This document shows, piece by piece, positions 1 to 64,000 of a DNA stretch of 64,000 nucleotides. The DNA is taken from contig CAZPSE010000004.1 in assembly GCA_964589575.1 (NCBI GenBank), positions 4,075-68,074 of the forward strand. Direction: 5' to 3'. Each line of letters starts with the position of its first letter. Positions within the stretch are counted from its first letter, which is position 1. Below the pieces are notes generated by a model. The model had not been told where the DNA came from. It made no database searches and worked only from the letters and a program-made list of their open reading frames with translations. Origin of the DNA: an uncultured Gammaproteobacteria bacterium (lineage in GTDB: Bacteria > Pseudomonadota > Gammaproteobacteria > QNFE01 > CAZPSE01). Position numbers and translations under genes: made by a program.

Positions 1-131
1 GTGCCAAATTAAAAATTATCCAAAATAAACTAAAAAAAGACCTTTAAAAATTATTACTAGTAAACAGTGTGGTTTTTCATTAAAATGACCGTTCAAATTA
101 TCAGGCATTACAAAAACCGAAGGGGTTTATT

Positions 132-437
132 ATGAAAAAAGTATTATTAACCGTAGTTTCTGCAGTATCTTTTATGGCTGCCGGTTCTGTATTTGCTGCA
201 GACGCAGCAGCTGGTAAAGCGGCCTATGCTGCTAAAGGCTGTATTGGTTGTCACGGTGCTGGTGGTAACAGTGCTGTTCCTAATTACCCTAAATTAGCAG
301 GCCAGCATGCAGCGTATACTGCTGCACAGTTAAAAGCCTATAAGTCTGGTAAGCGTAATGACCCTACAATGGCAGCCATGGTTGCCGCTTTGTCAGATGC
401 GGATATTGCAAACATAGCTGCATATTTAGCTAAGTAA
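132..437 (+). CDS. Class I monoheme cytochrome c (c553/c554-like), secreted
   Basis: Signal peptide, CIGCH heme motif, distal Met in PTMAAM. Confidence 0.9.
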
Positions 438-472
438 GTTTAGGTTTATTTATGCAATTTATTGCGTAAATC

Positions 473-513
473 AAAAAAGCCGCATCTTTGCAAAAAGAAT
501 GCGGTTTTTTTTT
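473..513 (+). terminator. Rho-independent terminator after cytochrome c
   Basis: AAAAAAGCCGCAT...ATGCGGTTTTTTTTT stem with T tract. Confidence 0.7.
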
Positions 514-569
514 GCCAACGCTAAAACGCTAATCCTTATATAGAAAATATAAAAATGGCACAATCCTTT

Positions 570-834
570 AAGGAAGATTTGATTAACTGGATAAAGCATG
601 GTTAAAAGTTTAGCCTCGGTCACTATATAAGCACAGGTATTATATTAATAGCGCTAAGCCTTGCTTGTTCACAGCTTTATCGTGAACTAGCAAGGCTTAT
701 CAAGCGGGCTATTGGAGCATTAGCAGATAACGTTATCGCTTGCCGCTTGTAAGCCTCGCTAGTTTTGAAAAAGCACCAAAACGAGCAATGCTTAACGCTA
801 ATAATTTGCAGCTCCAGTTAATCAGACCTTCCTT
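570..834. mobile_element. MITE-like element, copy 1
   Basis: Imperfect 21-bp terminal inverted repeats (570-590 AAGGAAGATTTGATTAACTGG, 814-834 CCAGTTAATCAGACCTTCCTT), internal hairpins, homologous copy near 16543-16706. Confidence 0.65.
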
Positions 835-1028
835 TAATGCACCTAGTAAAACTAAAAACCGTCTCATCACCAATTAAGGTGATCACGACGTTTTTAATTT
901 CCCTATGCACATCAAATGATTACACCCGTTTCATATTTCTATATAAGGGTTAGGGTAAAAGGTAAATTGCAGGAAATTGCAAAATAATGTAAAGTTCCCT
1001 CTTTTAAAAAATCACAAGGTATAGGCAC

Positions 1029-1718
1029 ATGACAAATTTTAGAATTGCCCCATCTATTTTAGCAGCAGATTTTGCAAAACTCGGTCAAGAAGTTGATGAC
1101 GTTTTAGCATCAGGTGCCGATGTTGTTCATTTTGATGTAATGGACAACCATTACGTACCAAACTTAACCATAGGGCCATTAGTTTGCGAAGCCTTAAGAA
1201 AACACGGCGTAACCAAAGATATTGATGTGCACTTAATGGTTAAACCTGTAGATAGAATCATCCCCGATTTTATAGATGCCGGTGCAAGCTTTATTACTTT
1301 TCATCCAGAAGCGTCAGATCACATAGACCGTACTTTATCAATGATTCGTGAAGGCGGTTGTAAGTCTGGCTTAGTATTTAACCCCGCAACGCCTTTAAGC
1401 TATTTAGAACATGTAATGGACAAGGTAGACATAATTTTAATGATGTCTGTAAACCCCGGTTTTGGCGGTCAAAGCTTTATACCAGAAACATTAGTTAAAT
1501 TACGTGCCGCACGCAAATTAATAGACGCAAGCGGATACGACATTAGCCTAGAAATTGATGGTGGCGTAAAAGTAGATAATATTAAAGAAATAGCAGAAGC
1601 AGGGGCAGATATGTTTGTAGCAGGTTCGGCCATATTTAGTGCCAGAAACGAAGCAGATGAAAACCATTACGATACGGTTTTAAAACAGTTCCGCGAGCAA
1701 TTAGCCTTAGTTAAATAA
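1029..1718 (+). CDS. rpe: Ribulose-phosphate 3-epimerase
   Basis: [37 protein letters not shown] motifs. Confidence 0.97.
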
Positions 1719-1721
1719 TTA

Positions 1722-2393
1722 ATGCTTACCAAACCAGAGCTAATTTTAATCGACGTTGATGGAACATTAGTAGACAGTGTTCCCGATTTAGCCTATTGCG
1801 TAGATGAAATGCTAAAGCAATTAGCTATGCCAGTAAGGGGCATAAAAGCGGTAAGAGAATGGGTAGGTAACGGCGTAGAAACATTAACCAAACGTGCTTT
1901 AGTAAACGCGCTAACTGGCGAGCCAGATGCAGCATTATTTGCCAAAGCAATGCCCATATTTGATGCGTTATATGCAGTCAACAATTCTAAACGTAGCAAT
2001 TTATACCCAGGCGTTTTAGAAACATTAAAAGCCTTTAAAGCCGACCCAAGTTACCGCATAGGTTGCGTAACCAATAAAGATGCGCGTTTTACTATACCAA
2101 TACTAAAAGCTTTAGGCATTCATCACTTTTTTGAAATTATTGTTTGTGGCGATACTTTAACAAAAAAAAAGCCAGACCCCATGCCGTTATTACACGTCGC
2201 TAAAAAATTAGGCGTAAAGCCAAAAAATGCACTAATGTTAGGTGACTCTATGAGCGACGTAAAAGCCGCACGCGCAGCCGGTTTTAAAATAGTATGTATG
2301 AGCTATGGCTACAACCACGGCGAAGACATACGCGATTACAACCCAGATGCAGTAATAGACACCATGACCGAGTTCCACGCTCTAGTACAATAA
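1722..2393 (+). CDS. gph: Phosphoglycolate phosphatase (HAD family)
   Basis: DVDGTLVDS, VTNK, KKPDP, GDS motifs; follows rpe. Confidence 0.93.
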   Translation: MLTKPELILIDVDGTLVDSVPDLAYCVDEMLKQLAMPVRGIKAVREWVGNGVETLTKRALVNALTGEPDAALFAKAMPIFDALYAVNNSKRSNLYPGVLETLKAFKADPSYRIGCVTNKDARFTIPILKALGIHHFFEIIVCGDTLTKKKPDPMPLLHVAKKLGVKPKNALMLGDSMSDVKAARAAGFKIVCMSYGYNHGEDIRDYNPDAVIDTMTEFHALVQ

Positions 2394-2406
2394 AACGCAC
2401 ATACCT

Positions 2407-2460
2407 AAACCGTACCGAGCAAGGCTCGTAACGCGTTACGAGCCTTGCTCGGTACGGTTT
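2407..2460. repeat. REPIN-like perfect palindrome 1 (inverted REP doublet)
   Basis: 54-bp perfect palindrome with core GTACCGAGCAAGGCTCGTAAC-GC-GTTACGAGCCTTGCTCGGTAC. Confidence 0.9.
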
Positions 2461-2465
2461 TTAAG

Positions 2466-2493
2466 TTGCAAAACATTAAAAACCTGTTAAAAT
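2466..2493 (+). promoter_or_regulatory. Candidate sigma70 promoter for the DGR cassette
   Basis: TTGCAA (2466-2471), 16-bp spacer, extended -10 TGnTAAAAT (2485-2493). Confidence 0.45.
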
Positions 2494-2523
2494 AATTAAA
2501 AATTTTAGTTAGGCTATCGGTAA

Positions 2524-3951
2524 AATAAACCACAAAACCACAAAACCACAAAACCACAAAACCACAAAACCACAAAACCCCATCAATCCCAAGCTAAGTT
2601 TTTTTTTGCGTTAAGCTTTCTCTTTTTAACCGCGTGCGGCGGTTCTTCCGACTCTACTCCATCATCTACTAATACAGCACCCGTTGCGAATAGCCAAAAC
2701 ATAACAGTAGACGAAGATAACAATAGGGCAATAACCCTAAGCGCAACCGATTCTGATAACAATACCTTAAGCTATACCGTAATCACTCAACCAAGTAATG
2801 GTTCGCTAACAGGTACAGCGCCTAATTTAAGTTATACCCCAAATGCCGATTATAACGGTGCAGACAGTTTTACCTTTAAAGCTAATGATGGTACGGTAGA
2901 TTTTGCAACCGCAACAGTAAATATAAGCATTAACCCAATCGCAGACGTAAACCTAAGCAATGTTAGCCAAAACGAAGGCAGTAGTGGTACAACTACAGTA
3001 ACCTTTACGCTCACTTTAGATGCTTTTGAAAATACCGCCAGTGTTGATTATGCAACCCAAGACAATACCGCAATCGCTGCGAATAATGACTATGTAGCAA
3101 AAGCAGGTACCGTAACCTTTACGGGGGGTATAACCACACAAACCATTAGTATTACGGTTAATGGCGAGGGCACCGTAGAAGACGACGAAACCTTTACTTT
3201 AAACCTAAGCAACCCCAGTAATTTACAACTGGCTAACACCAGCGCCATTGCCACTATTAAAAATGATGATGCGCCAAGGTTAAACGACACAGGCATAACC
3301 TGGGCAGGGGGATACGCTGGTGGTAATAAAACTGGCAATGACTGCACCACAACAACCATTACCGGCAACCAAGACTGTCACCAAGGGCGCGACAGCACCA
3401 ATAATGACGACACCGACGGCATGGCAGGTTTTAGCTTTACCAAGCTAGATAATAATGCAGTAGCCTTAGCAGACCAAAGCCAAACCAACCACGTTTGTGT
3501 AAAAGACAAGATAACAGGGCTAATTTGGGAGGTAAAACAAACCACAGGCACACGCAGTAACACTACTAGATACCGTTGGGGTGGTTTAACGGCTATTGGC
3601 CGTAACCATGCCAGTAAAGAAGGCACATACTATGATGATTGGAATGTACTGATAAATTACGCAAACGATACCGATAATGCCAACACTACAGATAGTGCAT
3701 TATGTGGCTTTACCGACTGGCGTGTGCCAGATAGTGAAGAATTACGATCAATAGCCCATTTAGGTAAAAGCAACCCTGCGATCGATCAAAACTATTTTCC
3801 TAATACCAAAATAAATGATGGGTATTGGAGTTCGTCGCCCATTGCTAACAACTCTCACAATGCCTGGAGACTGAACTTTAACAGAGGCCATGACAGCGGT
3901 AACATTCGTAGCAATTACGATTATATGCGTTTAGTTAGAGGCGGACAGTGA
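2524..3951 (+). CDS. DGR target 1: lipoprotein with Ig-like (Big_9/cadherin-type) domain, Calx-beta domain and C-terminal DUF1566 (CLec-fold) domain; start codon unresolved
   Basis: Frame open from 2524 to stop at 3951, far upstream of the listed ATG 3421. Lipobox LTA-C (Cys 2635-2637), APVANSQ...YTPNADYNGADSFTF, VDYATQDNTA...ETFTLNLSNP, LNDTG, DWRVP..EL, YWSSS...RLVR motifs. No in-frame ATG/GTG/TTG before the lipobox. Confidence 0.85.
   Translation, partial: NKPQNHKTTKPQNHKTTKPHQSQAKFFFALSFLFLTACGGSSDSTPSSTNTAPVANSQNITVDEDNNRAITLSATDSDNNTLSYTVITQPSNGSLTGTAPNLSYTPNADYNGADSFTFKANDGTVDFATATVNISINPIADVNLSNVSQNEGSSGTTTVTFTLTLDAFENTASVDYATQDNTAIAANNDYVAKAGTVTFTGGITTQTISITVNGEGTVEDDETFTLNLSNPSNLQLANTSAIATIKNDDAPRLNDTGITWAGGYAGGNKTGNDCTTTTITGNQDCHQGRDSTNNDDTDGMAGFSFTKLDNNAVALADQSQTNHVCVKDKITGLIWEVKQTTGTRSNTTRYRWGGLTAIGRNHASKEGTYYDDWNVLINYANDTDNANTTDSALCGFTDWRVPDSEELRSIAHLGKSNPAIDQNYFPNTKINDGYWSSSPIANNSHNAWRLNFNRGHDSGNIRSNYDYMRLVRGGQ
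2530..2577 (+). repeat. Simple sequence repeat (CCACAAAA)6
   Basis: Six exact 8-bp units; a T9 tract follows at 2599-2607. Confidence 0.97.
3823..3951 (+). repeat. DGR variable repeat VR1
   Basis: Aligns to TR with 10 mismatches at TR adenines and 2 at non-A positions; has 15 nt absent from TR. Confidence 0.92.
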
Positions 3952-3964
3952 TTTAATTTTTATT

Positions 3965-4332
3965 ATGTCAAATTATCAAAACATTCCTATCTTGCGTGAT
4001 GCACGCCTAATGATGGTTGAAGTAGAACGGACTGTAAAAGACTTTCCTCGTTATCATAAATACACCATGGGCAGTGAATTAAGAAAAAAAGCCATGGATA
4101 TTTATCAGTTTGTTAGCCGTGCCATACAATATAAGCATACCCGTGCAAAATGGGTGCAACATTTAATGCTTGCGATAGATGATTTTAAATGCCAAATACA
4201 AATAGCCAAATAGCCAAAGAGCTGAAAGTATTTAAAAGCTTTAAACAGTTTGAATTATTAGCCAAATACAGCCTTGCTTTAAGCAAACAAAGCAAAAGCT
4301 GGTTGCAAAAAATAGGTGCAACCCATGGCTAG
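3965..4332 (+). pseudogene. avd: DGR accessory variability determinant (Avd-like four-helix bundle), disrupted
   Basis: FPRYHKYTMGSELRK motif; position between VR1 and TR; 8-bp duplication TAGCCAAA (4203-4218) creates TAG at 4211; removing one unit restores a 119-aa ORF ending at 4332. Confidence 0.85.
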
Positions 4333-4358
4333 CCCAGTTGTAACGTCAACAGCCCGTA

Positions 4359-4401
4359 AAAATAGGGTTGTTAAAATAATCTATTTTAACAACCCTATTT
4401 T
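4359..4401. other. Perfect 20-bp hairpin between avd and TR
   Basis: AAAATAGGGTTGTTAAAATA-ATC-TATTTTAACAACCCTATTTT. Confidence 0.85.
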
Positions 4402-4507
4402 GTGTGCTGATTTCACTGTGCTCCCCAAACACCTGCTTGCAGGTAATAGTGAGCAAACCTACTACGTAAAAATTGTGGGTAAGCGTTTAAGTTTTGGGGT
4501 TAAACAT

Positions 4508-4621
4508 CATTGGAGTTCGTCGCCCAATGCTAACAACTCTAACAATGCCTGGAAACTGAACTTTAACAACGGCAATGACAACAATAACAATTATATGCGT
4601 TTAGTTAGAGGCGGAAAGTGA
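4508..4621 (+). repeat. DGR template repeat TR
   Basis: AAC/AAT-rich copy of the VR1/VR2 sequence; differences fall almost only at its adenines; lies between avd and RT. Confidence 0.93.
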
Positions 4622-5253
4622 AGCAGTGTGTTAGCTATAAAAGTTTGTATTGTGCATGGCAAACTTGCCGTAAAGGTAAAAGTGCAGGCACGCAAGCACA
4701 AATGTACGAAGCAAACGTGCTAGAAAACTTACATAACACACAACAGCTAATGGCAACCATGGCAAGCTATTATGGCCATGTGGCTCACGCTAAGTATTAC
4801 CGTCAAACAATGGCTATATTTAAACAATATTATTACTTGTCGTACTTATATCACCCTATCAACATAAAAAATAAGGGTTTAAAACCTTGCATAACCCCCC
4901 TGCAAGTTACAGGGTTTAAGGCGCAATGTTATTATTTTAGCCAAAGTATTAATGGCTATGCAGCACTTACCTTAATACAAAAAGGCTATTTATTGGTAGT
5001 AAGTAGTAATGATGCACAAATAATAAGCCCTATTTTTGTACGGCAAGCTAAAAAAATAACCCAAAAGCAGTTTTCTTACCCATTAAAAAGTTGGGCTTTA
5101 ATAAGGCAGCAGTTACTTAACAATAATTTAAGTTATCAATTTATAACAGAGCAGGGTTATTTAAAAGGCGGGTTAAAAAAACGTGTACTAAAAGAACTCT
5201 TTATAAACAACCATCAAATAAACCCCATATGGAGTGACAATGCCCCAAAGTAA
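4618..5253 (+). pseudogene. DGR reverse transcriptase remnant: N-terminus joined in frame to the C-terminal region, catalytic core absent
   Basis: SLYCAWQTCRKGK...YEANVLENL resembles DGR RT N-termini; SYYGHVAHA resembles their C-terminal motif; no YxDD; only 211 aa. Confidence 0.75.
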
Positions 5254-5761
5254 AACGATAATAATTTTAATGGTACTAAGCAGTGTTTTAAGCAGTACAG
5301 CACAGGCACAAACCATAAAAAACTATATAGATAACCAATGGAAAAACAGCCGTTACACTAACCATAATGACGCTACCGTAACAGACACCAAAACAGGCTT
5401 AATGTGGAAACAATGTGTAGAAGGTTTAACCGGCAATACGTGTGGTACAGGCACTGCAGTTACCACCTACACTTGGAAGGCTGCGCTAGAGTTAGCCAGT
5501 AGTACCACTTTTGCCACTTATAGCGATTGGCGGCTACCTAACATTAAAGAACTGGCAAGCCTAGTAGCGCGCGATCGTTATAGCCCTGCCATTAATAGTA
5601 GCCTTTTCCCTAATACGCCAAGTATCCGTCATTGGAGTTCGTCGCCCGCCGATGCTGGCGGCTCTGACGGTGCCTGGGGACTGAACTTTGAGCGCGGCGT
5701 TGACAGCGGTGACGATCGTATCAATGACTATTGGATGCGTTTAGTTAGAGGCGGACAGTGA
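5240..5761 (+). CDS. DGR target 2: secreted DUF1566 (Lcl C-terminal, CLec-fold) protein
   Basis: GGAG RBS before ATG 5240; signal peptide; VTDTKTGLMWKQC, DWRLPNIKEL, HWSSS...RLVRGG motifs; ends in VR2. Confidence 0.9.
   Translation: MPQSKTIIILMVLSSVLSSTAQAQTIKNYIDNQWKNSRYTNHNDATVTDTKTGLMWKQCVEGLTGNTCGTGTAVTTYTWKAALELASSTTFATYSDWRLPNIKELASLVARDRYSPAINSSLFPNTPSIRHWSSSPADAGGSDGAWGLNFERGVDSGDDRINDYWMRLVRGGQ
5630..5761 (+). repeat. DGR variable repeat VR2
   Basis: Aligns to TR with 22 mismatches at TR adenines, 2 at non-A positions, a 3-nt insertion and the same 15-nt extra segment as VR1. Confidence 0.92.
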
Positions 5762-5776
5762 TTTAATTTTTATTTT

Positions 5777-5830
5777 TACCCCGTACCGAGCAAGGCTCGT
5801 AACGTTACGAGCCTTGCTCGGTACGGGGTA
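5777..5830. repeat. REPIN-like perfect palindrome 2
   Basis: 54-bp perfect palindrome with the same REP core, lacking the central GC. Confidence 0.9.
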
Positions 5831-5847
5831 TTTTGTTATGCTAAAGC

Positions 5848-6513
5848 ATGTCTGTTAGAAAAATCACTTTTGTTAATGATGGCTATTACCATGTTTTTAA
5901 CCGTGGGGTAGATAAACGCGTTGTTTTTACCGATAGAGATGAGTTAAATTTTTTCTTAAACCGATTGAGTGATTTAAATAGCGTGGATACTTCGAACGCT
6001 TTAAAGAGTAAACGCTATAGGTTAAAGGGCGAACTTGCCCTTGCAGATACTGAAAAGTTGGTTAGTATTGTGGCTTATTGTGTTTTGCCTAATCATTTTC
6101 ATTTATTGTTAAAACAAAAAACAGACGATGGCATTAGTAAGTTTATGCAAAGGCTTGGTACGTCTTATGTGCATTTTTTTAATAAAAAACATCAGCGTTT
6201 GGGCAGTTTGTTTCAGGGTAAGTTTAAAGCTACGGCTTTAAATGGCGATTATGCTTTGGCAAAAGTTGCTAGTTACGTTAATTTAAATTTTAAGCATCAT
6301 CGTATTGACCCCAAAAAGAATATAGTTAAGTCGAGCATGGCTGAATATATTGCGCTTAATGTAGAAAACCCTATTTGTGATAGCCAAGAAATTAGCAATA
6401 TTATTGATGAGGTGGGTGGTGTAAGCCAATATAAAGAAATGGCAAAAAGTGCATCTATTGTTTTTGCCAGTAATAAAAGCACAAGTCTTTCTGAAAAAGA
6501 TTTCGAATTTTAA
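5848..6513 (+). CDS. REP-associated tyrosine transposase (RAYT/TnpA-REP, Y1 HUH family)
   Basis: YYHVFNRG, AYCVLPNHFHLLL (HUH), FQGKFK and YVNLN (catalytic Tyr position) motifs; palindromes on both sides. Confidence 0.88.
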   Translation: MSVRKITFVNDGYYHVFNRGVDKRVVFTDRDELNFFLNRLSDLNSVDTSNALKSKRYRLKGELALADTEKLVSIVAYCVLPNHFHLLLKQKTDDGISKFMQRLGTSYVHFFNKKHQRLGSLFQGKFKATALNGDYALAKVASYVNLNFKHHRIDPKKNIVKSSMAEYIALNVENPICDSQEISNIIDEVGGVSQYKEMAKSASIVFASNKSTSLSEKDFEF

Positions 6514-6517
6514 CTGC

Positions 6518-6563
6518 CGTACCGAGCAAGGCTCGTAACGCGTTACGAGCCTTGCTCGGTACG
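6518..6563. repeat. REPIN-like perfect palindrome 3
   Basis: 46-bp perfect palindrome identical to the core of palindrome 1, 4 bp after the RAYT stop. Confidence 0.9.
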
Positions 6564-6735
6564 AGGTTTTTGTGGTTAATAGCCTTTTTTGTGGCTATAA
6601 TCCGTTTCATTATTTTATTGGTTTTTTTTATGGTTTTTCTTTTTCAATTTTGGCGATGGCAATTTTAGAAAGCTCGTGTTTGCTAACACGCAAAATTGTT
6701 ACGTTTATTAAAAAGATTGGTTGAGAAATATCATT

Positions 6736-8241
6736 ATGAATGAAGAAAAGTTTAATCGTTTAATCGCTCAAGATTATTCGCACATTCCTTTAGTTCGCGC
6801 AGTCCTTGCCGATTTAGATACCCCTTTAAGCGCTTATTTAAAAGTAGCCAACGCTGCTAACAGTTATTTGTTTGAATCTGTTCAGGGTGGTGAAAAATGG
6901 GGGCGTTATTCCATTATTGGTCTGCCTTCTAAAACCGTTATTAAGGTTAATAAACACCGTATAACGATAGAAGAAGATGGTGTAGAGGTGCAAGGGGTCG
7001 ACGAAAATGACCCTTTAGCGTGGATTGAAAATTATCAAAAACAATTTGCTGTGCCAGAAATTGAAGGCTTAGATGTACTGGCCGGTGGTTTGGTTGGTTA
7101 TTTTGGTTACGATATTATTGGTTACATTGAACCCAAGCTTGCCAAGTTTGATAAAGACGATAGCGTGAATACGCCAGACATTATGTTGATGGTGAGTGAC
7201 CGCGTAATTGTTTTTGATAACCTTAGTGGTAAATTATATATCGTCGCTTATACCAATAAAGAACACGGTTATCAAAAAGGGGTGGACGAGTTAGACCGCA
7301 TTGAGCAATTGCTTGCTACAACAATTATTAGTAACGCAAATACAAAACAAGCTACTGGCGTAAGTGAAAAGGATTTTGTATCGGGCATTACTGAGCAAGG
7401 TTATAAAGACGCGGTTGATAAAGCGCGACAATATATTATTGATGGCGATGTGATGCAAGTAGTGTTATCACAGCGTTTGAGTGTTAAGTTTGATGCTGAA
7501 CCGATTGATTTGTATCGCGCATTGCGCTGTTTAAACCCGTCGCCTTATATGTATTTTATGAATATGGACGGGTTTCATATTGTGGGTTCATCGCCAGAAA
7601 TTTTGGTTCGTTTACAAAATAATCAGGTGACGGTAAGGCCCATTGCAGGAACCCGTCCTCGTGGCAAAACAGAATTAGAAGATAAAGCATTAGAGGCTGA
7701 ACTGTTAGCCGACCCGAAAGAGTTGGCGGAGCATTTAATGTTAATAGATTTAGGCCGAAACGATGCCGGCAGAGTAAGCAATACCGGTACGGTAAAACTA
7801 ACCGACAAAATGCTGGTAGAGCGTTACTCTCATGTTATGCATATTGTGTCTAACGTAACGGGTGACTTAAAAAAAGACCTAAGTGCGATAGATGTTTTAC
7901 GTGCAACCTTCCCCGCAGGTACAGTAAGTGGCGCACCTAAAGTACGTGCAATGGAAATAATAAATGAGCTAGAGCCTAGCAAACGTGGTGTTTATTCGGG
8001 CGCGGTGGGTTATTTGTCTTTTAATGGCGATATGGACGTGGCCATTGCGATTCGTACTGCAGTAATAAAAGATAACGAGCTAACCATACAAGCAGGTGCG
8101 GGTATCGTTTACGACTCTGTAGCGCAAAGTGAATGGGACGAAACCATGAATAAGGCGAGGGCGGTTATTAAAGCGGCAGAAATAGCATCGAACGGATTAA
8201 AACAACAGTCGCACTTAAACATTAAAGGGGTGAAAGCATGA
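6736..8241 (+). CDS. trpE: Anthranilate synthase component I
   Basis: [37 protein letters not shown] motifs; ATG 6736 preferred over TTG 6721. Confidence 0.96.
6991..7002 (+). repeat. Dispersed 12-mer CAAGGGGTCGAC; other copies at 10687(-), 18225, 26996(-), 32924, 36110, 44906, 48530(-), 52989, 61212
   Basis: At least ten exact copies found by eye. Confidence 0.9.
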
Positions 8242-8816
8242 TTTTAATGATTGATAATTATGATTCATTTACCTATAACCTAGTGCAGTACATGGCAGAA
8301 TTGGGTGCGGATGTACTGGTAAAAAGAAATGATGAAATCACTTTAGAAGAAGTGATTGCTTTAGCACCAAAAAAAATAGTTTTGTCGCCTGGCCCGTGTG
8401 CGCCAAACCAAGCAGGTATTTCCTTATCGGTTGTAGAAAAGTTGTCGGGTAAAATCCCATTATTAGGCGTGTGTTTAGGGCATCAAACAATTGGCCAAAC
8501 TTTTGGTGGCGACATTGTGCATGCCAGTAAAATTATGCACGGCAAAACCTCGCCCATTCATCATAAAAATACAGGTGTATTTAAAGGTTTAAGCAATCCG
8601 TTTATTGCTACGCGTTATCATTCGTTAGTGATAGATAAAAACACCTTGCCAAGTTGTTTAGACATTACCGCTTGGACAGAAAACGAAAAGGGAAAAATGG
8701 AAGAAATTATGGGTGTAAGGCATAACACTTTAGACGTGGAAGGGGTGCAGTTTCACCCAGAATCTATCCTTACGGAACACGGACACGATTTGCTTAAAAA
8801 CTTTTTAGATCGTTAA
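8238..8816 (+). CDS. trpG: Anthranilate synthase component II (glutamine amidotransferase)
   Basis: [29 protein letters not shown] motifs. Confidence 0.96.
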
Positions 8817-8833
8817 TCGCCAGGAAAATTATT

Positions 8834-9856
8834 ATGAATATCCAACAAGCCATTCAGTCGGTATTAGATAAAAAAGACTTGTCGCAAGATGAGATGTTTG
8901 CCGTAATGAAAATAATCATGACAGGGGACGCAACACCGTCTCAAATTGGTGGCTTTTTAATTGGTTTAAGAATGAAAGGTGAAACGGCCGACGAAATAAC
9001 GGCCGCCGCCAGCGTGATGCGAGAGCTGTCTACCAAGGTAGATGTAAAGGGCGATTATTTGGTCGATACCTGTGGCACGGGTGGTGATGCGTCTGGAACG
9101 TTTAACATATCTACCGTTAGCGCAATTGTAGCGGCGGCGGCTGGCGCGCAAGTAGCTAAGCATGGTAATCGTTCGGTCTCTAGCAAATCGGGCAGTGCAG
9201 ACGTTTTAGAGCGTTCTGGTGTTAATTTAAATTTGTCGGCAAAACAAGTAGCAAAATGCGTAGCAAAACTGGGCGTGGGTTTTATGTTTGCACCGCTACA
9301 CCACAGCGCAATGAAACACGCCATAGGCCCACGTAAAGAAATGGCAGTAAGAACCATTTTTAATTTATTAGGGCCACTTACCAACCCTGCAACTGCACCT
9401 AATCAAGTATTAGGTGTGTTTGACAAGCAGTGGGTAGAACCCATGGCACAAGTATTAAAATCATTAGGCAGCAACCACGTAATGGTGGTTAATGCAGAAG
9501 ACGGATTGGATGAAATAAGTATTGCGGCTAATACCACCGTTGCCGAATTAAAAAATGGAAGCATCACAACCTATACCCTCAACCCAAAAGATTACGGTTT
9601 TGAAAAATCGTCTTTAGCGGGTTTAAAAGCAAAAGATTCTGAAGCCAGTTTAGCGATAATTAATCAGGTTTTAAATAATGTGGATGGCGCAGCTAAAGAT
9701 ATAGTCGCTTTAAATGCAGGGGCCGCCATATATGTATCTGGTTTGGTTGAAAACTATCAACAAGGCATAGATAAAGCGATAGAAGTTATTGCCAATGGTC
9801 AGGCTAAAGCCACATGGCATGGTCTTGTTGCATTAACCAACTCTATGAAAGCTTAA
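8834..9856 (+). CDS. trpD: Anthranilate phosphoribosyltransferase
   Basis: DTCGTGGD, KHGNRSVSSKSGSAD motifs. Confidence 0.97.
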   Translation: MNIQQAIQSVLDKKDLSQDEMFAVMKIIMTGDATPSQIGGFLIGLRMKGETADEITAAASVMRELSTKVDVKGDYLVDTCGTGGDASGTFNISTVSAIVAAAAGAQVAKHGNRSVSSKSGSADVLERSGVNLNLSAKQVAKCVAKLGVGFMFAPLHHSAMKHAIGPRKEMAVRTIFNLLGPLTNPATAPNQVLGVFDKQWVEPMAQVLKSLGSNHVMVVNAEDGLDEISIAANTTVAELKNGSITTYTLNPKDYGFEKSSLAGLKAKDSEASLAIINQVLNNVDGAAKDIVALNAGAAIYVSGLVENYQQGIDKAIEVIANGQAKATWHGLVALTNSMKA

Positions 9857-9858
9857 TA

Positions 9859-10659
9859 ATGCCTACCCCAGATATTTTAAAAAAAATAGTAGCACGTAAA
9901 TACCAAGAAATTGAAGAACGTTCTGAATTAAGCCCAATAAATATACTAAAATCCATGGCGCACAAAGCCGACCCTGTTCGTGGGTTTATACAATCGATAG
10001 AAAATAAATTGGCTAATAATTTATCCGCAGTCATTGCAGAAATTAAAAAAGCCTCACCCAGTAAAGGCGTAATGAGAGAAAACTTTCATCCTGCCGACAT
10101 TGCTAAAAGTTATCAGCAAGGTGGTGCTGCCTGTTTATCTATCTTAACGGATAAAGATTTTTTTCAAGGTTCAGAAACCTACCTTCAAGAAGCACGCTCG
10201 GCTTGCAGTTTGCCGGTTATCCGTAAAGACTTTATCATCGAACCGTACCAAGTTTATGAAGCCAGAGCCATTAACGCCGATTGCATATTATTAATTGCCG
10301 CATGTTTAACAGACGATAAAATGAATGAACTAATAGCATTAGCGCATGAGTTTAATATGGACGTATTGCTAGAAGTGCATGACGAGCAAGAGATGGAGCG
10401 CGCTTTAAACACCCCCGCAAAATTATTAGGCATTAATAATAGAAATTTACGCACATTTAAAACGTCTTTACAAACGTCTATCGGTTTAAAAGAAATGGTT
10501 AAGGACGAAAATAGATTGTTGGTAACTGAAAGCGGTATACATACCAGTGAAGATGTTGCATTGATGAAAAAAAATCAATTAGATATTTTTTTAGTAGGTG
10601 AAGCGTTTATGAGAGCAGAAGAACCCGGCGAACAGTTGAAGCAGTTATTTTTTAGCTAA
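9859..10659 (+). CDS. trpC: Indole-3-glycerol phosphate synthase
   Basis: IAEIKKASPSKG, RKDFI, GINNRNL motifs; ATG 9859 preferred. Confidence 0.96.
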   Translation: MPTPDILKKIVARKYQEIEERSELSPINILKSMAHKADPVRGFIQSIENKLANNLSAVIAEIKKASPSKGVMRENFHPADIAKSYQQGGAACLSILTDKDFFQGSETYLQEARSACSLPVIRKDFIIEPYQVYEARAINADCILLIAACLTDDKMNELIALAHEFNMDVLLEVHDEQEMERALNTPAKLLGINNRNLRTFKTSLQTSIGLKEMVKDENRLLVTESGIHTSEDVALMKKNQLDIFLVGEAFMRAEEPGEQLKQLFFS

Positions 10660-10743
10660 ACAATATGCCTAAAAAGGGGCTAAATTGTCGACCCCTTGCT
10701 AATAAATTAGTGGTTAATAAAGTAACTAAAGTAGCGCTTAAAT

Positions 10744-11379
10744 TTAACGAGTACCAAAAATAACCATGGTTTTACCATGTGCAGTAATTAATTTTTGCTG
10801 CACTAACTCTTTTAAAACTCTACCCACCATCTCACGCGAACAACCAACAATACGGGCAATTTCTTGGCGAGTTACCTTAATTTGCATGCCGTCAGGGTGA
10901 GTCATTGCATCGGGCTCTTTGCATAACTCAAGCAATGTATGGGCTACTCGACCGGTAACATCTAAAAAGGCTAGGTCTCTAACTTTGTCATTGGTTTTTC
11001 TTAGGCGAGAAGCTAATTGAGAGGCCAGTGCAAAAATGACCTCTAAATTTGATTCTGCGACTTTTTTAAATTGATTGTAAGTGATTTCTGCCAGTTCACA
11101 TTCTGTTTTAGCAACAACCCAGGCGCTTCGTTGGGTATCTTCATCAAACAATCCCATCTCACCAAAAAACTCACCTTTGTTTAGGTAGGTTAATATCATT
11201 TCATGGCCCTCTTCGTCTTCTAAAACAACACTAACAGAGCCGTTAATGATGTAATAAAGCGATTCTGAATTGTCGCCTTCGTGAATAATGGTGCTTTTGG
11301 CAGAATAATGCTTTTTATGGCTGTTACGTAAGAGTTCTGTTGTCCAAGCTACTGAATCTTGTTTTTGTATTAAGGCCAT
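10744..11379 (-). CDS. crp: cAMP receptor protein (Crp/Vfr)
   Basis: [40 protein letters not shown] motifs. Confidence 0.95.
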
Positions 11380-11540
11380 GGTCTTTTTTTTAATTGTTAT
11401 CCATTATGATGATAGCATGCAATTAATAGATATGTATTCTTTAGCGCGCACAAATAAACGAAATAAAGTTTAATGCCAAGAGCTATTGAAAATGAAGCAT
11501 TGACTGTGATGTAATGAATTTTTTTTGATGGAGTGAGTTT

Positions 11541-11963
11541 ATGAAAACACGAGTTAAATGGATAGATAATATGAGCTTTGTTGCAGAAAGTGACAGCGGA
11601 CATTCAGTTGTGATGGATGGCGCACCCGAAGCCGGTGGACGAAATTTAGGTATCAGGCCAATGGAAATGGTACTTAGTGGTTTAGGTGGTTGTGCGGCTT
11701 TTGACGTTGTATTAATTTTAAAAAAATCAAAACAAAACATCCAAGACGTGCAAGTTCATTTAACCGCAGAAAGGTCTGACGAAATACCAAAGGTATTTAG
11801 TAAAATACATGCAATATATGAAATTATTGGCAAAAACCTATCAGAAAAACAAGTAAATAGAGCAGTGAAATTATCGGTAGAAAAATATTGTTCAGTTTCT
11901 GCGATGTTAGAAAAAACCGCAAAGATGAGTTATGAAGTGAAAATTATTGACAGTGAAAAATAA
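11541..11963 (+). CDS. OsmC family protein (YhfA-like)
   Basis: RPMEMVLSGLGGC and KYCSV motifs; divergent from crp. Confidence 0.88.
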   Translation: MKTRVKWIDNMSFVAESDSGHSVVMDGAPEAGGRNLGIRPMEMVLSGLGGCAAFDVVLILKKSKQNIQDVQVHLTAERSDEIPKVFSKIHAIYEIIGKNLSEKQVNRAVKLSVEKYCSVSAMLEKTAKMSYEVKIIDSEK

Positions 11964-12328
11964 GGAAGAAAACCTTCCTTATAAATTTATTATTGTTATT
12001 AGTTGCTAAAAGTAAAAAATAATAGCAAGTAAATGCTTGACTTTTCAATTCAGTATATTAGAATATGCTTATATATTGAATTGACTTAACATTCTTTTTG
12101 ATGTTTTCTCCTCCATCTTCCTTTGGTGGTTTTGGCGCAGTAACATTTACCGCGTCCTTTTTAACAATTCTACGTCTTATTTTCAAGCTTTATTATCACT
12201 TTAGAGATATAAAGTAACAATTAACCCATTAAACGCAAACAAAGCTAGAAATTTAAGCCAAAAACCCCTATAATCGCGTCTTTTTCCATATTCACATTCT
12301 GACGATAATGAATCAGAAGTAGGTACCA

Positions 12329-12757
12329 ATGAAAACTTTTGTAGCAAAACCGGCCGAAGTAAAACGTGACTGGTTCGTTGTAGATGCAACGGATAAAACC
12401 CTAGGTAGACTTTCTACCGAGATTGCACGTCGTTTAAGAGGCAAGCATAAAACAATTTATACACCCCATGTTGATACTGGCGATTATATCGTTCTTATCA
12501 ACGCCGACAAAGTGACGGTTACGGGTAATAAATTTAAAGATAAAATGTATTATCGCTACACAGGTTACATTGGTAACTTAAAATCTACTAACTTTGAAAA
12601 ACTTCAGGCAGAAAAGCCAGAAGAGATTATTCGCTTAGCAGTAAAAGGCATGATGCCACGAGGACCTTTAGGAAGAGACATGTTAAGAAAGTTGAAAATA
12701 TTTGCAGGTGCAGAACATACGCACTTAGCTCAACAACCAATCGCATTAGAGCTATAG
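12329..12757 (+). CDS. rplM: 50S ribosomal protein L13
   Basis: [19 protein letters not shown] motifs. Confidence 0.98.
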
Positions 12758-12767
12758 GAGAATAATC

Positions 12768-13160
12768 ATGGCAAACGAACAATATTATGGAACCGGTCGT
12801 AGAAAAAGCTCAACAGCTCGTGTATTTTTACGTGCAGGCTCTGGCAACATCGTAGTTAACAATAAACCTTTAGATGAGTATTTTGCACGTCCAACTTCAC
12901 GTATGGTAGTTAGACAGCCATTAGAAACAGCCGAAATGCTAGAAAAATTTGATTTATACGTAACTGTAAAGGGTGGTGGTAACACCGGTCAAGCGGGTGC
13001 AATTCGTCATGGTATCGCTAGAGCATTAGTTCAGTATGATGAAGAGTTACGTGCAACTATGAAACCGCATGGTTTCTTAACGCGTGATGCGCGTAAAGTT
13101 GAACGTAAGAAAGTGGGTTTACGTAAAGCACGTAAAGCTACGCAGTACTCAAAACGTTAA
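12768..13160 (+). CDS. rpsI: 30S ribosomal protein S9
   Basis: [18 protein letters not shown]...QYSKR motifs. Confidence 0.98.
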
Positions 13161-13350
13161 TCGTTTTATCCGAAGGTGGAATTCATTCTGCCTTCTATTC
13201 CCTTCATTTTTGGCTAGTAAATTTCGAAAATCTTCGATGTTCTTCTAAATTGCTACACTTGCTTATACCCCAAAAGGTGTATTTAAAAGTACATATCTCT
13301 ATTCATTTATGCAATACTTAGCTTGTCAATAAGTTATTATATGGATAAGA

Positions 13351-13725
13351 ATGAAGCAGAAGTTTATATTAATATTATTACTTTCATGGAGTTTGGTTTC
13401 TAACGCAGATGAATACTCTGATGCGCTGGATGCAGAAGCAAGTGGAATGGTCGTAGAAACTAGAACCAACGAGAAAAACAAAGCGGCAGTTAAAGCACAA
13501 AACAATTGGTCATTTTCTGCCCAAAGTTTATTAGATGAGCTACCACCTAAGTTACCTAAAAAACAATTTGAATCAACTTTGAAAGAACTTTTTTACGGTT
13601 CCTTTATTTTTTACTCCAAACTTAAGCCAAAACAGTCTGACTTTGTTTTTAAAGCTTATGAAGAAGGAATGGGAATTGAAAAATTACGTTCATTAATAAC
13701 AGACGAATATAAAAAATCTTTTTAA
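13351..13725 (+). CDS. Hypothetical secreted protein
   Basis: N-terminal signal peptide; 124 aa; no family recognised. Confidence 0.65.
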   Translation: MKQKFILILLLSWSLVSNADEYSDALDAEASGMVVETRTNEKNKAAVKAQNNWSFSAQSLLDELPPKLPKKQFESTLKELFYGSFIFYSKLKPKQSDFVFKAYEEGMGIEKLRSLITDEYKKSF

Positions 13726-13736
13726 AAGGATAACTA

Positions 13737-14432
13737 ATGATTAAAAAAATATTGATAGGTTTAGCTTCTATTTTTGTATTTACATCGGCCAGCGCTTTAG
13801 ATGTAAAACTAACAGCCGATAGAGATTATGTTGAAGTTTTACATGAAGGTAAAATAGTACGTGTTCAACGTGTTCAAGATCAAACAAATACATTAACAGG
13901 TGGTTTTAGTAAAACGTCTCGTAAATGCCCACCATTTTGTATTGAGCCTGTTTCACCTATAGACGGTATCAGCACGGTAGGTGAGTATGAAATTTTTGAT
14001 TTTATGGAAAATGAACTAACACTGGGTGAAGGCGTAATTATAGATGCACGTGTTACGTCTTGGTATAAACGTGGCACTATTCCTGGTTCAATTAATATTC
14101 CTTTTCAAACCTTTGAAAAGGATGCAGAAGACTTAGAATTGATTGAGGCATTTGAAAGGTTAGGTGCAATTCAACGTGGTGAAGTAGGCGCGTTTAAGCA
14201 AACTTTAGAAAGTTATGGTTTAATGGACGGCGACATGAAAACCAATGAATGGGATTTTTCAAGTGCTAAAATTATTTTACTTTGGTGTAACGGTTCTTGG
14301 TGTGGTCAATCGCCACGAGCAATTAGAGCATTGGTAAAACACGGTTTTCCAATCTCTAAAATAAAATATTATAGAGGCGGTATGCAGGCTTGGCAAGTAC
14401 TGGGTTTAACTACAGTAATACCCGGACGGTAA
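13737..14432 (+). CDS. Secreted rhodanese-like domain protein
   Basis: IIDAR..WY..GTIPGSINIPF and WCNGSWCGQS motifs; signal peptide. Confidence 0.82.
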   Translation: MIKKILIGLASIFVFTSASALDVKLTADRDYVEVLHEGKIVRVQRVQDQTNTLTGGFSKTSRKCPPFCIEPVSPIDGISTVGEYEIFDFMENELTLGEGVIIDARVTSWYKRGTIPGSINIPFQTFEKDAEDLELIEAFERLGAIQRGEVGAFKQTLESYGLMDGDMKTNEWDFSSAKIILLWCNGSWCGQSPRAIRALVKHGFPISKIKYYRGGMQAWQVLGLTTVIPGR

Positions 14433-14442
14433 TGTTTATTGT

Positions 14443-16464
14443 TTAAATATCATCTAAAAGCGCCCGAATACTGTCAATATGTTTTTTGCCAGTTTCGGGC
14501 GTTTTTGTTTTTATAGTACCGTCATCCCAATTCAGTAATTCTCTGGGTAGTTCACTTAAAAATCTGCTGGGCTCAACCTTTACAGACTCTTGATAAGTTT
14601 GCTTTCTTTTTGTGTAGCTCAAGGTTAATTTTTTCTTGGCGCGTGTAATAGCAACGTAAGCTATTCGCCGTTCTTCTTGTATTTGTTCTGGTTCTGTACT
14701 GTTTGAATGTGGTAAAACGTCTTCTTCCATTCCCACAATATATACGTATGGAAACTCTAAACCTTTGGCTGCGTGCATGGTGCTTAGCTGAACGGATTCT
14801 GTGTCTTTTTCTTCAGTATTTTTAGAAATAATGTCTAAAATGAGCATTTTTGATACAATGTCTTTTAAATTAGATTCTTTGTCTTGTGTATCGTTTTCAA
14901 TGTCATCTTCATTCTTTTTATGAATGCGTTCTATCCAGCCGACCAAATCCATTACGTTTTTCCAGCATTTTTCTGCCGCTTTTTGATTGCCACTGGTTTC
15001 ACTTATCCAACTCTGATAGTCTAAGTCGTCTAATATCTCATTAATCAAAAAAACAGGGTCTACTGTTTCTAATGCGCGTTGTTTAGCTTGAAACCAATTG
15101 GTAAATTGCGACAGCTTTTTTTGCTGACGTTCTGATAATTGCGACTGCAAACCTAACTCGCATGATGCTGAAATTAAACATGTTTGCCTTGAACCTGCGT
15201 AATGTGCAATTTTTTCTAGTAATTTTGCACCAATCTCTCGGCGTGGCACATTGATAATTCTTAAAAATGCGGCATCATCGTCTGGGTTGATTAATAAACG
15301 CAAGTAGGCGGTAATATCTTTTACCTCTTTACGTTCAAAAAAAGATTGCCCGCCACTGATTAAATAAGGGATGTTGTGTGTTCTTAACGATTTTTCTAAA
15401 GCACGAGACTGATGATTGCTGCGGTATAAAATAGCCACATCGCCATAGCGGCACTTGTTTTGAAACTTATTGCTAATAATATCAGATGTGATTCTATCCG
15501 CTTCATCTTCGGGGTTAATACAAGGCAGTACATCCAGCTTTTCTCCTTCTGCTAAGTTACTCCATAAGTTTTTTTTAAACATATGTGGGTTGTTGGCAAT
15601 AAGCTGGTTGGCTGCATTTAATATGTTTTTAGTAGAGCGGTAGTTTTGCTCCAGTTTAATGACTTTAAGGGTGTCAAAATCATCTTGTAATTTTTGCAAG
15701 TTTTCTGGTTGGGCACCACGCCATGCATAAATAGATTGGTCGTCATCGCCAACAACAGTAAAGGCTTTTCTAAAACGGCATATTTGTTTAATTAACTGAT
15801 ATTGCGCGTCATTGGTATCTTGGTATTCGTCTACTAATAAATATTGAATTTTATTTTGCCATTTATCCAAAACATCGGGTTTTTCGATAAATAGTTTGCT
15901 GGGCAATAAAATTAAATCATCAAAATCGACTGCATTATAGGCTCGCATCATTTTGCTGTATTCTTTAAAACAAGCAGCGGCAAGGGTAGTTTGTTCGTCT
16001 ACTATATGGCTTGGTGCTGTATTTTCATCAATAAGGTTGTTTTTCCATGTAGAAATTTGATGTAAAATTATCTCAGATTCTTTTAAATTATCTTGGTTTT
16101 TGATGATTTCTTTCATGACGGTTAAACAGTCACTAAAATCGAAAATAGTGGGTGAACGTCTAAAGCCAAAATGTTGATAATCTTGACGTAAAATTTTTAA
16201 ACCAAGTGTATGAAAAGTGCAAATGGTTAATTGACGAGCATCTTTTTTATCAATTATAGAGGTTACACGGGCTTTCATTTCTTTAGCGGCTTTATTGGTA
16301 AAAGTTAAAGCGACAATGTTTTTAGATGCGTAACCGCGTTGTATTAGGTTGGCAATTTTTTGTGTTATAACACGTGTTTTACCACTGCCTGCACCCGCTA
16401 AAACTAAAAGTGGTGTTTCTGTGTGTTCGACAGCTGCTTGTTGTTTAGAATTTAATTGATGCAC
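14443..16464 (-). CDS. rep: ATP-dependent DNA helicase Rep
   Basis: AGAGSGKT, LVDEYQDTN, VGDDDQSIYAWRGA, HAAKGLEF motifs. Confidence 0.93.
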   Translation of the reverse strand: MHQLNSKQQAAVEHTETPLLVLAGAGSGKTRVITQKIANLIQRGYASKNIVALTFTNKAAKEMKARVTSIIDKKDARQLTICTFHTLGLKILRQDYQHFGFRRSPTIFDFSDCLTVMKEIIKNQDNLKESEIILHQISTWKNNLIDENTAPSHIVDEQTTLAAACFKEYSKMMRAYNAVDFDDLILLPSKLFIEKPDVLDKWQNKIQYLLVDEYQDTNDAQYQLIKQICRFRKAFTVVGDDDQSIYAWRGAQPENLQKLQDDFDTLKVIKLEQNYRSTKNILNAANQLIANNPHMFKKNLWSNLAEGEKLDVLPCINPEDEADRITSDIISNKFQNKCRYGDVAILYRSNHQSRALEKSLRTHNIPYLISGGQSFFERKEVKDITAYLRLLINPDDDAAFLRIINVPRREIGAKLLEKIAHYAGSRQTCLISASCELGLQSQLSERQQKKLSQFTNWFQAKQRALETVDPVFLINEILDDLDYQSWISETSGNQKAAEKCWKNVMDLVGWIERIHKKNEDDIENDTQDKESNLKDIVSKMLILDIISKNTEEKDTESVQLSTMHAAKGLEFPYVYIVGMEEDVLPHSNSTEPEQIQEERRIAYVAITRAKKKLTLSYTKRKQTYQESVKVEPSRFLSELPRELLNWDDGTIKTKTPETGKKHIDSIRALLDDI

Positions 16465-16542
16465 TTATTATATGACTTTTAGTTTGGGTAATTTATGGGT
16501 GCGCCATTTTATAATATTTATTAGACTGGTTGCTAGCTTCTT

Positions 16543-16706
16543 TAAAGAATAACTGGGTAGAGCATGGTTAAAAGTTTAATTTCGGTCACTGTATAAGCAT
16601 TGGCATTATACTAATAGCGCTAAGCCTTGCTAGTTTTGAAAAAGCACAAAAAAGAGCAATGCTTAACGTTAATAGTTTGAAAACATTAGTTAATCAGGTC
16701 TTCCTT
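16543..16706. mobile_element. MITE-like element, copy 2 (internal deletion, eroded left end)
   Basis: Homologous to 570-834 but lacks the 95 bp between the direct repeats TAAGCCTTGCT/TAAGCCTCGCT; right end TAGTTAATCAGGTCTTCCTT retained. Confidence 0.65.
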
Positions 16707-16726
16707 AATTTTGGTTACAGAAATAT

Positions 16727-17263
16727 ATGGCATATAAAATAAATAATCATTGGTTAAATAGCGCCGTTATTAAAAAAACAGTTAATTTCGATGATCGAAA
16801 AAAACAAAACGACATTGAATTAATTGTCATTCATAATATTTCTTTGCCGCCCAATAAGTATAAAGGTGCTTATATAGAAGATTTTTTTTGTAACAATTTA
16901 GATACTAAAGCCGACCCTTATTTTGAAACCATTAAAGATTTAAAAGTCTCATCGCATTTGTTAATTAAAAGAGATGGCGAAATAGTTCAATTTGTCGCGT
17001 TTAATAAAAAAGCGTGGCATGCTGGTCAGTCTATTTATAAAGGGAAAGAGAATTGTAATGAGTTTTCTATTGGAATTGAATTGCAGGGTTCTGATTATGA
17101 AAATTTTGAAGACAAACAATATCAGGTTTTAAAAGACGTTATACAAAGTTTGTGTGATAATTACCCCAAGTTGAATGTGAAAAACATAGCAGGACACAGT
17201 GAAATTGCACCAGGTAGAAAGACTGACCCTGGCCCATTTTTTAAATGGGAAAAACTTTTTTAG
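16727..17263 (+). CDS. ampD: 1,6-anhydro-N-acetylmuramyl-L-alanine amidase
   Basis: IHNISLPP, VSSHLLI, AWHAG, GHSEIAPGRKTDPG motifs. Confidence 0.95.
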   Translation: MAYKINNHWLNSAVIKKTVNFDDRKKQNDIELIVIHNISLPPNKYKGAYIEDFFCNNLDTKADPYFETIKDLKVSSHLLIKRDGEIVQFVAFNKKAWHAGQSIYKGKENCNEFSIGIELQGSDYENFEDKQYQVLKDVIQSLCDNYPKLNVKNIAGHSEIAPGRKTDPGPFFKWEKLF

Positions 17264-17307
17264 TCAATTTTAACGTGCATTTTTAAACGTGGTAACGTGG
17301 AATTTAT

Positions 17308-18174
17308 ATGACCTTTATTGTTTTAATGGCAGCACTAATTTTTAATAGGTTTTTTGATTATCATAAAAGCTATAGAACCTTTAATTGGTTTACTGTTTGG
17401 CAAAATTGGCTGGCTAATAAGTGGTTTGTAGATACGGAAAAAAGTTGGATATTTACGCTTGTTTCTTTAGCACTGCCACTATGGGGTTTTGATTTAATTA
17501 TCGGCTTTATTTTTGGTTTTAACTTTATTGTTACTACATTGGTATCTATAGGTATATTGCTTATTACCATTGGCCCGTTAGATTTTGAAAATTCAGTAGA
17601 TGATTATATTCAAGCAAAATCAAAAAATGATGATGAGCTGTCTAAACACTATGCCGAACGTTTAATTTTTAACGACAACCCTGCTTTAAATGAAACCGAA
17701 GAAGTACAAGTAACCCGTTCACTTTTATATTGTTCAGTTGAACATTTTTTTGCGGTTATATTTTGGTTTATTTTATTAGGGCCCATTGCAGCTTTGTTTT
17801 ATAGGGTTATTTTGCAAAACTATTTAAACAACCGCGAAAGCTCATTGGCTAAATTAGTTTTGGCTTATGTTATTTTTATCCCGGCACATTTAGTATCGTT
17901 TAGTTTTGCTTTGGTGGGTTCATTTGAAGAAACGATAAATAAACTGAAAAACATGAACGAGTATTCCAATGATTTATTATCAAAATGCCGTCAATTAACG
18001 GTAGCAAGCGGTTGTGCGGCATTGAGCTTAAATACATCTGTAGCAGAGTATTTAGATGGAAATAATAATACTCAATTTTTAGTAGAAAATGCACGTGCCA
18101 TTATTTTACGAACACTGGTTGTTTGGTTATCAGTAGTATTAATTGTTGTGCTTTCTCAGCTTTCGAATTTTTAA
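17308..18174 (+). CDS. ampE: AmpE/CobD-CbiB family inner membrane protein
   Basis: Hydrophobic; FAVIFWFILLGP motif; follows ampD. Confidence 0.7.
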   Translation: MTFIVLMAALIFNRFFDYHKSYRTFNWFTVWQNWLANKWFVDTEKSWIFTLVSLALPLWGFDLIIGFIFGFNFIVTTLVSIGILLITIGPLDFENSVDDYIQAKSKNDDELSKHYAERLIFNDNPALNETEEVQVTRSLLYCSVEHFFAVIFWFILLGPIAALFYRVILQNYLNNRESSLAKLVLAYVIFIPAHLVSFSFALVGSFEETINKLKNMNEYSNDLLSKCRQLTVASGCAALSLNTSVAEYLDGNNNTQFLVENARAIILRTLVVWLSVVLIVVLSQLSNF

Positions 18175-18250
18175 ATGCACATTTTGTTGTTTCTTTTTAA
18201 TTTACCTTTTAAAAAAAATAAGACCAAGGGGTCGACGCTAGGAGGCATTT

Positions 18251-19363
18251 TTGGCTAGTTTAAAAAAGTATTGGCTTTATATTTTGTTGGGCTTGGTCTT
18301 ATCGTTTAGCTTAAACTTTATATTAAAAAACAAAAGCAATTTAAAAATAAATGAAACCAATCAGCAAACATTAAGCAGTATGTCAGATGTAAAGCTGAGT
18401 TTTTCTGGAGCAGTTAAACAGTCAAGACCTTCTGTAGTTAATTTGTTTTCTTCTAAAAGGGTGGCTAATAACAACGCTCAAAAGCCCCAAAATACACAAT
18501 TATTTAATCAACACGCAAAAGATACCCAATTAGTTGCAGAAGCAGGTTCGGGAGTAATCGTTAGTGATAATGGTTATATTGTAACCAACCACCATGTTAT
18601 AGATAAAGCTGAAGAAATTATTATTACCTTGAGCGATGGTCGCGCTTACCCCGCTCAAGTTATAGGCAGTGATTCTGAAACAGATTTAACGGTTTTAAAA
18701 ATTGATGAAGAAAACCTAATACCGATTGTATTTGCAGAGTCTGAGCAAGTGGAAGTGGGTGATATTGTGCTGGCCATTGGTAATCCGTTTGGTCAGGGAC
18801 AGTCGGTATCTATGGGTATTATCAGCGCCACAGGAAAGGATCGCATTGGTTTAAATACCTACGAAAACTTTATCCAAACTGATGCGGCAATTAACCCTGG
18901 CAATTCTGGCGGTGCATTGGTGAATCAAAATGGAGAGATGGTTGGTATTAATAGTGCAATATTTTCTCGCTCTGGCGGTTCACAAGGCATTGGCTTTGCC
19001 ATACCTGTATCTATCGTAAAAAATATTTTGCTACAAATTGTAGATAAAGGTTATGTGACAAGAGGTTGGTTGGGTATAGAGGGTAAAGATATTACAGCAG
19101 AAGGAAAACAGCAGTTTAAGTTGCCTAATAATGCTGGCGTGTATGTAACAGGTGTGTACGAAGGTGGCCCTGCCTATAAAGCTGGGATAAAGTCTGGCGA
19201 TATTTTAATGCGTGCAAATAACATTGTGGTTAAAGATGTTCATACTATTTTAAAAGCGACAGAAAAGTTTATGCCTGGTTCTCTTGTGGTTATACAAGGG
19301 CAAAGAAACGGTAAAATATTTACGACAGAAATGCTGGTTCAGCAACGGCCAATAGCAGAGTAA
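18251..19363 (+). CDS. degS: HtrA family serine protease with one PDZ domain (DegS-like)
   Basis: TNHHV, TDLTVLKI, INPGNSGG motifs; N-terminal anchor. Confidence 0.88.
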   Translation: MASLKKYWLYILLGLVLSFSLNFILKNKSNLKINETNQQTLSSMSDVKLSFSGAVKQSRPSVVNLFSSKRVANNNAQKPQNTQLFNQHAKDTQLVAEAGSGVIVSDNGYIVTNHHVIDKAEEIIITLSDGRAYPAQVIGSDSETDLTVLKIDEENLIPIVFAESEQVEVGDIVLAIGNPFGQGQSVSMGIISATGKDRIGLNTYENFIQTDAAINPGNSGGALVNQNGEMVGINSAIFSRSGGSQGIGFAIPVSIVKNILLQIVDKGYVTRGWLGIEGKDITAEGKQQFKLPNNAGVYVTGVYEGGPAYKAGIKSGDILMRANNIVVKDVHTILKATEKFMPGSLVVIQGQRNGKIFTTEMLVQQRPIAE

Positions 19364-20665
19364 TTACTTTTTATTGATTCGATATTCTGCAGAACAAGCG
19401 TGTGCAATTAAACCTTCGCCACGCGCTAAAATAGAGGCTGTTTTTGCAAGTTTAGATGCGCCTTGTTGCGAACAATTAATTAAGCTAGAGCGTTTTTGAA
19501 AATCATACACGCCAAGTGGCGACGAGAAGCGTGCGGTTCTTGAGGTAGGTAAAACATGATTTGGGCCGGCGCAATAATCGCCTAGTGCTTCTGGGGTATA
19601 ACGACCCATAAAAATAGCACCTGCGTGTTTTATTTTTTTAGCGACACTTTCAGCATCGTCGATGGATAGTTCTAAATGTTCTGGCGCAATATGATTGGCC
19701 ACATCAATAGCTTCATCTAAGTTGTTTACTTTAATAAAACAACCACGATTGACTAATGATGTTTTGATAATGTTTTTGCGAGGCATGTCTTTAATCAGTT
19801 TATCTATGCTTTTGTTTACCTCATCTAAATATTTTTGGCTTTGGCAAATAAGGATAGATTGCGCATCTTCGTCATGTTCCGCTTGAGAGAACAAATCCAT
19901 TGCAATCCAATCGGGATCCGTTTTACCGTCGCAAACCACCAATATTTCAGATGGCCCTGCAATCATGTCGATACCAACTGTGCCAAAAACTAAGCGTTTT
20001 GCTGTGGCGACAAATATATTACCCGGGCCGACGATTTTATCGACCGCTGGTATGGTTTTTGTGCCATAAGCTAGTGCAGCAACGGCTTGTGCGCCACCAA
20101 TGGTAATTACCATGTCTACATTACTTATGTGTGCGGCAGCCAATACAAACTCGTTTAATACGCCATTTGGTGCAGGCACTACCATAATAAGTTTTGCTAC
20201 ACCGGCTACTTTGGCGGGTATGGCGTTCATTAATACAGATGATGGGTAGGCGGCTTTGCCACCGGGTACATATAAACCAACGCTATCTAAAGCGGTGACT
20301 TGTTGACCAAGTAATGTTCCATCGCTTTCGGTATATTGCCAAGATTCTATTTTTTGGTGTTTTGCATATTGTTTAATGCGCTCTGCCGCTAACTCTAAAG
20401 CTTGGCGTTCGTGTTTTTGTAGCCCATCGTAAGCTTGCTTTAACCGTGCAGGGCTTACTATTAATTCATCCATGTTTTGTACAGTTAAATTATCAAATTT
20501 AGCGGTACATGCTAATACTGCTTGGTCGCCATCTGTTTTTACATCGCGTAAAATTTGTTGAACAATAGTGAATATTTTATCGTCAAATTCACTTTCAAAG
20601 GCTAAACGTTTGTCTAATAATGACCAAAAGTCATTGTTTTGAGTATTTAAGGTTAATATGTTCAC
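19364..20665 (-). CDS. hisD: Histidinol dehydrogenase
   Basis: [24 protein letters not shown] motifs. Confidence 0.97.
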
Positions 20666-21735
20666 GTACTACCTTTAGTTACCTGTCTTCTTTCTTGTAC
20701 CGCTTTAGATAAGGTCTGTAGTAATGCAAAACCGTCTTCAATATTAATGCATGCATCGGTAATGCTTTGCCCGTATGTCGGTTCTACACCCTTTACAATA
20801 TCTTGTCTGCCTGCTATTAAGTGGCTTTCTAACATGACACCAAAAATACGGGTTTCACCCCGAGAAATTTGCGAAGCAACATCGTTGCAAACCTCTATTT
20901 GGCGGTCATGTATTTTACGGCTATTGGCGTGGCTGCAATCGACCATTAGCTTGCAATCTAAATTGGCTTTTTGTAAATAGTCAGATGCATCATCAATACT
21001 TGCGGCATCGTAATTAGGTTGCTTGCCACCACGTAAAATAATATGGCAGTCTGGGTTGCCTGCGGTAGAAAATATCGCAGAACGGCCTTCTTTAGTTACC
21101 GATAAAAAGTTGTGCGCGTTAGATGCAGCCCCAATAGCATCTACCGCTACTTGTAAACCACCATCTGTACCGTTTTTAAAACCAACAGGGCAAGACAGGC
21201 CAGAAGCGAGTTCACGGTGTGCTTGGCTTTCTGTGGTTCTGGCACCAATTGCACCCCACGATATTAAGTCGGCAATATATTGCGGGCTAATTAAGTCTAA
21301 ACATTCAGTAGCAGATGGCATACCAATGTCGGCAAGATCAACTAATAATTGGCGAGCAATATGCAAGCCTCTATTTATGGCGAAACTGCCGTCTAAAAAA
21401 GGGTCGTTAATTAAACCTTTCCAACCGACGGTGGTGCGTGGTTTTTCAAAATAAACACGCATAATAATTAGTAAGTTTTCTTTATACTGTTGTTTTTTTT
21501 CTAGCAGGCGGGTTGCATATTCGTTGGCCGCTTTGGTATCGTGTATGGAGCAGGGGCCAATAATGACTAAAACTCGGTCATCATCGCCAGACAAAATATT
21601 GTGTATTTGTTGGCGTGTTTCAAATACGGTTTTAGCCGCGTTGTTGGTTATTAAAATATCATTATGTAATTTCTGGGGCGAAATTAATTCTTTAGTTTCG
21701 ATAATTCTTAAATCGTCTGTTTGTATTTTTGTCAT
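20662..21735 (-). CDS. aroG: Class I DAHP synthase
   Basis: [33 protein letters not shown] motifs; isoenzyme specificity not determinable. Confidence 0.9.
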
Positions 21736-21751
21736 AGCAATGAAGGTGCAA

Positions 21752-22387
21752 TTAACTAATGGCTGATTTTATGGTATCAACCAACGCTTTAATCGCTTGG
21801 TTTTTAATTTTTAAAGAGGCATTGTTAACAATCAACCGAGAGCTGATTTCGGCAATGGTATCCATTGGTTTTAAACCGTTGGCTTTTAAGGTATTACCCG
21901 TATCAACCACATCTACAATTAAATCGGCCAAGCCAACAATGGGTGCCAACTCCATAGAACCGTAAAGCTTTATTACCTCAACTTGTTGGCCTTTACTGGC
22001 AAAATAACGCTTTGCAGAGTTGGTAAACTTGGTGGCGATTTTGAGCCGTTTATTGGGGTTGGCTTGGTAGTTTACAGGGCCTGCGGTCATTAAACGGCAT
22101 TTTGCTATTTGCAAATCAACCATTTCGTAAACGCCTTCGCCACCGTGTTCCATTAAAACATCTTTTCCTGCAACACCTAAGTCTGCCGCACCATACTGTA
22201 CGTATGTAGGTACGTCACTGGCACGTATTATTACAAAGTTTACATTGGGGTTGGTGGTTTCTAAAATTAATTTACGGCTGGACTCTGGGTTTTCTAAAGG
22301 TTCAATACCTGCGGCTTTTAATAACGGCATGGTTTCTTCAAATATACGCCCTTTAGATAGGGCAATGGTTAATTTGTTGTTGTTCAT
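21752..22387 (-). CDS. hisG: ATP phosphoribosyltransferase (short form)
   Basis: IALSKGR, RASDVP, GSMELAP motifs. Confidence 0.96.
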
Positions 22388-23701
<1,314 letters not shown>

Positions 23702-24205
23702 CTATCGCTAATACAGTTTAAGAAAAAATAGATGTTGGTTTTGATGACTCCGACAATGGTAATCCGTGCTATGTTTTTTTATTTGAAAATATAGGCGTAT
23801 TGAGTAATCCATTATTAATTACTGCACTAGGTATCAGTAATGGATTGAGCGACGTTATGGGAAATAATAAAAATTTAAAACACAGTATTTACGTAATATA
23901 GCAATCACTGCGCCGTAAACGTTTTTAAAATTCTAACCTAGGTGGCGAACTTGTACAATATATTCGATGTTAACTATGTAACGCGAGAGGTTGATTAAAA
24001 TGTAGATAACGGTAGAGATATAGGCAATTTGGGTTTAATAAATGGTGATGTAATCTGCTCATTAACAATAATTGTTTTTATTGCTCAGGATAACTTATAG
24101 CTCGTACCATTTCTCATGGCAAGGCGATTTAATAAAGCTTTCTTTTTCTTTGTTAACTGCGCATGATATTAAAATAACAAGACCAATATAGTTTGAAAAA
24201 TAATT

Positions 24206-24697
24206 TTAATCTTCATAAAAACCTTCATTTAATTTAGTGTTTTTGATTCTTTCAATTTGTATCGTTTGGCGGCAATCATTTATTTTTTTTGCGACTAATT
24301 TACTTTTTATTCCATACTCTTTAAAAAACATAATTTGTTTTTCTAAGTATCTAGGGTCGTAACCTTTATTATTTAATTTGTTTATTTTGAAATCATTTAT
24401 TAAATTTAATAAAACCCGAATCCTAGAAGGACACATTTCAATAATTCGAGATTCTGAACGGTCTGATTTAGTTATTACCGTTTTGTTTATTAATAATCGT
24501 TGTCGTTCTAATATTTGCTTATCAGTTCTAACATCATTAATTAATAATAAACTTTCAAAATAAGTTACTTCTTTATCTTTTAATATTTCACTGACAATCT
24601 TAAATGATTCTTCTGTTGTTTCGGCAATAACGCTTGTAACAACACTTAACAGTAAAAAACTTATAAATACGCTTGTTTTATTAAATACAATAAACAT
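24206..24697 (-). CDS. Hypothetical protein with predicted signal peptide, very AT-rich
   Basis: 163-aa ORF; no family recognised. Confidence 0.5.
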   Translation of the reverse strand: MFIVFNKTSVFISFLLLSVVTSVIAETTEESFKIVSEILKDKEVTYFESLLLINDVRTDKQILERQRLLINKTVITKSDRSESRIIEMCPSRIRVLLNLINDFKINKLNNKGYDPRYLEKQIMFFKEYGIKSKLVAKKINDCRQTIQIERIKNTKLNEGFYED

Positions 24698-24699
24698 AA

Positions 24700-25086
24700 T
24701 TATCGCTTTGCCTTAAATGGATGAGCGCGTAGGTTATGTTTTTGTATATTTGTTTCTTTATAAGAACGCGTGAATTGGCTATTACATCGAGCGATAGCAA
24801 TTGGAAGTTCAACTAGTAAACCTTCAATAACATTATCGCTAAGTTTTTTAACTTTTAATTTTTTAAAAGCGTAGTTAGCAATTTCTTGTTGGTAACAAGG
24901 TGATGGATAGATATTATCTGCAAAGGGTATATACAACATCTTGCTTTCACAAAAATCATTATATTTAGCGTCCTTATTTACTTTATTTAAAATAATTTCC
25001 AAACTGCTTCCTTCGCACATAAATGATAAACCAGTCTGATTTAGAACCTCGGTTTGAATTAAATACTCAGCAGTCTGAATTAACAT
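24700..25086 (-). CDS. Hypothetical protein
   Basis: 128-aa ORF 2 bp upstream of the previous ORF; no family recognised. Confidence 0.5.
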   Translation of the reverse strand: MLIQTAEYLIQTEVLNQTGLSFMCEGSSLEIILNKVNKDAKYNDFCESKMLYIPFADNIYPSPCYQQEIANYAFKKLKVKKLSDNVIEGLLVELPIAIARCNSQFTRSYKETNIQKHNLRAHPFKAKR

Positions 25087-25315
25087 ATTTTTATCATTTA
25101 AAGATTTAATTTAGGACAAGTAAAAAGGGTGAAAGGGTTCTTCCTTTTCCGCTGATATATTTGAGCTTATTACGTTTTATTAGCCACTTAGGTTTAATGG
25201 TAGTTAACTAGTAGGGTTTCTTTAATATCAGATTACTATTAAAATTTTATAAAGGACTGTAACGGAAATAGAAATTTAGGCTTAGAATTGGCCAAAAGTA
25301 AGCTAATGCTAATAA

Positions 25316-25672
25316 TTAGTTTTTAAGCAGTTTTAAAACGTCTTCTAACTCGGTTCTAATTTGACGGATAACTTGGGCAGAGCGGGTGTTGTCTGTTTTG
25401 GTATCTTCGCCAGACAGTTTTTGCCTTGCGCCACCAATGGTAAAACCCTGATCGTACAATAATCCGCGGATTTCACGTATTAGCATTACGTCTTTACGTT
25501 GGTAATAACGGCGGTTACCACGGCGTTTAACAGGCTTTAAATCTGGGAATTCTTGTTCCCAATAACGAAGAACGTGCGGTTTTACATCACATAACTCGCT
25601 AACTTCACCAATGGTGAAATAGCGTTTATTGGGTATTGCCGCTAGTTCTTTATTATTACTTGCTTCCAGCAT
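25316..25672 (-). CDS. MerR-family regulator (conserved ihfA-linked type)
   Basis: [24 protein letters not shown] motif. Confidence 0.93.
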
Positions 25673-25952
25673 ATGCTTCGACTCTGACCTTTAATTTTTG
25701 ACCCGGTCTAAATGTCACTACGCGACGTGCGCTAATGGCAATTTCTTCACCGGTTTTAGGGTTTCTGCCCGGTCTTGAATTTTTTTCACGTAAGGAAAAA
25801 TTGCCAAAGCCAGATAGTTTAACGTCATCACCACTTTCTAGTGCTTCTACTATTTTTTCGAAAAAAAGTTCAACAAGTTCTTTGGCTTCTCTTTTGTTGA
25901 GCCCGAGCTCATCAAAAAGCATTTCTGCCATGTCTGCCTTAGTTAATGCCAT
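25656..25952 (-). CDS. ihfA: Integration host factor alpha
   Basis: [17 protein letters not shown] motifs; follows pheT. Confidence 0.97.
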
Positions 25953-25954
25953 GC

Positions 25955-28321
25955 TTAGTCTCGTAGTTGAGCGCCAGTATCTTTTTGTAGATTACTGATG
26001 ATTAACGCAATATCGGCATTGATGTCTTCGTCGGTGAGGGTTTTTTCATCACTTTTAAAAGATATATTAAGCGCGATACTCTTTGAGCCTAAGTCTACAC
26101 CTTTTCCAGTGTAAACATCAAATATTTTTACATCATTCAGGTAGTTACATGATGTTTTGAATACTGAATCGAGTATGTTTTGAGCCGTTATTTTGTTTTT
26201 TATTAATACGGATAAGTCCCTTTTAACGCTTGGGTAGCGCGATAGTGCCTGAAATTTTATTTTTTTATTATTTTGCAATGCATCAAGTTTTATTTCAAAA
26301 ATATAACAGGCCTGGGTTAATTCAAAGGCTTTTTCAATGTCTGGGTGGACACGGCCAAAGGTGCCGATGCATTCATTATTAACCATAATATCGGCAGATT
26401 GCCCGGGGTGTAGTGATGGGTTGTTACTTATTTGTAAGGTATTTTTTTTAATGCCTAGGGTTAACAATAAAGATTCTATGTCGCCTTTCACATCGTAAAA
26501 GTCGACCATTTGTTTATTGCTGTCCCAACTTTGGCTTGCCGTACTGCCATAAATTAAACCAGAAAAATGACGCTGTTGAGCAATGTCGCCATTGTTTAGT
26601 TGGTTAAACGTTAAACCTTCTTCAAAAATACGCACACGGCTTTGTTGGCGTTTTAAATTATAGTCTAAAACTTTTAGTAAGCCTGGCCATATACTGTTTC
26701 GCATTACAGAAAGTTCTGACGAAATAGGGTTGCTTAGTTTAATGGCTTCGTTATTTGAAAACAGTGCAAAACTTTTAGGGTCAATAAAGCTGTAGGTAAT
26801 GGATTCTGTATAACCACGGGCAACCAATACGTTTTTCATTTTGTTGACGGTGGTGATTTTATTTTTTACAGGTTTGATGGTTAGCTCGGCTTTGGGCGAG
26901 CAGCGCTGAATGTTTTCGTAGCCGTACAAGCGCGCTATTTCTTCTACCAAATCCGCTTCTATATTAATATCAAAACGGTAAGAAGGGGCTAAAACGTCGA
27001 CCCCTTGCTCTGTTTTTGTTATTTGCATATTTAAGCTTTTAAGCATATTGATAATAATTGACGGTTTTAGGGTAATGCCTAAAATACGTTCAACCGTGTT
27101 CGTTTTTAATAAGATGCTTTTTTTACTGGCTACGCTTGAATTGACAACTTGGGTGGTACACGGTGTACCATCGCAAATATCATTTATTAAGCGCGTTGCT
27201 CTTTCTATGGCTTTTTCTTGTAAAAAATAGTCAACACCACGTTCAAACCTTTGGCCTGAGTCCGTCGTCATGCCGTAAGAACGCATTTTACCCGCTAAGG
27301 TAAGCGGATTAAATGCCGCGCTCTCTAACAGGATGTTTTGCGTGTTATCGTTTACAGCCGTTCTTAAACCGCCCATAATGCCTGCTATAGCTATAGCACC
27401 GTCCTCATCTGCGATGACTAAGGTGTCGTCAGTCATTTTTATTTCGCTTTCATCAAGTAGGGTGATTGTTTCGTCTTTTTGAGCGTATCTTATTGTGATG
27501 TTGCCTTTTACTTTATCTAAGTCAAAAGCGTGCATGGGTTGCCCCAACTCCATCATCACAAAGTTGGTAATGTCTACCGTTGGTGAAATAGTACGTATGC
27601 CAGAACGGCGAAGCTTTTCTGCCAGCCATAAAGGCGTGGTACTTTTTACATTAACGCCTTTAATAATACGGCTAACGTATTGTAAGCAGGCTTCACTTTC
27701 TGTAATGGTGATGGTTTTAGCGTCATCATTTTGTGCATCTATTGCTGTACAGTTGGGTAAAACTAAGGTGAAATTGTTTTTTGCTGCAATATCGCGTGCG
27801 ATACCTTGTAGGCTTAAACAGTCACCACGGTTTGGGGTTATGTCTATTTCGATTATGGTGTCATCTAAACCCAAGTAGTCGTATATGGCTGTGCCTAATG
27901 GTGCGTCAGAAGCTAACTCCATTAAACCATCAGATTTGTCGGCTAAGCCCACTTCGGTTTCTGAACACAACATACCAAACGATTCTACGCCACGAAGCTT
28001 GGCTTTTTTTATTTTAAAATCGCCAAATTGTGCGCCAATTTTAGCTAAGGGTATTTTAATGCCAGCGCGAGCATTTTTCGCACCGCATACTATTTGGTAA
28101 GTTTCGCTGCCATCACTTACACTACAAATTTGCAGTTTATCGGCATCGGGGTGGGCGGCGGCGGTTAATATTTCTGCAATCACTACATGCTTTAGGGTGC
28201 TATTACAGGCAGGGTTTACTTGTTCTACTTCTAAACCCAGTGAGGTTAGTTGTTCTTCTAGTAGTTTTGCATCAATGTCTTCTTGCCAAAACTCGTTTAT
28301 CCAATTTACGCTAAATTTCAT
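25955..28321 (-). CDS. pheT: Phenylalanine-tRNA ligase beta subunit
   Basis: [23 protein letters not shown] motifs. Confidence 0.97.
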
Positions 28322-28331
28322 CGCTTACCCC

Positions 28332-29357
28332 TTAATGAGAAAACTGTTTTAAGAAACGGTAATCGTTTTCAAAAAACAGCCGTAAATCGTTAACGCCGTA
28401 GTAAAGCATGGTTAAACGTTCTACACCCATACCAAAAGCGTAGCCCGAATATTGTTCACTATCTATACCGACAGATTTAAATACGTTGGGGTGTACCATG
28501 CCGCAACCTAAAATTTCTAACCAACCTGTGTGGCTACAAACACGGCAACCTTCGCCACCACATATTACACATTCCATATCAGCCTCTGCAGAGGGTTCTG
28601 TAAACGGGAAGTAAGAGGGGCGGAAACGTATTTTTAAATCGTCGCGTTCAAAGAAGATGTGTAAAAACTCTTCTAAGTGTTTCATTAGGTGTGAAAAGTT
28701 GATGTGCTTATCAACATACAAACCTTCTACCTGATGAAACATGGGCGTGTGTGTAAGGTCCGAATCACAGCGGTAAACGCGACCCGGGGCGATAATTTTA
28801 AAGGGTGGTTTGTTGTTTTCCATTACGCGCACTTGCACGGGTGAGGTATGGGTGCGTAAAACGTGTCCATCTTCTAGGTAAAAAGTATCGTGCATGGCGC
28901 GGGCAGGGTGGTGTGCTGGAATGTTTAACGCTTCAAAGTTATGATAGTCGTCTTCTATTTCTGGCCCTTGTGCTACTTCAAAACCTAATTGCCCCAGTAT
29001 TTTATTAATGCGGTTTAGGGTTAGGGTTACAGGGTGTAATGATCCATTTTCTGTGTTGCGTCCTGCTAAAGTAATATCGACCGATTGTTGTTTTAAAACG
29101 TTGTCTCGCTCGATATTGTCGAAGTAATCTTTTTTGTCATTTAATTGTTTGCTAATAGTTTGTTTGGCAACGTTAATGGCTTTACCAAGTATAGGGCGTT
29201 CTTCTTTAGAGCATTTTCCTAATGATTGTAAAAGCGCGGTTACAGAACCTTTTTTACCAAGGTATTGGACTTTTAAATCATTCAGCTGATTTAAGTTTTC
29301 AATATTCGCTAAGTCGGCATTAAAAGTGCTGACTAGCTTATCTATATTTTCTGACAT
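28332..29357 (-). CDS. pheS: Phenylalanine-tRNA ligase alpha subunit
   Basis: [30 protein letters not shown] motifs. Confidence 0.98.
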
Positions 29358-29431
29358 GGATTACTTCTAGTGTTTGTGGTGTATCTCAATCTATTTATTT
29401 GTATTTATTTAGCATAGCTTAGGTATAAACA

Positions 29432-29469
29432 AAAAAAGGAACTAAGCTGTAAGGCTAAGTTCCTTTTTT
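29432..29469. terminator. Terminator-like hairpin between rplT and pheS
   Basis: AAAAAAGGAACT...AGTTCCTTTTTT inverted repeat. Confidence 0.6.
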
Positions 29470-29492
29470 AGGACTAACGAACGACTAAAGTC

Positions 29493-29858
29493 TTACGACT
29501 TAGGAGAAACGTTTGCTTTTGCTTGTTCTGCTATTGCAGCAAAAGCCGTCATATCATTTACAGCTAAATCTGCTAAAACTTTACGATCGACTTCAATGTT
29601 TGCATTAGTTAAACCATTGATAAAGCGACTATATGACAGGCCACACTCACGTGCACCAGCATTAATACGCGCAATCCAAAGTGCTCTAAACTGACGTTTT
29701 CTTTGTTTACGGTCACGGTATGCATATTGACCCGCTTTGGTAACAGCCTGTTTGGCAACGCGTATAACTTTACTGCGTGCGCCATAATAACCTTTGGCTT
29801 CTTTTAAAATTTTCTTGTGTCTTGCTTTGGCGGTAACGCCTCTTTTTACTCTTGGCAT
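29493..29858 (-). CDS. rplT: 50S ribosomal protein L20
   Basis: [15 protein letters not shown] motifs. Confidence 0.98.
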
Positions 29859-29869
29859 ATTATATCCCC

Positions 29870-30067
29870 TTAACTATACGGTAACATTCTGCGAACCATT
29901 GGTACATCAACAGCATCTACTTGCTGTGTTGCCCCCAATTGACGCTTACGCTTACTGCTTTTTTTAGTAAGGATATGTCTCAAGTGCGATTGTTTGCACT
30001 TGTATCCGCCTTTTCCGGTTTTTTTGAAGCGCTTTGCGGCACCTCGGTTGGTTTTAAGCTTTGGCAT
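29870..30067 (-). CDS. rpmI: 50S ribosomal protein L35
   Basis: [20 protein letters not shown] motifs. Confidence 0.98.
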
Positions 30068-30207
30068 TTTTCAATACTCCCAGTTTAATAACTTAAATGG
30101 GGGTAAATTCACCCATTTAAAAAAATCCTAGCTGAGTCGGAGACACTCTAGCGTAGGGTTGAAAACAGTTTCTTGTCGCCTAAAAAATAGACTAGACAAA
30201 AAACAAT

Positions 30208-30741
30208 TTATTTCTTCTTTTCACCTTTCTTTAAAGGTGCCATAACCATAGTCATTTGGCGACCTTCTAACTTGGGGTGCGATTCTACACCAGCAATGGC
30301 ACTCAAGTCATCTTCTACTCGTTTTAAAAGGTCTAAACCTAATTCACGATGAGCCATTTCACGCCCTCTAAAACGAATGGTGATTTTAGTTTTGTCACCA
30401 TGTTCTAAAAACTTGGTTAAATTACGTAATTTAACGTTGTAATCACCAATGTCTGTACCGGGTCTAAATTTAATTTCTTTAATTTGGACTTTAGTTTGTT
30501 TTGATTTAGATTGGTGCAGTTTTTTCTTTTGGTCAAATTTATAGCGACCGTAATCCATCAACTTACAAACAGGAGGTTTTGCGTTAGGCGAAATCTCAAC
30601 AATGTCGAGGTTTCTATCAGATGCCATTTGCATTCCTTCGCGGATGCTGATGACACCAACTTGCTCACCATTTTCGTCTACTAAACGTACTTCGGGTGAA
30701 TCAATTTTTTCATTTACTCTTGTTTTTTTAGCTGCTGCGAT
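30208..30741 (-). CDS. infC: Translation initiation factor IF-3 with non-canonical ATC start
   Basis: Frame extends upstream of ATG 30633 through RVNEKI..EVRLV to ATC at 30741, preceded by GGAG. Confidence 0.93.
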
Positions 30742-30769
30742 GACTTAACTCCAAACGGTTATTTAATTT

Positions 30770-32671
30770 TTAATGTTTACACTTTTCTTCAAGAAAACCA
30801 TTTAAATCGTCAAAACTCATATTGCCGAGGTTTTCACCGCTTTGAGTTCTGATAGAAATTTCATTGTTTTCTTCTTCGCGATCACCAACAATTATCATGT
30901 AGGGTGTGCGCGCTAAAGTATGTTCGCGAATTTTAAAGCCCATCTTCTCATTTCTCAAGTCTAAATGTGCTCTAAAGCCATTTATTTTCAAGTTTTCGGC
31001 TATTTTACGTCCATATTTTGCTTGTCGGTCGGTAATTGCGATAATTGCGACTTGAATGGGGGCTAACCAAACAGGAAACTTGCCTTCGTAATGCTCTATT
31101 AAAATGCCAATAAATCGTTCAATTGAACCTAAAATTGCTCGGTGTAACATAACCGGTACATGGCGTTCGCCATCTTCGCCTACGTATTGGGCATCTAATC
31201 TGCCTGGCATAGAAAAATCGACCTGCATTGTGCCACATTGCCAAACACGCTCTAAACAATCTTTTAAAGAAAATTCAATTTTAGGGCCATAAAACGCACC
31301 TTCGCCAGGTTGCAGTACGTAATCTATATTTTTAGATTCTAATGCCACTTTTAAAGCTTCTTCTGCTTTATCCCATAACTCGTCAGCACCCACGCGTTTT
31401 TCAGGTCGGGTGGATAAGGCAATTTGGATGTTCTCAAAACCAAAGTCATGATAAACCTTATAAACTAAGTCGATAAAGGTCGATACTTCGTCTTGTATTT
31501 GTGCTTCGCTACAAAAAATATGGGCATCGTCTTGTACAAAGTTACGTACGCGCATTAAACCGTGTAATGTGCCAGATGGCTCGTTACGGTGGCACGAGCC
31601 AAACTCTGCCATACGTAGTGGTAAGTCGCGGTAGCTTTTTAAACCTTGGTTGTATATTTGTATGTGACAAGGGCAGTTCATTGGTTTAACTGCGTATTCT
31701 CTGTTTTCAGAGCTGGTGGTAAACATTTGCTCTTGAAACTTTTCCCAATGGCCGGATTTTTCCCACAAGGTACGGTCTACTAACTGCGGTGTGTTTACTT
31801 CGCTGTATCCGTTTTGCGCCAGTAAATTACGAATATAGTCTTGAATTAATACGTTAATTGTCCAGCCGTTGTTGTGCCAAAAAACCATACCTGGGGCTTC
31901 TTCTTGGGTATGAAATAAGTCCATTGTTTTGGCAATTTTACGGTGATCACGTTTTTTAGCTTCTTCAATGCGGTTTAAGTAGGCTTTTAATTGTTTTTTA
32001 TCTGGCCATGCTGTGCCATATATTCGTGACAACATGGCATTGTTAGAATCACCACGCCAATATGCACCGGCAATTTTAGTTAATTTAAAGGCTTTTAAAA
32101 AGCGGGTGTTGGGTACGTGTGGGCCACGGCATAAGTCGGTAAAGTCGTCTTGTTTGTATAAAGACAAAACTTCATCTTGAGGAATACTGTTAATAATTTC
32201 TGCTTTGTAGTTCTCACCAATGCCTTTAAAATAATTGACTGCTTCGTCTCTAGTGAGAGTGTACCTTTCTAAGGGAATGGCTTGTTTTACCAACTCTGCC
32301 ATTTTCTTTTCTATTAGTTCTAAGTCTTCTGGTGTAAAAGAACGTTCAAAGGCAAAGTCGTAAAAAAAACCGTCATCAATAACAGGGCCAATAGTAACTT
32401 GTGCGCTAGGAAACAACTGCTTAACCGCTTGGGCTAATAAGTGCGCGGTAGAATGACGGATAATTTCAAATGCTTCATCGTTTTTTGTGGTAATTATGCC
32501 AACATTAGCGTCATTTTCGATAAGGGTAGATAAATCGACTAAGTCGCCATCTATAGTGCCTGCAATGGATGCTTTAAATAAGCCTGGGCCTATATCTTGT
32601 GCCAGTTCTGCAATGGTAATGGCGTTGTCGAAATTACGAACAGAACCGTCTGGAAGGGTAATTGCTGGCAT
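30770..32671 (-). CDS. thrS: Threonine-tRNA ligase
   Basis: HSTAHLL, DLCRGPH, KPMNCP, HRAILGS motifs. Confidence 0.98.
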
Positions 32672-32690
32672 TTAATACTCCTAATTAGTG

Positions 32691-32711
32691 GTGTCCCATA
32701 CGACAGGGCAC
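32691..32711 (-). promoter_or_regulatory. Candidate thrS translational operator hairpin
   Basis: mRNA GUGCCCUG-UCGUA-UGGGACAC stem with a CGU loop just upstream of the RBS, like the E. coli anticodon-mimic operator. Confidence 0.5.
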
Positions 32712-32740
32712 ATAAAGTCACATTTGTGTAAAAATAAAAA

Positions 32741-32773
32741 AGCCAGTCCATTGTTTATTGAGTGGACTGGCTT
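32741..32773 (-). terminator. Terminator downstream of tRNA-Val
   Basis: AGCCAGTCCA...TGGACTGGCT stem followed by a T tract on the minus strand. Confidence 0.75.
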
Positions 32774-32781
32774 ATAAAAAT

Positions 32782-32858
32782 TGGTAGTCACGAGTGAACT
32801 CGAATCACCGACCCCTACCATGTCAAGGTAGTGCTCTAACCAACTGAGCTACGCGACT
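32782..32858 (-). tRNA. tRNA-Val (GAC)
   Basis: AGTCGCG/CGTGACT acceptor stem, AGCTCAGTTGGTTAGAGC D arm, CTACC-TTGACAT-GGTAG anticodon arm, TTCGA T loop, encoded CCA. Confidence 0.96.
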
Positions 32859-32946
32859 AAAACAAGGTGCGAATTATAGCCATTTAAGGTTTTTTGTCAA
32901 TGAATTTAAGTGTTCTTAATAGGCAAGGGGTCGACGTTTTAGGCAT

Positions 32947-32973
32947 AAAAAAGCCGACACTTGGTCGGCTTTT
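32947..32973. terminator. Terminator after rpmG
   Basis: AAAAAAGCCGAC-ACTTG-GTCGGCTTTT. Confidence 0.75.
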
Positions 32974-32996
32974 AGAAAGCTAAAATTAAAAAAAGT

Positions 32997-33152
32997 TTAT
33001 TTAATTTTAGCTTCTTTATACATTACGTGTTTACGAATGGTTGGATCGTATTTCATTAATTCCAATTTACCCACCATTGTACGTTTGTTTTTTGTGGTGG
33101 TGTAGTAGTGACCTGTTTTAGCAGATGATACTAATTTGATTTTTTCTCTCAT
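32997..33152 (-). CDS. rpmG: 50S ribosomal protein L33 (absent from the ORF track)
   Basis: Manual translation [51 protein letters not shown]. Confidence 0.96.
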
Positions 33153-33161
33153 TATCTTCTC

Positions 33162-33398
33162 CTAAACCTTTTCGCCACGAGCGCGCATTTCTAAAAGTAC
33201 ATCAGAGATGCCTTTCTTGTCGATAATTCTCATGCCTTTGGCAGAAACTCTTAATTTAATGTAACGTTTCTCATCTTCTAACCAAAAACGATGTGTATGT
33301 AGGTTAGGTAAAAAACGACGACGTGTTCTATTATGTGCGTGTGACACATTGTTACCCGCTACTGGACGTTTTCCAGTTACTTGACATACTCTTGACAT
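33162..33398 (-). CDS. rpmB: 50S ribosomal protein L28
   Basis: [20 protein letters not shown] motifs. Confidence 0.98.
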
Positions 33399-33551
33399 CG
33401 GGGGGCTCCAAACTCAGGTGTTCTAAAAAAGCGGATTTTATAGTAATAGCTGGAGTCTGGCAAGTTAAAAACCATTTAATTAGCAGAAAGCTTGAAAAAA
33501 AAGCATCAATAGGTAATATCCCATTTCTTTATGTAAAAATATGAGCGCCAA

Positions 33552-33905
33552 ATGGATAAAATTTTCATCAGTGATTTAAAAATTGAAGCAATTATAGGCA
33601 TATATGACTGGGAGCGTGAAACAAAGCAAATAGTTAGTATAGATTTGGAAATGGCCACGGACATTAAAAAGGCTGCAGCATCTGATGATATTGAAGATAC
33701 TATTAATTACAAGGCTATCTCTAAGCACTTAATCGATTTTGTCGGTAAAAGCAGTTATAACTTAGTAGAAACCTTGGCAGAAGAAATTGCCAATATTGTA
33801 AACAATAAGTTTGGTGTATCTTGGGTGAAGGTCGTTTTGCATAAACCCGGTGCATTGCGCGGTGCTACCGATGTGGGCATTATTATTGAACGATCTACAA
33901 AATGA
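33552..33905 (+). CDS. folB: Dihydroneopterin aldolase
   Basis: IIGIYDWER, INYK, LVETLAE, KPGA motifs. Confidence 0.95.
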   Translation: MDKIFISDLKIEAIIGIYDWERETKQIVSIDLEMATDIKKAAASDDIEDTINYKAISKHLIDFVGKSSYNLVETLAEEIANIVNNKFGVSWVKVVLHKPGALRGATDVGIIIERSTK

Positions 33906-34387
33906 TTATTTACATTAGTTTGGGCAGTAATATTAATGCAGAAATTAATATTCGATCGGCTTTAGCCATTATTAAATCGCAATACCCAAACATGAGCATT
34001 TCACCTATGTATCAAACGTCTGCAGTAGGTTTTGAGGGTGATGATTTTTTAAATTGCGTAGCTAAAATTGACAGTGACAAAACACCGCAATATATTTATC
34101 AATGGTTTAGACAAATTGAAATTGAACATGGGCGAGACCGAAACCAGCCAAAGTTTTCTTCTAGAAGTTTAGATATTGATATGTTGACCTATGATGACCG
34201 GTTGCTAGAAACCCAAAACTATTCTTTACCGCGAGATGAAATAACCAAATATGCCTTTGTTTTAAAACCGCTAATGGATATTGCACCGAATGAAATACAC
34301 CCTGTTTATAAAGTCACCTACTCGGTTTTGTGGCAAAATTTTGATGATACGAGTCAAAATATGAAAGAAATAAAGTTTTGTGTATAA
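33902..34387 (+). CDS. folK: 6-hydroxymethyl-7,8-dihydropterin pyrophosphokinase
   Basis: ISLGSNI, FLNCV, RSLDIDML, FVLKPL motifs. Confidence 0.92.
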   Translation: MIIYISLGSNINAEINIRSALAIIKSQYPNMSISPMYQTSAVGFEGDDFLNCVAKIDSDKTPQYIYQWFRQIEIEHGRDRNQPKFSSRSLDIDMLTYDDRLLETQNYSLPRDEITKYAFVLKPLMDIAPNEIHPVYKVTYSVLWQNFDDTSQNMKEIKFCV

Positions 34388-34471
34388 GGTTTTTCTATAT
34401 TAGGCTAGGCTAATATTGATTTTTGTTTGTTAAATGCGTATTATTCTCCGTTTTTTAGTGGAAGAAGTTGT

Positions 34472-34999
34472 ATGCACATTAGGAGAGAGTTTTGGTTGCT
34501 TTTAGCATCATTCGTATTGCCAATTGCTTTAGGAACGGCTTTTTTCTTTGGTAATCCTGGTTATTTTACAAAAAACACGGTCAATTACGGTGTTTTTGTT
34601 AGCCCCATTATTACTACAGAAACAGACGATGTTAAGTTTGTAGAGGAGGCCACTTTACAAGGTATATGGACGCTTGCCTATTATAATGATACGTGTGGTG
34701 AAACTTGTTATCAGGCGATTAAGGATATGAAAACCATTCGTACGCTCACAAATGATAAAATGAGACGAATTCAACGAATGATTTTGATTGATGGTGACGT
34801 GGGTATAAAAGAGTTTGGTTTGCTGGTTGCCAAACCCAGTGCTGTTTTAACTCAAAAGCTGTCTTCTTTTCCTAAAGGTACGTTATTTTTAATTGATCCT
34901 TTAGGAAATATCATGCTTTCTTATGTGCCTAAAGACATCGTGATAAAACGTGTTTTAAAAGACCTGAATCGTTTGTTTAAATATTCAAGAATTGGTTAA
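34472..34999 (+). CDS. Membrane-anchored thioredoxin-like protein of the cox assembly cluster
   Basis: N-terminal TM, CGETC motif, LIDPLGNIMLSY...DLNRLFKYSRIG C-terminus; ATG 34472 preferred. Confidence 0.65.
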   Translation: MHIRREFWLLLASFVLPIALGTAFFFGNPGYFTKNTVNYGVFVSPIITTETDDVKFVEEATLQGIWTLAYYNDTCGETCYQAIKDMKTIRTLTNDKMRRIQRMILIDGDVGIKEFGLLVAKPSAVLTQKLSSFPKGTLFLIDPLGNIMLSYVPKDIVIKRVLKDLNRLFKYSRIG

Positions 35000-35004
35000 C
35001 TGTA

Positions 35005-35889
35005 ATGCCTTCATTAAAAGATTTATTGGGTTTATGTAAACTTAAAGTTGTAGCTTTGTTGTGGCTAACCGCTTTTGTTGGCATGTTGTTGTCTGTTCCA
35101 TACTTTCCAGACGTTTGGTTAATGCTGTATGCCTCTATTGGTATTAGCATGGCGGCGGCATCGGCCGCTGTTTTTAATCACGTTGTTGATGAAAAAATTG
35201 ACAGTATAATGTCTCGAACTGATCAAAGACCTTTGCCGCAAGGTAAAGTGAGTCGTAATCAAGCCTTGGTTTGGGGTGTGTTTTTAGGTGTTATAGGTTT
35301 AGGATTACTGTATTGGAAAGTGAACACCATAACGGCAGTGCTTACTTTTATATCGTTAATTGGTTATGCCGTTGTATATACCATGTACTTAAAACGCGCC
35401 ACACCACAAAATATTGTTATTGGTGGTGCGGCAGGGGCTGCCCCTCCTGTATTGGGTTGGACATCTATTGCTGGCACAAACGGTATTGAATACGCGTTTT
35501 TGTTGTTTTTAATTGTATTTATTTGGACACCGCCACATTTTTGGGCATTAGCAATTCATCGGTATGAAGAATATAAAAAAGTTGATGTGCCAATGTTGCC
35601 CGTTACACATGGCATCCCTTACACGCGTGTGCAAATATTTTTATACACCATATTGTTGATAATTGTCACCATTTTGCCTTATTTGACGGGGATGTCTGGG
35701 GCAATTTACCTTATTTCAGCTTTAATTTTAGGCGGTATATTTTTAGCTTATGCGATTAAAATTTTAAAAGAACCTGATAATCCTACCATTGCATTTGCAA
35801 CATTTTTGTTTTCAATTAACTATTTAATGTTGTTGTTTTTGGCATTAATTATTGACCACTATTTATTATTGCCTTTAGGAGGTTTTTAA
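35005..35889 (+). CDS. cyoE: Protoheme IX farnesyltransferase (heme O synthase)
   Basis: D..MSRTDQRPLP, YLKRATPQNIVIGG, WTPPHFWALA motifs. Confidence 0.96.
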   Translation: MPSLKDLLGLCKLKVVALLWLTAFVGMLLSVPYFPDVWLMLYASIGISMAAASAAVFNHVVDEKIDSIMSRTDQRPLPQGKVSRNQALVWGVFLGVIGLGLLYWKVNTITAVLTFISLIGYAVVYTMYLKRATPQNIVIGGAAGAAPPVLGWTSIAGTNGIEYAFLLFLIVFIWTPPHFWALAIHRYEEYKKVDVPMLPVTHGIPYTRVQIFLYTILLIIVTILPYLTGMSGAIYLISALILGGIFLAYAIKILKEPDNPTIAFATFLFSINYLMLLFLALIIDHYLLLPLGGF

Positions 35890-35890
35890 T

Positions 35891-36082
35891 ATGAGCGATT
35901 TATGGCAAGTGATTAAAGGTGTTAATGCAGCTATGATAGGGGTTGGAAAACGTGAGGATTTGAAAAAAGACTTTGCTAAGGCAGAAAAAAGCGGCGCGTG
36001 GCCTTACATTATTGTGGGGTTTATATACACTTTAGGGTTTATTGGTTTGGTGCTTTTAGCGGTAAAGTTTGCCTTGTCTTAA
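35891..36082 (+). CDS. Small membrane protein (DUF2970-like)
   Basis: AAMIGV....DF...PYIIVG pattern; cox-cluster context. Confidence 0.6.
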   Translation: MSDLWQVIKGVNAAMIGVGKREDLKKDFAKAEKSGAWPYIIVGFIYTLGFIGLVLLAVKFALS

Positions 36083-36152
36083 TACCTATTTTAAGTAAAC
36101 AGTGCATACCAAGGGGTCGACGGTTCGACCCTTTTTTTTGCCTGTTATAAAA

Positions 36153-36836
36153 CTATAAGTTTTCTATAATTAAGTCTAATGCCTCTGCAAGTTTATCGGC
36201 GTAGTGGGGGTTGGTTAATAATGCAGATAGTTCAGAGTTTGGGTTTAGTAATAAAAAGCTGGCGGTGTGGTTCACTAAATAATCGTCGCCATGATTCATT
36301 TGGCTGTGATCCATTTTACTGTGATCCATAGAGGCATTACCTACAACTTTTGCGATTTCATGATAGACACCAAGTGATCGTGTGATAACGGAAAGTTCTT
36401 TTTCATAAGCTGTTAAGCCCATAAAGGTGGGGTTAAACTTAGTAACAAAGTCATTTAGTTTCCCAATGTCGCGTTTAGGGTCTACAGAAACAAAAACGAC
36501 TTGCAATTTTTCTGGGTGTTTCATCAGGTTGACTGTTTGGCTAAGTATGGCTAAATCAACAGGGCAAACGTCTGGACAAGACGTGTAACCAAAATACAAC
36601 AGTGTCCATTTATCGTTATTGTCTGAAAGGTTAACCGATTCTTTGTTGTCATTGATAAAAATAAGTTTGTTTTCTAAACTTTTAGTGTTTGGGTAAAGTG
36701 ATGCGGTAGGTTTTACTTGATCTTTTAATTGACTAAAACTCATTTTTGCATTGCTTATAAAGTAAAAGGCAATTGCTAAAGTAATAGTGGCAGAAAGAAT
36801 AATTAAAATAGTTTTTGTATTGCTTGTGCTTAACAT
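36153..36836 (-). CDS. SCO1/SenC copper chaperone
   Basis: FGYTSCPDVCP, VSVDPKRD and distal His motifs. Confidence 0.92.
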   Translation of the reverse strand: MLSTSNTKTILIILSATITLAIAFYFISNAKMSFSQLKDQVKPTASLYPNTKSLENKLIFINDNKESVNLSDNNDKWTLLYFGYTSCPDVCPVDLAILSQTVNLMKHPEKLQVVFVSVDPKRDIGKLNDFVTKFNPTFMGLTAYEKELSVITRSLGVYHEIAKVVGNASMDHSKMDHSQMNHGDDYLVNHTASFLLLNPNSELSALLTNPHYADKLAEALDLIIENL

Positions 36837-36854
36837 AATGTTCTCTTAATGTTT

Positions 36855-37817
36855 TTAGTGGTTCGGGGTTTTAACTGTTCTATGAATTAGTGCTAAAAGG
36901 CTTATCAGTAGCAGTAATGCAACAGCGTTATGAAGGACGGCGATGGTAATAGGTAATGACAGTACAACGTTTAATATGCCTAACGATACTTGTAGCAGTA
37001 GTAATGCTGCGATAATTTTTAAATTTACGGATAAATATTGGTATTGTTTAAATGCAAAAAGTAAAGCGATTAATAAGCCGGTTATGACTAAAGCGCCTAC
37101 ACGATGAGTCATTTGTATGGTGGTTCTTGCGGTGTTTTCTAATACGCCAAACTCATAGTCAATACCTATTTCTCCCCAATAAAAGGCGTTGTTAAAATCC
37201 GTGGTTGGCCACCACTGCCCCAAGCAGGTAGGAAAATCTGACCCGCAAGAAAGGGCAGCATAATTGGTGCTTGTCCAGCCACCTAAAAAAATTTGTACAC
37301 TAAGGACTATAAGTGAAAAATATAATAACTTTGTATGTTTGTGATCTATCTTTTTTTGAGGTTTATAGGTGAGTACTTGGTTAAATAATAACCATGCCAA
37401 TAAAGCGGCAGTAATAAAACCGCCAATTAGGTGCATAGACACGATGCCTGGGTGAACAAGTTTGGTTACGGTCCACATGCCTAAAGCCCCTTGAAAAGAG
37501 ACCATAAACACTAAAAATGCAGGTAAGGCTATGGTTTGTGGTCGAAGGGGCTTTTTTTTGTAGGCAAGAAAAAACAAAGCTAAAATGACCAAACCCAGTA
37601 TGGATGCTGCATAGCGGTGAATCATTTCTTTCCATGCTTTACCATGCTCTAGTGGGCGGCTGTATGCGTCTGATGCTACATCGGGAACGATTAGTTTTCC
37701 GTAACATCCTGGCCAGTCGGGGCAACCTAAGCCTGCATCGCTTAAGCGCGTATAAGCACCTAAAATAACCACAATTAACACTAGGATAATGGATGTGTGT
37801 AGAAGTTTTTTGAACAT
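36855..37817 (-). CDS. ctaA: Heme A synthase (COX15/CtaA)
   Basis: GLGCPDWPGC, EMIHR, HLIGG, HR and LHN motifs; ATG 37817 preferred. Confidence 0.92.
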   Translation of the reverse strand: MFKKLLHTSIILVLIVVILGAYTRLSDAGLGCPDWPGCYGKLIVPDVASDAYSRPLEHGKAWKEMIHRYAASILGLVILALFFLAYKKKPLRPQTIALPAFLVFMVSFQGALGMWTVTKLVHPGIVSMHLIGGFITAALLAWLLFNQVLTYKPQKKIDHKHTKLLYFSLIVLSVQIFLGGWTSTNYAALSCGSDFPTCLGQWWPTTDFNNAFYWGEIGIDYEFGVLENTARTTIQMTHRVGALVITGLLIALLFAFKQYQYLSVNLKIIAALLLLQVSLGILNVVLSLPITIAVLHNAVALLLLISLLALIHRTVKTPNH

Positions 37818-37920
37818 GCGCCGTCTCAATAATCTAAATTTGGGGGTATTTTAACGGTAAACGGTTTTAAAGCAAAGCAGTTCGCTTTGCTCATAAGTAA
37901 TAGTTTAAGGGGGTTAAATC

Positions 37921-38724
37921 TTAGCTGGTATGAATCATGTCTTTATAAGCATGCCAAGTAGCATGGGCTAATACAGGAACAGCAACAACTAAACCAATAA
38001 AGTAAGGTGTAAATAAACTAGCAACAACTATTATGCCAACAATAGGTATCCAAACGTACATAACAAAATAGTTAGCCATAGATGCTTTTAAACTGGCAGA
38101 AGCTGCCGAAAGGGGGTCAATGTCAGTATCTAAAACCAAAGGGAATGAAAACCAACTAATCATAAATGCTATCCAGCCGATTGTGGCGGCAAAGATAAAG
38201 TACACAACAATAAAAATGGGATTATTAAGGCTTAAAATATCCTCCAAAATGGCTTCTACAATGGGCTGGTTGTGATTGACAAACGTTTCAGTGTTGATAA
38301 CGGCATAAAGCAACGGTGTCATCACCATAAAAACAATGGCGATAAAAATTAAGATAAGCGAAAGATATAAAGAAGGGCATGAACCATCTGGTTTAATTCC
38401 CGATTTAATGACTTTTTCTACAGATTTGATATTTAGCTTTTCGCCTTTTTGTAATCTACGAGAGACATCGTACATGCTGATTGCTGAAATGGGACCAAAA
38501 ACTATAATGACTAATGCAATTAGTGGTGCAGAAACATCCCTTAAACTGGGAGAGTTGGTTAAGTAGTCCCAATAGATATAAGTGAAAAATGCGAATAACG
38601 TTCCATAAAACATGGCAAGTACAGGGCACTGCATAAAATCACTAAACCCTTTTTTTAACCAAGTAAAAGGTGCAAAAAGTGAAACTTTATTAATAGATAT
38701 TTGGATTTTAGCGTTTTCTGGCAT
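37921..38724 (-). CDS. DUF2189-like integral membrane protein
   Basis: WLKKGFSDF, YDVSRR, GLVV..PVLAHATWHAY motifs. Confidence 0.75.
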   Translation of the reverse strand: MPENAKIQISINKVSLFAPFTWLKKGFSDFMQCPVLAMFYGTLFAFFTYIYWDYLTNSPSLRDVSAPLIALVIIVFGPISAISMYDVSRRLQKGEKLNIKSVEKVIKSGIKPDGSCPSLYLSLILIFIAIVFMVMTPLLYAVINTETFVNHNQPIVEAILEDILSLNNPIFIVVYFIFAATIGWIAFMISWFSFPLVLDTDIDPLSAASASLKASMANYFVMYVWIPIVGIIVVASLFTPYFIGLVVAVPVLAHATWHAYKDMIHTS

Positions 38725-38952
38725 GTTATTGGCTTCTATAGGCTTTAGGTGATTTAAAGATGCTAGTGCATATTATTATGCTCCGATTACAACAGATGCA
38801 CTATTTTAAGTCAAATTTGGCATTTCTTATATTTGATGTAAATCAATTGATAAACTATTTTCATTTGATTTAAATCAAGGGTACAATGCGGGCTTGGTTT
38901 TTAGTGCTCTTGTGCTTATAACTTATTGGTATTCAATTTCTTTGGAGGATTT

Positions 38953-40086
38953 ATGAAAAGATTAGTAGCTCTTTTTGGAGTTTTGGTGGCGTTAGCGTCT
39001 ACCAGTGCTTTCGCAGAGTATGGCTTAAACATGACAAAAGGTGTGACTTCGATAAGTCGTGACATTTACGATTTACACATGATGGTTTTTTGGGTTTGTG
39101 TCGTTATCGCCGTTATTGTTTTTGGTGTAATGTTTTATTCTGTTTACGCACACAGAAAATCAAAGGGTCATAAAGCTGCAACTTTTCATGAATCTACTAA
39201 AGCAGAATTTTTATGGACGGGTATTCCAGTAATAGTATTAATCGCAATGGCTATACCTGCAACTAAAACACTAATTGATTTAGAAAATACAGATTCTGCT
39301 GAAATGACTGTAAAAATAACCGGTCATCAGTGGAAATGGCAATACGACTACCCTGAAGAAGGTATTAGCTTTATATCAAACATGTCGACCTCATCTCGTG
39401 ATGCGAGTCGTGACTTTGATGGCGGTTCTAAAGAAGCCCGTCAGGCATTAGATGATAAAGGTGAAGATTACCTATTAGATGTTGATAAGCGTATGGTGCT
39501 TCCTGTTGATACCAGTGTGCGTTTTTTAATTACCGCTAATGATGTTATTCATAACTGGTGGGTACCAGAGTTTGGTGTAAAGCAAGATGCAAACCCAGGG
39601 TTTATAAATGATGCATGGGCTAAAATTGATAAAATAGGTACCTACCGTGGTCAGTGTGCAGAGCTTTGTGGTAAAGACCACGGTTTTATGCCGATTGTTG
39701 TTGATGTAGTATCTAAAGAAGATTACGCAAAATGGGTTATTAAAGAACAAAATGCTAAGCTGGCTATTGCTGAAAGCGCCACCAAAACTTGGTCTGAAGA
39801 TGAGTTAATGGCCAAGGGTGAAATTGTATATAACACCAACTGTGCAGCTTGCCACCAAAAATCGGGTTTAGGTTTGCCGCCGGTGTTCCCTGCAATTAAA
39901 GGCTCTTCAATCGCAAATGGTCCTGCTGCTAATCACATAAGCCTTGTTTTACACGGTAAAGCTGCAATGCCAGGATTTAAAGTATTAAACGATGTTGATC
40001 TTGCTGCAGTTCTTACTTATCAGCGTAAAGCTTATGAAAATACTGGCAGTGTTGTTCAACCTTCAGATGTTAAGTCTGCACGATAA
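38953..40086 (+). CDS. coxB: Cytochrome c oxidase subunit II with C-terminal cytochrome c domain
   Basis: DVIH, GQCAELCGKDHGFM (CuA) and CAACH motifs; ATG 38953 after GGAGG. Confidence 0.96.
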   Translation: MKRLVALFGVLVALASTSAFAEYGLNMTKGVTSISRDIYDLHMMVFWVCVVIAVIVFGVMFYSVYAHRKSKGHKAATFHESTKAEFLWTGIPVIVLIAMAIPATKTLIDLENTDSAEMTVKITGHQWKWQYDYPEEGISFISNMSTSSRDASRDFDGGSKEARQALDDKGEDYLLDVDKRMVLPVDTSVRFLITANDVIHNWWVPEFGVKQDANPGFINDAWAKIDKIGTYRGQCAELCGKDHGFMPIVVDVVSKEDYAKWVIKEQNAKLAIAESATKTWSEDELMAKGEIVYNTNCAACHQKSGLGLPPVFPAIKGSSIANGPAANHISLVLHGKAAMPGFKVLNDVDLAAVLTYQRKAYENTGSVVQPSDVKSAR

Positions 40087-40102
40087 TTAGAGGAGATAAA
40101 TA

Positions 40103-41704
40103 ATGTCTACAGCTACACACGACGATCACGCTCATGGACCTGAAAAAGGTTTAATGAGATGGGTAAAAACAACCAACCATAAAGATATTGGTACGTTATA
40201 CCTTTGGTTTGCATTTACCATGTTATTAATTGGTGGTGCTTTCGCAATGGGTATCCGTGCTGAACTGTTACAGCCCGGTTTGCAACTTATGGAACCGCAA
40301 TTCTTTAATCAGTTAACCACTATGCACGGTTTAATTATGGTGTTTGGTGCAATTATGCCGGCCTTTGTTGGTTTAGGTAACTGGTTAATCCCTATGATGA
40401 TTGGTGCGCCAGATATGGCGTTGCCAAGAATGAATAACTGGTCTTTTTGGATACTGCCCTTTGCTGGTGGTCTTTTACTAAGCACCTTCTTTATGGAAGG
40501 TGGCGCACCTGCATTTGGTTGGACATTCTATGCTCCACTTTCGACAACATTTGCACCAGATAGCACCGATTATTTTATTTTTGCAGTGCATTTATTAGGT
40601 TTCTCCTCAATTATGGGAGCAATTAATATTATTGCCACAGTGCTTAATATGAGAGCATCAACCATGAAATTAATGGATATGCCATTATTTGTTTGGACTT
40701 GGTTAATTACGTCGTTCTTACTTATTGGTGCTATGCCCGTATTAGCGGGTGCTGTAACCATGATGTTAACCGATCGTAACTTTGGCACATCGTTCTTCGA
40801 TGCCGCTGGTGGTGGTGACCCCGTATTGTTCCAGCATATCTTCTGGTTCTTTGGTCACCCAGAAGTTTATATTATGATTCTGCCTGCGTTTGGTGTGGTT
40901 TCTCACATTATTCCTACTTTTGCTCGAAAACCGTTGTTTGGGTATACATCAATGGTATATGCAACCGCCTCAATTGCATTTTTGTCATACATCGTATGGG
41001 CGCACCACATGTTTTTAACGGGTATGCCAGTGGCCGCAGAGCTGTACTTTATGTATGCCACAATGCTTATTGCCGTGCCAACGGGTGTAAAAGTATTTAA
41101 CTGGGTATCCACTATGTGGAGAGGTTCAATGACCTTTGAAACGCCAATGTTGTGGGCAATCTCATTTGTGTTTTTATTCTCTATCGGTGGCTTCTCTGGT
41201 TTGATGTTAGGTATTGCACCTGCTGATATTCAGTATCATGATACGTATTTTGTTGTTGCTCACTTCCACTATGTACTGGTTACAGGTGCGCTTTGGTCAA
41301 TTATTGCAGCTACTTTTTACTGGTTACCTAAATGGACAGGTAAAATGTACAATGAAAAGTTAGGTAAAATCCACTTCTGGTGGGCTGCTATTTCTGTCAA
41401 TGTATTGTTTTTCCCTCAACATTTCTTAGGCTTAGCAGGTATGCCTCGTCGTATTCCTGACTACTCGCTACAGTTTGCTGACTTTAACTTAATATCGTCT
41501 TTAGGTGCGTTTGCATTTGGTGCGTCATTTATATTATTTACTTATATTATTGTAGATTGTATTCGTAACGGAAAACCAGCTACTGCACGCCCTTGGGAAG
41601 GTGCTAAAGGTTTAGAGTGGACATTAGAACCTAAAGCGCAATACCATAGCTTTAATAAAGAGCCTTCAAGAGCATTAATTGAGCAAGAGTCTCAAAACTC
41701 TTAA
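40103..41704 (+). CDS. coxA: Cytochrome c oxidase subunit I (aa3, type A1)
   Basis: FGHPEVY, WAHH, AHFHY motifs. Confidence 0.98.
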
Positions 41705-41799
41705 TGGCTAAAAAAAATACAGGTGTAGTAATAACGGCGACCATTGTTTTTGTCATCGTTATTGCTTTATATGCATTAACTATTTATTTGAACGGATAA
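41704..41799 (+). CDS. 31-aa single-TM protein between coxA and ctaG (absent from the ORF track)
   Basis: ATG overlaps the coxA stop (TAATG); [31 protein letters not shown]; stops 1 bp before ctaG. Confidence 0.7.
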   Translation: MAKKNTGVVITATIVFVIVIALYALTIYLNG

Positions 41800-41800
41800 A

Positions 41801-42322
41801 ATGCAAAGAAAAAAAATATCAAGAAAATTTTGGATCAAGTTAATATCTGCTCCAATTTTAATGTTTTTCTTTGCTTATGCTTTAGTGCCTATCTACGAAG
41901 TTTTATGTGAAATTACTGGGTTTAACGGTAAAACGGGTGTAGTAGAAACTGAAAAGCATTATGTGGTAGATGAAAAAAGGCTGGTTAAGGTTAGTTTTTT
42001 TGCATCAACTATGGCCGGTTTTCCTGTTCAATTTGGATCGAAGGTCGCATCGATGGAGGTAGTGCCTGGTAAGTTTTATACCACCAGTTACATTGCCAAA
42101 AACAATACTGATCAAGTAATTGTGGGGCAGGCAATACCCAGTGTTGCGCCTTCGGATGCTGCCATACATTTTAAAAAATTAGAATGTTTTTGTTTTACCA
42201 ACCAAACATTCCAACCACATGAAGAAGTAGAAATGTCACTTCGGTTTGTGATTGAACCTGATATAAGCGAACACATTAAAGATGTAAGCTTATCTTATAA
42301 TTTTTTTAAACTTAAACAATAA
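41801..42322 (+). CDS. ctaG: Cytochrome c oxidase assembly protein CtaG/Cox11
   Basis: YEVLCEITG, KLECFCF motifs. Confidence 0.95.
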   Translation: MQRKKISRKFWIKLISAPILMFFFAYALVPIYEVLCEITGFNGKTGVVETEKHYVVDEKRLVKVSFFASTMAGFPVQFGSKVASMEVVPGKFYTTSYIAKNNTDQVIVGQAIPSVAPSDAAIHFKKLECFCFTNQTFQPHEEVEMSLRFVIEPDISEHIKDVSLSYNFFKLKQ

Positions 42323-42341
42323 TTTTAAAGAGGAAAGAACA

Positions 42342-43265
42342 ATGAGTGAACAAGCATATTACGTCCCTCAAGGAACATATTGGCCCATTATTGGTTCGAT
42401 AGGCATAACAACATTGTTTGTTGGTTTTGCTAACCAAATGCATGGCGCTAGCTGGGGTGGGTCTGTAATGGTGTTGGGCTTGGCTATTACTATTTTTATG
42501 GTATTTGGCTGGATGGGTCAAGTGGCCAGTGAAAGTGTTGGCAAAATGTATAACGCACAAGTCGATCGCTCTTTTCGATGGGGAATGAGTTGGTTTATTT
42601 TCTCTGAAGTGATGTTCTTTGCCGCATTTTTTGGTGCTTTATTTTATGCGCGTGTTTTAAGTGTGCCTTGGTTAGGTGGAGAAGGTAATAATGTATTTAC
42701 CCCAGATTTATGGAATGCGTTTAGTTCATCATGGCAGTCTATGACGTTTGCAGCACCAGGTACGGTGTTACAGTCTGGTACTGTAATGCACTTTCCTGCA
42801 ATACCTGCTGGTGAAACACTAGCTACTGCAACACCAGGCATGGTGGTTAACCCTTGGGGATTACCTGCACTTAATACGGCGTTATTATTGATTTCTGGTG
42901 TGACTTTAACTTTTGCACATCATGCGCTTCGTTCTGGTGAAAGAAATAAACTTATTTTTTGGTTAATCGCAACTATTGGTTTTGGTGTTGCTTTTTTGGG
43001 TTTTCAAATACTTGAATATGCCCATGCTTACGAAGATGGTTTAAAACTTACGTCTGGTATTTACGGTTCTACTTTCTACTTATTAACTGGTTTTCATGGT
43101 TTTCACGTTACGCTTGGTGTTGTGATGTTAACGGTTATTTTATTTAGAATCCAACTTGGTCATTTTGATAAAGATAACCATTTTGGTTTTGAAGGTGTTG
43201 CGTGGTATTGGCACTTTGTAGACGTAGTATGGTTAGGATTGTTTGTGTTTGTATACTGGCTCTAG
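42342..43265 (+). CDS. coxC: Cytochrome c oxidase subunit III
   Basis: FIFSEVMFF, TGFHGFHV, WYWHFVDVVW motifs. Confidence 0.97.
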   Translation: MSEQAYYVPQGTYWPIIGSIGITTLFVGFANQMHGASWGGSVMVLGLAITIFMVFGWMGQVASESVGKMYNAQVDRSFRWGMSWFIFSEVMFFAAFFGALFYARVLSVPWLGGEGNNVFTPDLWNAFSSSWQSMTFAAPGTVLQSGTVMHFPAIPAGETLATATPGMVVNPWGLPALNTALLLISGVTLTFAHHALRSGERNKLIFWLIATIGFGVAFLGFQILEYAHAYEDGLKLTSGIYGSTFYLLTGFHGFHVTLGVVMLTVILFRIQLGHFDKDNHFGFEGVAWYWHFVDVVWLGLFVFVYWL

Positions 43266-43348
43266 GCCGTAACTAATCAGCTCCAAAGGTGAGCTGATTA
43301 GTTACTTTCATATAATCTGTTATGTGAAAGCCCGTTTAAACAATACTT

Positions 43349-43388
43349 AAAAGCCCCTGTTACTGTAAAGTAACAGGGGCTTTTTTTG
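43349..43388. terminator. Terminator downstream of coxC
   Basis: AAAAGCCCCTGTTAC-TGTAAA-GTAACAGGGGCTTTT; a second 13-bp hairpin at 43271-43303. Confidence 0.75.
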
Positions 43389-43467
43389 CTTATAAGAAAC
43401 GAAAAGAATTGTCGGTATTTGATAAAATAACGCCATTCAATTACCAAAATCATTTTCTGAGGTTTTT

Positions 43468-43734
43468 ATGAAAATTGTTGTCATTATTTTAATTATTGCT
43501 ATCTTAATTGCTTTATTTTCTTCCTTTATCGGTTTGAATATCGGTGGAAAAAAGGGCTCTGACAGAATGTTTAAATCACTCGCTACCCGTGTGGGTTTGT
43601 CGGTACTGTTATTTGTATTGTTAATGTTTTCTGGTTATATGGGGTGGATTAAACCCAATCCGACAAATTTCCATGTGCAACCCGCTCCCTCTGCCAATGT
43701 CTCTTCTGATGCGCAGGTAGATGTAAAAAAGTAA
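43468..43734 (+). CDS. Twin transmembrane helix small protein (DUF2909-like)
   Basis: Two TM segments, SLATRVGLSV, G.IKP pattern; precedes SURF1. Confidence 0.75.
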   Translation: MKIVVIILIIAILIALFSSFIGLNIGGKKGSDRMFKSLATRVGLSVLLFVLLMFSGYMGWIKPNPTNFHVQPAPSANVSSDAQVDVKK

Positions 43735-44450
43735 TGCTGAAAAAAGTAGTCATTCCTGCGGTACTTATTTCATTAACATTTTGGATGTTAATATCTTTAG
43801 GGCAATGGCAACTCAACCGTGCAGAAGAAAAACGCCAACTAGAATTGGCTATAGTTGAAGCGCAAGTGAACCCCGCACAAATGGTGTTTTTTAAAAAGCA
43901 GGTAATGGTTAAAGAGCATTATCCGGTTTTATTAGAAGGGCAGTTTGATAACAACAAACAATTTATTTATGACAATCAGATTGTGCGTAGTACAGCAGGT
44001 TATTATGTATTAACCCCGTTTATAATTGAAAAAAGCAACGATGTTATTTTAGTAAATAGAGGTTTTGTACCTTGGAGAGGACAAAGAGATAAACTGGTTA
44101 ACATTGATGTTAAGTCATCTAATCAAATTATCAAAGTAAAACTGACCAAACATGTACAACGAAAATTATTAAAAGAGCAAAAAATTAAAGGTGATTTTCC
44201 GTTTTTGATTCAATCATTAAATCTTGAAAAATTAAATGCATTAACAGGCTACAAAATTGTGCCGATGTTGGCCTTATTAGATGAAGAAGCCGACGACGGT
44301 TTTTTTCGTCAATGGCAACCTTTTTACGGCAGCGTAGATAAACATATGGGTTATGCCGTACAGTGGTTTGCAATGGCATTTACGTTGTTTGTTATTGCCG
44401 TTAGAATACTGTATAAAAATAGAAAAATGATTTTTCAAAATAACGCTTAG
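43734..44450 (+). CDS. SURF1/Shy1 family protein
   Basis: LGQWQLNRAEEK, LVNRGFVP, H.GYAVQWF motifs. Confidence 0.93.
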   Translation: MLKKVVIPAVLISLTFWMLISLGQWQLNRAEEKRQLELAIVEAQVNPAQMVFFKKQVMVKEHYPVLLEGQFDNNKQFIYDNQIVRSTAGYYVLTPFIIEKSNDVILVNRGFVPWRGQRDKLVNIDVKSSNQIIKVKLTKHVQRKLLKEQKIKGDFPFLIQSLNLEKLNALTGYKIVPMLALLDEEADDGFFRQWQPFYGSVDKHMGYAVQWFAMAFTLFVIAVRILYKNRKMIFQNNA

Positions 44451-44475
44451 ACTAAAAGAAGCGTGTATATTTTGT

Positions 44476-44536
44476 AGCGCTAAAGCTTGCAAGTTCACCG
44501 CTCTACCGTGAACTTGCAAGCTTTACAAAGCGGACT
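44476..44536. repeat. Solo hairpin homologous to the internal module of the MITE-like element
   Basis: 18-bp perfect stem 44481-44525 resembling 655-699, with flanking similarity. Confidence 0.65.
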
Positions 44537-44544
44537 GTAAATTA

Positions 44545-45312
44545 TTAAGCTAATGAACGCCCCCCGTCTACTGCCAATATTTGCCCTGTTATGTAACTGC
44601 TGTTTTCATTAATTAAAAAAGTTAGGGCATTAGCTAAGTCTTTTGGCTCGCCTTGTCTTTTCATTACAATATCGTTTAATATTTTATGTTTTTCTTCTTG
44701 GCTGTTTTCGGCATCACCTTCTGGCCATAAAATAGAGCCTGGCGAAATGCCATTTACACGTATTTCTGGCCCCAATTCTTTTGCTAAAGAACGCGTTAAC
44801 GCATAAAGCCCAGACTTGGCAGAACTGTATAAAGGGTAACCTTTTAACGGGTTTAAAGAGTGTATATCTACCATGTTGACTATACACCCCTTGGTTATTT
44901 TTAACCAAGGGGTCGACGCTTGGGCTAAAAAAAGCGGGGCTTTTAAATTAGATGCCATTAAGTCATGCCATTGTTCATCCGTTATTTCACCAACTGCAGT
45001 AGGATAAAAGCTAGACGCATTGTTGACCAACACATCTAAACGACCGAAGTGATTAATGGTTTGTTCTATTAACGTTTGATAGCTAGAAAATTCTGACAAG
45101 TTTGCTTGAACGGCGATAGCACTATTACTACGATTTTTATTTAGCTTGGTAACTAAAGTATCGGCACTTTTTTTAGAACCTCGATAGTGGACAACAACGT
45201 TGTAACCAAGTGCATGCAATGTTTCAGTAAAATAAGCACCTATTCGACGAGCGGCTCCCGTTATTAATACAGTTTTGTTGGATTCGTTTGGCTTAGATAC
45301 GGTAAAATTCAT
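44545..45312 (-). CDS. Pteridine reductase (FolM/PTR1-like short-chain dehydrogenase)
   Basis: TGAARRIG, NNASSFYPT, YSSAK motifs. Confidence 0.88.
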   Translation of the reverse strand: MNFTVSKPNESNKTVLITGAARRIGAYFTETLHALGYNVVVHYRGSKKSADTLVTKLNKNRSNSAIAVQANLSEFSSYQTLIEQTINHFGRLDVLVNNASSFYPTAVGEITDEQWHDLMASNLKAPLFLAQASTPWLKITKGCIVNMVDIHSLNPLKGYPLYSSAKSGLYALTRSLAKELGPEIRVNGISPGSILWPEGDAENSQEEKHKILNDIVMKRQGEPKDLANALTFLINENSSYITGQILAVDGGRSLA

Positions 45313-45335
45313 AGTCGAAAATTAATAATCAATAA

Positions 45336-46514
45336 ATGCCTCATTCTACCGCTAAAGCATTAAATTTACCTATTCCCTCTCTAGTTGATCGTGAATTTAG
45401 TTTACGATTAAAAAATAAAATTATTGATAAGATAAAAGCCGAAGGTGACATAGCTTTTTCACAATATATGCAAATGGCATTATATGAAAACGGCTTAGGC
45501 TATTACGTATCGGGGTTAAGAAAATTTGGTGAGCAAGGTGATTTTGTAACCTCGCCAGAAATTAGTAGCTTGTATGGACAAACACTCGCCAGACAAATAG
45601 CCGAAATATTTTCAAACTCGACAATAGATAAGGTATTTGAACTGGGTGCAGGAACAGGCAAACTGGCCGTAGATATACTAACGGAACTATCTGCTTTAAA
45701 TGCCTTACCCAGCAACTATATTATTTTAGATGTTAGTGCAGAAATGCAGCAACGCCAAAAACAACAAATTGCTAAACAACTACCAAAACTAATTGAAAGG
45801 GTAACTTGGCTTAGTGAGTGGCCTGAAAATATAAATGCGGTGGTAATAGCCAATGAAGTTTTAGATGCGATGCCGGTAGAGCGATTTTTACACCATCAAG
45901 ATAAAATATCGCGTCAATATGTTTCTGTAGAAAATAATGAATTAAAATTGGTTTACAAAAACGCAGATGATGAGTATAGCCAGCAAGTAAAAAATAAATT
46001 AGAGCACAATCAACAACCCTATATGTCGGAGTTAAGTAAAAATTACCAAGCTTGGTTTAGTAGTTTGCATAATGCAATAAACACAGGGGTATTATTGTTT
46101 ATAGACTATGGCTACCCACGCAAAGAGTATTACCTTGCAGAACGACAGCAAGGTACATTAATGTGCTTTTATCGCCATCATGCACACGACGACGCATTGC
46201 TAAACCCCGGTTTGCAAGACATTACCGCCTTTGTCGACTTTACCTCGGTGGTAGAATCGGCCACCGACGCAGGTTTTGATTTTGAAGGGTTTGTCTCGCA
46301 AAGTGATTTTTTATTAGCGAACGGAATTACCGACATTTTAAAATTAAAAATGAAAAATTTAGATGAAATAACTAATTACGAGTACGCCAAACAACTGAAA
46401 CAATTAACCCTGCCGGGTGAAATGGGCGAGCGTTTTAAAGTAATGGGTTTTTCTAAAAATTACCAACCAGAAATTAAAGGTTTTGAGCGCAATGATCAAA
46501 GCCACCTTTTATAG
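45336..46514 (+). CDS. SAM-dependent methyltransferase, MidA/NDUFAF7 family
   Basis: LGYY, GDFVTSPEIS, ELGAGTG, ANEVLDAMP, QDITAFVDF motifs. Confidence 0.9.
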   Translation: MPHSTAKALNLPIPSLVDREFSLRLKNKIIDKIKAEGDIAFSQYMQMALYENGLGYYVSGLRKFGEQGDFVTSPEISSLYGQTLARQIAEIFSNSTIDKVFELGAGTGKLAVDILTELSALNALPSNYIILDVSAEMQQRQKQQIAKQLPKLIERVTWLSEWPENINAVVIANEVLDAMPVERFLHHQDKISRQYVSVENNELKLVYKNADDEYSQQVKNKLEHNQQPYMSELSKNYQAWFSSLHNAINTGVLLFIDYGYPRKEYYLAERQQGTLMCFYRHHAHDDALLNPGLQDITAFVDFTSVVESATDAGFDFEGFVSQSDFLLANGITDILKLKMKNLDEITNYEYAKQLKQLTLPGEMGERFKVMGFSKNYQPEIKGFERNDQSHLL

Positions 46515-46530
46515 GAAAACAAAAGAATAA

Positions 46531-47328
46531 ATGGAAACCATACAAATATTTGTTTTAGCGATAGTACAAGGCATAACCGAGTTTTTACCAGTATCAAGTT
46601 CTGCGCACTTAATAATTGTACCCGAGTTACTAAAATGGCCAGACCAAGGTTTAGCTTTTGATGTGGCGGTACATTTAGGCACATTAACCGCGGTAATCAG
46701 TTACTTTAGAAAAGAAATATCCGTAATGATAATTGATTGGTTTGCCTCTTTAACAGGCAAGGGGTCCACGCCAGAGGCCCGTTTAGCATGGTTTGTTATA
46801 ATTGGAACCATACCTGTAGGGGTGGTGGGTTTAGCGTTTAAAGATTACATAGAGTTATATTTACGCTCCCCTATAATCATCGCATCTACAAGTATTGGTT
46901 TTGGTTTGTTATTACTTTATGCAGACAAAGTGCCCAAACCCGTTAGAACAGAAAAAAGTATGACGTTAAAAGACTGTTTGATTATTGGTAGTTTTCAGGC
47001 GGTGGCATTAATCCCCGGCACCTCGCGCTCAGGTGCAACCATGACCGCCGCAATGTTGTTAGGCATGACCAAAGAAGCGGCCGCAAGGTTCTCATTCTTA
47101 CTGTCTATACCGGTAATTGTCTTGTCGGGGTTGTTAGTTAGTAAAGACTTGTACGAATCGCCGGAGGCAATAGATTGGTATGCAATGACGCTTGGTTTTG
47201 GTTTATCTGCAGTAAGTGCGTTTATTTGTATTTGGTTGTTTTTGGCTTATATATCACGCATGGGCATGACGGCATTTGTTATTTATAGGGTTTTACTGGG
47301 CGTGTTTTTATTGGTGATTTTTACGTAA
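46531..47328 (+). CDS. uppP: Undecaprenyl-diphosphate phosphatase
   Basis: QGITEFLPVSSSAH, PGTSRSG, FSFLLSIP motifs. Confidence 0.96.
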   Translation: METIQIFVLAIVQGITEFLPVSSSAHLIIVPELLKWPDQGLAFDVAVHLGTLTAVISYFRKEISVMIIDWFASLTGKGSTPEARLAWFVIIGTIPVGVVGLAFKDYIELYLRSPIIIASTSIGFGLLLLYADKVPKPVRTEKSMTLKDCLIIGSFQAVALIPGTSRSGATMTAAMLLGMTKEAAARFSFLLSIPVIVLSGLLVSKDLYESPEAIDWYAMTLGFGLSAVSAFICIWLFLAYISRMGMTAFVIYRVLLGVFLLVIFT

Positions 47329-47488
47329 CCATTGGGTCGAATTAACCAAGCCATTTTCGAAAAGGTAGTCTTTTAAAAAAACCGAGGAACCACATATCAA
47401 ACTCAAGCTGGTTGCTATAAAAAGCTATTTAAAATACAAAGCATAAAAATTAAAGGCTGTTTTGTGGTGTTAAACATTAAACAACTTA

Positions 47489-48238
47489 TTAAGACTTGCG
47501 CCAATGGATGATAGTAGCTTGATATTCTGCGTTAAGTTTTTCTATCATTTTTGCTTTTTCAACGTCTTTAATTTGAGAAAAGTTTTCTTTTAAAAGCACT
47601 AATGCCTCATTAATAAATGGGCTACTGGGGTAATTATTTAGTAAAAAGGTTAAACGATTAATAGACGATATATGCGCACTGCGGGTAGTGTAATAACGCG
47701 CGATTTTATATTCAGACTCGGCCAATTTGTTTCGTAAATAAACCATTCTTAAACGGGCATCATTACTAAATTGGCTTTTAGGAAATAAATTGATTAATTG
47801 TTTAAACGCCAAAAAAGCATTTACCGAATGCATTTGGTCAATATCACTAAAGTCTCGTGGCATGTAAGGATCTAAAAAACCACGGCCTTTTTTGTAAAGC
47901 GTTAAACCTTTTAAATAATAAGCGTAAGCCAAGTGTTTATTTTTAGGGTTAAAGCGAATAAATCGGTCTAAAGCAGCAATGGCAGAAATAGGCTCATCAT
48001 TTTTATAATAAGCATAAGCAATTTCTAATTGGGTTTGGATGGCATACTTACCAAAAGGGTAACGGGCTTCTAATGTTTCAAAATAATTAGTAGCAGACTG
48101 AAACTCGCCAATTTGCAACGCTTGTTTAGCATGCTCATAAAGCTTTTGGTCAGACCAGCCCTCGGTGGGGTCTTTTTCTACAGTTGTACCGCAAGCAAGC
48201 AAGCTAAGTAAGCCAAAAATTAATAGTAAATGCTTCAT
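47489..48238 (-). CDS. bamD: Outer membrane assembly lipoprotein BamD
   Basis: Lipobox LLAC, YPFGKYA.Q.QLE, YAYYLKGL motifs; divergent from rluD. Confidence 0.92.
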   Translation of the reverse strand: MKHLLLIFGLLSLLACGTTVEKDPTEGWSDQKLYEHAKQALQIGEFQSATNYFETLEARYPFGKYAIQTQLEIAYAYYKNDEPISAIAALDRFIRFNPKNKHLAYAYYLKGLTLYKKGRGFLDPYMPRDFSDIDQMHSVNAFLAFKQLINLFPKSQFSNDARLRMVYLRNKLAESEYKIARYYTTRSAHISSINRLTFLLNNYPSSPFINEALVLLKENFSQIKDVEKAKMIEKLNAEYQATIIHWRKS

Positions 48239-48325
48239 TTAATGTGCTGATAAAAAAGTTGCAACATTATAACCTTTACAGCTTTGCGCTATAATAAAAA
48301 AATCATTACTGTTCAGAGAAGGCAA

Positions 48326-49399
48326 TTGTCAGAAAATTCCATCCAGATAGAAAAAAATGTACCCGATGCACTAGCAGGTATAAGGATTGATAAAGTTTTG
48401 CACGAAATGTGGCCAGAATATTCGCGCAGCCGACTACAAGCGATGATAAAAAACCAAAAGGTATGGGTAGACGACAAAACGGTTGGGGCAAAATTTAAAC
48501 CCATCGGTGGCGAAAAAGTGGTCTGTAGCGTCGACCCCTTGGTAGAAGAACAAGAAGTCATACCGCAAAACATACCGATAAATGTGCTATACGAAGATGA
48601 CGACATCATTATCATAAACAAACCAGTAAATATGGTAGTACACCCAGCCGCAGGCAATTGGGACGGCACACTACAAAATGGGCTTTTATACCGCTACCCA
48701 GAGTTAAACAACGTGCCGCGCTCAGGCATCGTGCATCGGTTAGACAAAGACACCAGCGGACTAATGGTAGTGGCGCGTAATTCAAAATCACATCAATACA
48801 TGGTAAAAATATTATCCAACCGCGACGTAAACCGACACTACATGACCATAGTAGACGGCGTACCCATAGCCGGTAAAACCATAGATGCACCCATAGCGCG
48901 TGACCCAAGAAACCGAAAAAAAATGGGCGTAGTGGTAAACGGTAAATATGCCATCACCCACTTTAAAGTAAAAGAAAAATACCGCCAACACAGCCTGCTA
49001 GACATAAAACTAGAAACAGGGCGCACCCACCAAATACGTGTACATTTAAGCCACATAGGCTACCCAGTCATTGGCGACACCACCTACGGCGCACGCAAAA
49101 AAATACCACCCGGTTGCGAAGACGGGTTAAAAGAAGCCATACAAAAATGTGACAGGCAAATGTTGCACGCCTATAAGTTATCGTTTATTCACCCCACTAA
49201 AAATAAATTAATGACATGGAAAGCGCCATTAGCACACGACATGTTAGAAATACTAAACCTGCTAGACACCGACTACCTACAACGCGGACAACTAGCCGCA
49301 GAATTTTTTAAAGAAGATGACGGCTATGACGACGACTACACCCCGCCAGAAGATGGCTACTACGAGGTAATAACCCTGTATGACTTTGAAGAAGAATGA
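48326..49399 (+). CDS. rluD: 23S rRNA pseudouridine synthase D
   Basis: S4 domain, HRLDKDTSG, LETGRTHQIRVH motifs; TTG 48326 preferred. Confidence 0.95.
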   Translation: MSENSIQIEKNVPDALAGIRIDKVLHEMWPEYSRSRLQAMIKNQKVWVDDKTVGAKFKPIGGEKVVCSVDPLVEEQEVIPQNIPINVLYEDDDIIIINKPVNMVVHPAAGNWDGTLQNGLLYRYPELNNVPRSGIVHRLDKDTSGLMVVARNSKSHQYMVKILSNRDVNRHYMTIVDGVPIAGKTIDAPIARDPRNRKKMGVVVNGKYAITHFKVKEKYRQHSLLDIKLETGRTHQIRVHLSHIGYPVIGDTTYGARKKIPPGCEDGLKEAIQKCDRQMLHAYKLSFIHPTKNKLMTWKAPLAHDMLEILNLLDTDYLQRGQLAAEFFKEDDGYDDDYTPPEDGYYEVITLYDFEEE

Positions 49400-50114
49400 A
49401 TTAGCGTTAATAACCCCCAACTGGCCAGCGCCTAAAAATATAAAAGCCATAAGCACCACCATTTACGGTGGCAAAAGCCAAGGCAACTACGCAACGTTAA
49501 ACCTAGCAGACCACGTAAAAGATAACCCCGCACACGTAGCCAAAAACAGAACGATACTAGAAAAACAACTCAACCTATCACTAAACACCAGTTGGTTAAA
49601 CCAAACGCACAGCAACAAATGGCAAGCCATGCCAGACACCAAAAAAAATAATGCCGATGCCAGCTACACCCAGCAAAGCCAAACCCCATGCAGTGTATTA
49701 ACTGCAGACTGCGTACCCATACTGTTTTGTAATAAACAGGGGGGCTTTGTAGCTGCCGTACATGCAGGTTGGCAAGGCGTGTTTAACGGCATAACTAAAA
49801 AAATAAAAGACATCTACCCAAACACCCACGAGCTAATGGCATGGATAGGCCCCTGCATAAAACAAAACAGCATGGAAGTAAGCGACGACTTTTATAATGA
49901 CTTTATAAAGCAAGATGCCCATTTTAAAAACGCCTTTGTCAAAAAAGACAAATGGCACTTCGACATGGTCGCCGCCACCAAAATGCAACTGCAAGCGGTA
50001 GGTGTAACCGCAATATACGGTGGTGACTATTGCACCTATAGCGACGAACAGTTTTTTTCATTTAGGCAAAATAGTGTAACGGGGCGCATAGCAACAATGG
50101 TATGGATTGACTAA
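49380..50114 (+). CDS. pgeF: PgeF/YfiH family protein
   Basis: LNLADHVKD, LTADCVPIL, AVHAGW, FFSFR motifs; follows rluD. Confidence 0.92.
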   Translation: MTLKKNELALITPNWPAPKNIKAISTTIYGGKSQGNYATLNLADHVKDNPAHVAKNRTILEKQLNLSLNTSWLNQTHSNKWQAMPDTKKNNADASYTQQSQTPCSVLTADCVPILFCNKQGGFVAAVHAGWQGVFNGITKKIKDIYPNTHELMAWIGPCIKQNSMEVSDDFYNDFIKQDAHFKNAFVKKDKWHFDMVAATKMQLQAVGVTAIYGGDYCTYSDEQFFSFRQNSVTGRIATMVWID

Positions 50115-50126
50115 AGATTATTTTGA

Positions 50127-50342
50127 ATAAGATTACGTAAAGAAGGGAAAAAGCATCTACAAACTTTAGCAAAAGCGACGGGTAGAACAAAATCATTCTA
50201 CATAAATAAACTGGTAGAAAATGGTATTGAAGCGCTAGAAGGTGTTTATTTGTCTGAACGAGTATTAGAAAAAATTAGAGCAAGAAAAGAAAGCGTTTAT
50301 AGCTTGAGTGAAGTGGAGCAAACTCTTGAACTGGATAATTAA
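50127..50342 (+). pseudogene. RelB/TraY-like ribbon-helix-helix antitoxin, 5' end lost
   Basis: Manual translation IRLRKEGKKHLQTLAKATGRTKSFYI...SLSEVEQTLELDN; in-frame TGA immediately upstream, no start codon. Confidence 0.7.
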
Positions 50343-50523
50343 TTTTGCAGAAACGGCTTTAAAACAACTGAAAAAATAGATAAAACGGCCTCAATTAAAA
50401 TAGTTAAGTATTTAAAAAAACATGTAGTTGAACATGGAAAACCTTACCAAATTGGAAAACAACTAAAAGCCAACTTAAGTGAATTATGGCTATATAGAAT
50501 AGGAGATTACCGAATTATTTGTG
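50326..50523 (+). pseudogene. RelE/StbE toxin, frameshifted and 3'-truncated
   Basis: TTG 50326 NWIINFAETALKQLKK, then a frameshift in an A6 tract to IDK...LWLYRIGDYRIIC; C-terminal VGHR..VY part missing. Confidence 0.75.
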
Positions 50524-50541
50524 GGGAAGGGTTTGTCTTTG

Positions 50542-50736
50542 TTATAGACGTTTGTCGCTTAAACCAGCTTGTTTTAACACTGCGTTTGCGGTGTGGCGTG
50601 ATTTACAGTTTTTAGGTACCGTAATTGCATTTTTACCTGTTTTAAACCAAACTTGATGTGAGCCTTTGCCTGATCTAATGTTTTTCCAGCCATCATTTTT
50701 TAATAGTTTTTTTACTGCTTTTTCAAAGCCATTCAT
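50542..50736 (-). CDS. HicA family toxin
   Basis: GW..IRSGKGSH, ITVP, VLKQAGL motifs; 64 aa. Confidence 0.88.
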   Translation of the reverse strand: MNGFEKAVKKLLKNDGWKNIRSGKGSHQVWFKTGKNAITVPKNCKSRHTANAVLKQAGLSDKRL

Positions 50737-51011
50737 GCAACCGCTAAATGGTCTGTAAAGATAACGTCAGCAGATGGTTTTTTTATTAAAAATTCTGGGT
50801 AGTTTAGTTCTAATAAGGCAGGTATTGCATCTTCGGACTCTTTGATTATTTCATCAAATGTTTTAGCTTCTAAAACCAGCCCTGTAATGTCTTGGCTTGT
50901 AGCAACGTATACGTTGGCTTCTTTATCGTGAATAACGTCTATTTTCATTGTTATGGTTGCGCCTAAACGCGATAACAATAATGATGCAGGGTATCTTAAT
51001 GGGTAATTCAT
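50733..51011 (-). CDS. DUF1902/HicB-like antitoxin
   Basis: D.EANVYVATSQDITGLVLEA.TFDE motif; stop overlaps the hicA start. Confidence 0.8.
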   Translation of the reverse strand: MNYPLRYPASLLLSRLGATITMKIDVIHDKEANVYVATSQDITGLVLEAKTFDEIIKESEDAIPALLELNYPEFLIKKPSADVIFTDHLAVA

Positions 51012-51296
51012 AATTTTAATTTCATTTTTGGGCTGAACATATAATCAATATAATAGCATTATTGTAGTTTTCTACATAATATATCTTATTTATTTAAGTG
51101 TTTTTTGTTTCAAGAAAGTTAAAAACTCGCTATTTTTGTTAAAATAAATAGGTGTGACTAGATTCAGAAAAATTGATGTTTTTTATTAATAGAAATGGTT
51201 CCCTTTAATATTGTTACATGATTGTTCTACCTTACCCTATCGCTCTCCAGATAGGAGAGGGAATAGCGACTGATAGTATTATTAACATGTTTCGAC

Positions 51297-51315
51297 ACGA
51301 GCCTTGCTCGTAACG
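51297..51315. repeat. Solo REP-like remnant
   Basis: ACGAGCCTTGCTCGTAACG shares the CGAGC-CTT-GCTCG hairpin and TAACG of the palindromes at 2.4-6.6 kb. Confidence 0.6.
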
Positions 51316-51393
51316 ATTGTTGGGTTTTAATTAAAGCGGTTGCTTTTGGTGGCGATATTGCTAATATAAATGTATGACAAGTAAGACAAAGAG

Positions 51394-51609
51394 GTGGTTA
51401 TGCTTTCAGTAAGGCTAGATGCAAAAACAGAGCAATTTTTAGAGAACATTGCGAGTGAAACTCAGCGGTCTAAAAGTTTTTTTGTTAAAGAAGCATTAAA
51501 AAATTATATGGACGATATGCAAGATTATTACGATGCAAAATTAAGAACAGATGATGATAAGCGCAACTTAATTTCGTTAAGTGAACTGGAAAAAGCACTT
51601 GGCATATAA
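51394..51609 (+). CDS. RelB/TraY-like ribbon-helix-helix antitoxin
   Basis: MLSVRLD...RSKSFFVKEAL...ISLSELEKALGI; paralog of 50127-50342. Confidence 0.85.
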   Translation: MVMLSVRLDAKTEQFLENIASETQRSKSFFVKEALKNYMDDMQDYYDAKLRTDDDKRNLISLSELEKALGI

Positions 51610-51856
51610 ATTAGTTTTTGATGACAAGGTTATTAAAGACTTTAAAAAAATAGATAAACAGTGGCAAATAAAAATACTAAATGTCATTAAACAAAAGCTG
51701 GTTTTAAATCCCTATTCAGGGAAAAAATTAGTGGGTGATTTATCTTCTTTCTATCGGTTAAGCGTTGCTAATTATCGTGTTATTTACCAAATTTTAAAAA
51801 ATGAACTGATTGTTACCATTATTAAAGTTAGGCACCGCAAAGAGGTATATAAATAA
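51599..51856 (+). CDS. RelE/StbE family toxin
   Basis: GKKLVGDL..YRLSVANYRVIY...KVRHRKEVY motifs; TTG 51599 preferred. Confidence 0.88.
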   Translation: MAYKLVFDDKVIKDFKKIDKQWQIKILNVIKQKLVLNPYSGKKLVGDLSSFYRLSVANYRVIYQILKNELIVTIIKVRHRKEVYK

Positions 51857-51947
51857 TGAGGCAAACGTGTAGTATTTTTATCGTTTTTATGAATTACAAA
51901 AAACATTAAGGTACACTTAAAACTCTTTATTTATGAAATGAATAATC

Positions 51948-52193
51948 ATGTTTAGCAATCAATTTTTCGAGCAAGTATCGGCCAATATTCAAAAAGTAAT
52001 CCCTGCAGATTTAGGCGTTATTAAAGCCGACATTGAAACTGTTATACGGGTAGAAATGATGGCACTTTTAGAAAAAATGGATTTAGTCACCCGTGAAGAG
52101 TTTGATATACAAACAGCCGTTTTACTAAAAACCCGCAAAAAGCTAGAAACCCTAGAAGAACAAGTTAAACAAATACAAACCCAACTAAAGTAA
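51948..52193 (+). CDS. ubiK: Accessory factor UbiK (BMFP family)
   Basis: KMDLVTREEFDIQ..VL.KTR..LE.LE motif; precedes comM. Confidence 0.85.
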   Translation: MFSNQFFEQVSANIQKVIPADLGVIKADIETVIRVEMMALLEKMDLVTREEFDIQTAVLLKTRKKLETLEEQVKQIQTQLK

Positions 52194-53729
52194 ATGCCTT
52201 ACGCCAAGGTTTTTACCCGTGCTATAAAAGCGATGGACGCACCACAGGTAGAGGTGGAGGTACATATATCGGGCGGTTTACCGGGTTTGTCTATTGTTGG
52301 TTTGCCAGAGGCTGCTGTAAAAGAAAGCAAAGACCGTGTACGTGCGGCCATTTTAAATTCTCATTTCGAGTTCCCAGCCGCCAGAATCACCATTAATTTA
52401 GCCCCTGCAGATTTACCCAAACAAGGCGGACGGTACGATTTGCCCATAGCAATAGGTATATTAATTGCCAGCGGTCAGTTACAGGGCGACAAAATAGAGC
52501 AGTACGAACTATTGGGCGAGCTGTCTTTAACGGGCGATTGCCGTTTTGTACCGGGGGTTATATCTGCCATTATGGCGGCCAGTGATAATAAAAAAACTGC
52601 TATTGTGCCAAAAAGTAATGAGCAAGAAGCGGCGTTAATGGACGATAGCGAAACCTTATTGGCGCAATCATTATTGGGTGTTTGTGCATTTTTAAATGGT
52701 GATGGTAAATTGGCCAGTGCAGAGCCTTTTTTGCATGGTGAGGCAGAAACTTGCCATTTAGACTTTGCCGATGTAAAAGGGCAAAGCCGAGTAAAACGCG
52801 CCTTAGAGGTGGTAGCGTCGGGCGGGCATCATTGCCTTATGGTGGGTGCGCCCGGTAGCGGCAAATCTATGTTGGCGAGTCGGTTACCGTCTATTTTACA
52901 ACCGCTTACGTCTAAAGAGGCGATAGAAACGGCCGCTGTTTATTCAATAAGTGACGTGGTTGGTGGCGCAAGTAAACAAAGTAATGACCAAGGGGTCGAC
53001 GTTTTAGGCATAAAAACCCGTCCTTTTAGAAGCCCGCATCACACCATTTCGTCTGCCGCTTTGGTGGGTGGCAGTTCTATCCCAACCCCTGGGGAAATAT
53101 CGCTTGCCCATAATGGCGTTTTGTTTTTAGATGAGTTGCCCGAGTTTGACAGAAAAGTATTGGAAGTATTGCGCGAGCCGTTAGAAAGTAAAAAAGTTAC
53201 CGTGTCACGCGCCAGCCAAAAGGCAGAGTTTCCTGCCAAGTTTCAGCTTATTGCCGCTATGAACCCTTGCCCCTGCGGATTTTTAGGCGACGCTAAAAAA
53301 GCCTGTAAATGTACGCCGCAACAAGTGGATAGGTACCGCGCAAAACTGTCTGGCCCTTTTTTAGACCGCATAGACGTGCAAATAGAAGTACCGCGAGTAC
53401 CAACAGAAGAATTAAAAAATGCGACACCATCTGACGCATCTAAAAAAATTAAACAACGGGTAAAAATAACGCAAGCTAAACAGTTGGCAAGGCAAAATAA
53501 ATTAAATACCGACTTAACGCCTAAAGAAGTCGAACAATATTGTGCTATTGATGAAATGGCAGAAAAAATGTTATTCATCGCGATGGAAAAGTTTGCCTTG
53601 TCTACCCGTGTATACCATCGCTTATTAAAAGTATCGCGCACTATTGCAGACATGGACAATTGCGACAACATTAACGCCACCCATATTAGCGAAGCGTTAA
53701 GTTACCGTTTTTTTGACCGCCAAGGTTAA
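52194..53729 (+). CDS. comM: ComM/YifB Mg-chelatase-like AAA+ ATPase
   Basis: NLAPADLPKQG, GAPGSGKS, RPFRSPHH, LFLDELPEF, AMNPCPCG motifs. Confidence 0.93.
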   Translation: MPYAKVFTRAIKAMDAPQVEVEVHISGGLPGLSIVGLPEAAVKESKDRVRAAILNSHFEFPAARITINLAPADLPKQGGRYDLPIAIGILIASGQLQGDKIEQYELLGELSLTGDCRFVPGVISAIMAASDNKKTAIVPKSNEQEAALMDDSETLLAQSLLGVCAFLNGDGKLASAEPFLHGEAETCHLDFADVKGQSRVKRALEVVASGGHHCLMVGAPGSGKSMLASRLPSILQPLTSKEAIETAAVYSISDVVGGASKQSNDQGVDVLGIKTRPFRSPHHTISSAALVGGSSIPTPGEISLAHNGVLFLDELPEFDRKVLEVLREPLESKKVTVSRASQKAEFPAKFQLIAAMNPCPCGFLGDAKKACKCTPQQVDRYRAKLSGPFLDRIDVQIEVPRVPTEELKNATPSDASKKIKQRVKITQAKQLARQNKLNTDLTPKEVEQYCAIDEMAEKMLFIAMEKFALSTRVYHRLLKVSRTIADMDNCDNINATHISEALSYRFFDRQG

Positions 53730-53735
53730 AAGTTT

Positions 53736-54962
53736 TTGTCTGATAGTTACACACCACATGCGGTTGTTAATGATTTTTTAAATCAATGGTTGCCACAAAT
53801 ATCGGGCAAAAATCAAACCTACCAATATTGTTTAAAACATTTTAAGCCAAACACACTTTACAACGTGGTGGCTATTGGCAAAGCCAGCGTAGCGATGACG
53901 GTGGGTTTGTTAGGCTATTTAAACAAACCGCCCAAGCAATTATTGTGCATTAGCAAAACCAATCATTTAAATGATGAACTGCAAGCGAAGTTAAAAAATC
54001 ACCCCGAATGGCATTACCTAGAAGCTGCACACCCAGTAATAGAGCAAAGCAGTTTGCATGCAGGTGATAGCTTAATTACTTTTTTAGAATCGTTAGATAA
54101 AAACATTCCGTTATTGTTTTTAATTTCGGGTGGGTCATCCGCCTTGGTAGAAAAGTTGCCGATGGGCATAACGTTAGACTTTTTAAAAACACTCAACCAA
54201 TACTTGTTGGCATCGGGCTTGGCAATTAATGAAATTAACCAAGTAAGAAAGCGTTTTTCATTAATTAAAGACGGGCGATTGCTGTCGTATATCAACAGTA
54301 ACAACGTAGACGCTTTGTATTTGTCTGACGTGGCTGGCAATGATATTAGTATTATTGGTTCTGGTTTGTTGGCAAAAAGCGACTATACAAAAACGGTGGT
54401 TTTGCCCAAACAGTTTAATATTGCCTTGCCTAATTTTAAGCGTAAAACGATGCTTACAAACAAAGTTAACCATCATATTGTTTTTGATTTAGAGCGCGCA
54501 TTAAAACTGGCAAGTAAGATATTAAGCAATAAAAAGGTCTACCGTCATAAAACATTATTGTTTAAAACCGTGCAACACACACAAGAAATAGTTAGCGAAG
54601 TAATAACAAAGCAACCCGAGTTTGATGTATATATTTTTGGAAGTGAAGCCACCATTGCTTTACCAAAAAATGCAGAAAAGGGTGGGCGAAACCAACATTT
54701 GGCATTAAGTTTTGCAGAACATTTACCCGTAAAAGGGGAGTACGTGTTTGTATCTATAGGTACCGACGGTACAGATGGAGACACGCCTTTAGCCGGCGCG
54801 TGGGTAGATAAACGGGTTGTGCCATACACTGCCAAAATTAAAGACGCTTTAAAAAAAGCCAACAGTTTTGCGCTGGTAAATAAACTGGGGCTTGGCATAC
54901 ATACAGGGGCAACGGGTTGTAATGTTATGGATGTTATTATGGTTTTTAAAATTGAAGAATAG
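53736..54962 (+). CDS. Glycerate 2-kinase family (DUF4147/MOFRL)
   Basis: IGKAS, LISGGSSAL, SDV.G.D.S.IGSG, GGRNQHLAL, GTDGTDG motifs. Confidence 0.85.
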   Translation: MSDSYTPHAVVNDFLNQWLPQISGKNQTYQYCLKHFKPNTLYNVVAIGKASVAMTVGLLGYLNKPPKQLLCISKTNHLNDELQAKLKNHPEWHYLEAAHPVIEQSSLHAGDSLITFLESLDKNIPLLFLISGGSSALVEKLPMGITLDFLKTLNQYLLASGLAINEINQVRKRFSLIKDGRLLSYINSNNVDALYLSDVAGNDISIIGSGLLAKSDYTKTVVLPKQFNIALPNFKRKTMLTNKVNHHIVFDLERALKLASKILSNKKVYRHKTLLFKTVQHTQEIVSEVITKQPEFDVYIFGSEATIALPKNAEKGGRNQHLALSFAEHLPVKGEYVFVSIGTDGTDGDTPLAGAWVDKRVVPYTAKIKDALKKANSFALVNKLGLGIHTGATGCNVMDVIMVFKIEE

Positions 54963-55020
54963 AACTTGTTATTAGGACGGCAGTCCGAGTATTATTGCTA
55001 AAACAAAACAGGACAAATTT

Positions 55021-55455
55021 ATGAGTGAAGCCAGTCAATTTGAAGCCCAATATAAAGGCAACTTTAAAGGGGTAATGCGCTGGCCGCAATTAGACGATTT
55101 GTGGCAAGTGGTAAAAAGCAAATCTGATGATAATTGGTATATTTACGCGGTAGGCGAAACACCGCCAACACAACAGTCTAGCGCCGAAAAACTGCATGAT
55201 TTTTTAGACAAGCTAACGGGCTTGCTTAAAAATGACCATGGCGAAGATTATTGCGGTGTGGTGTATGCCGATGATGTAAATAATCCATCTATAATTAAAG
55301 TGTTTGACCCAAACAACTTAGGCGCATCTTGCGGTAGCTGTGGTATGCAAGTGTTTCCTGGTTGGATTTTGTCTAAAACAAAACCCGATGATTTGCATGT
55401 TATGATGCCACCTCCTAATGGTAGACGACGCTGGTGGAGTAAAATATTTTCGTGA
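55021..55455 (+). CDS. Conserved-looking hypothetical protein
   Basis: EDYCGVVYADD, FDPNNLGASCGS motifs; no function assigned. Confidence 0.75.
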   Translation: MSEASQFEAQYKGNFKGVMRWPQLDDLWQVVKSKSDDNWYIYAVGETPPTQQSSAEKLHDFLDKLTGLLKNDHGEDYCGVVYADDVNNPSIIKVFDPNNLGASCGSCGMQVFPGWILSKTKPDDLHVMMPPPNGRRRWWSKIFS

Positions 55456-55982
55456 TAAAAAAATTAAGCTTAATTTTATGTTTAATACTAAGCGGTAAAA
55501 CGTTTGCAATTAATTACGTTATTGAACCAAATAGTATTATAAAACAAGCCAATGAAAACACATGGGCAGTGGTTTTAAACGACATTTTTAATGACCAAAC
55601 AGCTGCCAATATGGTGCTGTTAGCCATAGATTCTGGACAGCAAGATTGGTTGGACTTAGCATTGATAATGCTAAAAAAAAGCAACAATGCAAGAACCCAA
55701 AAAATGCTGGTAATGTCTTTAGGTGAAGCGCTCCAATGGCAACCTAAACGTGTGCTAACACAGGTTAGCAAATACGTACCAATTAGCAACTTATGCTCTG
55801 TAGAAGGTGTTTACGAATGGCGATTAATGTCAAAGTTTTTGGCCGTAGAGGCACTTACTAGGCGTTTAAATGCAGTACAAACGTTAAATGATTTTAAGCA
55901 AGCCAAACTTAAACAACAATGTATAAATGCTTTACAGAGTGGTTTGAAAACCGTTAATCAACAGCTAAGCAATACGCCATAG
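55452..55982 (+). CDS. Hypothetical secreted protein
   Basis: Signal peptide; overlaps the upstream stop (GTGA). Confidence 0.65.
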   Translation: MIKKLSLILCLILSGKTFAINYVIEPNSIIKQANENTWAVVLNDIFNDQTAANMVLLAIDSGQQDWLDLALIMLKKSNNARTQKMLVMSLGEALQWQPKRVLTQVSKYVPISNLCSVEGVYEWRLMSKFLAVEALTRRLNAVQTLNDFKQAKLKQQCINALQSGLKTVNQQLSNTP

Positions 55983-56317
55983 CAGCTTATAAACGGGCAC
56001 AAGTAATAAATAGAGGCACTTATTACTTAAAAGGCATAAGTAGCATGCCTTTTTGTTTGTTTATCGTGTTGGGGTTAGGTCAGCCTTTAATGCTAATATG
56101 CATGTTCTTTTGCTCTATATTTGGCATCAGCTTTATAGGCAGTGCTACATAAGTTTAGTGGATTAGGTCTTTCTTAATAGTTAATGTTCGAAGCATAAAC
56201 CTGTATTTTTGATCGCTACTTTCCCCTTTTAAACCGTGCATTTAAGAGTAGAAAAAGGTAAAATTCGCCTCTTATTAATATTTCGTTAATGACGACATAA
56301 TGGCTTTTGGAGCGAAA

Positions 56318-58033
56318 GTGGATTTATCTGGTGGTGAGATTCTTATAGAATCTTTAAAACAAGAAGGCGTGAAACATATATTTGGTTACCCCGGTGGTGC
56401 AGTATTGCATATTTATGATGCATTGTATCGCAGTGAAGGTATCGAGCATATATTGGTTAGGCATGAACAAGGTGCAACCCACGCAGCAGATGGATATGCA
56501 CGTTCTACAGGTAAAGCAGGTGTGGTATTAGTAACGTCTGGCCCTGGGGCTACTAACGCCGTTACCGGTATTGCCACAGCCTATATGGACTCTATCCCAA
56601 TGGTGATTGTTACCGGCCAAGTGCCTGCGGCGTTAATTGGCACGGATGCTTTTCAAGAAGTAGACATGGTGGGTATTACTCGCCCATGTGTTAAACACAA
56701 TTTTTTAGTAAAAAGTTTAGAAACACTTGCCGAAACCATTAAAAAAGCTTTTTATGTTGCACAGTCTGGCAGGCCTGGGCCTGTGGTTATTGATATTCCT
56801 AAAAACTTGACAGACCCTTCAATTAAAATACCGTTTAACTATCCAACTGGTGTGAGCATGCGTTCATACAATCCGGTAGTAGAAGGGCATATTGGGCAAA
56901 TTAAAAAAGCAGCGCAATTATTATTAGCTGCTAAAAGACCTGTAATTTATGCGGGTGGCGGTGTAATACTTGCTAAAGCACATCAACAGTTAAGAGACTT
57001 TGTAGACTATTTAGGCTATCCGGTTACCGAAACACTAATGGCATTAGGTTCCTACCCTGGTACTGCAGAAAAAAACATTGGTATGTTAGGTATGCATGGT
57101 ACTTATGAGGCCAATATGGCAATGCATGAGTGCGATGTTTTAATTTCACTCGGTGCACGTTTTGACGATCGAATAACGGGCGATGTTAAAAAGTTTTGTC
57201 CAGATGCAACCATAATTCATGTAGATATTGACCCTGCATCAATATCTAAAACGGTTCGTGTAGATTTGCCAATAGTGGGTGATGCTAAACAAGTTTTAAT
57301 TAGCATGATTGACGCGTTAAAAGAATTAACCGTAAAACCAGACCAGCAAGAATTAGAAAAATGGTGGGCACAAATTAATGAATGGCGTAAAGAAGACAGC
57401 CTTCAATACAACCGTGAAAGTGAAACCATTAAACCTCAGTTTGTTTTAGAAACGTTATCAAAATTAACAAAAGGTGATTTGTACTTAACGTCAGACGTTG
57501 GTCAGCACCAAATGTTTGCGGCCCAATTTGTAAAATTTAATGAGCCAAACCATTGGATTAATTCGGGTGGTTTAGGAACAATGGGTTTTGGTTTGCCCGC
57601 GGCAATGGGCGTTAAATTAGCGCACCCAGATGAAACCGTTTTTTGTGTAACGGGTGAAGCCAGCATACAAATGTGTTTGCAAGAACTGTCTACTTGTTTG
57701 CAGTATGATTTGCCCGTAATTATTATCAACCTAAATAATGGTTTTATGGGCATGGTACGCCAGTGGCAAGAAATGTTTTATGACAAACGTTATTCTCATT
57801 CTTACTTTGATGCCCTGCCCGATTTTGTCGGTTTAGCCGAAGCTTATGGCCATACCGGTATGAAAGTTACTAAAACGTCAGAAGTGGAAGGCGCGCTTAA
57901 AAAAGCCATGACAATAAAAGATAAAGTCGTCTTTATCGACTTTATTACCGACCCAGAAGAAAATGTATACCCGATGATAAAAGCCGGTCAAGGGCATCAT
58001 GAAATGCACTTGAGAAAGCGAGGGAGCAAATAA
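56318..58033 (+). CDS. ilvI: Acetolactate synthase large subunit
   Basis: FGYPGGAV, RHEQGA, GDA/NNG region; GTG 56318 after GGAG preferred over ATG 56300. Confidence 0.95.
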   Translation: MDLSGGEILIESLKQEGVKHIFGYPGGAVLHIYDALYRSEGIEHILVRHEQGATHAADGYARSTGKAGVVLVTSGPGATNAVTGIATAYMDSIPMVIVTGQVPAALIGTDAFQEVDMVGITRPCVKHNFLVKSLETLAETIKKAFYVAQSGRPGPVVIDIPKNLTDPSIKIPFNYPTGVSMRSYNPVVEGHIGQIKKAAQLLLAAKRPVIYAGGGVILAKAHQQLRDFVDYLGYPVTETLMALGSYPGTAEKNIGMLGMHGTYEANMAMHECDVLISLGARFDDRITGDVKKFCPDATIIHVDIDPASISKTVRVDLPIVGDAKQVLISMIDALKELTVKPDQQELEKWWAQINEWRKEDSLQYNRESETIKPQFVLETLSKLTKGDLYLTSDVGQHQMFAAQFVKFNEPNHWINSGGLGTMGFGLPAAMGVKLAHPDETVFCVTGEASIQMCLQELSTCLQYDLPVIIINLNNGFMGMVRQWQEMFYDKRYSHSYFDALPDFVGLAEAYGHTGMKVTKTSEVEGALKKAMTIKDKVVFIDFITDPEENVYPMIKAGQGHHEMHLRKRGSK

Positions 58034-58034
58034 T

Positions 58035-58526
58035 ATGCGCCACATTATTTCTATTTTAATCGAGAATGAATCAGGTGCTTTATCTTGGGTTGCCGGTTTG
58101 TTTTCTGCACGTGGTTACAACATCGAATCTTTAACGGTTGCACCAACTAACGATAGCAGTTTGTCACGCATGACAATTGTGACCAAAGGTTCAGAAGCGG
58201 TTATCGAGCAAATTACCAAACAGCTAAATAAATTGGTAGATGTTATTCACTTAGTCGAACTAACGCGTTTGCAACACATAGAACGTGAAATGATGATGAT
58301 TAAAGTTAGTGCCATTGGGCCGTGTCGTGAAGAAGTAAAACGATTAAGCGACATTTTTAGAGCAAAAATAATCGACGTAACCAGTAACAGCTATATTATA
58401 GAACTGACTGGCGAATCAACAAAATTAGATGCATTTGTTAATGCTATCGGTGACGAAAACATTGTAGAAGTAGTTAGAACCGGTGTTTCTGGCATTTCAC
58501 GTGGCGAACGCGCCCTAAAAAATTAA
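58035..58526 (+). CDS. ilvH: Acetolactate synthase small subunit
   Basis: ACT domain ENESGALS, GYNIESL, QLNKLVDV motifs. Confidence 0.95.
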   Translation: MRHIISILIENESGALSWVAGLFSARGYNIESLTVAPTNDSSLSRMTIVTKGSEAVIEQITKQLNKLVDVIHLVELTRLQHIEREMMMIKVSAIGPCREEVKRLSDIFRAKIIDVTSNSYIIELTGESTKLDAFVNAIGDENIVEVVRTGVSGISRGERALKN

Positions 58527-58569
58527 GATTAAAATTATTAAAGAGACATCTCTTTACACTATAAATTAA

Positions 58570-59595
<1,026 letters not shown>

Positions 59596-59617
59596 TTAGT
59601 TGTTCGTTGCTAAGTTT

Positions 59618-59649
59618 AAAATAGCCATCTAAACAATGGCTATTTTTTT
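59618..59649 (+). terminator. Terminator after ilvC
   Basis: AAAATAGCCAT...ATGGCTATTTTTTT. Confidence 0.7.
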
Positions 59650-59688
59650 GTCTAATATAAAATATATAAACCGTAAAAGTAAAATTTA

Positions 59689-60291
59689 ATGATTACACCA
59701 ATCAAAGAACTTAGAACGTCGTTTTTTATTTCTTTTTTGTTATTGTTTTTTTATAGTTTTTACTCGCTTAGTGTCTGGGTAATAATAAGCTGGTTAACGT
59801 GGTTCATATTTTTAGGGTTATTTAAATCAAAATCTCGTAATGTGCCGTCACACCCTTTAGCGGTTCTTAGCCCGGTAGATGGTGAACTGTTGTTTACACA
59901 AGCTGAAAAAGTGCCTTTTTTAAATATTCCAGGCATTCACTCTAGAATTAAAAAACCTTTTTATAGCGAACAGATGGTTTATTCACCTGTTGAAGGAACC
60001 GTTAAAGAGGTGTGGTTTCCACATTCAGAAATGGGTGATGGAAAATACAGTATATTAATTGAAACAGATGAGTCTGAATCCATTATTATACAGTTAGAAC
60101 GTACTGGTATTGGTTATACGCGATTTTTTGTTCAACCTGGACAACGGATTGGGCAAGGACGAAAAATTGGTTTTTGTGTATTTTGTCATCATGTAGATGT
60201 ATTTATCCCTGAAAATGCCATTATAGAAAGTCACTCTAAAAAAGTTTTAGCAGCAGAAGAAGTATTGGCAGAATTGATACATGAAAATTAA
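59689..60291 (+). CDS. psd: Phosphatidylserine decarboxylase homolog (short type), divergent
   Basis: VLSPVDG, SPVEG, GQRIGQG..IG..F..VDVFIP pattern; located between ilvC and pssA; catalytic GS motif absent. Confidence 0.65.
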   Translation: MITPIKELRTSFFISFLLLFFYSFYSLSVWVIISWLTWFIFLGLFKSKSRNVPSHPLAVLSPVDGELLFTQAEKVPFLNIPGIHSRIKKPFYSEQMVYSPVEGTVKEVWFPHSEMGDGKYSILIETDESESIIIQLERTGIGYTRFFVQPGQRIGQGRKIGFCVFCHHVDVFIPENAIIESHSKKVLAAEEVLAELIHEN

Positions 60292-60317
60292 TAAGACCTC
60301 TAAAAAATAGAAAGCCT

Positions 60318-61085
60318 ATGAATAAAAACACACCCCAATCAAAAGTTAAAAAAGGCATTTTTTTATTGCCTAACTTATTAACCACAACGGCTTTATTTGC
60401 CGGTTTTTTTGCCATAATTTCGGCAATGGAAGGGCGTTTTGAAACTGCCGCAATTTCTATTTTGGTTGCTATGATTTTTGATGGGTTAGATGGTCGCGTG
60501 GCAAGAATGACCAATACACAAAGTCAATTTGGTGCAGAATACGACAGCCTGTCAGACATGGTTTCTTTTGGTCTAGCGCCAGCATTAATAATGTATGAGT
60601 GGTCATTATCGCAAATGTCTACTTATGGCACAGCTTACGGTCGTTTGGGTTGGGTTGCTGCATTTTTATATACTGCCTGTGCAGCACTGCGTTTAGCCCG
60701 TTTTAATGTATCGGTTGGCACCGCAGACAAACGTTTTTTTCAAGGGCTTGCAAGCCCGGCAGCAGCTGCCATTATGGTGGTGTTTATTTGGGTAGGTGAC
60801 GATTTAGGTTATGCAGGTAAAAGCCTGTCTCTTTTGGCTTTAGGGGTCACCATTGTGGCGGGTTTATTAATGGTTAGTAACTTTTCTTATTACAGTTTTA
60901 AAGATTTTGGCTCAAATAAAAAAGTCCCCTTTGTGGCGATGATTATTTTGGTTCTATTTTTTGTTTTAACAACCATCGATCCATCTAAATTTTTATTGCT
61001 TATTTTTGTACTGTATGCCGCTTCTGGGCCAGTAACTTCACTTATCAGAAAAATACGAAAGTTAAAACGTGTCAAAGGTAATTAG
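60318..61085 (+). CDS. pssA: CDP-diacylglycerol-serine O-phosphatidyltransferase
   Basis: LLPNLLT, DGLDGRVAR..FGAEYDSLSD, LRLARFN motifs. Confidence 0.95.
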   Translation: MNKNTPQSKVKKGIFLLPNLLTTTALFAGFFAIISAMEGRFETAAISILVAMIFDGLDGRVARMTNTQSQFGAEYDSLSDMVSFGLAPALIMYEWSLSQMSTYGTAYGRLGWVAAFLYTACAALRLARFNVSVGTADKRFFQGLASPAAAAIMVVFIWVGDDLGYAGKSLSLLALGVTIVAGLLMVSNFSYYSFKDFGSNKKVPFVAMIILVLFFVLTTIDPSKFLLLIFVLYAASGPVTSLIRKIRKLKRVKGN

Positions 61086-61127
61086 CAGCGTTTTGAATGC
61101 AGTGACAAAAAAGTAGAGAATTAAAGT

Positions 61128-61976
61128 ATGAGCGTTTATGATTTACATTGTCATTCCACTTTTTCAGATGGTGTTTTGACTCCTGAAGAGCTTATAAAAC
61201 GAGCTAAAAAGCAAGGGGTCGACGTTTTAGCCCTTACAGATCACGATACGGTTACGGGTTTAAAAGAGGCTCAAGCTCAGGCAATTAAAAGTAACCTTAA
61301 ATTAATATCTGGTGTAGAAATTTCTGTAAGCTGGCAAGGTAAATTAATTCATATAGTTGCGTTGAATATAGATGCAAGCAATAAACAGTTACTTGAAGGG
61401 CTTCAATATAATCGTAACCTTCGTCGCGTACGAGCAGAAAAGATGGCGGTTAAATTAGAAAAGCTTGGTATAAAAAACGTACTCGAAAAGGTGACGCAAT
61501 ATGCTGGCGAAGCTGCTATTACACGCACACACTTTGCTAGGCTGTTGGTAGATTGCGGTTATGCCAAAACCATGAACGATGTTTTTAAAAAGTACATGGT
61601 ATCGGGCAAACCCGGTTTTGTAAAAATGCAATGGGTAGAAATGGAAACGGCACTCGGATGGATTAGAGAGGCTGGTGGGATTGCCGTTATTGCTCACCCA
61701 GGGCGATATAAAATGACTCGCTCATGGTTAATAAAGTTGATAGAAGATTTTAAACAATGGGGTGGTCAAGCTATCGAGGTTGCCTATAGCACTGCAAACA
61801 AAGATGAAGTTAAAAAGTTTACAGAACTTGCTTTAAAGTTTGAATTGCTTGCCTCATGCGGGTCTGATTTTCACGATCCTAAAATGCATTGGTTAGAACT
61901 TGGCATGCACAAAGCTTTACCTGTGGCCGTTAGCCCTGTTTGGGAAGATGATTCTTGGTCTAACGAACGTATTTAA
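61128..61976 (+). CDS. PHP domain phosphoesterase (YciV/TrpH-like)
   Basis: DLHCHST.SDG, LTDHD, AHP, GSDFH motifs. Confidence 0.92.
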   Translation: MSVYDLHCHSTFSDGVLTPEELIKRAKKQGVDVLALTDHDTVTGLKEAQAQAIKSNLKLISGVEISVSWQGKLIHIVALNIDASNKQLLEGLQYNRNLRRVRAEKMAVKLEKLGIKNVLEKVTQYAGEAAITRTHFARLLVDCGYAKTMNDVFKKYMVSGKPGFVKMQWVEMETALGWIREAGGIAVIAHPGRYKMTRSWLIKLIEDFKQWGGQAIEVAYSTANKDEVKKFTELALKFELLASCGSDFHDPKMHWLELGMHKALPVAVSPVWEDDSWSNERI

Positions 61977-63138
61977 TGTTCTTCTTCATTTCAACAAGCA
62001 GCGTCTTTTTAATGTCTTCTAATGCGGATTGTTTGTCGGTAACGACATTGCCTAACCAAGCGGCCATTTCTTTACGTTTACGTTCAAAGTAATGCAAAAT
62101 AAACTGTTCAGATGACAATAAAAAGTCGATGGCTTTTTCGGCATTAACCACTATAAAGGGGTTTTCAGCTACATCACGCGCTGCTGCTTCTTGTTGCTCA
62201 CAATATTTTACTAATAAAAAGAATATCATTTTTTTTGCATGTTCTGCATATTTAGATTTTGCTAGCTCTTCTGTTCCAGGGCCTACAAAAACATCTACAA
62301 CAGAATCAAGCCAGCGCGTTAATCTGTGTTCATCTATAGGCACTTCTAACTGTTTACGCATTTGGAAAAGATCATTCATTTGGTCTTGCATAGTGACTAC
62401 TTCTTCACTTTTGTGAGCGACCTTAGACCATAAACTTTTAAACTTTTCCATTTGGATAGCCAAGTCGCGTATTTGTTCATCTATGTTGGTAATTTCACCT
62501 TCGGTTTGTAATATTTTAAGTTTTAGATGGCGCATTTCGCATAAGTTTATTGCTAAACGAATTTTGTAATAACTGATTATGGTTTTGTGAACGGGTATAA
62601 GCTGTTTTTTTAATTGAGCCATTACTTTTTTTAATTTATCGCCAACTCCGCCTCCATGGCTGTAATTCTTTTTTATTACGGGTACATATTTAATGGCAAC
62701 AACGTATTCATCTCTTATTTCTGTCAACATATTATGTAACGTATCAGACAGTTTTAATAATTTAATTGGCGGAATTGTTTGGCACTTTTGTAGTTTATGA
62801 TCATTTGCTACTTTTTCAAGTAAGGCTACTTTTTCTACAAAATAGGTGGTTTGGTTAACTAAACGGTTTGACTTAATTTGTTCTACAATATCTGCAACAT
62901 CCTTACCCATCAGGTCTATATTGGCGTTGTAGTCTTTCAATCTGGCCATTTGTTTTGCCATATTGTAATCGTCTAAAAATCGCTTTTTGTCTTCTGGTAG
63001 GTGTTCTGCAAAATGTTCTGGAATGGAATCTGGTAATTTTTCTACGGGTATTTTACGCAAATTTTCTACATCAAAGGTCTGAAGCAACTTCATAAAAAGC
63101 TGAAGACTGATTGAAGGAAGTTTGCTAAAGTCGATCAT
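61960..63138 (-). CDS. Hypothetical helical/coiled-coil protein
   Basis: 392-aa ORF rich in K/E/Q/L; no family recognised. Confidence 0.75.
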   Translation of the reverse strand: MIDFSKLPSISLQLFMKLLQTFDVENLRKIPVEKLPDSIPEHFAEHLPEDKKRFLDDYNMAKQMARLKDYNANIDLMGKDVADIVEQIKSNRLVNQTTYFVEKVALLEKVANDHKLQKCQTIPPIKLLKLSDTLHNMLTEIRDEYVVAIKYVPVIKKNYSHGGGVGDKLKKVMAQLKKQLIPVHKTIISYYKIRLAINLCEMRHLKLKILQTEGEITNIDEQIRDLAIQMEKFKSLWSKVAHKSEEVVTMQDQMNDLFQMRKQLEVPIDEHRLTRWLDSVVDVFVGPGTEELAKSKYAEHAKKMIFFLLVKYCEQQEAAARDVAENPFIVVNAEKAIDFLLSSEQFILHYFERKRKEMAAWLGNVVTDKQSALEDIKKTLLVEMKKNIKYVR

Positions 63139-63159
63139 TTTTTACCTTACAAGTAATTA

Positions 63160-63999
63160 TTAGGCACTTGTTTTATTTAATGTAGTTTTTAAAAATTGTT
63201 CAATGTCATCTAATTTTATTTGTTTACTTTCGCCTTGTCTATTTTTGTATTCAAAACAATTGTCTTTTAGAGTTCGATCACCAATAATAATTCGATGTGG
63301 AATACCAATTAATTCTAAATCAGAAAACATCACACCAGGGCGTAAATTTCTATCGTCAATTACAACATTGTAATTGTTCTTTTTAGCAATTGCATATAAT
63401 TTATTTGACCATTGGTTGACTTGTTCAGACTTTGCCGCATTTATAGGGGCAATGGCAAGTTCGAAAGGGGCGAGAGCTTCACTCCAAATAATGCCATTAT
63501 CATCGTTGTTTTGCTCTATAGCGGCGGCGACAATTCTGCTAACACCTATACCGTAACAACCCATGGTCATCACTTTTGGTTTGCCGTTGTTATCTAAAAC
63601 GGTGGCTTTCATTTTTTTACTGTAGGTTGTACCCAGTTGAAAAATATGCCCCACTTCAATGCCACGTACAATGTTAATGGTACCTTTTCCATCTGGGCTA
63701 ACATCGCCTTCAACAATGTTTCTAATATCGACAGAGCTATCTTGAGGGCAGTCATTTGACCAATTAACTCCTTGCAAGTGGTAATCATTTTTATTGGCAC
63801 CGCAAATAAAGTCAGCACACGCTAAAGCGGCGTGATCTACATAAGTGGGAATGTTTAAACCTATAGGGCCAATAGAACCAGGCAAACAATTAAGCGTTTT
63901 GTTAATGATTTTTTCATCAGCAAGCTCAAATGGTGTTTGCACCATGGGAAGTTTTTCTACTTTAATATTATTTACTTCGTGGTCGCCACGTAATACAAG
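63160..63999 (-). CDS. proS: Proline-tRNA ligase, C-terminal part (5' end beyond the window)
   Basis: RGDHEVN, GIEVGHIFQLG, MGCYGIGVSR, anticodon-binding domain. Confidence 0.96.
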   Translation of the reverse strand, partial: LVLRGDHEVNNIKVEKLPMVQTPFELADEKIINKTLNCLPGSIGPIGLNIPTYVDHAALACADFICGANKNDYHLQGVNWSNDCPQDSSVDIRNIVEGDVSPDGKGTINIVRGIEVGHIFQLGTTYSKKMKATVLDNNGKPKVMTMGCYGIGVSRIVAAAIEQNNDDNGIIWSEALAPFELAIAPINAAKSEQVNQWSNKLYAIAKKNNYNVVIDDRNLRPGVMFSDLELIGIPHRIIIGDRTLKDNCFEYKNRQGESKQIKLDDIEQFLKTTLNKTSA

Positions 64000-64000
64000 G

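Follow-up and report, generated by a model that had tools for sequence, protein, structure and literature searches.

In the 64-kb stretch of DNA analysed here (the window), we identified what appear to be two known elements side by side in one insertion between gph and the trp promoter/leader: a decayed DGR, and a module resembling a REPtron in which an intact RAYT gene lies between its cognate REP doublets (P2 and P3). Comparison with related loci suggests that the DGR and the RAYT gene arrived separately and not as one mobile unit. In the literature, we found no paper on a coupling between RAYT/REPIN sequences and a DGR.

An insert in the gph-trp spacer

About 40 relatives share the gene order rpe-gph-trpE (synteny comparison); their gph-trpE spacer is empty and 12-352 nt long. 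In the window, an insert of about 4.2 kb (4.16 kb) lies between gph and trpE, as predicted, and extends from P1 through P3 (Table 1). The insert starts with P1, 13 nt past the stop codon of gph; at its other end, the native trp leader is found directly 3' of P3, indicating that the original intergenic region resumes there. The block from P1 to P3 was inserted cleanly. The comparison yielded empty sites and no intermediate state: a spacer with RAYT only or DGR only was seen in none of the relatives, of which the nearest share about 69% TrpE identity. Unrelated palindromic inserts are present in the gph-trp spacer of two relatives (L099 and L155) as well.

Table 1. Features of the insert, its neighbouring genes and related repeats in the window.
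Feature	Position	Strand	Basis and remarks
REPIN-like doublet, second subfamily with AGCAAGGCT core	651..706		inverted-repeat search
gph (HAD-family phosphoglycolate phosphatase)	1722..2393	+	Pfam HAD_2 3e-33; left neighbour of insert
P1, perfect palindrome, REPIN-like doublet	2407..2460		27+27 nt, 100% complementary; T-run behind
DGR target 1 (T1), lipoprotein-type	2524..3951	+	lipobox LTAC; Big_9/Cadherin-like, Calx-beta and Lcl_C (CLec-type) domains
8-nt tandem repeat AAACCACA x6.6, then T9 run	2527..2579	+	TRF; just upstream of T1 signal peptide
VR1	3822-3951	+	C-terminal end of T1
avd pseudogene	3965..4332	+	NCBIfam DivGenRetAVD 5.5e-5; open frame 3965-4213
Perfect inverted repeat, 20+20 nt, between avd and TR	4359..4401		repeat search; possibly avd terminator or TR-RNA element
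Template repeat (TR)	4507..4621	+	repeat search, TR/VR alignment
Reverse-transcriptase (RT) remnant, 211 aa	4618..5253	+	alignment to full-length relatives
DGR target 2 (T2), secreted Lcl_C protein, 175 aa	5234..5761	+	domain search
VR2	5629-5761	+	TR/VR alignment
P2, palindrome like P1, minus 2 nt (CG) at centre	5777..5830		repeat search
RAYT / TnpA_REP-type Y1 HUH transposase, intact, 221 aa	5848..6513	+	Pfam Y1_Tnp PF01797
P3, palindrome, right end of insert	6517..6563		shares 47 nt with P1 at 100% identity
Native trp leader peptide ORF (MVFLFQFWRWQF*)	6630..6668	+	W-R-W motif, also conserved between gph and trpE in relatives
trpE	6721..8241	+	synteny with relatives; right neighbour of insert
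Degenerate relative of 651-706 doublet	16616-16670		core-based search
Singleton REP, hairpin CGAGC-CTT-GCTCG as in P1-P3 arms	51297..51311		sequence and fold

The DGR cassette and its decay

Among DGRs, the Legionella LdtA and Treponema TvpA types diversify lipoproteins or secreted proteins with a CLec fold. The window DGR appears to be of a type widespread in gammaproteobacteria, ordered T1-avd-TR-RT (about 500 aa)-T2 and with Lcl_C/CLec-type targets, and it formerly rewrote the ligand-binding pockets at the C-termini of both targets. As in LdtA, TvpA and the two-target Lcl_C family represented by loci L085 and L088, TR/VR mismatches are adenine-specific, an Avd is present and the VR is found at the extreme C-terminus of the Lcl_C/CLec domain. 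The T1-avd-TR-RT-T2 order is identical to that in the intact relatives L085 and L088. Nine of the 12 mismatches in VR1 and 20 of the 22 in VR2 fall on TR adenines, and the 13 nt past the T2 stop codon are identical to those past VR1. The TR/VR relation is evidently real, and its mismatch pattern bears the mark of past adenine-directed mutagenic retrohoming.

Unlike intact CLec-type DGRs, the window copy is damaged in the RT palm, avd, TR and the T1 start codon. A domain search with the RT ORF gave no match to RVT_1, and only two parts of the ORF, residues 1-47 and residues 42-196, align to full-length relatives, which have about 480-530 aa. About 280 internal residues are gone, including the whole catalytic palm with YxDD, leaving the N-terminal 47 residues fused to the thumb and C-terminal extension. 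In avd, an 8-bp tandem duplication (AAATAGCC, about 4200-4215) results in a stop at 4211-4213; when the duplication is taken out, a 119-aa Avd with 41-44% identity to intact Avd proteins is restored. TR is without 15 nt that VR1 and VR2 both keep, and T1 has no in-frame ATG, GTG or TTG before 3421. Because of the deleted palm, the avd frameshift, the shortened TR and the startless T1, the window DGR is a fossil and now inactive, so that nothing active is carried. The predicted order palindrome-T1-avd-TR-RT-T2-palindrome-RAYT-palindrome was recovered with all its coordinates, but the RT, avd, TR and T1 parts of the DGR are decayed. The DGRs of L001, L172-L174 and L175 are decayed to a similar extent.

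The RAYT gene and its palindromes

The RAYT protein matches PF01797 with 36.6 bits (cut-off 23), and its HUH motif (H83-F-H85) and Tyr143 are invariant in the homologue alignment. Its best NCBIfam match is REP_Tyr_transpos (1.9e-10), below the curated cut-off. Among the 1922 homologues found, several carry the JGI name RayT. The protein falls in a divergent clade mainly from SUP05/Thioglobus-type gammaproteobacteria and Patescibacteria. The closest retrievable relatives, P0003 (71%) and P0004 (67%), both have their own flanking palindromes, REPIN-RAYT-REPIN being located behind a terminator-like hairpin in P0003 and behind coaBC in P0004; the 154-449 nt of upstream sequence covered contain no DGR sequence. 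Since, in addition, the five clade members with readable surroundings occur in four different contexts, the RAYT module appears to move alone.

P1, P2 and P3 are near-identical perfect palindromes of 47-54 nt each. P1 consists of two inverted REP units with the arm GTAC-CGAGC-AAG-GCTCG-TAAC. The 23-nt arm has six copies in the window, all within the three palindromes, versus 0 in 100 shuffles; the remaining 60 kb contain no further copy, and metagenome contigs gave 0 matches. Searches for a second copy of the block or the palindrome in plasmids, phages and viral contigs gave no match. The DNA folds of P1-P3 have energies of -28 to -33 kcal/mol (z -9.7 to -12.2; P1, -32.1 kcal/mol, z -11.5). 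Each hairpin is terminator-like with a T-run behind it, and the three are probably also the terminators of gph, T2 and RAYT. The core AGCAAGGCT is present in 11 copies in the window (0.59 expected) and also occurs in the palindromes flanking RAYT homologues at L001, L008, L009, L010, L017, L089 and L090. Because this core also flanks related RAYTs, we read P1-P3 as REPIN-like doublets cognate to the neighbouring RAYT.

REPtrons, in which tnpA_REP/RAYT is flanked by REP/BIME or REPIN sequences, are described in E. coli K-12, Stenotrophomonas, Marinomonas and Pseudomonas (PMC3333891, PMC8266576). The window module resembles them in its Y1 HUH protein with HUH motif and catalytic Tyr, in the inverted REP doublets on both sides of RAYT, in a REP made of a short hairpin behind a GTA-type tetranucleotide, and in further REP copies near RAYT with terminator-like hairpins. 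It differs in that RAYT belongs to a divergent 221-aa clade below the NCBIfam cut-off, the tetranucleotide is GTAC or GTTA and not GTAG, the doublets have no spacer and are therefore perfect palindromes, the 64 kb contain just 7 REP units, spread over 4 loci, and one REPIN lies beyond a 3.3-kb gene cassette. By analogy with TnpA_REP, RAYT would bind the single-stranded REP hairpin together with the 5' guide tetranucleotide (GTAC or GTTA), cut it and rejoin it, and would in this way copy REP doublets in trans to extragenic sites, preferably nearby ones.

Origin of the DGR-RAYT adjacency

Independent insertion of RAYT next to the fossil DGR, combined with local copying of REPINs, is probably how the locus arose, and we regard it as the most likely history. 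The RAYT module would most likely have inserted by itself at a permissive spot or hot spot downstream of T2, after arrival of the DGR and possibly after its death, and P1 would be a REPIN copied locally by RAYT. Owing to the compactness of the DGR cassette, the extragenic gaps closest to RAYT are exactly gph|T1, T2|RAYT and RAYT|trp; REPINs in these three gaps leave the DGR exactly bracketed without a functional link. In Marinomonas, REPs are concentrated near tnpA_REP, which its authors read as local multiplication (PMC8266576). The relatives are largely uncoupled. L172-L174, closer relatives, contain an orthologous DGR fossil (68-78% nucleotide identity) without RAYT or REPIN, and their homology to the window breaks off precisely at 5777, where P2 starts, and IS elements come next. 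RAYT is likewise absent from intact DGRs of the window DGR's family and from L085/86, L088 and L175, which have the same DGR type, and P0003 and P0004 are RAYTs without a DGR. In the relatives, DGR and RAYT thus largely appear as independent insertions, which speaks against the prediction that the DGR may be RAYT cargo. A search for co-occurrence returned one further lineage (L001/L003/L005). Of 80 RAYT loci retrieved from the genome collection, 78 showed no relative of the window DGR; the exceptions are L005, on an L001-lineage contig, and L009, whose RAYT has a T2-type remnant 7 kb upstream.

What speaks against independent insertion is that RAYT is found directly 3' of T2 and on the same strand in two lineages and at two clean sites. 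In the L001/L003/L005 lineage (RAYT 64% identical), the order T1-avd-TR-RT-T2-REP-RAYT-REP is located at another clean insertion site, yrbG|mlaF versus gph|trpE in the window. Recurrence of this adjacency is very improbable under uniform intergenic insertion, so that a strong hot-spot or targeting bias is needed. In addition, P1 and P3 share 47 nt at 100% identity and mark the exact ends of the insert, an arrangement that would look no different in a unit delimited by recognition sites of the transposase. It is nevertheless unlikely that the P1-P3 segment, or more generally T1 to RAYT, ever moved as a whole. In such a move, RAYT would have used the outer REP hairpins as left and right ends in an IS200/IS605-like single-strand 'peel and paste' that took the DGR along as passenger, or identical REPINs would have recombined; the DGR would later have decayed, and RAYT would have been lost or have left in other lineages. 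Such a move would fit the identical palindromes bounding the insert, the trp leader resuming past P3, the roughly 40 empty sites and the second locus. Both DGR-adjacent RAYTs belong to one clade, and their 64% identity is close to the 66-69% housekeeping identity between the two hosts. Like IS200/IS605 elements with passenger genes, the segment has a Y1 HUH enzyme and hairpins at both ends with other genes in between, but its ends are identical self-complementary doublets and not distinct left and right ends, and neither a second copy of the block nor a recognisable target-site signature was found. Upstream of the L001 DGR there is no cognate REP, and transposition of REPtrons as a unit has not been observed (PMC3333891). 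Coupled and uncoupled relatives are interleaved: the L001 DGR is nearest to L085/86, which has an intact RT and no RAYT, the window DGR to L172-L174, again without RAYT, and the window RAYT to P0003, which lacks a DGR. A composite unit therefore needs at least four losses, versus two gains under independent insertion. In cyanobacteria, Y1 transposases are found near DGR variable proteins (PMC7517822) and TnpA_REP genes of picocyanobacteria are co-localised with prochlorosin genes (bioRxiv 10.1101/2020.03.09.984088), a proximity to hypervariable families for which a dispersal role was proposed. Those cases concern IS200/IS605 elements or procA genes and not DGR cassettes bounded by RAYT/REPIN, and the comparative data for the window argue against co-mobility.

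A mis-joined contig is very improbable. A block bounded by identical repeats in a conserved spacer is the pattern expected of repeat-induced mis-joining, here via the 47-nt repeats P1/P3, with gph-REPIN-trp as the true order and the DGR and RAYT elsewhere, still REPIN-flanked. Repeats of 47-54 nt are, however, shorter than ordinary reads and large assembler k-mers and normally resolved, and several samples independently gave assemblies of the analogous L001 locus. We give somewhat more weight, though still little, to targeted insertion, in which RAYT/REPIN modules, or perhaps Y1 HUH transposases generally, are drawn to DNA 3' of DGR VRs by hairpin or cruciform structures or by single-stranded DNA exposed in retrohoming. 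The two apparently independent RAYT insertions are 16 and 37 nt past the T2 stop codon (window and L001 lineages, respectively), the L001 RAYT lies between two copies of a VR 3' end plus a 35-nt flank, and IS200/IS605 elements are reported to be the most widespread transposases near cyanobacterial DGR variable proteins (PMC7517822). The sample is small, however, no palindrome is present behind VR1, and most of the RAYT loci fetched have no DGR nearby. The same flank, which holds RAYT and VapBC in L001, also holds non-Y1 elements at other loci: L172 has one IS4-like and one rve element there, L173 has an IS110 element (the two contigs split about 43 nt past the T2 stop codon and are 89-98% identical elsewhere), and L085 has a restriction-modification system. 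The flank therefore looks generally permissive and not Y1-specific. If insertion were targeted, the adjacency would be recurrent and mechanistic, and the DGR still not cargo. Under independent insertion, the handful of loci available points to the downstream flank of T2 as a place that repeatedly collects mobile DNA, which may be a permissive spot or a hot spot.

The gph-trpE insert, its RAYT and its palindromes

The interval between gph and trpE holds a palindrome (P1), a first DGR target gene (T1), avd, the template repeat (TR), an 'RT' ORF, a second target gene (T2), a second palindrome (P2), a RAYT gene and a third palindrome (P3). This order had been given by the original prediction and was borne out by coordinates, domain matches and palindromes.

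Features of the gph-trpE interval in the window
Feature	Position	Remark
gph	1722-2393	HAD hydrolase
Interval between gph and trpE	2394-6720	
P1 palindrome	2407-2460	
T1, open frame	2524-3951	lipobox, Big_9/Cadherin, Calx-beta and Lcl_C domains
8-nt tandem repeat	2527-2579	AAACCACA x6.6
avd	3965-4213	
Perfect inverted repeat, 20+20 nt	4359-4401	AAAATAGGGTTGTTAAAATA / TATTTTAACAACCCTATTTT, in the avd-TR gap
TR	4507-4621	
'RT' ORF	4618-5253	211 aa
T2	5234-5761	Lcl_C
P2 palindrome	5777-5830	
RAYT, Y1/HUH transposase gene	5848-6513	PF01797, 36.6 bits (cut-off 23)
P3 palindrome	6517-6563	
trp leader peptide ORF	6630-6668	MVFLFQFWRWQF, then stop
trpE	6721-8241	

Comparison of this interval in relatives, which the original prediction had proposed, gave about 40 empty sites: a TrpE scan of metagenomes returned relatives at 61-69% identity only, in about 40 of which rpe, gph and trpE adjoin one another, gph and trpE being 12-352 nt apart; neither a RAYT nor a DGR was found in these spacers. 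The relatives' spacers (L092-L155) carry a trp leader peptide ending W-R-W (TGGCGATGG), and the leader of the window is retained 66 nt beyond P3. The gph stop codon lies 13 nt before P1. Because the relatives' spacers are empty, the trp leader resumes after P3 and P1 adjoins gph, we infer from these comparisons that the inserted DNA is P1 through P3 (4157 nt). In two relatives (L099 and L155) the gph-trpE spacer contains palindromic inserts that are unrelated to this block. Apart from the palindromes themselves, no convincing target-site duplication or common flank was found at P1 and P3, and in base composition and GC3 the block is too little distinct from its flanks to signal foreign origin. 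The Rfam scan of the window reported one tRNA and nothing else, with no family at the trp leader at the gathering threshold.

Six copies of the 23-nt palindrome arm are present in the window, all of them in P1-P3, and none appeared in 100 shuffles; its 21-mer had no match in metagenome contigs. P1 and P3 are identical across 47 nt and P2 is two central bases short. As single-stranded DNA the three fold at -28 to -33 kcal/mol (z -9.7 to -12.2); a T-run comes after each, and all three score terminator-like. The arm sequence is GTAC-CGAGC-AAG-GCTCG-TAAC, with a GTAG-like tetranucleotide before a small hairpin, and two such inverted units of 27+27 nt, 100% complementary and spacer-free, fold as one hairpin, as in a REPIN. 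REP palindromes of REPtrons carry a conserved GTAG tetranucleotide on their 5' side. In the present arms the tetranucleotide before CGAGC-AAG-GCTCG is GTAC (GTTA when the opposite strand is read), and three of four positions agree with GTAG; some RAYTs reportedly accept variation in this tetranucleotide (PMC8266576).

The 9-nt core AGCAAGGCT is found 11 times in the window (0.59 expected). Exact hairpin units number seven at four loci in the 64 kb, including a singleton REP with the same hairpin as P1-P3 at 51297-51311, and a second REPIN-like subfamily with this core (AATAGCGCTAAGCCTTGCT...) occupies two further loci, both intergenic, as an intact doublet at 651-706 and a degenerate one at 16616-16670. 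The core is also present in palindromes bordering RAYT homologues of seven other loci (L001, L008, L009, L010, L017, L089, L090). The region around the singleton (50114-52194) consists of about 2 kb with neither an ORF of at least 100 aa nor an Rfam match.

The catalytic residues expected of a Y1 HUH enzyme, H83-F-H85 and Tyr143, are invariant in 25 homologues of the RAYT, and P2 and P3 place inverted REP hairpins on both sides of its gene. Its 1922 homologues are mostly from SUP05/Thioglobus-type gammaproteobacteria, and several were named RayT by JGI. The best NCBIfam match is REP_Tyr_transpos ('REP-associated tyrosine transposase'; 40.8 bits, below the cut-off of 80), and no PDB sequence matched at E <= 0.01. 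Judged by these features, P1-P3 are assigned to the RAYT, and RAYT plus P2/P3 is classified as a REPtron-like module whose clade is divergent. Homologues of the clade (37-57% identity) are also frequent in Patescibacteria/CPR MAGs and occur in one Woesearchaeota MAG (L040-L084), a patchy and wide spread although the gene is supposedly domesticated.

Decay of the DGR

The DGR described in the original prediction is present in its components and their order, but it is not intact. TR differs from the variable repeat of T1 (VR1) at 12 positions, nine of them TR adenines, and from that of T2 (VR2) at 22, of which 20 are TR adenines. Differences that fall almost only at TR adenines are those of a DGR and show that mutagenic retrohoming did occur in the past. 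The variable repeats form the last ~43-44 codons of the Lcl_C targets (PF07603, 6e-28 and 6e-33), placing them C-terminally in a predicted CLec-type domain.

The 211-aa 'RT' ORF lacks the intact palm and YxDD motif of a DGR reverse transcriptase and was not matched by the RVT_1 profile. In alignments with relatives, which are 480-530 aa long, just two segments of it match, residues 1-47 (to ~1-60 of the relatives) and 42-196 (to ~331-466), so that by this alignment about 280 residues are missing, including the whole palm, and no other RT was found anywhere in the 64-kb window. The avd product is Avd-like, with 41-44% identity to its counterparts in intact relatives and a sub-threshold NCBIfam match (DivGenRetAVD, 5.5e-5), and it ends at 82 aa owing to an 8-bp tandem duplication; removal of one copy in silico gives a 119-aa Avd whose C-terminus matches intact Avd proteins. 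From TR, 15 nt are absent that both VR1 and VR2 contain, and T1 has no in-frame ATG, GTG or TTG from the stop at 2521 to position 3421. Because of these four lesions, in RT, avd, TR and T1, the DGR is, as read from its sequence, real but dead, a fossil in which mutagenic retrohoming is predicted to be no longer possible. We also considered P2 as a hairpin or cruciform needed by the DGR downstream of a variable repeat. This was rejected, as there is no P2 in the RAYT-less orthologues and VR1 became diversified with no such hairpin.

The 5' end of T1 carries a short tandem repeat, and so does that of its counterpart in L001, a contig of a related lineage. The units differ: in the window (2527-2609) there are 6.6 copies of AAACCACA and then T9, in L001 (5978-6026) GCACCCC x6-7. 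In both the repeat directly precedes the signal-peptide core (AK-hydrophobic-...-C). The L001 repeat is read in frame from a TTG start; upstream of the window T1 a start codon is absent in all frames. The repeat may reflect slipped-strand phase variation of the DGR target lipoprotein, or T1 may be a pseudogene.

RAYT and DGR together and apart

The original prediction expected DGRs and RAYTs to co-occur in other genomes, and this was seen in one lineage and not otherwise among the RAYT loci fetched. The juxtaposition recurs in L001, a JGI contig of 184 kb whose locus was assembled in further samples too, including an NCBI 'Thiotrichaceae' MAG (L003/L005). Its RAYT (P0006, 64% identical to that of the window) directly follows a cassette of Ig-like/Lcl_C target, avd, TR, RT and Lcl_C target. 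MurA, HisG and HisD of the two organisms are 66-69% identical. The L001 block sits between a Na/Ca-exchanger gene and VapBC/mlaF, flanks that we take to be normally a tight divergent pair, as yrbG/mlaF in E. coli. Here too the cassette is damaged: the RT is internally deleted (305 aa, residues ~57-217 missing; YADD kept, motifs 1-3 absent; L001 8360-9277) and TR has an 18-nt indel. The cognate REPs (CTCCCAAGC-CTT-GCTTGGGAG) border the RAYT only, and the palindromes upstream of the DGR are of other families. The stretch from the Na/Ca-exchanger gene to T1 contains MITE-like palindromic elements nested in one another, which represent two or more further families (L001 5500-5912); among them are perfect 30-nt arms (5532-5561, 5595-5624) and CGTTACCACGC-AGC-GCGTGGTAACG units.

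Among 80 RAYT loci fetched from representative genomes, DGR components were directly beside the RAYT in L005 only, of the L001 lineage; L009 has a T2-type remnant 7 kb upstream of its RAYT, and the other 78 have no relative of the window DGR. The closest retrievable relatives of the window RAYT (P0001), P0003 (71%) and P0004 (67%), are each bordered by their own palindromes with the same core. P0003 is located after a terminator-like hairpin and P0004 after coaBC, the stop codon of which lies inside the upstream REPIN (L090 380-450). No variable repeat was found within the 154-449 nt of sequence upstream of these two RAYTs. For the window RAYT itself and for two other relatives, P0002 (73%) and P0005 (63%), exact look-ups gave no contig. 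The neighbour-joining tree of the RAYTs, ((P0002,P0004),(P0001,P0003)),P0006, shows DGR-adjacent and DGR-free RAYTs interleaved.

DGRs of this family were likewise found alone. The L001 cassette is closer to those of L085 and L086 (Avd 70%, T2 60%, T1 64%, RT 51%) than to that of the window (41-48%); L085 and L086 encode an intact 497-aa RT, and L085 has a restriction-modification system after T2 and no RAYT. Another intact relative (L088) also has no RAYT. True orthologues of the window fossil are present in L172-L174, with 68-78% nucleotide identity at 3280-4316 and 5129-5777. TR and the greater part of RT are gone from these orthologues, their avd is broken otherwise than in the window, and neither RAYT nor REPIN was found in them. 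Position 5777, where P2 begins, is also where their homology to the window ends. T2 is followed by an IS4-like DDE element and an rve element in L172 and by an IS110 element in L173; these two contigs diverge ~43 nt past the T2 stop and are elsewhere 89-98% identical. In L175, a genome of 1.82 Mb, T1, an avd stub and T2 lie just upstream of the rpsJ operon, with RT and RAYT absent (9440-10000). The family has thus decayed independently in several lineages by internal RT deletions, loss of TR and breakage of avd, and both target genes remain open in the decayed cassettes (L001, L172-L174, L175).

Origin of the arrangement and its meaning

These comparisons indicate that the REPIN-RAYT-REPIN module relocates on its own, that DGR cassettes of this family occupy many contexts without it and are prone to decay, and that the stretch immediately following T2 has been a recurrent site for mobile or accessory genes. 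We favour, as the probable course of events, that the RAYT module was inserted independently beside an old DGR and that REPIN copying then took place locally. P1 would be an extra REPIN copy, placed in whichever free extragenic gap was closest; as the genes of the cassette are packed with hardly any space between them, the three occupied sites are the three gaps nearest to the RAYT. In Marinomonas, REPs are concentrated near tnpA_REP, which was interpreted as local multiplication (Corneloup et al., PMC8266576).

Mobilisation of the block as one unit would account for the same gene order at two clean insertion sites that differ from each other, which is unlikely if insertion is random, and for block ends that are identical putative RAYT recognition sites, but the comparative data on DGR-free RAYTs and RAYT-free DGRs point to separability and make it unlikely; the share of this reading in which the RAYT was the catalyst is very unlikely. 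That the REPIN doublets flanking the cassette act as ends of a RAYT-mobilised composite, which would have carried the whole DGR (targets, avd, TR, RT) into gph-trp and a related block into yrbG-mlaF of the other lineage, is quite unlikely. The recurrence with the same ends that characterizes a passenger-carrying Y1 transposon was not found: no second copy of the block with these ends turned up in the window, metagenome contigs, plasmids or phages, and a cognate REP is absent from the DGR-distal end in L001. Profile searches of viral contigs for the RT and the RAYT gave no matches. Insertion targeted to sites adjoining variable repeats is quite improbable as well. In L001, a third, 5'-truncated variable repeat follows the RAYT (10730-10899), with mismatches to TR almost all at adenines, and shares a 35-nt downstream flank with VR2, so that the RAYT lies between two VR 3'-end copies. 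Repeat-mediated mis-assembly is a minor caveat and extremely unlikely.

The current view of RAYTs is that they are domesticated and immobile and do no more than copy REPs. If the DGR had travelled as REPtron cargo, as originally predicted, RAYTs would be able to move genes, the first instance of cargo transport by a REPtron, and chromosomal DGRs lacking a phage or plasmid backbone would have a new route of spread. The literature search yielded no description of RAYT/REPIN and DGR as a coupled pair; the nearest reports are of IS200/IS605 transposases close to cyanobacterial DGR variable proteins (PMC7517822) and of TnpA_REP genes co-localised with prochlorosin genes (bioRxiv 10.1101/2020.03.09.984088). 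The evidence points away from REPtron cargo, a mechanism mostly contradicted by the finding of RAYT and DGR each alone, and the sole DGR-RAYT recurrence is the one observation that still deserves a broader survey. Documented instead are a divergent RAYT/REPIN clade, in which a gene-plus-REPIN module changes location among relatives, and DGR cassettes with Lcl_C targets that decay repeatedly while their target genes are kept and the downstream flank of T2 gathers mobile DNA.

Follow-up and report, generated by a model that had tools for sequence, protein, structure and literature searches.

Within the window, namely the whole 64,000-nucleotide stretch of DNA from an uncultured gammaproteobacterium that was analysed here, a gene encoding a surface lipoprotein once diversified by a DGR (target 1) carries at its 5' end a perfect octanucleotide repeat and a run of nine Ts, and it shows no start codon of its own. 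The question raised by this locus is whether such an arrangement is a slippage-controlled switch that turns the gene on and off, or whether the gene has simply been silenced. If the former were true, the octamer count would toggle a surface receptor whose binding site is diversified by a retroelement, and two layers of programmed variation would be stacked on each other. We know of no earlier case where one surface protein combines SSR phase variation with DGR hypervariation; a real switch would be the first known stacking of this kind, and it would be found in an uncultured environmental gammaproteobacterium.

Reading frame, signal peptide and octamer array

The features of the 5' region of target 1 are listed below.

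2407-2460, no strand assigned: REP-type palindrome, terminator-like, with a stem of 20 pairs and then a T run; its 30-nt arms recur at 6517-6563
2466-2493, + strand: promoter-like site, TTGCAA, 16-nt spacer, TAAAAT, with TG before (9/12 matches)
2511-2529, + strand: remnant ribosome-binding site and start region, in which AGG (2511-2513)...TAAAATA corresponds in the alignment to AAGG(A)...TAAAATG in the orthologs
2524-3951, + strand: frame of DGR target 1 from stop to stop, open over 475 codons and intact apart from the missing start
2527-2579, + strand: octanucleotide microsatellite (TRF: period 8, 6.6 copies, 100% matches)
2581-2598, + strand: codons H-Q-S-Q-A-K of the signal-peptide n-region, homologous in frame to Q-S-Q-T-V-K and Q-Q-Q-I-A-K in the orthologs
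2596-2637, + strand: hydrophobic core and lipobox, KFFFALSFLFLTAC in translation; the ortholog forms are KFFLALIFLFLTAC and KFFLVLIFLFLIAC
2599-2607, + strand: T9 tract, translated as Phe-Phe-Phe within the signal peptide; both orthologs and the Logan contig L177 have T8 here

The target 1 frame reads NKPQNHKTTKPQNHKTTKPHQSQAKFFFALSFLFLTACGGSS... and encodes ...AKFFFALSFLFLTAC, with the Cys codon of the lipobox at 2635-2637, and the domains of its product are Big_9/Cadherin-like, Calx-beta and Lcl_C (DUF1566), the last of which is matched with E = 1.2e-26. As expected for a lipoprotein processed by SPase II, a positively charged n-region is followed by a hydrophobic core and by ...AKFFFALSFLFL-TAC, a motif kept in the orthologs, where the comparison with the lipobox consensus [LVI][ASTVI][GAS]C was made by eye and not by a predictor. 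Moreover, the C-terminal VR of target 1 matches the nearby TR, as it does in a DGR target.

Counted in exact units, the array is (CCACAAAA)6 at 2530-2577 (48 nt, 16 codons), and its translation in the lipobox frame is PQNHKTTK twice. Both the six units and the T9 tract (2599-2607) indeed lie between the candidate promoter and the lipobox, as originally noted. The array consists of several perfect copies and is long enough to slip; matches to two units of the octamer number five in the window, where shuffled sequences would give 0.02. The frame arithmetic put forward in the original prediction is correct as well, that is, 2, 5, 8 or 11 units, or T7/T10, join ATA 2525 and ATC 2516 to the lipobox frame. 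It is these triplets only, however, that a copy number of 5 or 8, or T10, brings into frame with the lipobox. The claim that no ATG, GTG or TTG stands between the candidate promoter (2466-2493) and the lipobox also proved right, as far as in-frame triplets up to the Cys codon are concerned: canonical start triplets are present but out of frame, namely TTG 2606-2608, which is followed by CGT TAA, and GTG 2634-2636. As for near-cognate starts in the present frame, there is just AAG 2596, which we rejected as not credible. In other words, the repeat lies neither within a promoter nor between a functional start and the body of the ORF, since no ATG, GTG or TTG is usable in any frame and the only triplets on offer are ATA 2525 and ATC 2516, and no promoter element spanning the array was found. 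Initiation at ATA or ATC reaches about 1-2% of that at AUG in E. coli (bioRxiv 10.1101/063800), and at target 1 it would be negligible.

The array is unique in this genome, where no other copy of it was found, and among 400 other genomes of the class none contains the octamer three times in tandem. Nor does any other non-triplet SSR occur at a gene 5' end in this genome, and therefore a repertoire of contingency loci is missing. The sole other long non-triplet SSR in the genome is (TGGTTAA)n, which appears outside the window as two perfect (TGGTTAA)5 arrays flanking an N run (contig C23:16527-16716) between convergent gene ends; as a candidate for a second contingency locus it was rejected, being one longer heptamer array that an assembly gap divides in two. 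We also rejected the idea that the octamer belongs to a dispersed family of regulatory repeats or iterons, since its array is unique in the genome and absent from the 400 genomes of the class; it resembles a DnaA box (CCACA) only weakly, and in the wrong context.

The palindrome at 2407-2460 looks like a terminator, which from its sequence would close the upstream gph gene and separate it from the target gene. The promoter-like sites found in the region number two against 1.2 expected by chance, which makes the site at 2466-2493 weak evidence of a promoter. The search for Rfam families in the leader returned none, only chance hairpin matches to the REP palindrome.

The probable loss of the start codon as seen from the orthologs

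A protein search gave two orthologs with complete 5' ends: P0001 (locus L094), which is 64% identical across 94% of the length of target 1, and P0004 (locus L095), which is 55% identical. No relative above 66% identity was found in the scans of genomes, metagenome contigs and relatives, and the ortholog evidence comprises just two 5' ends, both of them distant (55-64% identity). Both orthologs open with ATG CAA CCA. The next codons are ACA ACA CAA TCA CAA ACT GTT in L095 and ATA ATA CAA CAG CAA ATA GCT in L094, and in both of them this GCT/GTT is followed by AAG TTTTTTTT (AAG TTT TTT TT.), so that the encoded pattern is MQP..Q.Q..KFFL..IFLFL(T/I)AC. The tandem repeat is absent from the two orthologs, which have just CA-rich codons (CAACCAACAACACAA) at this place, and these codons are likely, judging from the alignment, to represent the seed from which the array grew.

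It is the reading frame of the ortholog codons that tells whether the array has silenced the gene. CCA 2530 and CAA TCC CAA 2584-2592 share their frame with Pro3 and with the Q-S-Q of the orthologs, which means that the 48-nt array between them is an in-frame insertion of 16 codons. Similarly, H-Q-S-Q-A-K-F-F-F of target 1 matches Q-S-Q-T-V-K-F-F-L of P0004, and hence the frame given by T9 is the correct one and the present frame is the ancestral one. Counted from the ancestral ATG, the array with its six units and with T9 is in frame, and so the repeat number is not the silencer. Six units being a multiple of three, which would happen by luck in one case out of three, gives a weak hint that the array reached its length while the gene was still being read.

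The lesion is seen instead at the start codon. Where the orthologs have TAAAATGCAACCA, the window has TAAAATA-AACCA once the array is collapsed in the alignment. The ancestral ATG would have stood at 2525-2527 and would have been damaged by one substitution and the loss of one nucleotide; we infer that the damage, read from one MAG assembly, truly exists and did not arise during assembly. The Lys codon at 2596 comes 71 nt after A2525, one base short of being in frame, which matches the loss of a single base at the ATG. Target 1 has therefore lost its start at the very position where both orthologs have an intact ATG, while an AGG is still found 11 nt upstream of ATA. In the leader, moreover, both orthologs have about 32 nt more than the window between a shared ATTTTTAGTTA and the block GG(C/A)T...TAAAATG (window 2504-2515; L095 73-118; L094 424-471), and in L095 these additional nucleotides include the inverted repeat ATGCAATA-TAATT-TATTGCAT together with TATAAT. 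With this segment absent here, the ancestral promoter or operator may have been partly lost as well.

No full-length product of target 1 is found among 5.8 billion clustered proteins, and the only protein on record is a 176-aa C-terminal piece, gene-called from ATG 3421. The other possibility raised in the original prediction, namely that the gene is currently silenced, is in this way supported: none of the alleles found has a usable start, and the gene callers give the 176-aa piece only.

The T tract, a second assembly and the decay of the cassette

A second view of the locus is provided by the Logan contigs of run SRR9822617, the only Logan run found, which were reached by exact-protein look-ups. 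Two of them, L176 (window 902-2439) and L178 (window 3925-5764), show 100% identity with the window across 1538 nt and 1840 nt, respectively, whereas L177 (window 2550-3954) differs at two places only, having T8 instead of T9 and A instead of G at 2639 (G2639A). The comparison covers the two sides of the start region, with about 3.4 kb of flanks (L176 and L178) together with L177; for a Logan contig over the start region, boundaries of 2431-2556 are predicted from 30-mer branching. With k = 31 the Logan contigs break inside the array and give no copy number. The second of the two differing sites is described as follows.

2639, + strand: assembly-variable base, G in the window (Cys-Gly) and A in L177 (Cys-Asp; L177 position 89)

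In E. coli lipoproteins, Asp at position +2 is a signal for retention in the inner membrane (Lol avoidance). The two differences of L177 lie within 41 nt of each other among the 4782 nt compared, for which the chance is roughly 0.02. The T8 version puts TAA 2595-2597 in the lipobox frame, and consequently the T8 allele is dead at any repeat number. Thus the heterogeneity of the poly-T tract, which was expected for a switch, does exist between the two assemblies, but what it reveals is a second null allele and not an ON phase; one independent assembly, in other words, carries a further independent null mutation in the population. As for the T9 run itself, we rejected it as a specialised switch: it consists of inherited Lys-Phe-Phe codons, which contain a T8 in each ortholog, and runs of exactly nine A or T number 52 in the genome (29 T9 and 23 A9).

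Downstream of target 1, the DGR cassette comprises the following features.

3965-4213, + strand: avd, truncated, 82 aa (profile NF033474, positions 3-74 of 104, below the cut-off; the ortholog Avd has 110 aa)
4498-4621, + strand: template repeat (TR), 15 nt shorter than both VRs
4618-5253, + strand: reverse-transcriptase (RT) remnant, 211 aa, with no RT domain

The differences between TR and VR in the alignment are mostly at adenines of the TR. The ORF at 4618-5253, however, has no Pfam or NCBIfam match to an RT domain, and RVT_1 has no match in the whole genome, so that a functional RT with Avd to keep diversifying the target is not found. As judged from these sequences, the DGR around target 1 is decayed and not functional any more. 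The suggestion that switching is layered on DGR diversification accordingly no longer applies to the present state of the cassette, in which the RT is a remnant without its domain and the genome is without RVT_1. The frameshift in avd is an 8-bp tandem duplication at about 4203-4218 (TAGCCAAA twice), with the rest of Avd encoded in the next frame by the ORF at 4189-4332, and it is the second 8-bp slippage event in the cassette.

One of the orthologs offers a similar picture. In L094, which comes from another metagenome, positions 1930-2539 encode a 110-aa Avd, after which there is only an ORF similar to the C-terminal portion of the RT remnant, and no TR can be recognised. This locus thus appears to be without TR and RT N-terminus, yet its target is intact and starts with ATG, which indicates that targets can outlive their DGR. 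Decay seems to recur in this DGR lineage. Within the window, a second small Lcl_C target (5234-5761) keeps its start and its signal peptide (MPQSKTIIILMVLSSVLSSTAQA), the start being lost in target 1 only. Beside the DGR there is also a REP-associated tyrosine transposase at 5848-6513 (NF047646, E = 1.9e-10, below the cut-off), and the palindrome copies at 2407-2460 and 6517-6563 flank the cassette.

Dead gene or switch, in comparison with known systems

Taken as a whole, our results favour, with somewhat better than even confidence, the interpretation that target 1 is a recently inactivated gene, that is, a pseudogene, which carries a young microsatellite and whose lesion lies in the start codon and not in the repeat. 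The array would be lineage-specific, having arisen by replication slippage from the CA-rich codons 2-6 (CAA CCA ACA ACA CAA in a relative) of the signal-peptide n-region. The ATG would then have been lost after the expansion of the array or at about the same time, an order of events that we infer; TAAA-ATG-CAA-CCA of the relatives would have become TAAA-ATA-AAC-CA here, leaving no ATG, GTG or TTG in a useful frame. Both the array and T9 may act as mutational hotspots, and the T tract would add further null alleles. Such a silencing of the target would fit the decay of the whole cassette, in which the RT core is lost, avd frameshifted and the TR shortened. What speaks against the pseudogene reading is that all 475 codons of the frame remain open in a genome of 38% GC, so that either the inactivation is very recent or some selection persists; for a pseudogene, the open frame would point to a recent loss. 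The layout itself speaks against it too, since a perfect array of 6.6 copies right after the start position, in signal-peptide codons, is the classic arrangement of translational phase variation. No reachable state of the locus restores a canonical start, and a working phase-variation switch is therefore unlikely. The slippage-controlled ON/OFF expression that was originally proposed finds no support as a working mechanism: no length of the array or of the T tract frames a canonical start, the ancestral ATG is damaged, and the array is frame-neutral. The array is at most the relic of such a switch, and membership in the contingency loci fails on three counts, namely the functional start, the conservation and the repertoire.

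A live phase-variable gene would nevertheless be conceivable if translation started at AUA 2525 or AUC 2516, in which case 5 or 8 units would be ON and 6 or 7 OFF, and/or the T length would decide, and the assembled allele would be an OFF state. For such a gene the frame arithmetic holds, the SSR stands directly after the start position and in signal-peptide codons, the long ORF is intact, the AGG lies at 11 nt from ATA, the T-tract length differs between two assemblies, and the ON product INHKTTKP...AKFFFALSFLFLTAC would make a plausible lipoprotein precursor. However, initiation from AUA or AUC is very weak (in E. coli 1-2% of that from AUG; bioRxiv 10.1101/063800), ATG occupies this position in the orthologs, T8 inactivates the gene at any number of units, the only length variant observed is that of the T tract, with both alleles OFF, and a further locus of the contingency type is absent from the genome; we regard a live gene of this kind as quite unlikely. 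We are just as doubtful of a broader version, in which the array, as a contingency locus, would still turn a DGR-diversified lipoprotein on and off in the natural population, some cells keeping the ATG or AUA being sufficient, and the allele seen here would be a null or OFF one. The assembly itself should also be considered, for the true or majority haplotype may have an intact ATG and/or another unit number, and the gene would then be alive. The MAG is fragmented (it has N gaps and consists of 94 contigs), the lesion lies right beside a tandem repeat, a place where assembly tends to go wrong, the independent assembly disagrees at two nearby positions, and with the lost base restored the ATG, the six units and T9 are exactly in frame. 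On the other side, the MAG and the Logan contigs agree over the 4.8 kb compared on the two sides of the start region, save at two sites, at both of which the frame stays open in the MAG, and no assembly has a full-length gene call. An artefact of assembly or consensus is for us an unlikely explanation, though one that deserves some weight, and within it, with the same limited probability for the two together, the array would represent a stable insertion in frame or else a true switch driven by the ATG.

Infidelity of the polymerase has the least to recommend it. RNA polymerase slipping on T9 would produce some U10 transcripts, in which AUA or AUC is joined to the lipobox, and a low constitutive expression would result. 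T10 does join the two frames, and runs of at least nine A or T are reportedly slippage sites in bacteria and endosymbionts according to the work of Baranov and of Tamas. But a non-canonical start would still be needed, the combined yield would be minute, and the orthologs give no support, so that we consider this mechanism highly improbable.

With the pseudogene reading, the locus would illustrate cleanly how CA-rich codons of a signal-peptide region can give rise to a microsatellite, and it would show a DGR cassette caught while decaying gene by gene. It also calls for caution, as a start codon missing beside a repeat need not mean a slippage switch; here it was the alignment with the orthologs that showed a frame-neutral array and a damaged ATG.

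Among the known systems, the opa genes of Neisseria, whose CTCTT pentamers provide translational phase variation, resemble the present locus in having a non-triplet SSR after the start, in the signal-peptide codons of a surface protein, where each unit gained or lost shifts the frame. They differ from it in their functional ATG, their documented copy-number switching and their multigene family, whereas here the ATG is damaged, the unit has 8 nt, and the locus is unique in the genome. Another comparison is offered by the hmw genes of H. influenzae, in which the promoter repeats grade transcription. The repeats of hmw1A/hmw2A, which are located in the putative promoter region, have a 7-bp unit ATCTTTC, or an 8-bp unit GCATCATC in biogroup aegyptius (PMC3309571). 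They count among the few precedents for a hepta- or octanucleotide SSR before the gene of an adhesin-type surface protein; the array here, unlike the hmw repeats in the promoter, is downstream of the ancestral start and in former coding sequence. With regard to the retroelement, the DGR of Legionella pneumophila with its target LdtA, as well as DUF1566/Lcl_C targets, share with this cassette the order of a lipoprotein with a C-terminal variable domain, then avd, TR and RT. The cassette here, in contrast to that of Legionella, has lost the RT core, the avd frame and 15 nt of the TR, and its target is without a start codon. LdtA is exported with a Tat-type signal. Finally, the pseudogenes arising by loss of the start codon in reduced genomes and decaying mobile cassettes are alike in having a single start lesion in an otherwise intact ORF, and in that a second null allele segregates and the neighbours in the cassette are broken too, though the gene here also bears a perfect and very young microsatellite by which it resembles a contingency locus. 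Target 1 thus belongs to known kinds, being probably an SSR-bearing pseudogene inside a decaying DGR and, at the same time, a genuine DGR target with the DUF1566/Lcl_C type of domain.

Follow-up and report, generated by a model that had tools for sequence, protein, structure and literature searches.

The locus described here raises the question of whether three neighbouring copies of a repeat, which differ mainly at adenines, reflect DGR-type, adenine-specific mutagenic homing, and whether the element behind them still works. The repeats lie in a window of 64,000 nucleotides (the whole stretch of DNA that was analysed) from an uncultured bacterium of a hydrothermal-vent metagenome, which is probably a gammaproteobacterium. 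They belong to a chromosomal DGR cassette with the gene order target 1, avd, TR, RT and target 2, flanked by rpe-gph and trpEGDC. An Rfam scan of the whole 64-kb window returned one tRNA and nothing else. Overall, our results support a true footprint of homing and indicate that the locus is likely a recently inactivated DGR, whose VRs are frozen records of past events.

A repeat of about 110-130 nt was found in three copies, all on the plus strand: VR1 (3826-3951), TR (4511-4621) and VR2 (5633-5761). They share a 21-nt 3' core, ATGCGTTTAGTTAGAGGCGGA, of which the 64-kb window has exactly these three copies, with 0 occurrences expected from shuffled sequences. VR1 consists of 38 codons, from W to VRLVR, followed by GGQ and a stop; its mutagenised part extends from about 3841 to 3924, and its IMH from 3925 to 3951. 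The 3' flank behind VR1, TTTAATTTTTATT, is common to VR2 only. TR consists of 33 codons, also from W to VRLVR, with a mutable part at about 4526-4594 and the IMH* at 4595-4621. VR2 has 39 codons up to VRLVR, one more than VR1, and its IMH is located at 5735-5761.

In a MAFFT alignment, VR1 differed from TR by nine mismatches at TR adenines and one at a non-A site, and VR2 by 22 mismatches at TR adenines and two at non-A sites, plus a 3-nt insertion. Three codon-aware gap placements gave 9-11 A and 1 non-A mismatches for VR1 and 20-22 A and 2 non-A mismatches for VR2, close to the counts made by eye in the preliminary description (10 A and 2 others for VR1; 22 A and 2 others plus the 3-nt insertion for VR2). 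TR contains 40 adenines in 111 nt, and the bias of the mismatches towards them was significant in a one-sided Fisher test (p = 4e-4 to 4e-5 for VR1 and 4e-9 to 2e-10 for VR2). Mismatches spread over all four TR bases, an outcome named beforehand as contrary to homing, were not what formal alignment returned: the differences concentrate on A. All three kinds of replacement base were found at the mismatched TR adenines, which rules out A-to-G editing. Among 21 related VRs, entropy was 1.10 bits opposite TR A versus 0.29 bits elsewhere (p = 5e-9), with A present 343 times at the mutable sites, G 164, T 98 and C 33 times. Third codon positions in the VRs remain C or T, while the first two are randomised.

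The last 27 nt are the same in TR, VR1 and VR2, except for position 4616, which is A in the window TR and C in the two VRs, as it is in 21 out of the 21 related VRs. This difference is paralleled in the family, where several TRs end in GGK and the VRs in GGQ. Adenines within these 27 nt are invariant in the 21 related VRs, as expected of an IMH. The TR contains 13 Asn codons (8 AAC and 5 AAT), which hold 26 of its 40 adenines. The proposal that a TR built from AAC and AAT codons diversifies without creating stops was thus largely borne out; the exception is a single AAA codon in the mutable part, which could still turn into TAA.

Both VRs are located at the extreme C-terminus of Lcl_C/DUF1566 targets. 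Target gene 1 (2524-3951, plus strand) is an open frame of 475 codons. It encodes a lipoprotein signal, whose lipobox Cys codon is at 2635-2637, and Big_9, Calx-beta and Lcl_C domains. Target gene 2 (5234-5761, plus strand) is intact and encodes a secreted Lcl_C protein of 175 aa with a predicted C-type-lectin-like fold. Pfam PF07603 (Lcl_C) was matched with E = 5.8e-33 in target 2 and E = 1.1e-26 in target 1. The AlphaFold model of target 2 (pLDDT 86) had its best PDB match in 8q4e, the C-terminal domain of Legionella Lcl, followed by C-type lectin-like domains. Both targets have the characteristics of DGR target class 'd' (DUF1566/Lcl_C, C-type-lectin fold, CLec2). No canonical start codon was found upstream of 3421 in target 1, and the expected start-codon site is occupied by 6.6 copies of an octamer tandem repeat, AAACCACA (2527-2579, plus strand). 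At this site, the ortholog in a related contig (L010) begins with MQPIIQQQIAKFFLALIFLFLTAC, and the window has no in-frame ATG, GTG or TTG.

The avd gene is present as a pseudogene (3965-4332, plus strand). A stop closes its N-terminal part (3965-4213, 82 aa), and the C-terminal part is read in another frame, up to 4332. The frame is broken after codon 82 by an 8-bp tandem duplication, AAATAGCC AAATAGCC (4200-4215, plus strand). The fragment matched positions 3-74 of 104 of NCBIfam DivGenRetAVD (E = 5.5e-5), and in silico removal of one AAATAGCC copy gave a protein of 119 aa that covered positions 13-106 of 107 of Pfam bAvd. A perfect 20-bp hairpin (4359-4401) was observed between avd and TR.

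The RT gene is reduced to a remnant (4618-5253, plus strand), an open frame of 211 codons in which two end pieces of an intact RT are joined. In a BLASTP comparison with the RT of L002, a homologous locus, only two pieces were aligned: remnant residues 5-47 with residues 3-45, and residues 44-196 with residues 339-491. Identity was 42% over residues 3-45 of the 497-aa L002 RT. Between these pieces the remnant lacks about 293 aa, which comprise the complete RVT_1 core with its SQ and YVDD motifs; in the intact L002 RT, RVT_1 spans residues 60-294 and contains both motifs. At the deletion junction (4747-4758, plus strand), QLMA(T) aligns to ...QQALQT (40-45) as well as to AALQSM (336-341) of the intact RT. 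The remnant had no match in Pfam, NCBIfam or PDB, and a protein search with its 211 aa returned only the self-match; it was identified solely by pairwise comparison with the RT of the homologous locus. A tblastn search of the 64-kb window gave no second RT of this RT family, and an RT core adjoins the repeats in 20 out of 24 related genome loci. None of 20,000 shuffles of the remnant retained an open frame, in line with a recent loss. The remnant, in frame and still open, might conceivably serve another function.

The preliminary description did not mention that TR is 15 nt (five codons) shorter than VR1 and VR2, apart from the one further codon of VR2. The codons missing from TR include a CGT that is invariant in 21 out of the 21 related VRs and corresponds to an Arg/Lys codon retained in all other family TRs. 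Eighteen of the 23 family TRs have 38 codons, with the pattern NGNDNNNN[R/K]NNNN, and deletions or expansions in the AAC/AAT-rich TR were observed in five of the 23 family members. Since most family TRs and VR1 have 38 codons and the CGT is invariant in the VRs, the short TR is the derived state. This bears on the AGC GGT carried by both VRs where TR had been read as AAC AAT, for which selection, VR-to-VR conversion or a different ancestral TR had been suggested. The comparison falls at the TR gap. GGT was probably once encoded by the template and then lost from TR, which would explain AGC GGT, and a related strain has a third VR1 allele, which keeps GGT and has AAC where the others have AGC. 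Given the 15 nt lost from TR and this third allele, a different ancestral TR fits best among the three suggestions.

Across the gap, the present TR is not the template of the present VRs. Moreover, about 15 nt separate the gap from the IMH downstream of it, and every homing event that used the present TR would have carried the gap over. A length mismatch alone is no proof of inactivity, because TR/VR indels next to AAC occur in about 7% of DGRs (PMC5758913) and length differences are also found in L002 and L034, two relatives with an intact-looking RT. Unlike a mere AAC indel, however, the segment missing from the window TR includes the non-A codon CGT.

The locus therefore combines features that a DGR should have with the loss of others. 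The differences between TR and VRs fall nearly all on TR adenines, and a non-mutated 3' homology is present, as IMH in the VRs and IMH* in TR. Lacking are a DGR-clade RT with an intact catalytic core (YxDD, and SQ in motif 4) next to the repeats, an intact accessory gene avd, and a TR that is collinear with the VRs and equal to them in length. As to variation within the population, the Logan contigs of the runs that hold the locus (X1 and X2), a kind of contig that drops rare variants, had no variants, and runs X3, X4 and X7 contained only fragments of related strains and unrelated TRs. The adenine-specific mutagenic homing claimed in the preliminary description is supported by the mismatches on TR adenines, the entropy in the 21 VRs, the invariant IMH adenines, the remnants of avd and of a DGR-type RT between the repeats, and the lectin-fold targets. 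With its RT core gone, its avd out of frame and its TR shortened, the locus in its present state is no autonomous, working DGR, and the footprint dates from the past. The class to which this decayed DGR belongs is already known.

The repeats might instead be the ends of paralogous genes whose divergence came from ordinary mutation and from diversifying selection on binding residues, with no retroelement involved. A few non-A differences are present, and a lectin-fold domain, to which the variable codons belong, is a plausible object of selection for diversity. However, TR does not terminate a full-length target gene, is rich in Asn codons and differs almost solely at its A; the contrast between conserved third and randomised first two codon positions does not fit such divergence either, and the avd and RT remnants are placed exactly as the genes of the intact homolog. 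This reading is already contradicted, and we consider it scarcely credible. It is also very improbable that assembly errors in a repeat-rich metagenomic locus produced the RT deletion, the avd duplication and the short TR, and that the real element is intact. Assemblers do break or collapse at VR/TR repeats, and Logan contigs end at VR 3' ends. Nevertheless, an independent Logan contig from the same sample (1,840 nt, about 8.7x depth) was identical to the window over 3925-5764, with zero differences across the avd, TR and RT lesions and on through target 2; none of the three lesions lies inside sequence common to TR and the VRs; and relatives from other samples have comparable RT deletions with different junctions.

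A third reading holds that the cassette is non-autonomous and still in use, with a DGR elsewhere in the genome providing RT and Avd, and perhaps TR, in trans, so that VR1 and VR2 continue to be diversified. DGRs are known to act in trans and on remote targets, and in Pseudogulbenkiania a decayed RT lies beside distal targets (PMC5758913, PMC3521204). Among related contigs, 13 from metagenomes (L008-L020) and one from a further sample (L005) are without TR and RT core, 10 of these 14 having an identical junction from avd to the RT C-terminus; the pseudogene middle is 90-97% identical, yet the VRs are near-randomised at A-templated positions. A related strain in run X3 has an independent VR1 allele, with 12 of its 14 mapped differences at TR adenines and three differences in the 100 nt of flank covered by its contig, which argues that diversification continued until recently in the lineage. 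In addition, the RT deletions of the window and of L022 are independent, both start directly after the conserved '...ALQ' residues, and both spare TR and about 126-139 nt downstream, near the 144-nt length of the Bordetella spacer (PMC6182149).

Several observations nonetheless make trans diversification of the window unlikely. With its TR 15 nt short of both VRs, homing from the present TR would transfer the gap; moreover, avd is broken too, and target 1 has no start codon. The preliminary description had proposed a search for another TR or remote VRs, and the source metagenome yielded no second TR-like or VR-like copy at 80% identity or above. The exact IMH pattern had no match in genome_contigs or viral_contigs and 17 sites in metagenome_contigs, all of them VRs, so that no candidate master TR with this IMH was found in the metagenome, genome or viral collections. 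A TR-peptide profile retrieved 43 TR-encoded ORFs of other DGRs, none with the nucleotide IMH of this lineage. RNAalifold, applied to about 140 nt after TR in 19 loci, predicted no pairs and hence no conserved structure in the retained downstream segment; as this segment is also RT-coding, the result speaks neither for nor against the reading. Paralogy, recombination or chimeric contigs would account for the variation among relatives just as well, and they appear to confound the pairwise comparisons meant to show whether VRs of the RT-less clade diversified after the deletion: VR2 is 100% identical in L005 and L017, whose flanks are only about 90% identical, and L013 has a VR2-like allele in the VR1 position. 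That the RT-less cassettes of this DGR family are non-autonomous modules, kept diversifying by a master RT/Avd elsewhere in the genome, is accordingly a doubtful proposition.

Recent inactivation of a once complete DGR remains the preferred reading, and we infer the order and timing of the lesions. By analogy with known DGRs, TR would have been transcribed in the intact stage, and an RT-Avd complex would have produced cDNA with random bases opposite adenines. This cDNA would have replaced the 3' ends of two genes, starting at the common 27-nt IMH. In this way, about 13-17 Asn-templated codons would have been re-randomised in two surface or secreted proteins of C-type-lectin fold, at their binding face. 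VR1 and VR2 are probably independent products of homing from a 38-codon ancestral TR. An in-frame loss of about 880 nt, between two short similar stretches encoding ALQ-like residues, removed the RT catalytic core; the 8-bp duplication put avd out of frame; a 15-nt deletion inside the AAC/AAT repeats cost TR five codons; and the octamer repeat now takes the place of the target 1 start codon. The decay appears recent, because there is one lesion per part and the RT remnant is still a single open frame.

The cassette is bordered by elements of another kind. A REP-like perfect palindrome (27+27 nt) is located at its upstream edge (2407-2460) and recurs at 5777-5830 and 6518-6563. The second copy, 16 nt after the VR2 stop, is terminator-like as well, and between it and the third lies a gene for a RAYT (REP-associated tyrosine transposase; 5848-6513, plus strand). 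The RAYT matched Pfam Y1_Tnp with E = 5.6e-9 (36.6 bits, above the 23-bit cut-off) and NCBIfam REP_Tyr_transpos with E = 1.9e-10 (40.8 bits, below the 80-bit cut-off). This arrangement, an IS200-like Y1 transposase between REP palindromes, is that of a REP/RAYT element, which is a neighbour of the DGR and not a component of it.

The locus is a clean case of early decay, with one lesion per component. DGR surveys begin with the RT gene, so that decayed or RT-less cassettes are systematically overlooked, while scans that begin with TR/VR pairs would misjudge decayed cassettes as active hypermutation systems. A historical footprint can be told from a working element if one checks whether the RT core is present, whether avd is in frame and whether TR and VRs agree in length, with the canonical TR of the family as reference. 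The AAC/AAT-rich TR is itself unstable, as seen in the altered members of the family, and this can uncouple TR from its VRs. If the RT-less relatives were in fact diversified in trans, remote DGR targets would extend to degenerate satellite cassettes.

Among known systems, Pseudogulbenkiania sp. NH8B has a 'strongly mutated' or truncated DGR RT beside distal targets (Schillinger et al. 2012, PMC3521204), and thus likewise combines DGR-type repeats and targets with an adjoining dead RT gene. Unlike the window, it has a second intact DGR in the genome, proposed to serve all VRs (PMC3521204); in the window, the local TR is no longer equal to the VRs in length and no second DGR is known. The prototype DGR of Bordetella phage BPP-1 (mtd-avd-TR-brt) shares the adenine-specific TR-to-VR transfer, the non-mutated 3' IMH with a TR-specific IMH*, Avd, and a lectin-fold protein with a C-terminal VR, but is phage-borne and has one target. 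The Bordetella element needs a 144-nt spacer RNA for priming (PMC6182149), which corresponds to a non-coding TR-brt spacer, whereas the RT ORF of the window starts at the TR stop codon. BPP-1 also needs a GC-rich hairpin after the IMH; none is evident behind VR1 of the window, and behind VR2 there is only the 27-bp REP palindrome. Such hairpins are clear behind both L002 VRs and inconsistent across the family.

An intact homologous arrangement was found in L002 (MAG GCA_013373515.1), with the order target, Avd (124 aa), TR, RT (497 aa) and target, and in 20 related genome loci (Thiotrichaceae, Methylococcaceae, Marinomonas, Oleiphilaceae and others) with the same target-avd-TR-RT-target order. 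These loci keep an RVT_1 core with YVDD, whereas the window has the two RT ends only; they share with it the TR peptide WSSSPNANNSNNAW..NFNN...VRLVR and the N-terminal and C-terminal extensions of the RT. The DGR of Legionella pneumophila is chromosomal as well, with lipoprotein or secreted targets that carry a C-terminal DUF1566/Lcl_C lectin-fold VR; this element is active, with an intact RT and Avd, in contrast to the deleted RT core, frameshifted avd and shortened TR of the window. Its target LdtA is included in target category 'd' of Wu et al. 2018 (DUF1566/DUF823/Fib_succ_major, with CLec2 VRs; PMC5758913). About half of the targets in this category are short DUF1566-only proteins and the rest have adhesion-type domains (PMC5758913); target 2 of the window is of the former type and target 1 of the latter.

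Three copies of one repeat were found on the + strand, VR1 (3826-3951), TR (4511-4621), and VR2 (5633-5761), and their 21-nt 3' core, ATGCGTTTAGTTAGAGGCGGA, was present at these three sites and nowhere else in the 64-kb window, versus 0 occurrences expected by chance. VR1 forms the end of the target 1 frame (2524-3951, + strand), a 475-codon open frame with a lipoprotein signal and Big_9, Calx-beta, and Lcl_C domains; VR2 forms the 3' end of target 2 (5234-5761, + strand), a 175-aa secreted Lcl_C protein. The TR is not the end of any full-length target gene; its in-frame translation is WSSSPNANNSNNAWKLNFNNGNDNNNNYMRLVRGGK, and 26 of its 40 adenines sit in 13 AAC/AAT codons. Target 2 is predicted to adopt a lectin-like fold: its AlphaFold model (mean pLDDT 86) best matched the C-terminal domain of Legionella Lcl in the PDB, followed by many C-type lectin-like domains, with the variable residues in the C-terminal third of the modeled domain.

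The preliminary description had read the differences between these repeats as the footprint of adenine-specific mutagenic homing by a diversity-generating retroelement (DGR), and both the footprint and its attribution were borne out. Aligned with MAFFT, VR1 differed from the TR at 9 adenines and 1 non-A site, and VR2 at 22 adenines and 2 non-A sites, plus 3 extra nt. Under three codon-aware gap placements, the counts were 9-11 A and 1 non-A for VR1 and 20-22 A and 2 non-A for VR2. The adenine excess was significant (one-sided Fisher p from 4e-4 to 4e-5 for VR1, and from 4e-9 to 2e-10 for VR2), with A-to-G, A-to-C, and A-to-T replacements all represented. When VR1 and VR2 were aligned with 19 VRs of related metagenome contigs (21 VRs), mean entropy was 1.10 bits opposite TR adenines versus 0.29 in other columns (Mann-Whitney p = 5e-9), and all four bases were present at mutable sites. 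The adenines of the last 27 nt were invariant, and position 4616, an A in the TR, was a C in 21 out of 21 VRs; several family TRs end in GGK, and VRs in GGQ. This 3' segment behaves like the IMH/IMH* pair defined for the Bordetella element (PMC3240598), so mutagenesis did not produce the A4616/C difference, which is a fixed marker.

A 15-nt length deficit of the TR relative to both VRs had previously been overlooked. From W to VRLVR, the TR has 33 codons, VR1 38, and VR2 39, and 38 codons with the pattern NGNDNNNN[R/K]NNNN were found in 18 of the 23 readable family TRs. The segment missing from the TR includes a CGT codon, invariant in all 21 VRs, at a position where other family TRs have an Arg or Lys codon. 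Moreover, a VR1 allele of a related strain (sequencing run X3), which differed from VR1 mainly at TR adenines (12 out of 14 mapped differences), has GAC AAC GGT where both VRs of the window have GAC AGC GGT. Because of the 38-codon family TRs, the invariant CGT, and the X3 allele, we conclude that the TR lost sequence, rather than the VRs gaining it. Slippage of the reverse transcriptase (RT), the usual account of TR/VR indels next to AAC (PMC5758913), was rejected as the source of the gap, since it cannot make the same non-A codon twice.

On the simplest reading, the ancestral TR would have been ...GAC AAC GGT AAC AAT CGT AAC AAT AAC AAT TAT..., and deletion of GGTAACAATCGTAAC between AAC repeats (exact placement within the repeats is ambiguous) would have left the present ...GAC AAC AAT AAC AAT TAT.... 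This would explain why both VRs carry AGC GGT opposite AAC AAT, for which selection, VR-to-VR conversion, or a different ancestral TR had been proposed: GGT would be template-encoded and AGC an ordinary A-to-G change. The last of these proposals is therefore the one favored by the family TRs, the CGT codon, and the X3 allele; AGC was possibly favored as well, Ser being common at that position in relatives. TR length also varied across the family beside seemingly intact RTs. With NVNFN expanded four-fold in tandem, the TR of Marinomonas balearica CECT 7378 (L034, 8772-8915) reaches 48 codons versus 38 in its VR, that of the intact homologous DGR L002 (4398-4496) falls 18-21 nt short of both VRs of that locus, and those of loci L030 and L035 are one codon short and two codons long, respectively.

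The RT is reduced to a 211-aa ORF (4618-5253, + strand) that begins at the TR stop codon. This remnant had no family or PDB match, and its sole match among 5.8 billion proteins was itself; it was identified through L002, which was reached via relatives of target 2. L002, on a contig of MAG GCA_013373515.1, encodes, in order, a target (2047 aa), Avd (124 aa), the TR, an RT (497 aa, RVT_1), and a target (170 aa). Remnant residues 5-47 align to residues 3-45 of the L002 RT (42% identity) and residues 44-196 to residues 339-491. The stretch between these pieces is missing entirely, and with it RVT_1 (residues 60-294), YVDD, and the SQ dipeptide typical of DGRs. Codons at the junction (4747-4758) are similar to QQALQT (residues 40-45) as well as to AALQSM (residues 336-341), which suggests that the core was removed by deletion between short similar sequences. 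No second RT of the family was found by tblastn in the window. All decayed cassettes showed good conservation of the last ~40 RT-frame codons (..FITEQGYLKGGLKKRVLKELFI..; window 5050-5253, L004 797-912, L022 2105-2176), including those with an otherwise broken remnant; as this segment overlaps the 5' end of target 2, it may carry expression signals for that gene.

The avd gene (3965-4332, + strand) is broken by a second, tandem copy of AAATAGCC (the pair at 4200-4215); with one of the two deleted, the frame again encodes a 119-aa protein matching Pfam bAvd over positions 13-106 of 107. Between avd and the TR (4359-4401), a perfect 20-bp inverted repeat encloses a 3-nt loop. In target 1, no ATG, GTG, or TTG was found before codon 300. 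Its ortholog in the homologous locus L010 starts with MQPIIQQQIAKFFLALIFLFLTAC; at the matching site, where the lipoprotein target gene would have its initiation codon and the codons next to it, the window has 6.6 copies of the octamer AAACCACA (2527-2579), followed by a T9 run. Either the array itself abolished the start codon, or it is what is left of a slipped-strand switch.

These lesions are not assembly errors; a contig assembled independently from a hydrothermal-vent metagenome (Logan, run SRR9822617) was identical to the window over 3925-5764, a stretch that contains the duplication in avd, the shortened TR, and the RT junction. Each component carries only one lesion, and the RT remnant is a single open 211-codon frame that stayed open in 0 of 20,000 shuffles, so inactivation was recent relative to the pace of neutral decay. 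The cassette and a RAYT gene (REP-associated tyrosine transposase, 5848-6513) are bracketed by three copies of a perfect REP-like palindrome (2407-2460, 5777-5830, and 6518-6563), this block being inserted between rpe-gph (1029-2393) and trpEGDC (6721-10659). Source-metagenome depth rose about five-fold at the palindrome, which is therefore repeated elsewhere in the community or genome. The only Rfam match in the window was a tRNA gene (32785-32858, - strand).

The same cassette was found, at ~70-78% nucleotide identity and in a more advanced state of decay, in 13 metagenome contigs (L008-L020) and in L005 from a further sample (L012 duplicates L004, and L014 duplicates L007). All lack the TR, the RT N-terminus, and the RT core. 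In 10 out of 14, the avd 3' end joins RT ...YGHISHAKYY at exactly the same point, the regex being unmatched in the remaining contigs, and secondary avd lesions differed between contigs. The inverted repeat at 4359-4401 is absent from these relatives because it falls inside their deletion. The RT-less clade (L004, L005, L007, and L008-L020) spans more than 13 samples. Each contig has its own VR1 and VR2 sequences, varying at template-adenine positions, and some VR2 alleles are common to contigs with flanks only ~90% identical. In L013 (~1500-2120), a target-2-like gene with a VR2-like allele close to that of L012 lies upstream of avd, the usual target 1 site, which could reflect VR-to-VR or gene exchange, tandem cassettes, or chimeric assembly.

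In L022, from an unrelated GC-rich lineage, avd and the TR are intact and the RT consists of its first ~44 and last ~60 residues, frameshifted; in L021, a close relative, the RT is complete. The L022 deletion is independent of that in the window and has the same starting place (L022 1886-2024, Logan SRR29257520, compared with window 4622-4758): both begin directly behind a conserved ...ALQ, at a distance of 139 nt from the TR stop in L022. This may indicate a deletion hotspot or a retained functional RNA of TR plus downstream sequence. An RT core accompanies the repeats in 20 of 24 related loci from GTDB genomes; of the others, one (L038) is heavily degraded, and three have no RT within the fetched flank. 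Truncated DGR RTs, and a decayed RT next to distal targets, have already been reported (PMC3521204).

The main rival explanation is that another DGR in the genome acts in trans on the cassette, for which the literature holds precedents (PMC5758913, PMC3521204). The X3 allele indicates recent diversification, and in the RT-less clade the pseudogene DNA lying between the VRs is 90-97% identical, yet the VRs themselves approach randomness at A-templated positions; these comparisons are, however, confounded by paralogy, recombination, or chimeric contigs. Both independent RT deletions spare the TR plus ~126-139 nt, and the Bordetella element requires a 144-nt spacer (PMC6182149), but no conserved RNA structure was detectable in the spared segment. 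Action in trans is also opposed by the broken avd and by the present TR, which has never been copied into either VR since its 15-nt loss. Moreover, no cognate TR was found in metagenome, genome, or viral collections, and nothing else resembling the TR or the VRs at ≥80% identity was present in the source metagenome. We regard trans action as unlikely, and a recently inactivated DGR with frozen VRs as much the more probable state of the locus.

With characterized DGRs as the model (PMC3240598, PMC6182149, PMC5758913), an RT-Avd complex would have copied the TR transcript into adenine-mutagenized cDNA, which would have replaced the VRs, beginning at the IMH. We infer that homing once ran from the 38-codon ancestral TR and does not occur at present; the order of the lesions is likewise inferred. 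The footprint thus records past and not current activity: three features that define a functional DGR are missing, namely the RT core, an unbroken avd, and collinearity of the TR with its VRs. The locus belongs to a known class, the chromosomal DGRs with DUF1566/Lcl_C targets, within which it is best classed as degenerate. These targets define category 'd' of Wu et al., which made up 14% of their DGR set (PMC5758913) and has Legionella LdtA as its exemplar.

Follow-up and report, generated by a model that had tools for sequence, protein, structure and literature searches.

The window analyzed here, a stretch of 64,000 nucleotides from an uncultured gammaproteobacterium (contig CAZPSE010000004.1), carries on its forward strand a DGR cassette between window positions 2524 and 5830. 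The cassette comprises two target genes of the Lcl_C (DUF1566) type, an avd gene, a template repeat (TR), and an ORF encoding a 211 amino acid protein, all of them on the same strand. The first target, a lipoprotein-type Lcl_C/DUF1566 gene (2524–3951), has a frame that is open from position 2524 and that contains no ATG, GTG, or TTG codon before position 3421; within 2524–3421 there is a lipobox-like LTAC sequence and, at the 5′ end, an octamer-encoded repeat, KPQNHKTT, present twice. Comparison with the TR identified the 3′ end of this gene as VR1 (about 3822–3951). Downstream lie avd (3965–4332), which is split into frames of 82 and 47 amino acids, and the TR (about 4507–4621). The 211 amino acid ORF (4618–5253) is placed directly 3′ of the TR, with a GTG start that overlaps the TR end, and its stop codon falls 20 nt inside the second target gene, the start of which (a GTG at 5234 or an ATG at 5240) is thus located within the end of this ORF. 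Target 2 (5234–5761) encodes an intact, exported Lcl_C (DUF1566) protein of 175 amino acids, and comparison with the TR placed VR2 at its 3′ end (about 5629–5761). The initial annotation of this region had described the variable domains of both targets as intact; the damage nevertheless extends beyond the machinery, as target 1 has no start codon before position 3421.

A perfect 27 + 27-nt palindrome is located 3′ of VR2 (5777–5830), followed by an IS200/RAYT-like Y1 transposase gene (5848–6513). This palindrome is multi-copy in the source run, with a summed depth of ~37 as compared with ~8.6 nearby; contigs end there, and its variants carry 2–4 central bases.

To identify the 211 amino acid protein, we relied on its homologues. 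Neither Pfam nor NCBIfam gave any match in this product, a PDB sequence search with it gave none, and word-index homologue searches (for both longer proteins and proteins of near length) returned the query alone. A search of sixty related genomes with it likewise gave nothing, since few relatives of this lineage have been sequenced. In the PHROGs database, residues 3–44 had a weak match annotated as "reverse transcriptase". An exhaustive HMMER search against 1.84 billion representatives recovered 80 relatives, with phmmer E-values down to 5e-18. The long relatives, of about 500–580 amino acids, are RVT_1 proteins in which both IGNLTSQ and YVDD are present; IGNLTSQ, which corresponds to the DGR-specific [I/L]GxxxSQ motif of reverse transcriptase (RT) domain 4, is found in all full-length homologues and falls within the stretch that is deleted in the window. 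The two halves of our ORF match the N-terminal segment of these long relatives and their C-terminal ~150–170 amino acids. Accordingly, alignment against the full-length homologues shows a single gap of ~300 residues, bounded in the window protein by NLHNTQQ, at the end of the N-terminal segment, and by LMATMASYYGH, in the thumb helices, with the finger and palm motifs (IGNLTSQ and YVDD included) absent.

The same division was obtained with HMMs of the separate parts, built from 26 full-length homologues, which placed the N-terminal segment at residues 2–43, the thumb end at residues 43–80, and the C-terminal domain at residues 88–197 of the window protein, while the HMM of the RT core had no match in it. 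The remnant is accordingly described as an N-terminal RT segment (residues 1–43, 4618–4746), recognized by its HMM, the PHROGs match, and the RT N-termini of relatives; the last thumb helices, recognized by the thumb-end HMM and containing the SYxGHxxHA motif (residues 44–80, 4747–4857); and a MutS domain I-like (MSL) domain, recognized by the C-terminal HMM and by its fold (residues 88–197, 4879–5208). The N-terminal segment is 72–76% identical to sequences of relatives that run on into the RT fingers. The linker 5′ of the MSL domain contains the hexapeptide NIKNKG (residues 82–87, 4861–4878), which is also found in the finger region of the RTs of two close relatives (P0007 and P0012), an identity that may be due to chance.

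The position of the junction was obtained from L003, a hydrothermal-vent metagenome contig with ~80% nucleotide identity to the window. L003 and the window are colinear across avd, the TR, and the initial 43 codons of the RT, and this colinearity stops at base 4746 (CAACAG), past which L003 continues into the fingers of the RT core and the window into the thumb end (CTAATG). Since colinearity ends at this base, we place the deletion junction at 4746/4747, inside the interval 4741–4750 that had been proposed for it, and the missing RT core corresponds to about 0.9–1.0 kb. As a third of all deletions preserve the frame by chance, an open frame after the deletion is unremarkable. The searches revealed no intact RT in any close relative. 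In L003 and its cluster the RTs end after about 130 residues; the break motif TSNTPFVI is common to L003, P0007, P0012, and P0083, and in L003 (1040–1200) the end of the RT frame is directly followed by a VR-like target end (RLVRGGQ and stop). The alignment of homologues, the colinearity with L003, and the HMMs all agree with the initial annotation in that the catalytic core was removed in frame. We conclude that the 211 amino acid ORF is very probably a DGR RT-MSL that has lost its catalytic core by an in-frame deletion, in a DGR that is now frozen.

The C-terminal domain was analyzed through its predicted structure. An AlphaFold2 model derived from a 49-sequence alignment (mean pLDDT 80.9, pTM 0.73) was compared with the PDB using Foldseek, and the best 50 rows were all MutS, MSH2, MSH3, or MSH6. 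Using VIA-align, residues 95–200 of the model could be superposed on residues 8–119 of E. coli MutS and 229–338 of human MSH3 with Z-scores of 10–11 (~100 residues of MutS domain I aligned, rmsd ~3 Å), the next unrelated fold being the damage-recognition domain of XPB, with a Z-score of 5. In agreement with the fold, 16 of the 49 family members match the Pfam MutS_I family (PF01624; best E-value 1.3e-14), although the window protein has no such match at E ≤ 1. The model thus identifies residues 95–200 as a MutS domain I-like fold, and the resemblance to an MSL module that had been suggested from the letters of the DNA is borne out by both the fold match and the MutS_I matches of the homologues. 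Where MutS has its mismatch-contacting Phe and Glu, the window protein has Leu125 and Val127, within the aligned residues G-Y-L-L-V, whereas some family members keep the MutS-like G-x-F-x-E-x-[FY] motif. As Glu is found at the mismatch-contacting position in only 26 of the 49 members, its loss is not in itself a sign of decay.

This domain allows the window protein to be placed among known systems. About 20% of DGR RTs have been reported to be extended at the C-terminus by as many as ~150 amino acids, three of these extended RTs show weak similarity to MutS_I, and some DGRs have stand-alone MSL proteins as accessory genes (PMC5758913; bioRxiv 10.1101/2024.11.15.621889). As in the DGR RTs that bear a MutS_I-like extension at their C-terminus (Wu et al.), the gene in the window lies directly after the TR. 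The N-terminal segment, the thumb end, and the C-terminal domain are homologous to those of RT-MSL DGRs, and the order of the cassette (Lcl_C target, avd, TR, RT-MSL, and small Lcl_C target) is shared with them; however, the whole polymerase core of ~300 amino acids, with IGNLTSQ and YVDD, is missing from the window protein, which is thus what remains of such an RT rather than a functional representative of this group. With the stand-alone MSL proteins (Architecture D, the Legionella DGR, and Bacteroides Msl) the window protein has a likeness of size (211 amino acids, within the published 112–283), fold (MutS domain I-like), and context (a cassette bearing avd). It differs from them in that its N-terminus derives from an RT, its origin is a deletion within an RT-MSL fusion, and it has no RT partner. 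In comparison with MutS itself, the protein has the fold of domain I but none of the connector, clamp, or ATPase domains.

The RT is not the only part of the cassette with lesions. Comparison of the TR with the two VRs showed the signature of a DGR, as 31 of 35 mismatches fall at TR adenines. For VR1, this is the case for 9 of 11 mismatches, with 2 elsewhere, and for VR2, which also has one extra codon that is absent from the TR, it is the case for 22 of 24, again with 2 elsewhere. A stretch of 15 nt that is present in the TR of L003 is missing from the TR of the window (site near 4589/4590). These 15 nt are kept in both VR1 and VR2, in an adenine-mutagenized form and inside the mutagenized stretch. 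In avd, an 8-bp tandem duplication relative to L003 (4200–4215) gives rise to the 82 and 47 amino acid frames, whereas the avd gene of L003 is intact and encodes 117 amino acids. A distant core-less cassette (P0042) has an avd called as ORFs of 74 and 47 amino acids, similar to the 82 and 47 of the window. The avd and TR lesions that the initial annotation had noticed are therefore real by comparison with L003, and the cassette has no intact RT, no intact Avd, and no TR colinear with its VRs. Inactivated DGRs are common (Wu et al.), and the window shares with them the presence of multiple lesions in the machinery together with a TR and VRs that can still be recognized. It differs from them in the nature of its RT lesion, as the core was cleanly excised in frame and what is left is a translatable two-part protein.

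We then analyzed whether the targets could be served by machinery encoded elsewhere in the genome, as the initial annotation had left the choice between a frozen DGR and targets serviced in trans. The assembly comprises 1.94 Mb in 94 contigs and is 100% complete by marker genes. A search of the assembly with PF00078 (RVT_1) gave no match, and since RTs are found by the same Pfam search in other genomes, which served as the positive control, this negative result is meaningful. A tblastn search of the assembly with seven full-length RT-MSL proteins and two partial relatives detected no other RT, the only matches being those of the RT-MSL N- and C-terminal parts at the window locus itself, and blastn revealed no further TR, VR, or avd in the assembly. 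Thus, the proposed search of the genome for an intact DGR RT found none in the 94 contigs. In addition, homing would have copied the TR deletion into the VRs; as both VRs keep the 15 nt, no homing has taken place since that deletion. As far as the sequence of the genome can tell, a frozen DGR is supported and service in trans is disfavored.

Taking these lesions into account, a single deletion of ~0.9–1.0 kb, in frame by chance, removed the fingers, the palm, and the initial portion of the thumb, so that codon 43 is now followed by the last thumb helices, and the resulting product, if made, is incapable of DNA polymerization. With the avd frameshift, the loss of 15 nt from the TR, and the lack of another RT in the genome, mutagenic homing has come to a halt and both VRs are frozen. 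We infer that the remnant is itself without function, except that its translation may perhaps carry ribosomes on into the start of target 2, which it overlaps.

With respect to the age of the lesions, the comparison of the window with L003 over avd and the RT N-terminus gave a pS of 0.46–0.50 and a pN/pS of 0.27–0.36, which indicates that both were constrained for most of the divergence between the two sequences. Of 40 conserved family columns, the remnant itself retains 31, among them the E-x-G-Y-L-x-G-G-x-K-x-R motif, a number within the range of intact members. These comparisons suggest that the lesions are recent, although a remnant conserved to this extent would be expected just as well under continued selection as after a recent deletion.

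It should be noted that this conservation also agrees with a different explanation, in which the core-less protein is kept by selection, either as an accessory or nucleic-acid-binding protein of the MSL type or as a translation coupler into target 2. The overlap of the ORF end with the target 2 start would suit the latter role, and the existence of stand-alone MSL proteins as accepted DGR accessory genes (PMC5758913) the former, but there is no RT in this genome for an accessory protein to assist. This explanation would also be favored by the recurrence of such forms: among 83 related proteins, 27 are full length, 9 are fully core-less in frame (the window included), and 11 have partial in-frame core deletions. 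The order avd, remnant, and small Lcl_C target is found at six loci (P0042, P0023, P0017, P0053, P0011, and the window), and a large upstream Lcl_C target is present on the same contig in three cases (P0042, P0023, and P0053), while the core-less locus P0004 has no avd. However, the junctions of the core-less forms all differ, these forms occur as singletons or two-member clusters, and in a tree of the thumb-end and MSL region the 7 core-less rows require 6 changes, which is no better than shuffled labels. For these reasons we rejected a conserved core-less family, which had been considered because several homologues of 210–230 amino acids align end to end with the window protein. The homologues of similar length, which could have pointed to a non-RT origin of the ORF, turned out to be independent RT remnants.

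The retention of the parts and of the frame must be read with the search itself in mind, as our searches find only remnants that keep the parts of the query. About a dozen C-terminal-only ORFs were also detected, which could be the out-of-frame counterparts of the core-less forms and which fit the expectation of one in-frame deletion in three. Taking into account this search bias and these possible counterparts, retention and frame are no evidence of selection. A similar picture was obtained from species-representative genomes, where 22 loci with the MSL end motif, mostly from Gammaproteobacteria, include 13 intact, 1 frameshifted, and 3 core-deleted loci and 5 MSL-end fragments. One pair of core-less forms that have the same junction (P0011 and P0081) appeared to be informative, with 12 synonymous and 7 non-synonymous codon changes (pN/pS 0.3). 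We set this ratio aside as a sign of selection, since the mismatches are unevenly distributed along the sequence (0 in 430 nt, 23 in 445 nt, and 0 in 300 nt) and point to recombination, which weakens the signal. Furthermore, the C-terminal MSL motif is destroyed in a close relative, L002, in which VR1 and the TR are collapsed, avd is missing, and the RT is broken at other places. We therefore regard maintenance of the remnant by selection as unlikely.

Other relatives show further arrangements. In L002 (1–2122), VR1 and the TR have apparently recombined, and the target continues without interruption into an RT remnant that has degraded in another way. In L008 (1418–2289) and L009 (656–1527), a gene encoding a 121 amino acid GIY-YIG nuclease is located at the expected site of the RT core, with a 4-nt overlap with an ORF that consists only of the thumb end and the MSL domain. 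In L011 (670–2062) and L012 (107–1448), the same core-less junction and an identical TR are found; their VR2s differ at many sites, all of them TR adenines, and the flanks of VR2 are identical. This pattern could be due either to homing after the deletion, with an RT acting in trans, or to recombination with intact alleles in the population.

The L011/L012 pair thus hints at a non-autonomous cassette, and a core-less RT-MSL could represent a recurrent route from autonomous to non-autonomous cassettes, in which the remnant is useful, another RT does the rewriting, and the window is a late stage; we consider this improbable. Even less probable is that the cassette of the window is non-autonomous and still active, with RT and Avd provided by an unassembled replicon, a phage, or a co-resident strain. 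In favor of this idea, the assembly consists of 94 contigs, so that an RT may be encoded on an unassembled plasmid or phage, and the N-terminal RT codons have been retained at the expected site of the DGR RNA spacer, in addition to the VR2 differences at TR adenines in L011 and L012. Nevertheless, the 15 nt present in both VRs and absent from the TR indicate that neither VR has been rewritten since the TR deletion. The extra codon of VR2 is not in the TR, non-adenine mismatches are starting to accumulate, and no second TR, avd, or RT is found in an assembly that is complete by marker genes. The evidence from both VRs and from the assembly therefore makes an active cassette of this kind very unlikely.

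Finally, an assembly or binning artefact, with an intact RT in the real genome, can be practically dismissed: coverage is low (about 8–9×), the sample is a metagenome, and repeats (VR/TR and REP palindromes) break contigs nearby, but an independent contig of the source run (Logan, 1840 nt) is identical to the window across 3925–5764 and shows neither a loose end nor another joint at 4746, the junction preserves the frame and lies outside any repeat, and comparable deletions with other junctions occur in assemblies unrelated to this one, among them a 1.58-Mb contig at 52×. This comparison was made at the level of contigs, in four runs of which two represent one data set, and the runs with a small share (X3 and X6) contain short fragments of relatives only.

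Altogether, the locus represents an ordinary fate of a DGR, one that was probably inactivated recently and is now frozen, and the recurrence of core-deleted remnants in the RT-MSL clade leaves this ordinary nature unchanged. It provides a well-mapped case of the death of a chromosomal DGR, in which the RT core has been excised in frame, avd frameshifted, the TR shortened by a deletion, and the start codon of target 1 lost, while target 2 is intact and its last variant has become fixed. The analysis also confirms that a clade of mostly gammaproteobacterial DGR RTs has a genuine MutS domain I-like domain, on which fold and homologue sequence agree, where the earlier published support for a MutS-like domain in RTs had been a weak similarity in three of them.

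Follow-up and report, generated by a model that had tools for sequence, protein, structure and literature searches.

A two-dialect 12-nt DNA motif as a candidate uptake-type signal in a clade of uncultured deep-sea-vent Gammaproteobacteria

The 12-mer CAAGGGGTCGAC, mostly extended by a G, is strongly over-represented in a 64,000-nt stretch of DNA from an uncultured gammaproteobacterium (hereafter the window, meaning the whole stretch analysed), and recurs in related genomes either as the same word or as a variant that differs at two positions. As judged from sequence, the motif probably serves a third lineage as a signal of the DNA uptake type (probability roughly 0.55). To our knowledge, DNA uptake sequences have so far been found in two bacterial families only. 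The chances appear about even that these apparently free-living uncultured bacteria from deep-sea vents have sequence-specific DNA uptake with evolving dialects of their own, as a third lineage besides Neisseriaceae and Pasteurellaceae.

Motif copies in the window

An earlier note on this DNA had listed ten exact copies of the 12-mer on both strands. All ten were recovered (Table 1), as compared to 0.00 expected from 100 dinucleotide shuffles of the window. The following base is G in nine of the ten, and four continue with GTTTTAG, as the note had described; its division into four intergenic and six genic copies (60% intragenic, in three frames) and the peptides it had assigned to the latter were likewise borne out. 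Relaxing the search to two mismatches added only four sites (one with one mismatch, three with two), close to the chance level of 1.6, so that perfect copies outnumber one-mismatch copies by 10:1 in the window.

The surplus persisted in the synonymous codon-preserving shuffle that the note had proposed: the 64 window ORFs contain six in-gene copies, against a mean of 0.022 after shuffling. The peptide QGVD occurs four times in the window ORFs (0.16 expected); in all four, Gly is encoded by GGG and Val by GTC, rare codons that each make up 9% of those for their amino acid (P = 0.0026 per site). Since the excess survives synonymous shuffling and QGVD is written in rare codons, the surplus acts on DNA and not on protein.

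Table 1. Exact and one-mismatch copies of the motif in the window
Position	Strand	Location	Remarks
6991..7002	+	trpE, in frame	QGVD (codon 90)
10687..10698	-	intergenic, between convergent trpC and crp	AAGGGG...CCCCTT hairpin
18225..18236	+	intergenic, between ampE-like gene and DegP-type protease gene	
26996..27007	-	pheT, in frame	QGVD (codon 438)
32924..32935	+	intergenic, just upstream of tRNA-Val promoter	28 nt identical to comM copy
36110..36134	+	intergenic, between convergent ubiA-family and SCO1 genes	copy plus degenerate inverted copy, then T-run; terminator-like hairpin
44906..44917	+	pteridine reductase gene, antisense	STPW
48530..48541	-	rluD, antisense	VDPL
52989..53000	+	comM/yifB, in frame	QGVD
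61212..61223	+	PHP-family phosphatase gene, in frame	QGVD
46758..46769	+	uppP/bacA gene	CAAGGGGTCCAC, sole one-mismatch copy

The sites are spaced more evenly than chance would have it (CV 0.39, P = 0.003). Density ranges from 156 to 375 per Mb, the word found in the window lying near the bottom of the range of known uptake sequences. When tallied over clade loci against called genes, about 26% of the sites are intergenic, compared with about 15% non-coding DNA.

Similarity among copies ends by about 20–28 nt. The flank of the window's word reads yTwyAG and then T/A runs; in the variant word a T-run lies 13–16 nt past the core, with T making up 70–80% of the bases at +13 to +16 (15 sites). Half of the window copies are followed by CCCTT, which is able to pair with AAGGG, a pairing that the uptake model does not predict. 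Among terminator-like sites, the hairpin at 36111–36134 (10 pairs and a TTTTT tail) ranks first. In the related locus L002, a gene is followed by a perfect inverted pair (4764/4787). The window also holds a separate REP/RAYT system, whose REP family is strictly extragenic and unrelated to the motif in sequence.

Dialects and orthologous sites

Loci of relatives were fetched via motif-bearing genes, which introduces an ascertainment bias, and genome-wide distribution and ori/ter relations were judged on about 140 kb of clade DNA. Enrichment extends beyond the window, a point on which the earlier note had made its proposal depend. Dialect 1, the word of the window, is present in L005, L110 and L114–L116, and is shared by a closer relative. 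More distant relatives carry dialect 2, CAAGGGTTCGA(T/C), at about one copy per 2.7 kb (23 copies in 61 kb of L002, L004, L108, L117 and L118); its density is still about 310 per Mb when the ascertained sites are left out, and L108 contains five perfect copies and one with a single mismatch, as compared to 0.26 expected. The dialects differ at two positions, G to T at position 7 and C to T at position 12, around the invariant core CAAGGG-TCGA.

Searching 80 loci of 80 other Gammaproteobacteria (1.4 Mb) for CAAGGGKTCGAY gave no match. The syntenic locus L120, with a TrpE 68% identical to that of the window, and the loci L111 and L113 contain neither an AAGGG[G/T]TCGA core nor any over-represented G+C-rich k-mer, and L112, the same locus in another assembly, has no CAAGGGKTCGAY match. 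Across the compared loci, the motif is therefore limited to a single clade, whose phylogeny is mirrored by the dialects. The best named relatives of PheT, ComM and TrpE belong to Spongiibacter, Microbulbifer, Methylococcales and vent symbionts (47–69% identity); PheT of the host shares 42% identity with that of a Haemophilus MAG and at most 48% with that of any named genome.

Five orthologous sites, in trpE, pheT, rluD, comM and the 3' spacer of trpC, keep the motif and change dialect together. All of the non-dialect core bases (50/50) are retained at these sites, every core difference falling on the two dialect positions, while the flanks are 59% identical. The earlier note had suggested following QGVD and VDPL through orthologs; the dialect change indeed alters the encoded protein at coding sites. 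In trpE, the site of L118 reads QGFD (CAAGGGTTCGAT), and in L117 and L120 the motif is missing at this position; the outgroup sequence is E[TS][LIF]E, and the cost to TrpE is a change from ETLE to QG[VF]D. The pheT site reads QGVDV in the window and in L005, and QGFDI in L002 and L004; here the motif puts Val or Phe in place of a conserved Trp (116 of 121 homologues). RluD changes from D to E, with VDPL in L114 and VEPL (dialect 2) in L108. At the comM site, L110 and L114 encode QGVD, L108 encodes QGFD and outgroups DQG[LF]D. A dialect-2 copy 3' of trpC in L118 matches the window copy at 10687..10698 in place and orientation, and L005 keeps the pteridine reductase copy at the corresponding codon.

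None of the copies at the five coding sites that were aligned (trpE, pheT, rluD, pteridine reductase and comM) is itself an insertion; ComM of the window carries an insertion of 11 aa immediately 5' of its motif copy. Gain or loss between close relatives was observed at pheT codon 668, in trpG and in the MOFRL gene.

DNA uptake and competing explanations

According to the uptake reading, the signal would consist of CAAGGGGTCGAC(G) plus a weaker T-rich flank, and the surface receptor of the transformation machinery, a type IV minor pilin in both known systems, would prefer DNA bearing this word. Uptake and recombination would then favour DNA of the same lineage over other DNA, and this bias (molecular drive) could spread perfect copies and maintain them on either strand, within spacers and in places tolerated by the proteins. 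A shift in receptor preference at positions 7 (G to T) and 12 (C to T), followed by all sites, would give rise to the two dialects. Competence of the cells, uptake bias and receptor identity are the parts of this reading that we infer. Of competence-associated genes, the window contains comM/yifB alone, a gene found in non-competent bacteria too. No pilin gene and no com gene besides comM/yifB was found in the window or the fetched loci, nor was a pilin-type N-terminus in any frame.

Concerted dialect change and site conservation would likewise result from any DNA-binding reader that co-evolves with its sites. The motif might thus be bound by a lineage-specific intracellular protein acting in chromosome organisation, in repair loading or self-marking, or in defence, with selection keeping sites that co-evolve with their reader and no DNA uptake involved. 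The even spacing, the retention of orthologous sites across about 30–40% flank divergence, the CAAGGG-TCGA core invariant in both dialects and the lack of competence genes other than comM/yifB in the window and fetched loci would all agree with such a reader, which we nevertheless regard as rather unlikely. The architecture sites known so far (matS, parS, SBS, KOPS) allow degenerate copies and are few in number, palindromic or polar, whereas the motif occurs hundreds of times per Mb, is asymmetric and non-polar, and shows the 10:1 ratio of perfect to one-mismatch copies. Sites gained and lost among close relatives fit drive better than fixed functional sites, and overriding a near-invariant Trp of PheT would be a high price to pay for one of many redundant sites.

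Polarity was assessed on six clade loci, with the leading strand inferred from local GC skew only. Within the window, where GC skew is positive along the whole length, the G-rich strand bears seven of the ten copies (7:3). Over the six loci, the orientation is 17 leading to 14 lagging, and both orientations are found inside single loci of 6–16 kb. The strand-bias check advocated in the earlier note thus revealed no replication polarity, and a polar chromosome motif of the Chi or KOPS kind, for which strong co-orientation with replication would be expected, is not supported. A recombination hotspot of the Chi type, serving RecBCD or AddAB as a self marker, would account for one site per 3–6 kb and for the strand excess in the window, but appears improbable. 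Known Chi sites comprise 5–8 nt and are clearly co-oriented with replication; 17 or fewer leading sites among 31 have P = 0.012 under a 75% bias, and at least 12 specified bases plus a flank are far more than any Chi site contains.

The presence of GTCGAC in the 12-mer had led the earlier note to consider a HIP1-like repeat linked to methylation. A repeat of this type, built around GTCGAC or TCGA and tied to methylation or restriction-modification, is quite improbable, although the SalI palindrome GTCGAC lies within dialect 1, TCGA is kept in both dialects, and restriction pressure is indicated by the absence of GATATC, GGCGCC and GACGTC and a halved frequency of GATC. The 12-mer is asymmetric, and the idea is weakened because the sister dialect does without GTCGAC: at the same sites it reads TTCGAT, keeping the motif without the 6-bp palindrome. 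Outside the motif, GTCGAC is unremarkable and not strongly avoided (three occurrences, about eight expected from base composition), TCGA occurs 104 times (118 expected), and a DNA methyltransferase was not found within the window. Copies in hairpins, one of them a good terminator, and the separate REP/RAYT system bring to mind small mobile or palindromic elements of the REP/MITE type, of which the copies would be remnants or ends, or else plain terminator modules. Either origin is hardly credible given that six of ten copies are intragenic without being insertions at the aligned coding sites, that similarity stops so close to the core, and that the window's REP family is a different, extragenic one.

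Both lineages with known uptake sequences are host-associated. If the uptake reading is true, a third, environmental and distantly related lineage would imply that self-preferring transformation is no peculiarity of mucosal commensals. Only two positions separate the dialects, and orthologous sites change between them in concert, which makes for a clean natural experiment: differences in minor pilins between genomes of dialect 1 and dialect 2 could point to the receptor residues that read these two bases. The identity of the USS receptor is still debated. Even with a reader unrelated to uptake, a DNA word that overwrites a near-invariant tryptophan of PheT calls for explanation.

Comparison with known uptake and repeat systems

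The cyanobacterial HIP1 element (GCGATCGC) is, like the motif, very abundant in genes and spacers and has lineage variants, and a palindromic restriction-type hexamer lies inside one dialect of the motif. The motif itself, however, is not a palindrome, the hexamer palindrome is gone in the sister dialect, and the density is much lower than that of HIP1.

The earlier note had proposed a signal behaving like the USS and DUS but matching neither. The first part gains from the clade limits, the dialects, the lack of polarity, the even spacing, the prevalence of perfect copies and the hairpins and inverted pairs, all of which are consistent with a genome-wide signal of that kind. With the DUS of Neisseriaceae, of which eight dialects exist, the motif shares a continuous word of about 12 nt, dialects that track phylogeny with one or two positions changed around an invariant core, conserved genomic positions that change dialect together, terminators formed by inverted pairs, and the lack of an orientation bias. 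The inner core of DUS is CTG within a GCCGTCTGAA-like word (PMC12616744). The motif contains neither and is unrelated in sequence. The hosts of DUS are moreover Betaproteobacteria, that of the motif a gammaproteobacterium; DUS occur at about one per kb, several-fold more often than the motif, and no receptor of the ComP type was found for the motif in the window or the fetched loci.

That the motif matches neither system holds for DUS, and for the USS of Pasteurellaceae as far as the inner core is concerned: GCGG is invariant in both USS types, Hin and Apl (PMC12616744), and is replaced by GGGG (dialect 1) or GGGT (dialect 2). It is not quite right for the Apl-type core, since the motif core CAAGGGGTC equals CAAGCGGTC of Apl-USS at eight of nine bases. 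The Apl-USS (ACAAGCGGTC, 429 copies in 2.2 Mb) has a density of 200–500 per Mb, similar to that of the motif, and in USS, too, perfect copies exceed one-mismatch copies. Both signals are found on both strands, in genes and spacers, with variants specific to subclades, and in both a short conserved core is followed, after about one helical turn, by a less conserved segment rich in T or AT; the T-run of the motif is comparable to the AT-rich segments in USS, though spacing and sequence are not identical. The conserved core of the motif is longer (11–13 nt), running on as TCGAC or TCGAT, and its host lies outside the Pasteurellaceae. The closeness of CAAGGG[G/T]TCGA to the Apl-type USS suggests either an ancient receptor specificity shared within Gammaproteobacteria or convergence on the same DNA shape, and this near-match allows a shared ancestry of uptake specificities to be tested.

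Copy number, placement and sequence context in the window

The dodecamer CAAGGGGTCGAC occurs in ten exact copies in the 64-kb window, compared with 0.00 expected from dinucleotide-preserving shuffles, and k-mer counting identified the motif as the most frequent 11-mer and 12-mer. All ten were recovered at the positions and on the strands listed by the earlier note, as were the following G in nine of them and the GTTTTAG continuation in four. When up to two mismatches were allowed, just four further sites appeared (one with one mismatch, three with two; about 1.6 by chance), so that perfect copies outnumber one-mismatch sites 10:1. The copies are spaced more regularly than expected by chance: the nine intervals between them (3.2–8.8 kb) have a CV of 0.39 (P = 0.003).

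Of the ten copies, four are intergenic and six fall within ORFs, as claimed previously along with the peptide readings, which match the ORF calls. The motif is in frame in trpE, pheT, comM/yifB and a gene of a PHP-family phosphatase, where it reads QGVD, and antisense in rluD (VDPL) and a pteridine reductase gene (STPW). Enrichment survives a codon-preserving control: synonymous-codon shuffling of 64 ORFs yielded 0.022 in-ORF copies versus the six observed. QGVD occurs four times versus 0.16 expected from amino-acid composition, and all four occurrences use the rare codons GGG and GTC (9% each; P = 0.0026 per site). The excess over synonymous shuffles and the rare-codon spelling indicate that the signal acts on DNA. 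A repeat at the protein level is ruled out by the three reading frames, the occurrence on both strands and in spacers, and the rare codons. An adaptor or linker artefact was likewise rejected, given the in-frame copies in conserved genes and the recurrence in independent NCBI, ENA, JGI and Logan assemblies. An Rfam search matched a single tRNA only, placing the motif outside any known RNA.

Motif copies and other features of the window
Position	Strand	Feature	Remark
2417–2465		Palindrome CCGTACCGAGCAAGGCTCGTAACG(CG)TTACGAGCCTTGCTCGGTACGG	
2527–2579		Perfect tandem array, 6.6 copies of 8-mer AAACCACA	Adjoins first palindrome
3421–3951		ORF, Lcl C-terminal domain (PF07603)	
5234–5761		ORF, Lcl C-terminal domain (PF07603)	
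5788–5835		Palindrome, same family	
5848–6513		ORF, IS200-like Y1 transposase domain	Directly flanked by two palindromes
6524–6572		Palindrome, same family	
6991	+	Motif	CCCTT or CCCCTT downstream
10687	-	Motif	CCCTT or CCCCTT downstream
18225	+	Motif	
26996	-	Motif	CCCTT or CCCCTT downstream
32873–32900	-	Sigma-70 promoter of tRNA-Val(GAC)	Perfect consensus: TTGACA, 16 nt spacer, TATAAT
32924	+	Motif, intergenic	About 24 nt upstream of the tRNA-Val(GAC) -35 box
36110	+	Motif	CCCTT or CCCCTT downstream
44906	+	Motif	
48530	-	Motif	
50542–51856		Gene-poor stretch between the 49380–50114 ORF and comM	No motif copy
near 51298		Partial palindrome copy	
52950–53016		ComM insertion plus the 28 nt from the motif start	11 residues, immediately 5' of motif copy
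52989	+	Motif in comM	
61212	+	Motif	CCCTT or CCCCTT downstream

The window carries an ordinary gammaproteobacterial housekeeping set at 38% G+C, including trp, his, aro and ilv genes, thrS-infC-rpmI-rplT-pheST, aa3 cytochrome oxidase, rep and crp. The Y1 transposase ORF and the three near-perfect palindromes of 46–48 nt, a family unrelated to the 12-mer, together make up the classic layout of a REP-associated tyrosine transposase (RAYT) and its hairpins. Beside it, in the motif-free left end, lie the two Lcl-domain ORFs, with two ORFs matching no family between them. The gene-poor stretch contains small genes of the toxin-antitoxin type: those of a HicA toxin and a DUF1902 partner, and that of a ParE-family toxin, preceded by a small ORF. 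Over the whole window, GATATC (0 vs. 8.2 expected), GGCGCC (0 vs. 6.1) and GACGTC (0 vs. 5.6) are missing and GATC is depleted (50 vs. 113), which suggests restriction-modification pressure and, probably, absence of Dam methylation.

Two dialects within a narrow clade

Close relatives of PheT, ComM and TrpE are few (66–90% identity), and every one of them is metagenomic or MAG-derived: GCA_015487625.1 and GCA_054032215.1, a JGI sample, several Logan runs, and assemblies bearing the labels REYS20 and FORT17, which, judged by label style, probably stem from hydrothermal-vent studies. Beyond them identity falls to 47–69%, with Spongiibacter, Microbulbifer, Methylococcales and vent symbionts among the named matches. 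The exact 19-mer CAAGGGGTCGACGTTTTAG had no match in species-representative genomes or JGI metagenomes, hence the species of the window is missing from both collections.

The word of the window (dialect 1), as CAAGGGGTCGA(C), is present in the closer relative (locus L005, three copies in 10.6 kb; L114, three in 5.8 kb; also L110, L115 and L116). More distant relatives, with 43–45% G+C, carry instead dialect 2, CAAGGGTTCGA(T/C), set apart from dialect 1 at positions 7 (G/T) and 12 (C/T); it totals 23 copies in 61 kb (five each in L002, L004 and L108, four each in L117 and L118). In L108, five perfect copies and one with a single mismatch compare with 0.26 expected at ≤1 mismatch. The relatives' loci were fetched via genes bearing a copy in the window, and about 19 copies per 61 kb are still present when these ascertained sites are subtracted; the loci also cover regions beyond the window's content (thiC, accC, ycaO, pgi and pur genes). 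Common to both dialects is the invariant core CAAGGG-TCGA, which is extended to (A)(C/G)CAAGGGGTCGAC-G-yTwyAG in dialect 1 and to CAAGGGTTCGA-(T/C)-(A/G), with T at 70–80% over +13 to +16, in dialect 2; several dialect-1 copies have T-runs at a similar distance.

The degenerate 12-mer CAAGGGKTCGAY had no match in 80 pheT loci (1.4 Mb in total) of other Gammaproteobacteria and Betaproteobacteria, outgroups taken from a PheT-alignment-guided genome scan with ≤47% identity among the matches listed. Two loci with ComM 58% identical (L111, L113) contained no AAGGG[G/T]TCGA core and gave nothing in k-mer counts, and the same locus in another assembly (L112) lacked any CAAGGGKTCGAY match. L120 (ENA ERZ27251196 k141_111685), whose TrpE is 68% identical and whose gene order is that of the window (cytochrome c, rpe, HAD, trpEGDC, crp, osmC), contains over its whole length neither a core match nor another over-represented G+C-rich word, making it a handy motif-free genome for comparison. 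The empty control loci and L120 confine the motif family to a narrow clade, whose edge falls between 74% and 68% TrpE identity. The motif is real, strongly non-random and clade-specific. A degenerate metagenome scan gave 22 matches. Nineteen are single chance matches, chiefly on contigs rich in GC. The other three lie on low-GC contigs of a single project (L089, L100, L103) that are unrelated to any fetched locus; each bears the extended motif in full, GACGCTACAG, with CAAGGGGTCGACGCTACAG followed by a T-run. These contigs probably represent unlinked further loci of dialect-1 organisms. No match was found in the viral contigs scanned. The deeper branches carry dialect 2, so this is probably the ancestral form and dialect 1 the derived one.

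At five orthologous positions, which switch in concert, dialect 1 in the window corresponds to dialect 2 in the relatives. Codon 438 of pheT reads CAA GGG GTC GAC GTT (QGVDV) in the former and CAA GGG TTC GAT ATT (QGFDI) in the latter; QGVD likewise becomes QGFD in comM and at codon 90 of trpE, antisense VDPL becomes VEPL in rluD, and in the spacer after trpC the dialect-1 and dialect-2 copies have the same orientation. Over the five pairs, the non-dialect core bases are identical (50/50) and all nine core differences (9/9) fall on positions 7 and 12, compared with 59% identity of the flanks. Here the protein sequence is dictated by the motif and not vice versa: a PheT Trp found in 116 of 121 homologues gives way to Val (dialect 1) or Phe (dialect 2), and TrpE has QG[VF]D where outgroups read E[TS][LIF]E. 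The comM site was pre-adapted, as outgroup ComM already reads DQG[LF]D, near the motif. Sites also turn over: copies at pheT codon 668 and in trpG occur in dialect-2 genomes only, one in a MOFRL-family gene in L114 only, and one at trpE codon 183 in L117 only. The insertion in ComM of the window, DVVGGASKQSN, is present in none of 119 other homologues, and the 28 nt from the start of the comM motif (CAAGGGGTCGACGTTTTAGGCATAAAAA) are identical to those of the intergenic copy at 32924–32951, a hint of copying or conversion at a motif site.

Probable uptake signal and alternative readings

Uptake sequences have been described as short, strongly enriched words without orientation bias and with regular spacing, of mutational rather than insertional origin, with perfect copies exceeding mismatched ones, subclade types or dialects, and downstream AT-rich segments (Redfield et al. 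2006, PMC1626085; PMC12616744). As every testable population-genetic feature of the motif agrees with this description, we regard as likeliest an uptake-type signal that biased uptake and recombination together maintain (probability roughly 0.55). Uptake of motif-bearing DNA would be biased via a receptor and, together with recombination, would maintain the copies; the steps from an enriched, co-evolving word to receptor-mediated bias are those we infer. The USS- and DUS-like behaviour proposed in the earlier note is borne out by enrichment, non-polarity, even spacing, dialects and perfect-copy excess. Among pilin and competence genes searched for in the window, comM/yifB was the sole find.

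An intracellular reader protein, acting in architecture, repair or self-marking, would likewise yield conservation and co-evolution. It is nevertheless unlikely: known sites of this kind are low in number and degenerate, and either palindromic or polar.

A Chi-type recombination hotspot is very improbable in view of the motif length (12+ nt) and the lack of polarity. GC skew is positive over the entire window, where orientations are 7:3; over all clade loci they are 17:14 (P(≤17/31 | 75% bias) = 0.012), and single short loci contain both. Slightly less probable still is a HIP1-like or methylation-linked repeat, which the earlier note had derived from the embedded GTCGAC: the word is asymmetric, the sister dialect has lost GTCGAC at the very same sites, and GTCGAC and TCGA are unremarkable outside the motif.

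Some sites do resemble hairpins. In five of the ten copies, those within trpE, pheT and the PHP gene included, CCCTT or CCCCTT stands 8–9 nt past the core, where pairing with the motif's AAGGG(G) is possible. The motif at 36110 forms a pair with a degenerate inverted copy followed by a T-run and is the best terminator-like site of its region, and L002 has a perfect inverted motif pair directly after a gene. Intergenic sites amount to about 26%, versus about 15% non-coding DNA (our tally of site positions against called genes). A REP/MITE or terminator element is hardly credible, being ruled out by intragenic copies that did not arise by insertion; the true REP family of the window is a different one. 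Among relatives' sites the pairing partner was seen only at the orthologous pheT site (L005 and L002/L004), and the uptake model gives no account of it.

Comparison with known uptake sequences

Neither dialect is mentioned as a genomic repeat in the searchable literature, where the motif strings appear only inside cloning primers. Among known systems, the one nearest in both sequence and anatomy is the Actinobacillus pleuropneumoniae (Apl)-type USS, ACAAGCGGTC, which has eight of nine core bases in common with the motif (CAAG-GGTC) and a downstream T/AT-rich segment as well; the motif density of 156–375 per Mb is within the Apl-USS range. By a rough estimate, a random 12-mer would fit a known uptake word equally well with a chance of 0.002–0.01. 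However, the inner core GCGG, invariant in USS, is not retained and the host lies outside the Pasteurellaceae, so the motif is no member of the USS family. The earlier statement that it matches neither USS nor DUS therefore stands as regards USS membership and any DUS likeness, and fails to capture the shared Apl-USS core; that resemblance may be taken as a lead, not as proof of common descent. In its dialect behaviour the motif is most like the Neisseriaceae DUS, although the sequences are unrelated. Pasteurellaceae and Neisseriaceae were named in 2025 as the only families known to have such motifs (PMC12616744); the most probable reading of the motif is a new member of the uptake sequences, a candidate for a third and environmental lineage beside these two.
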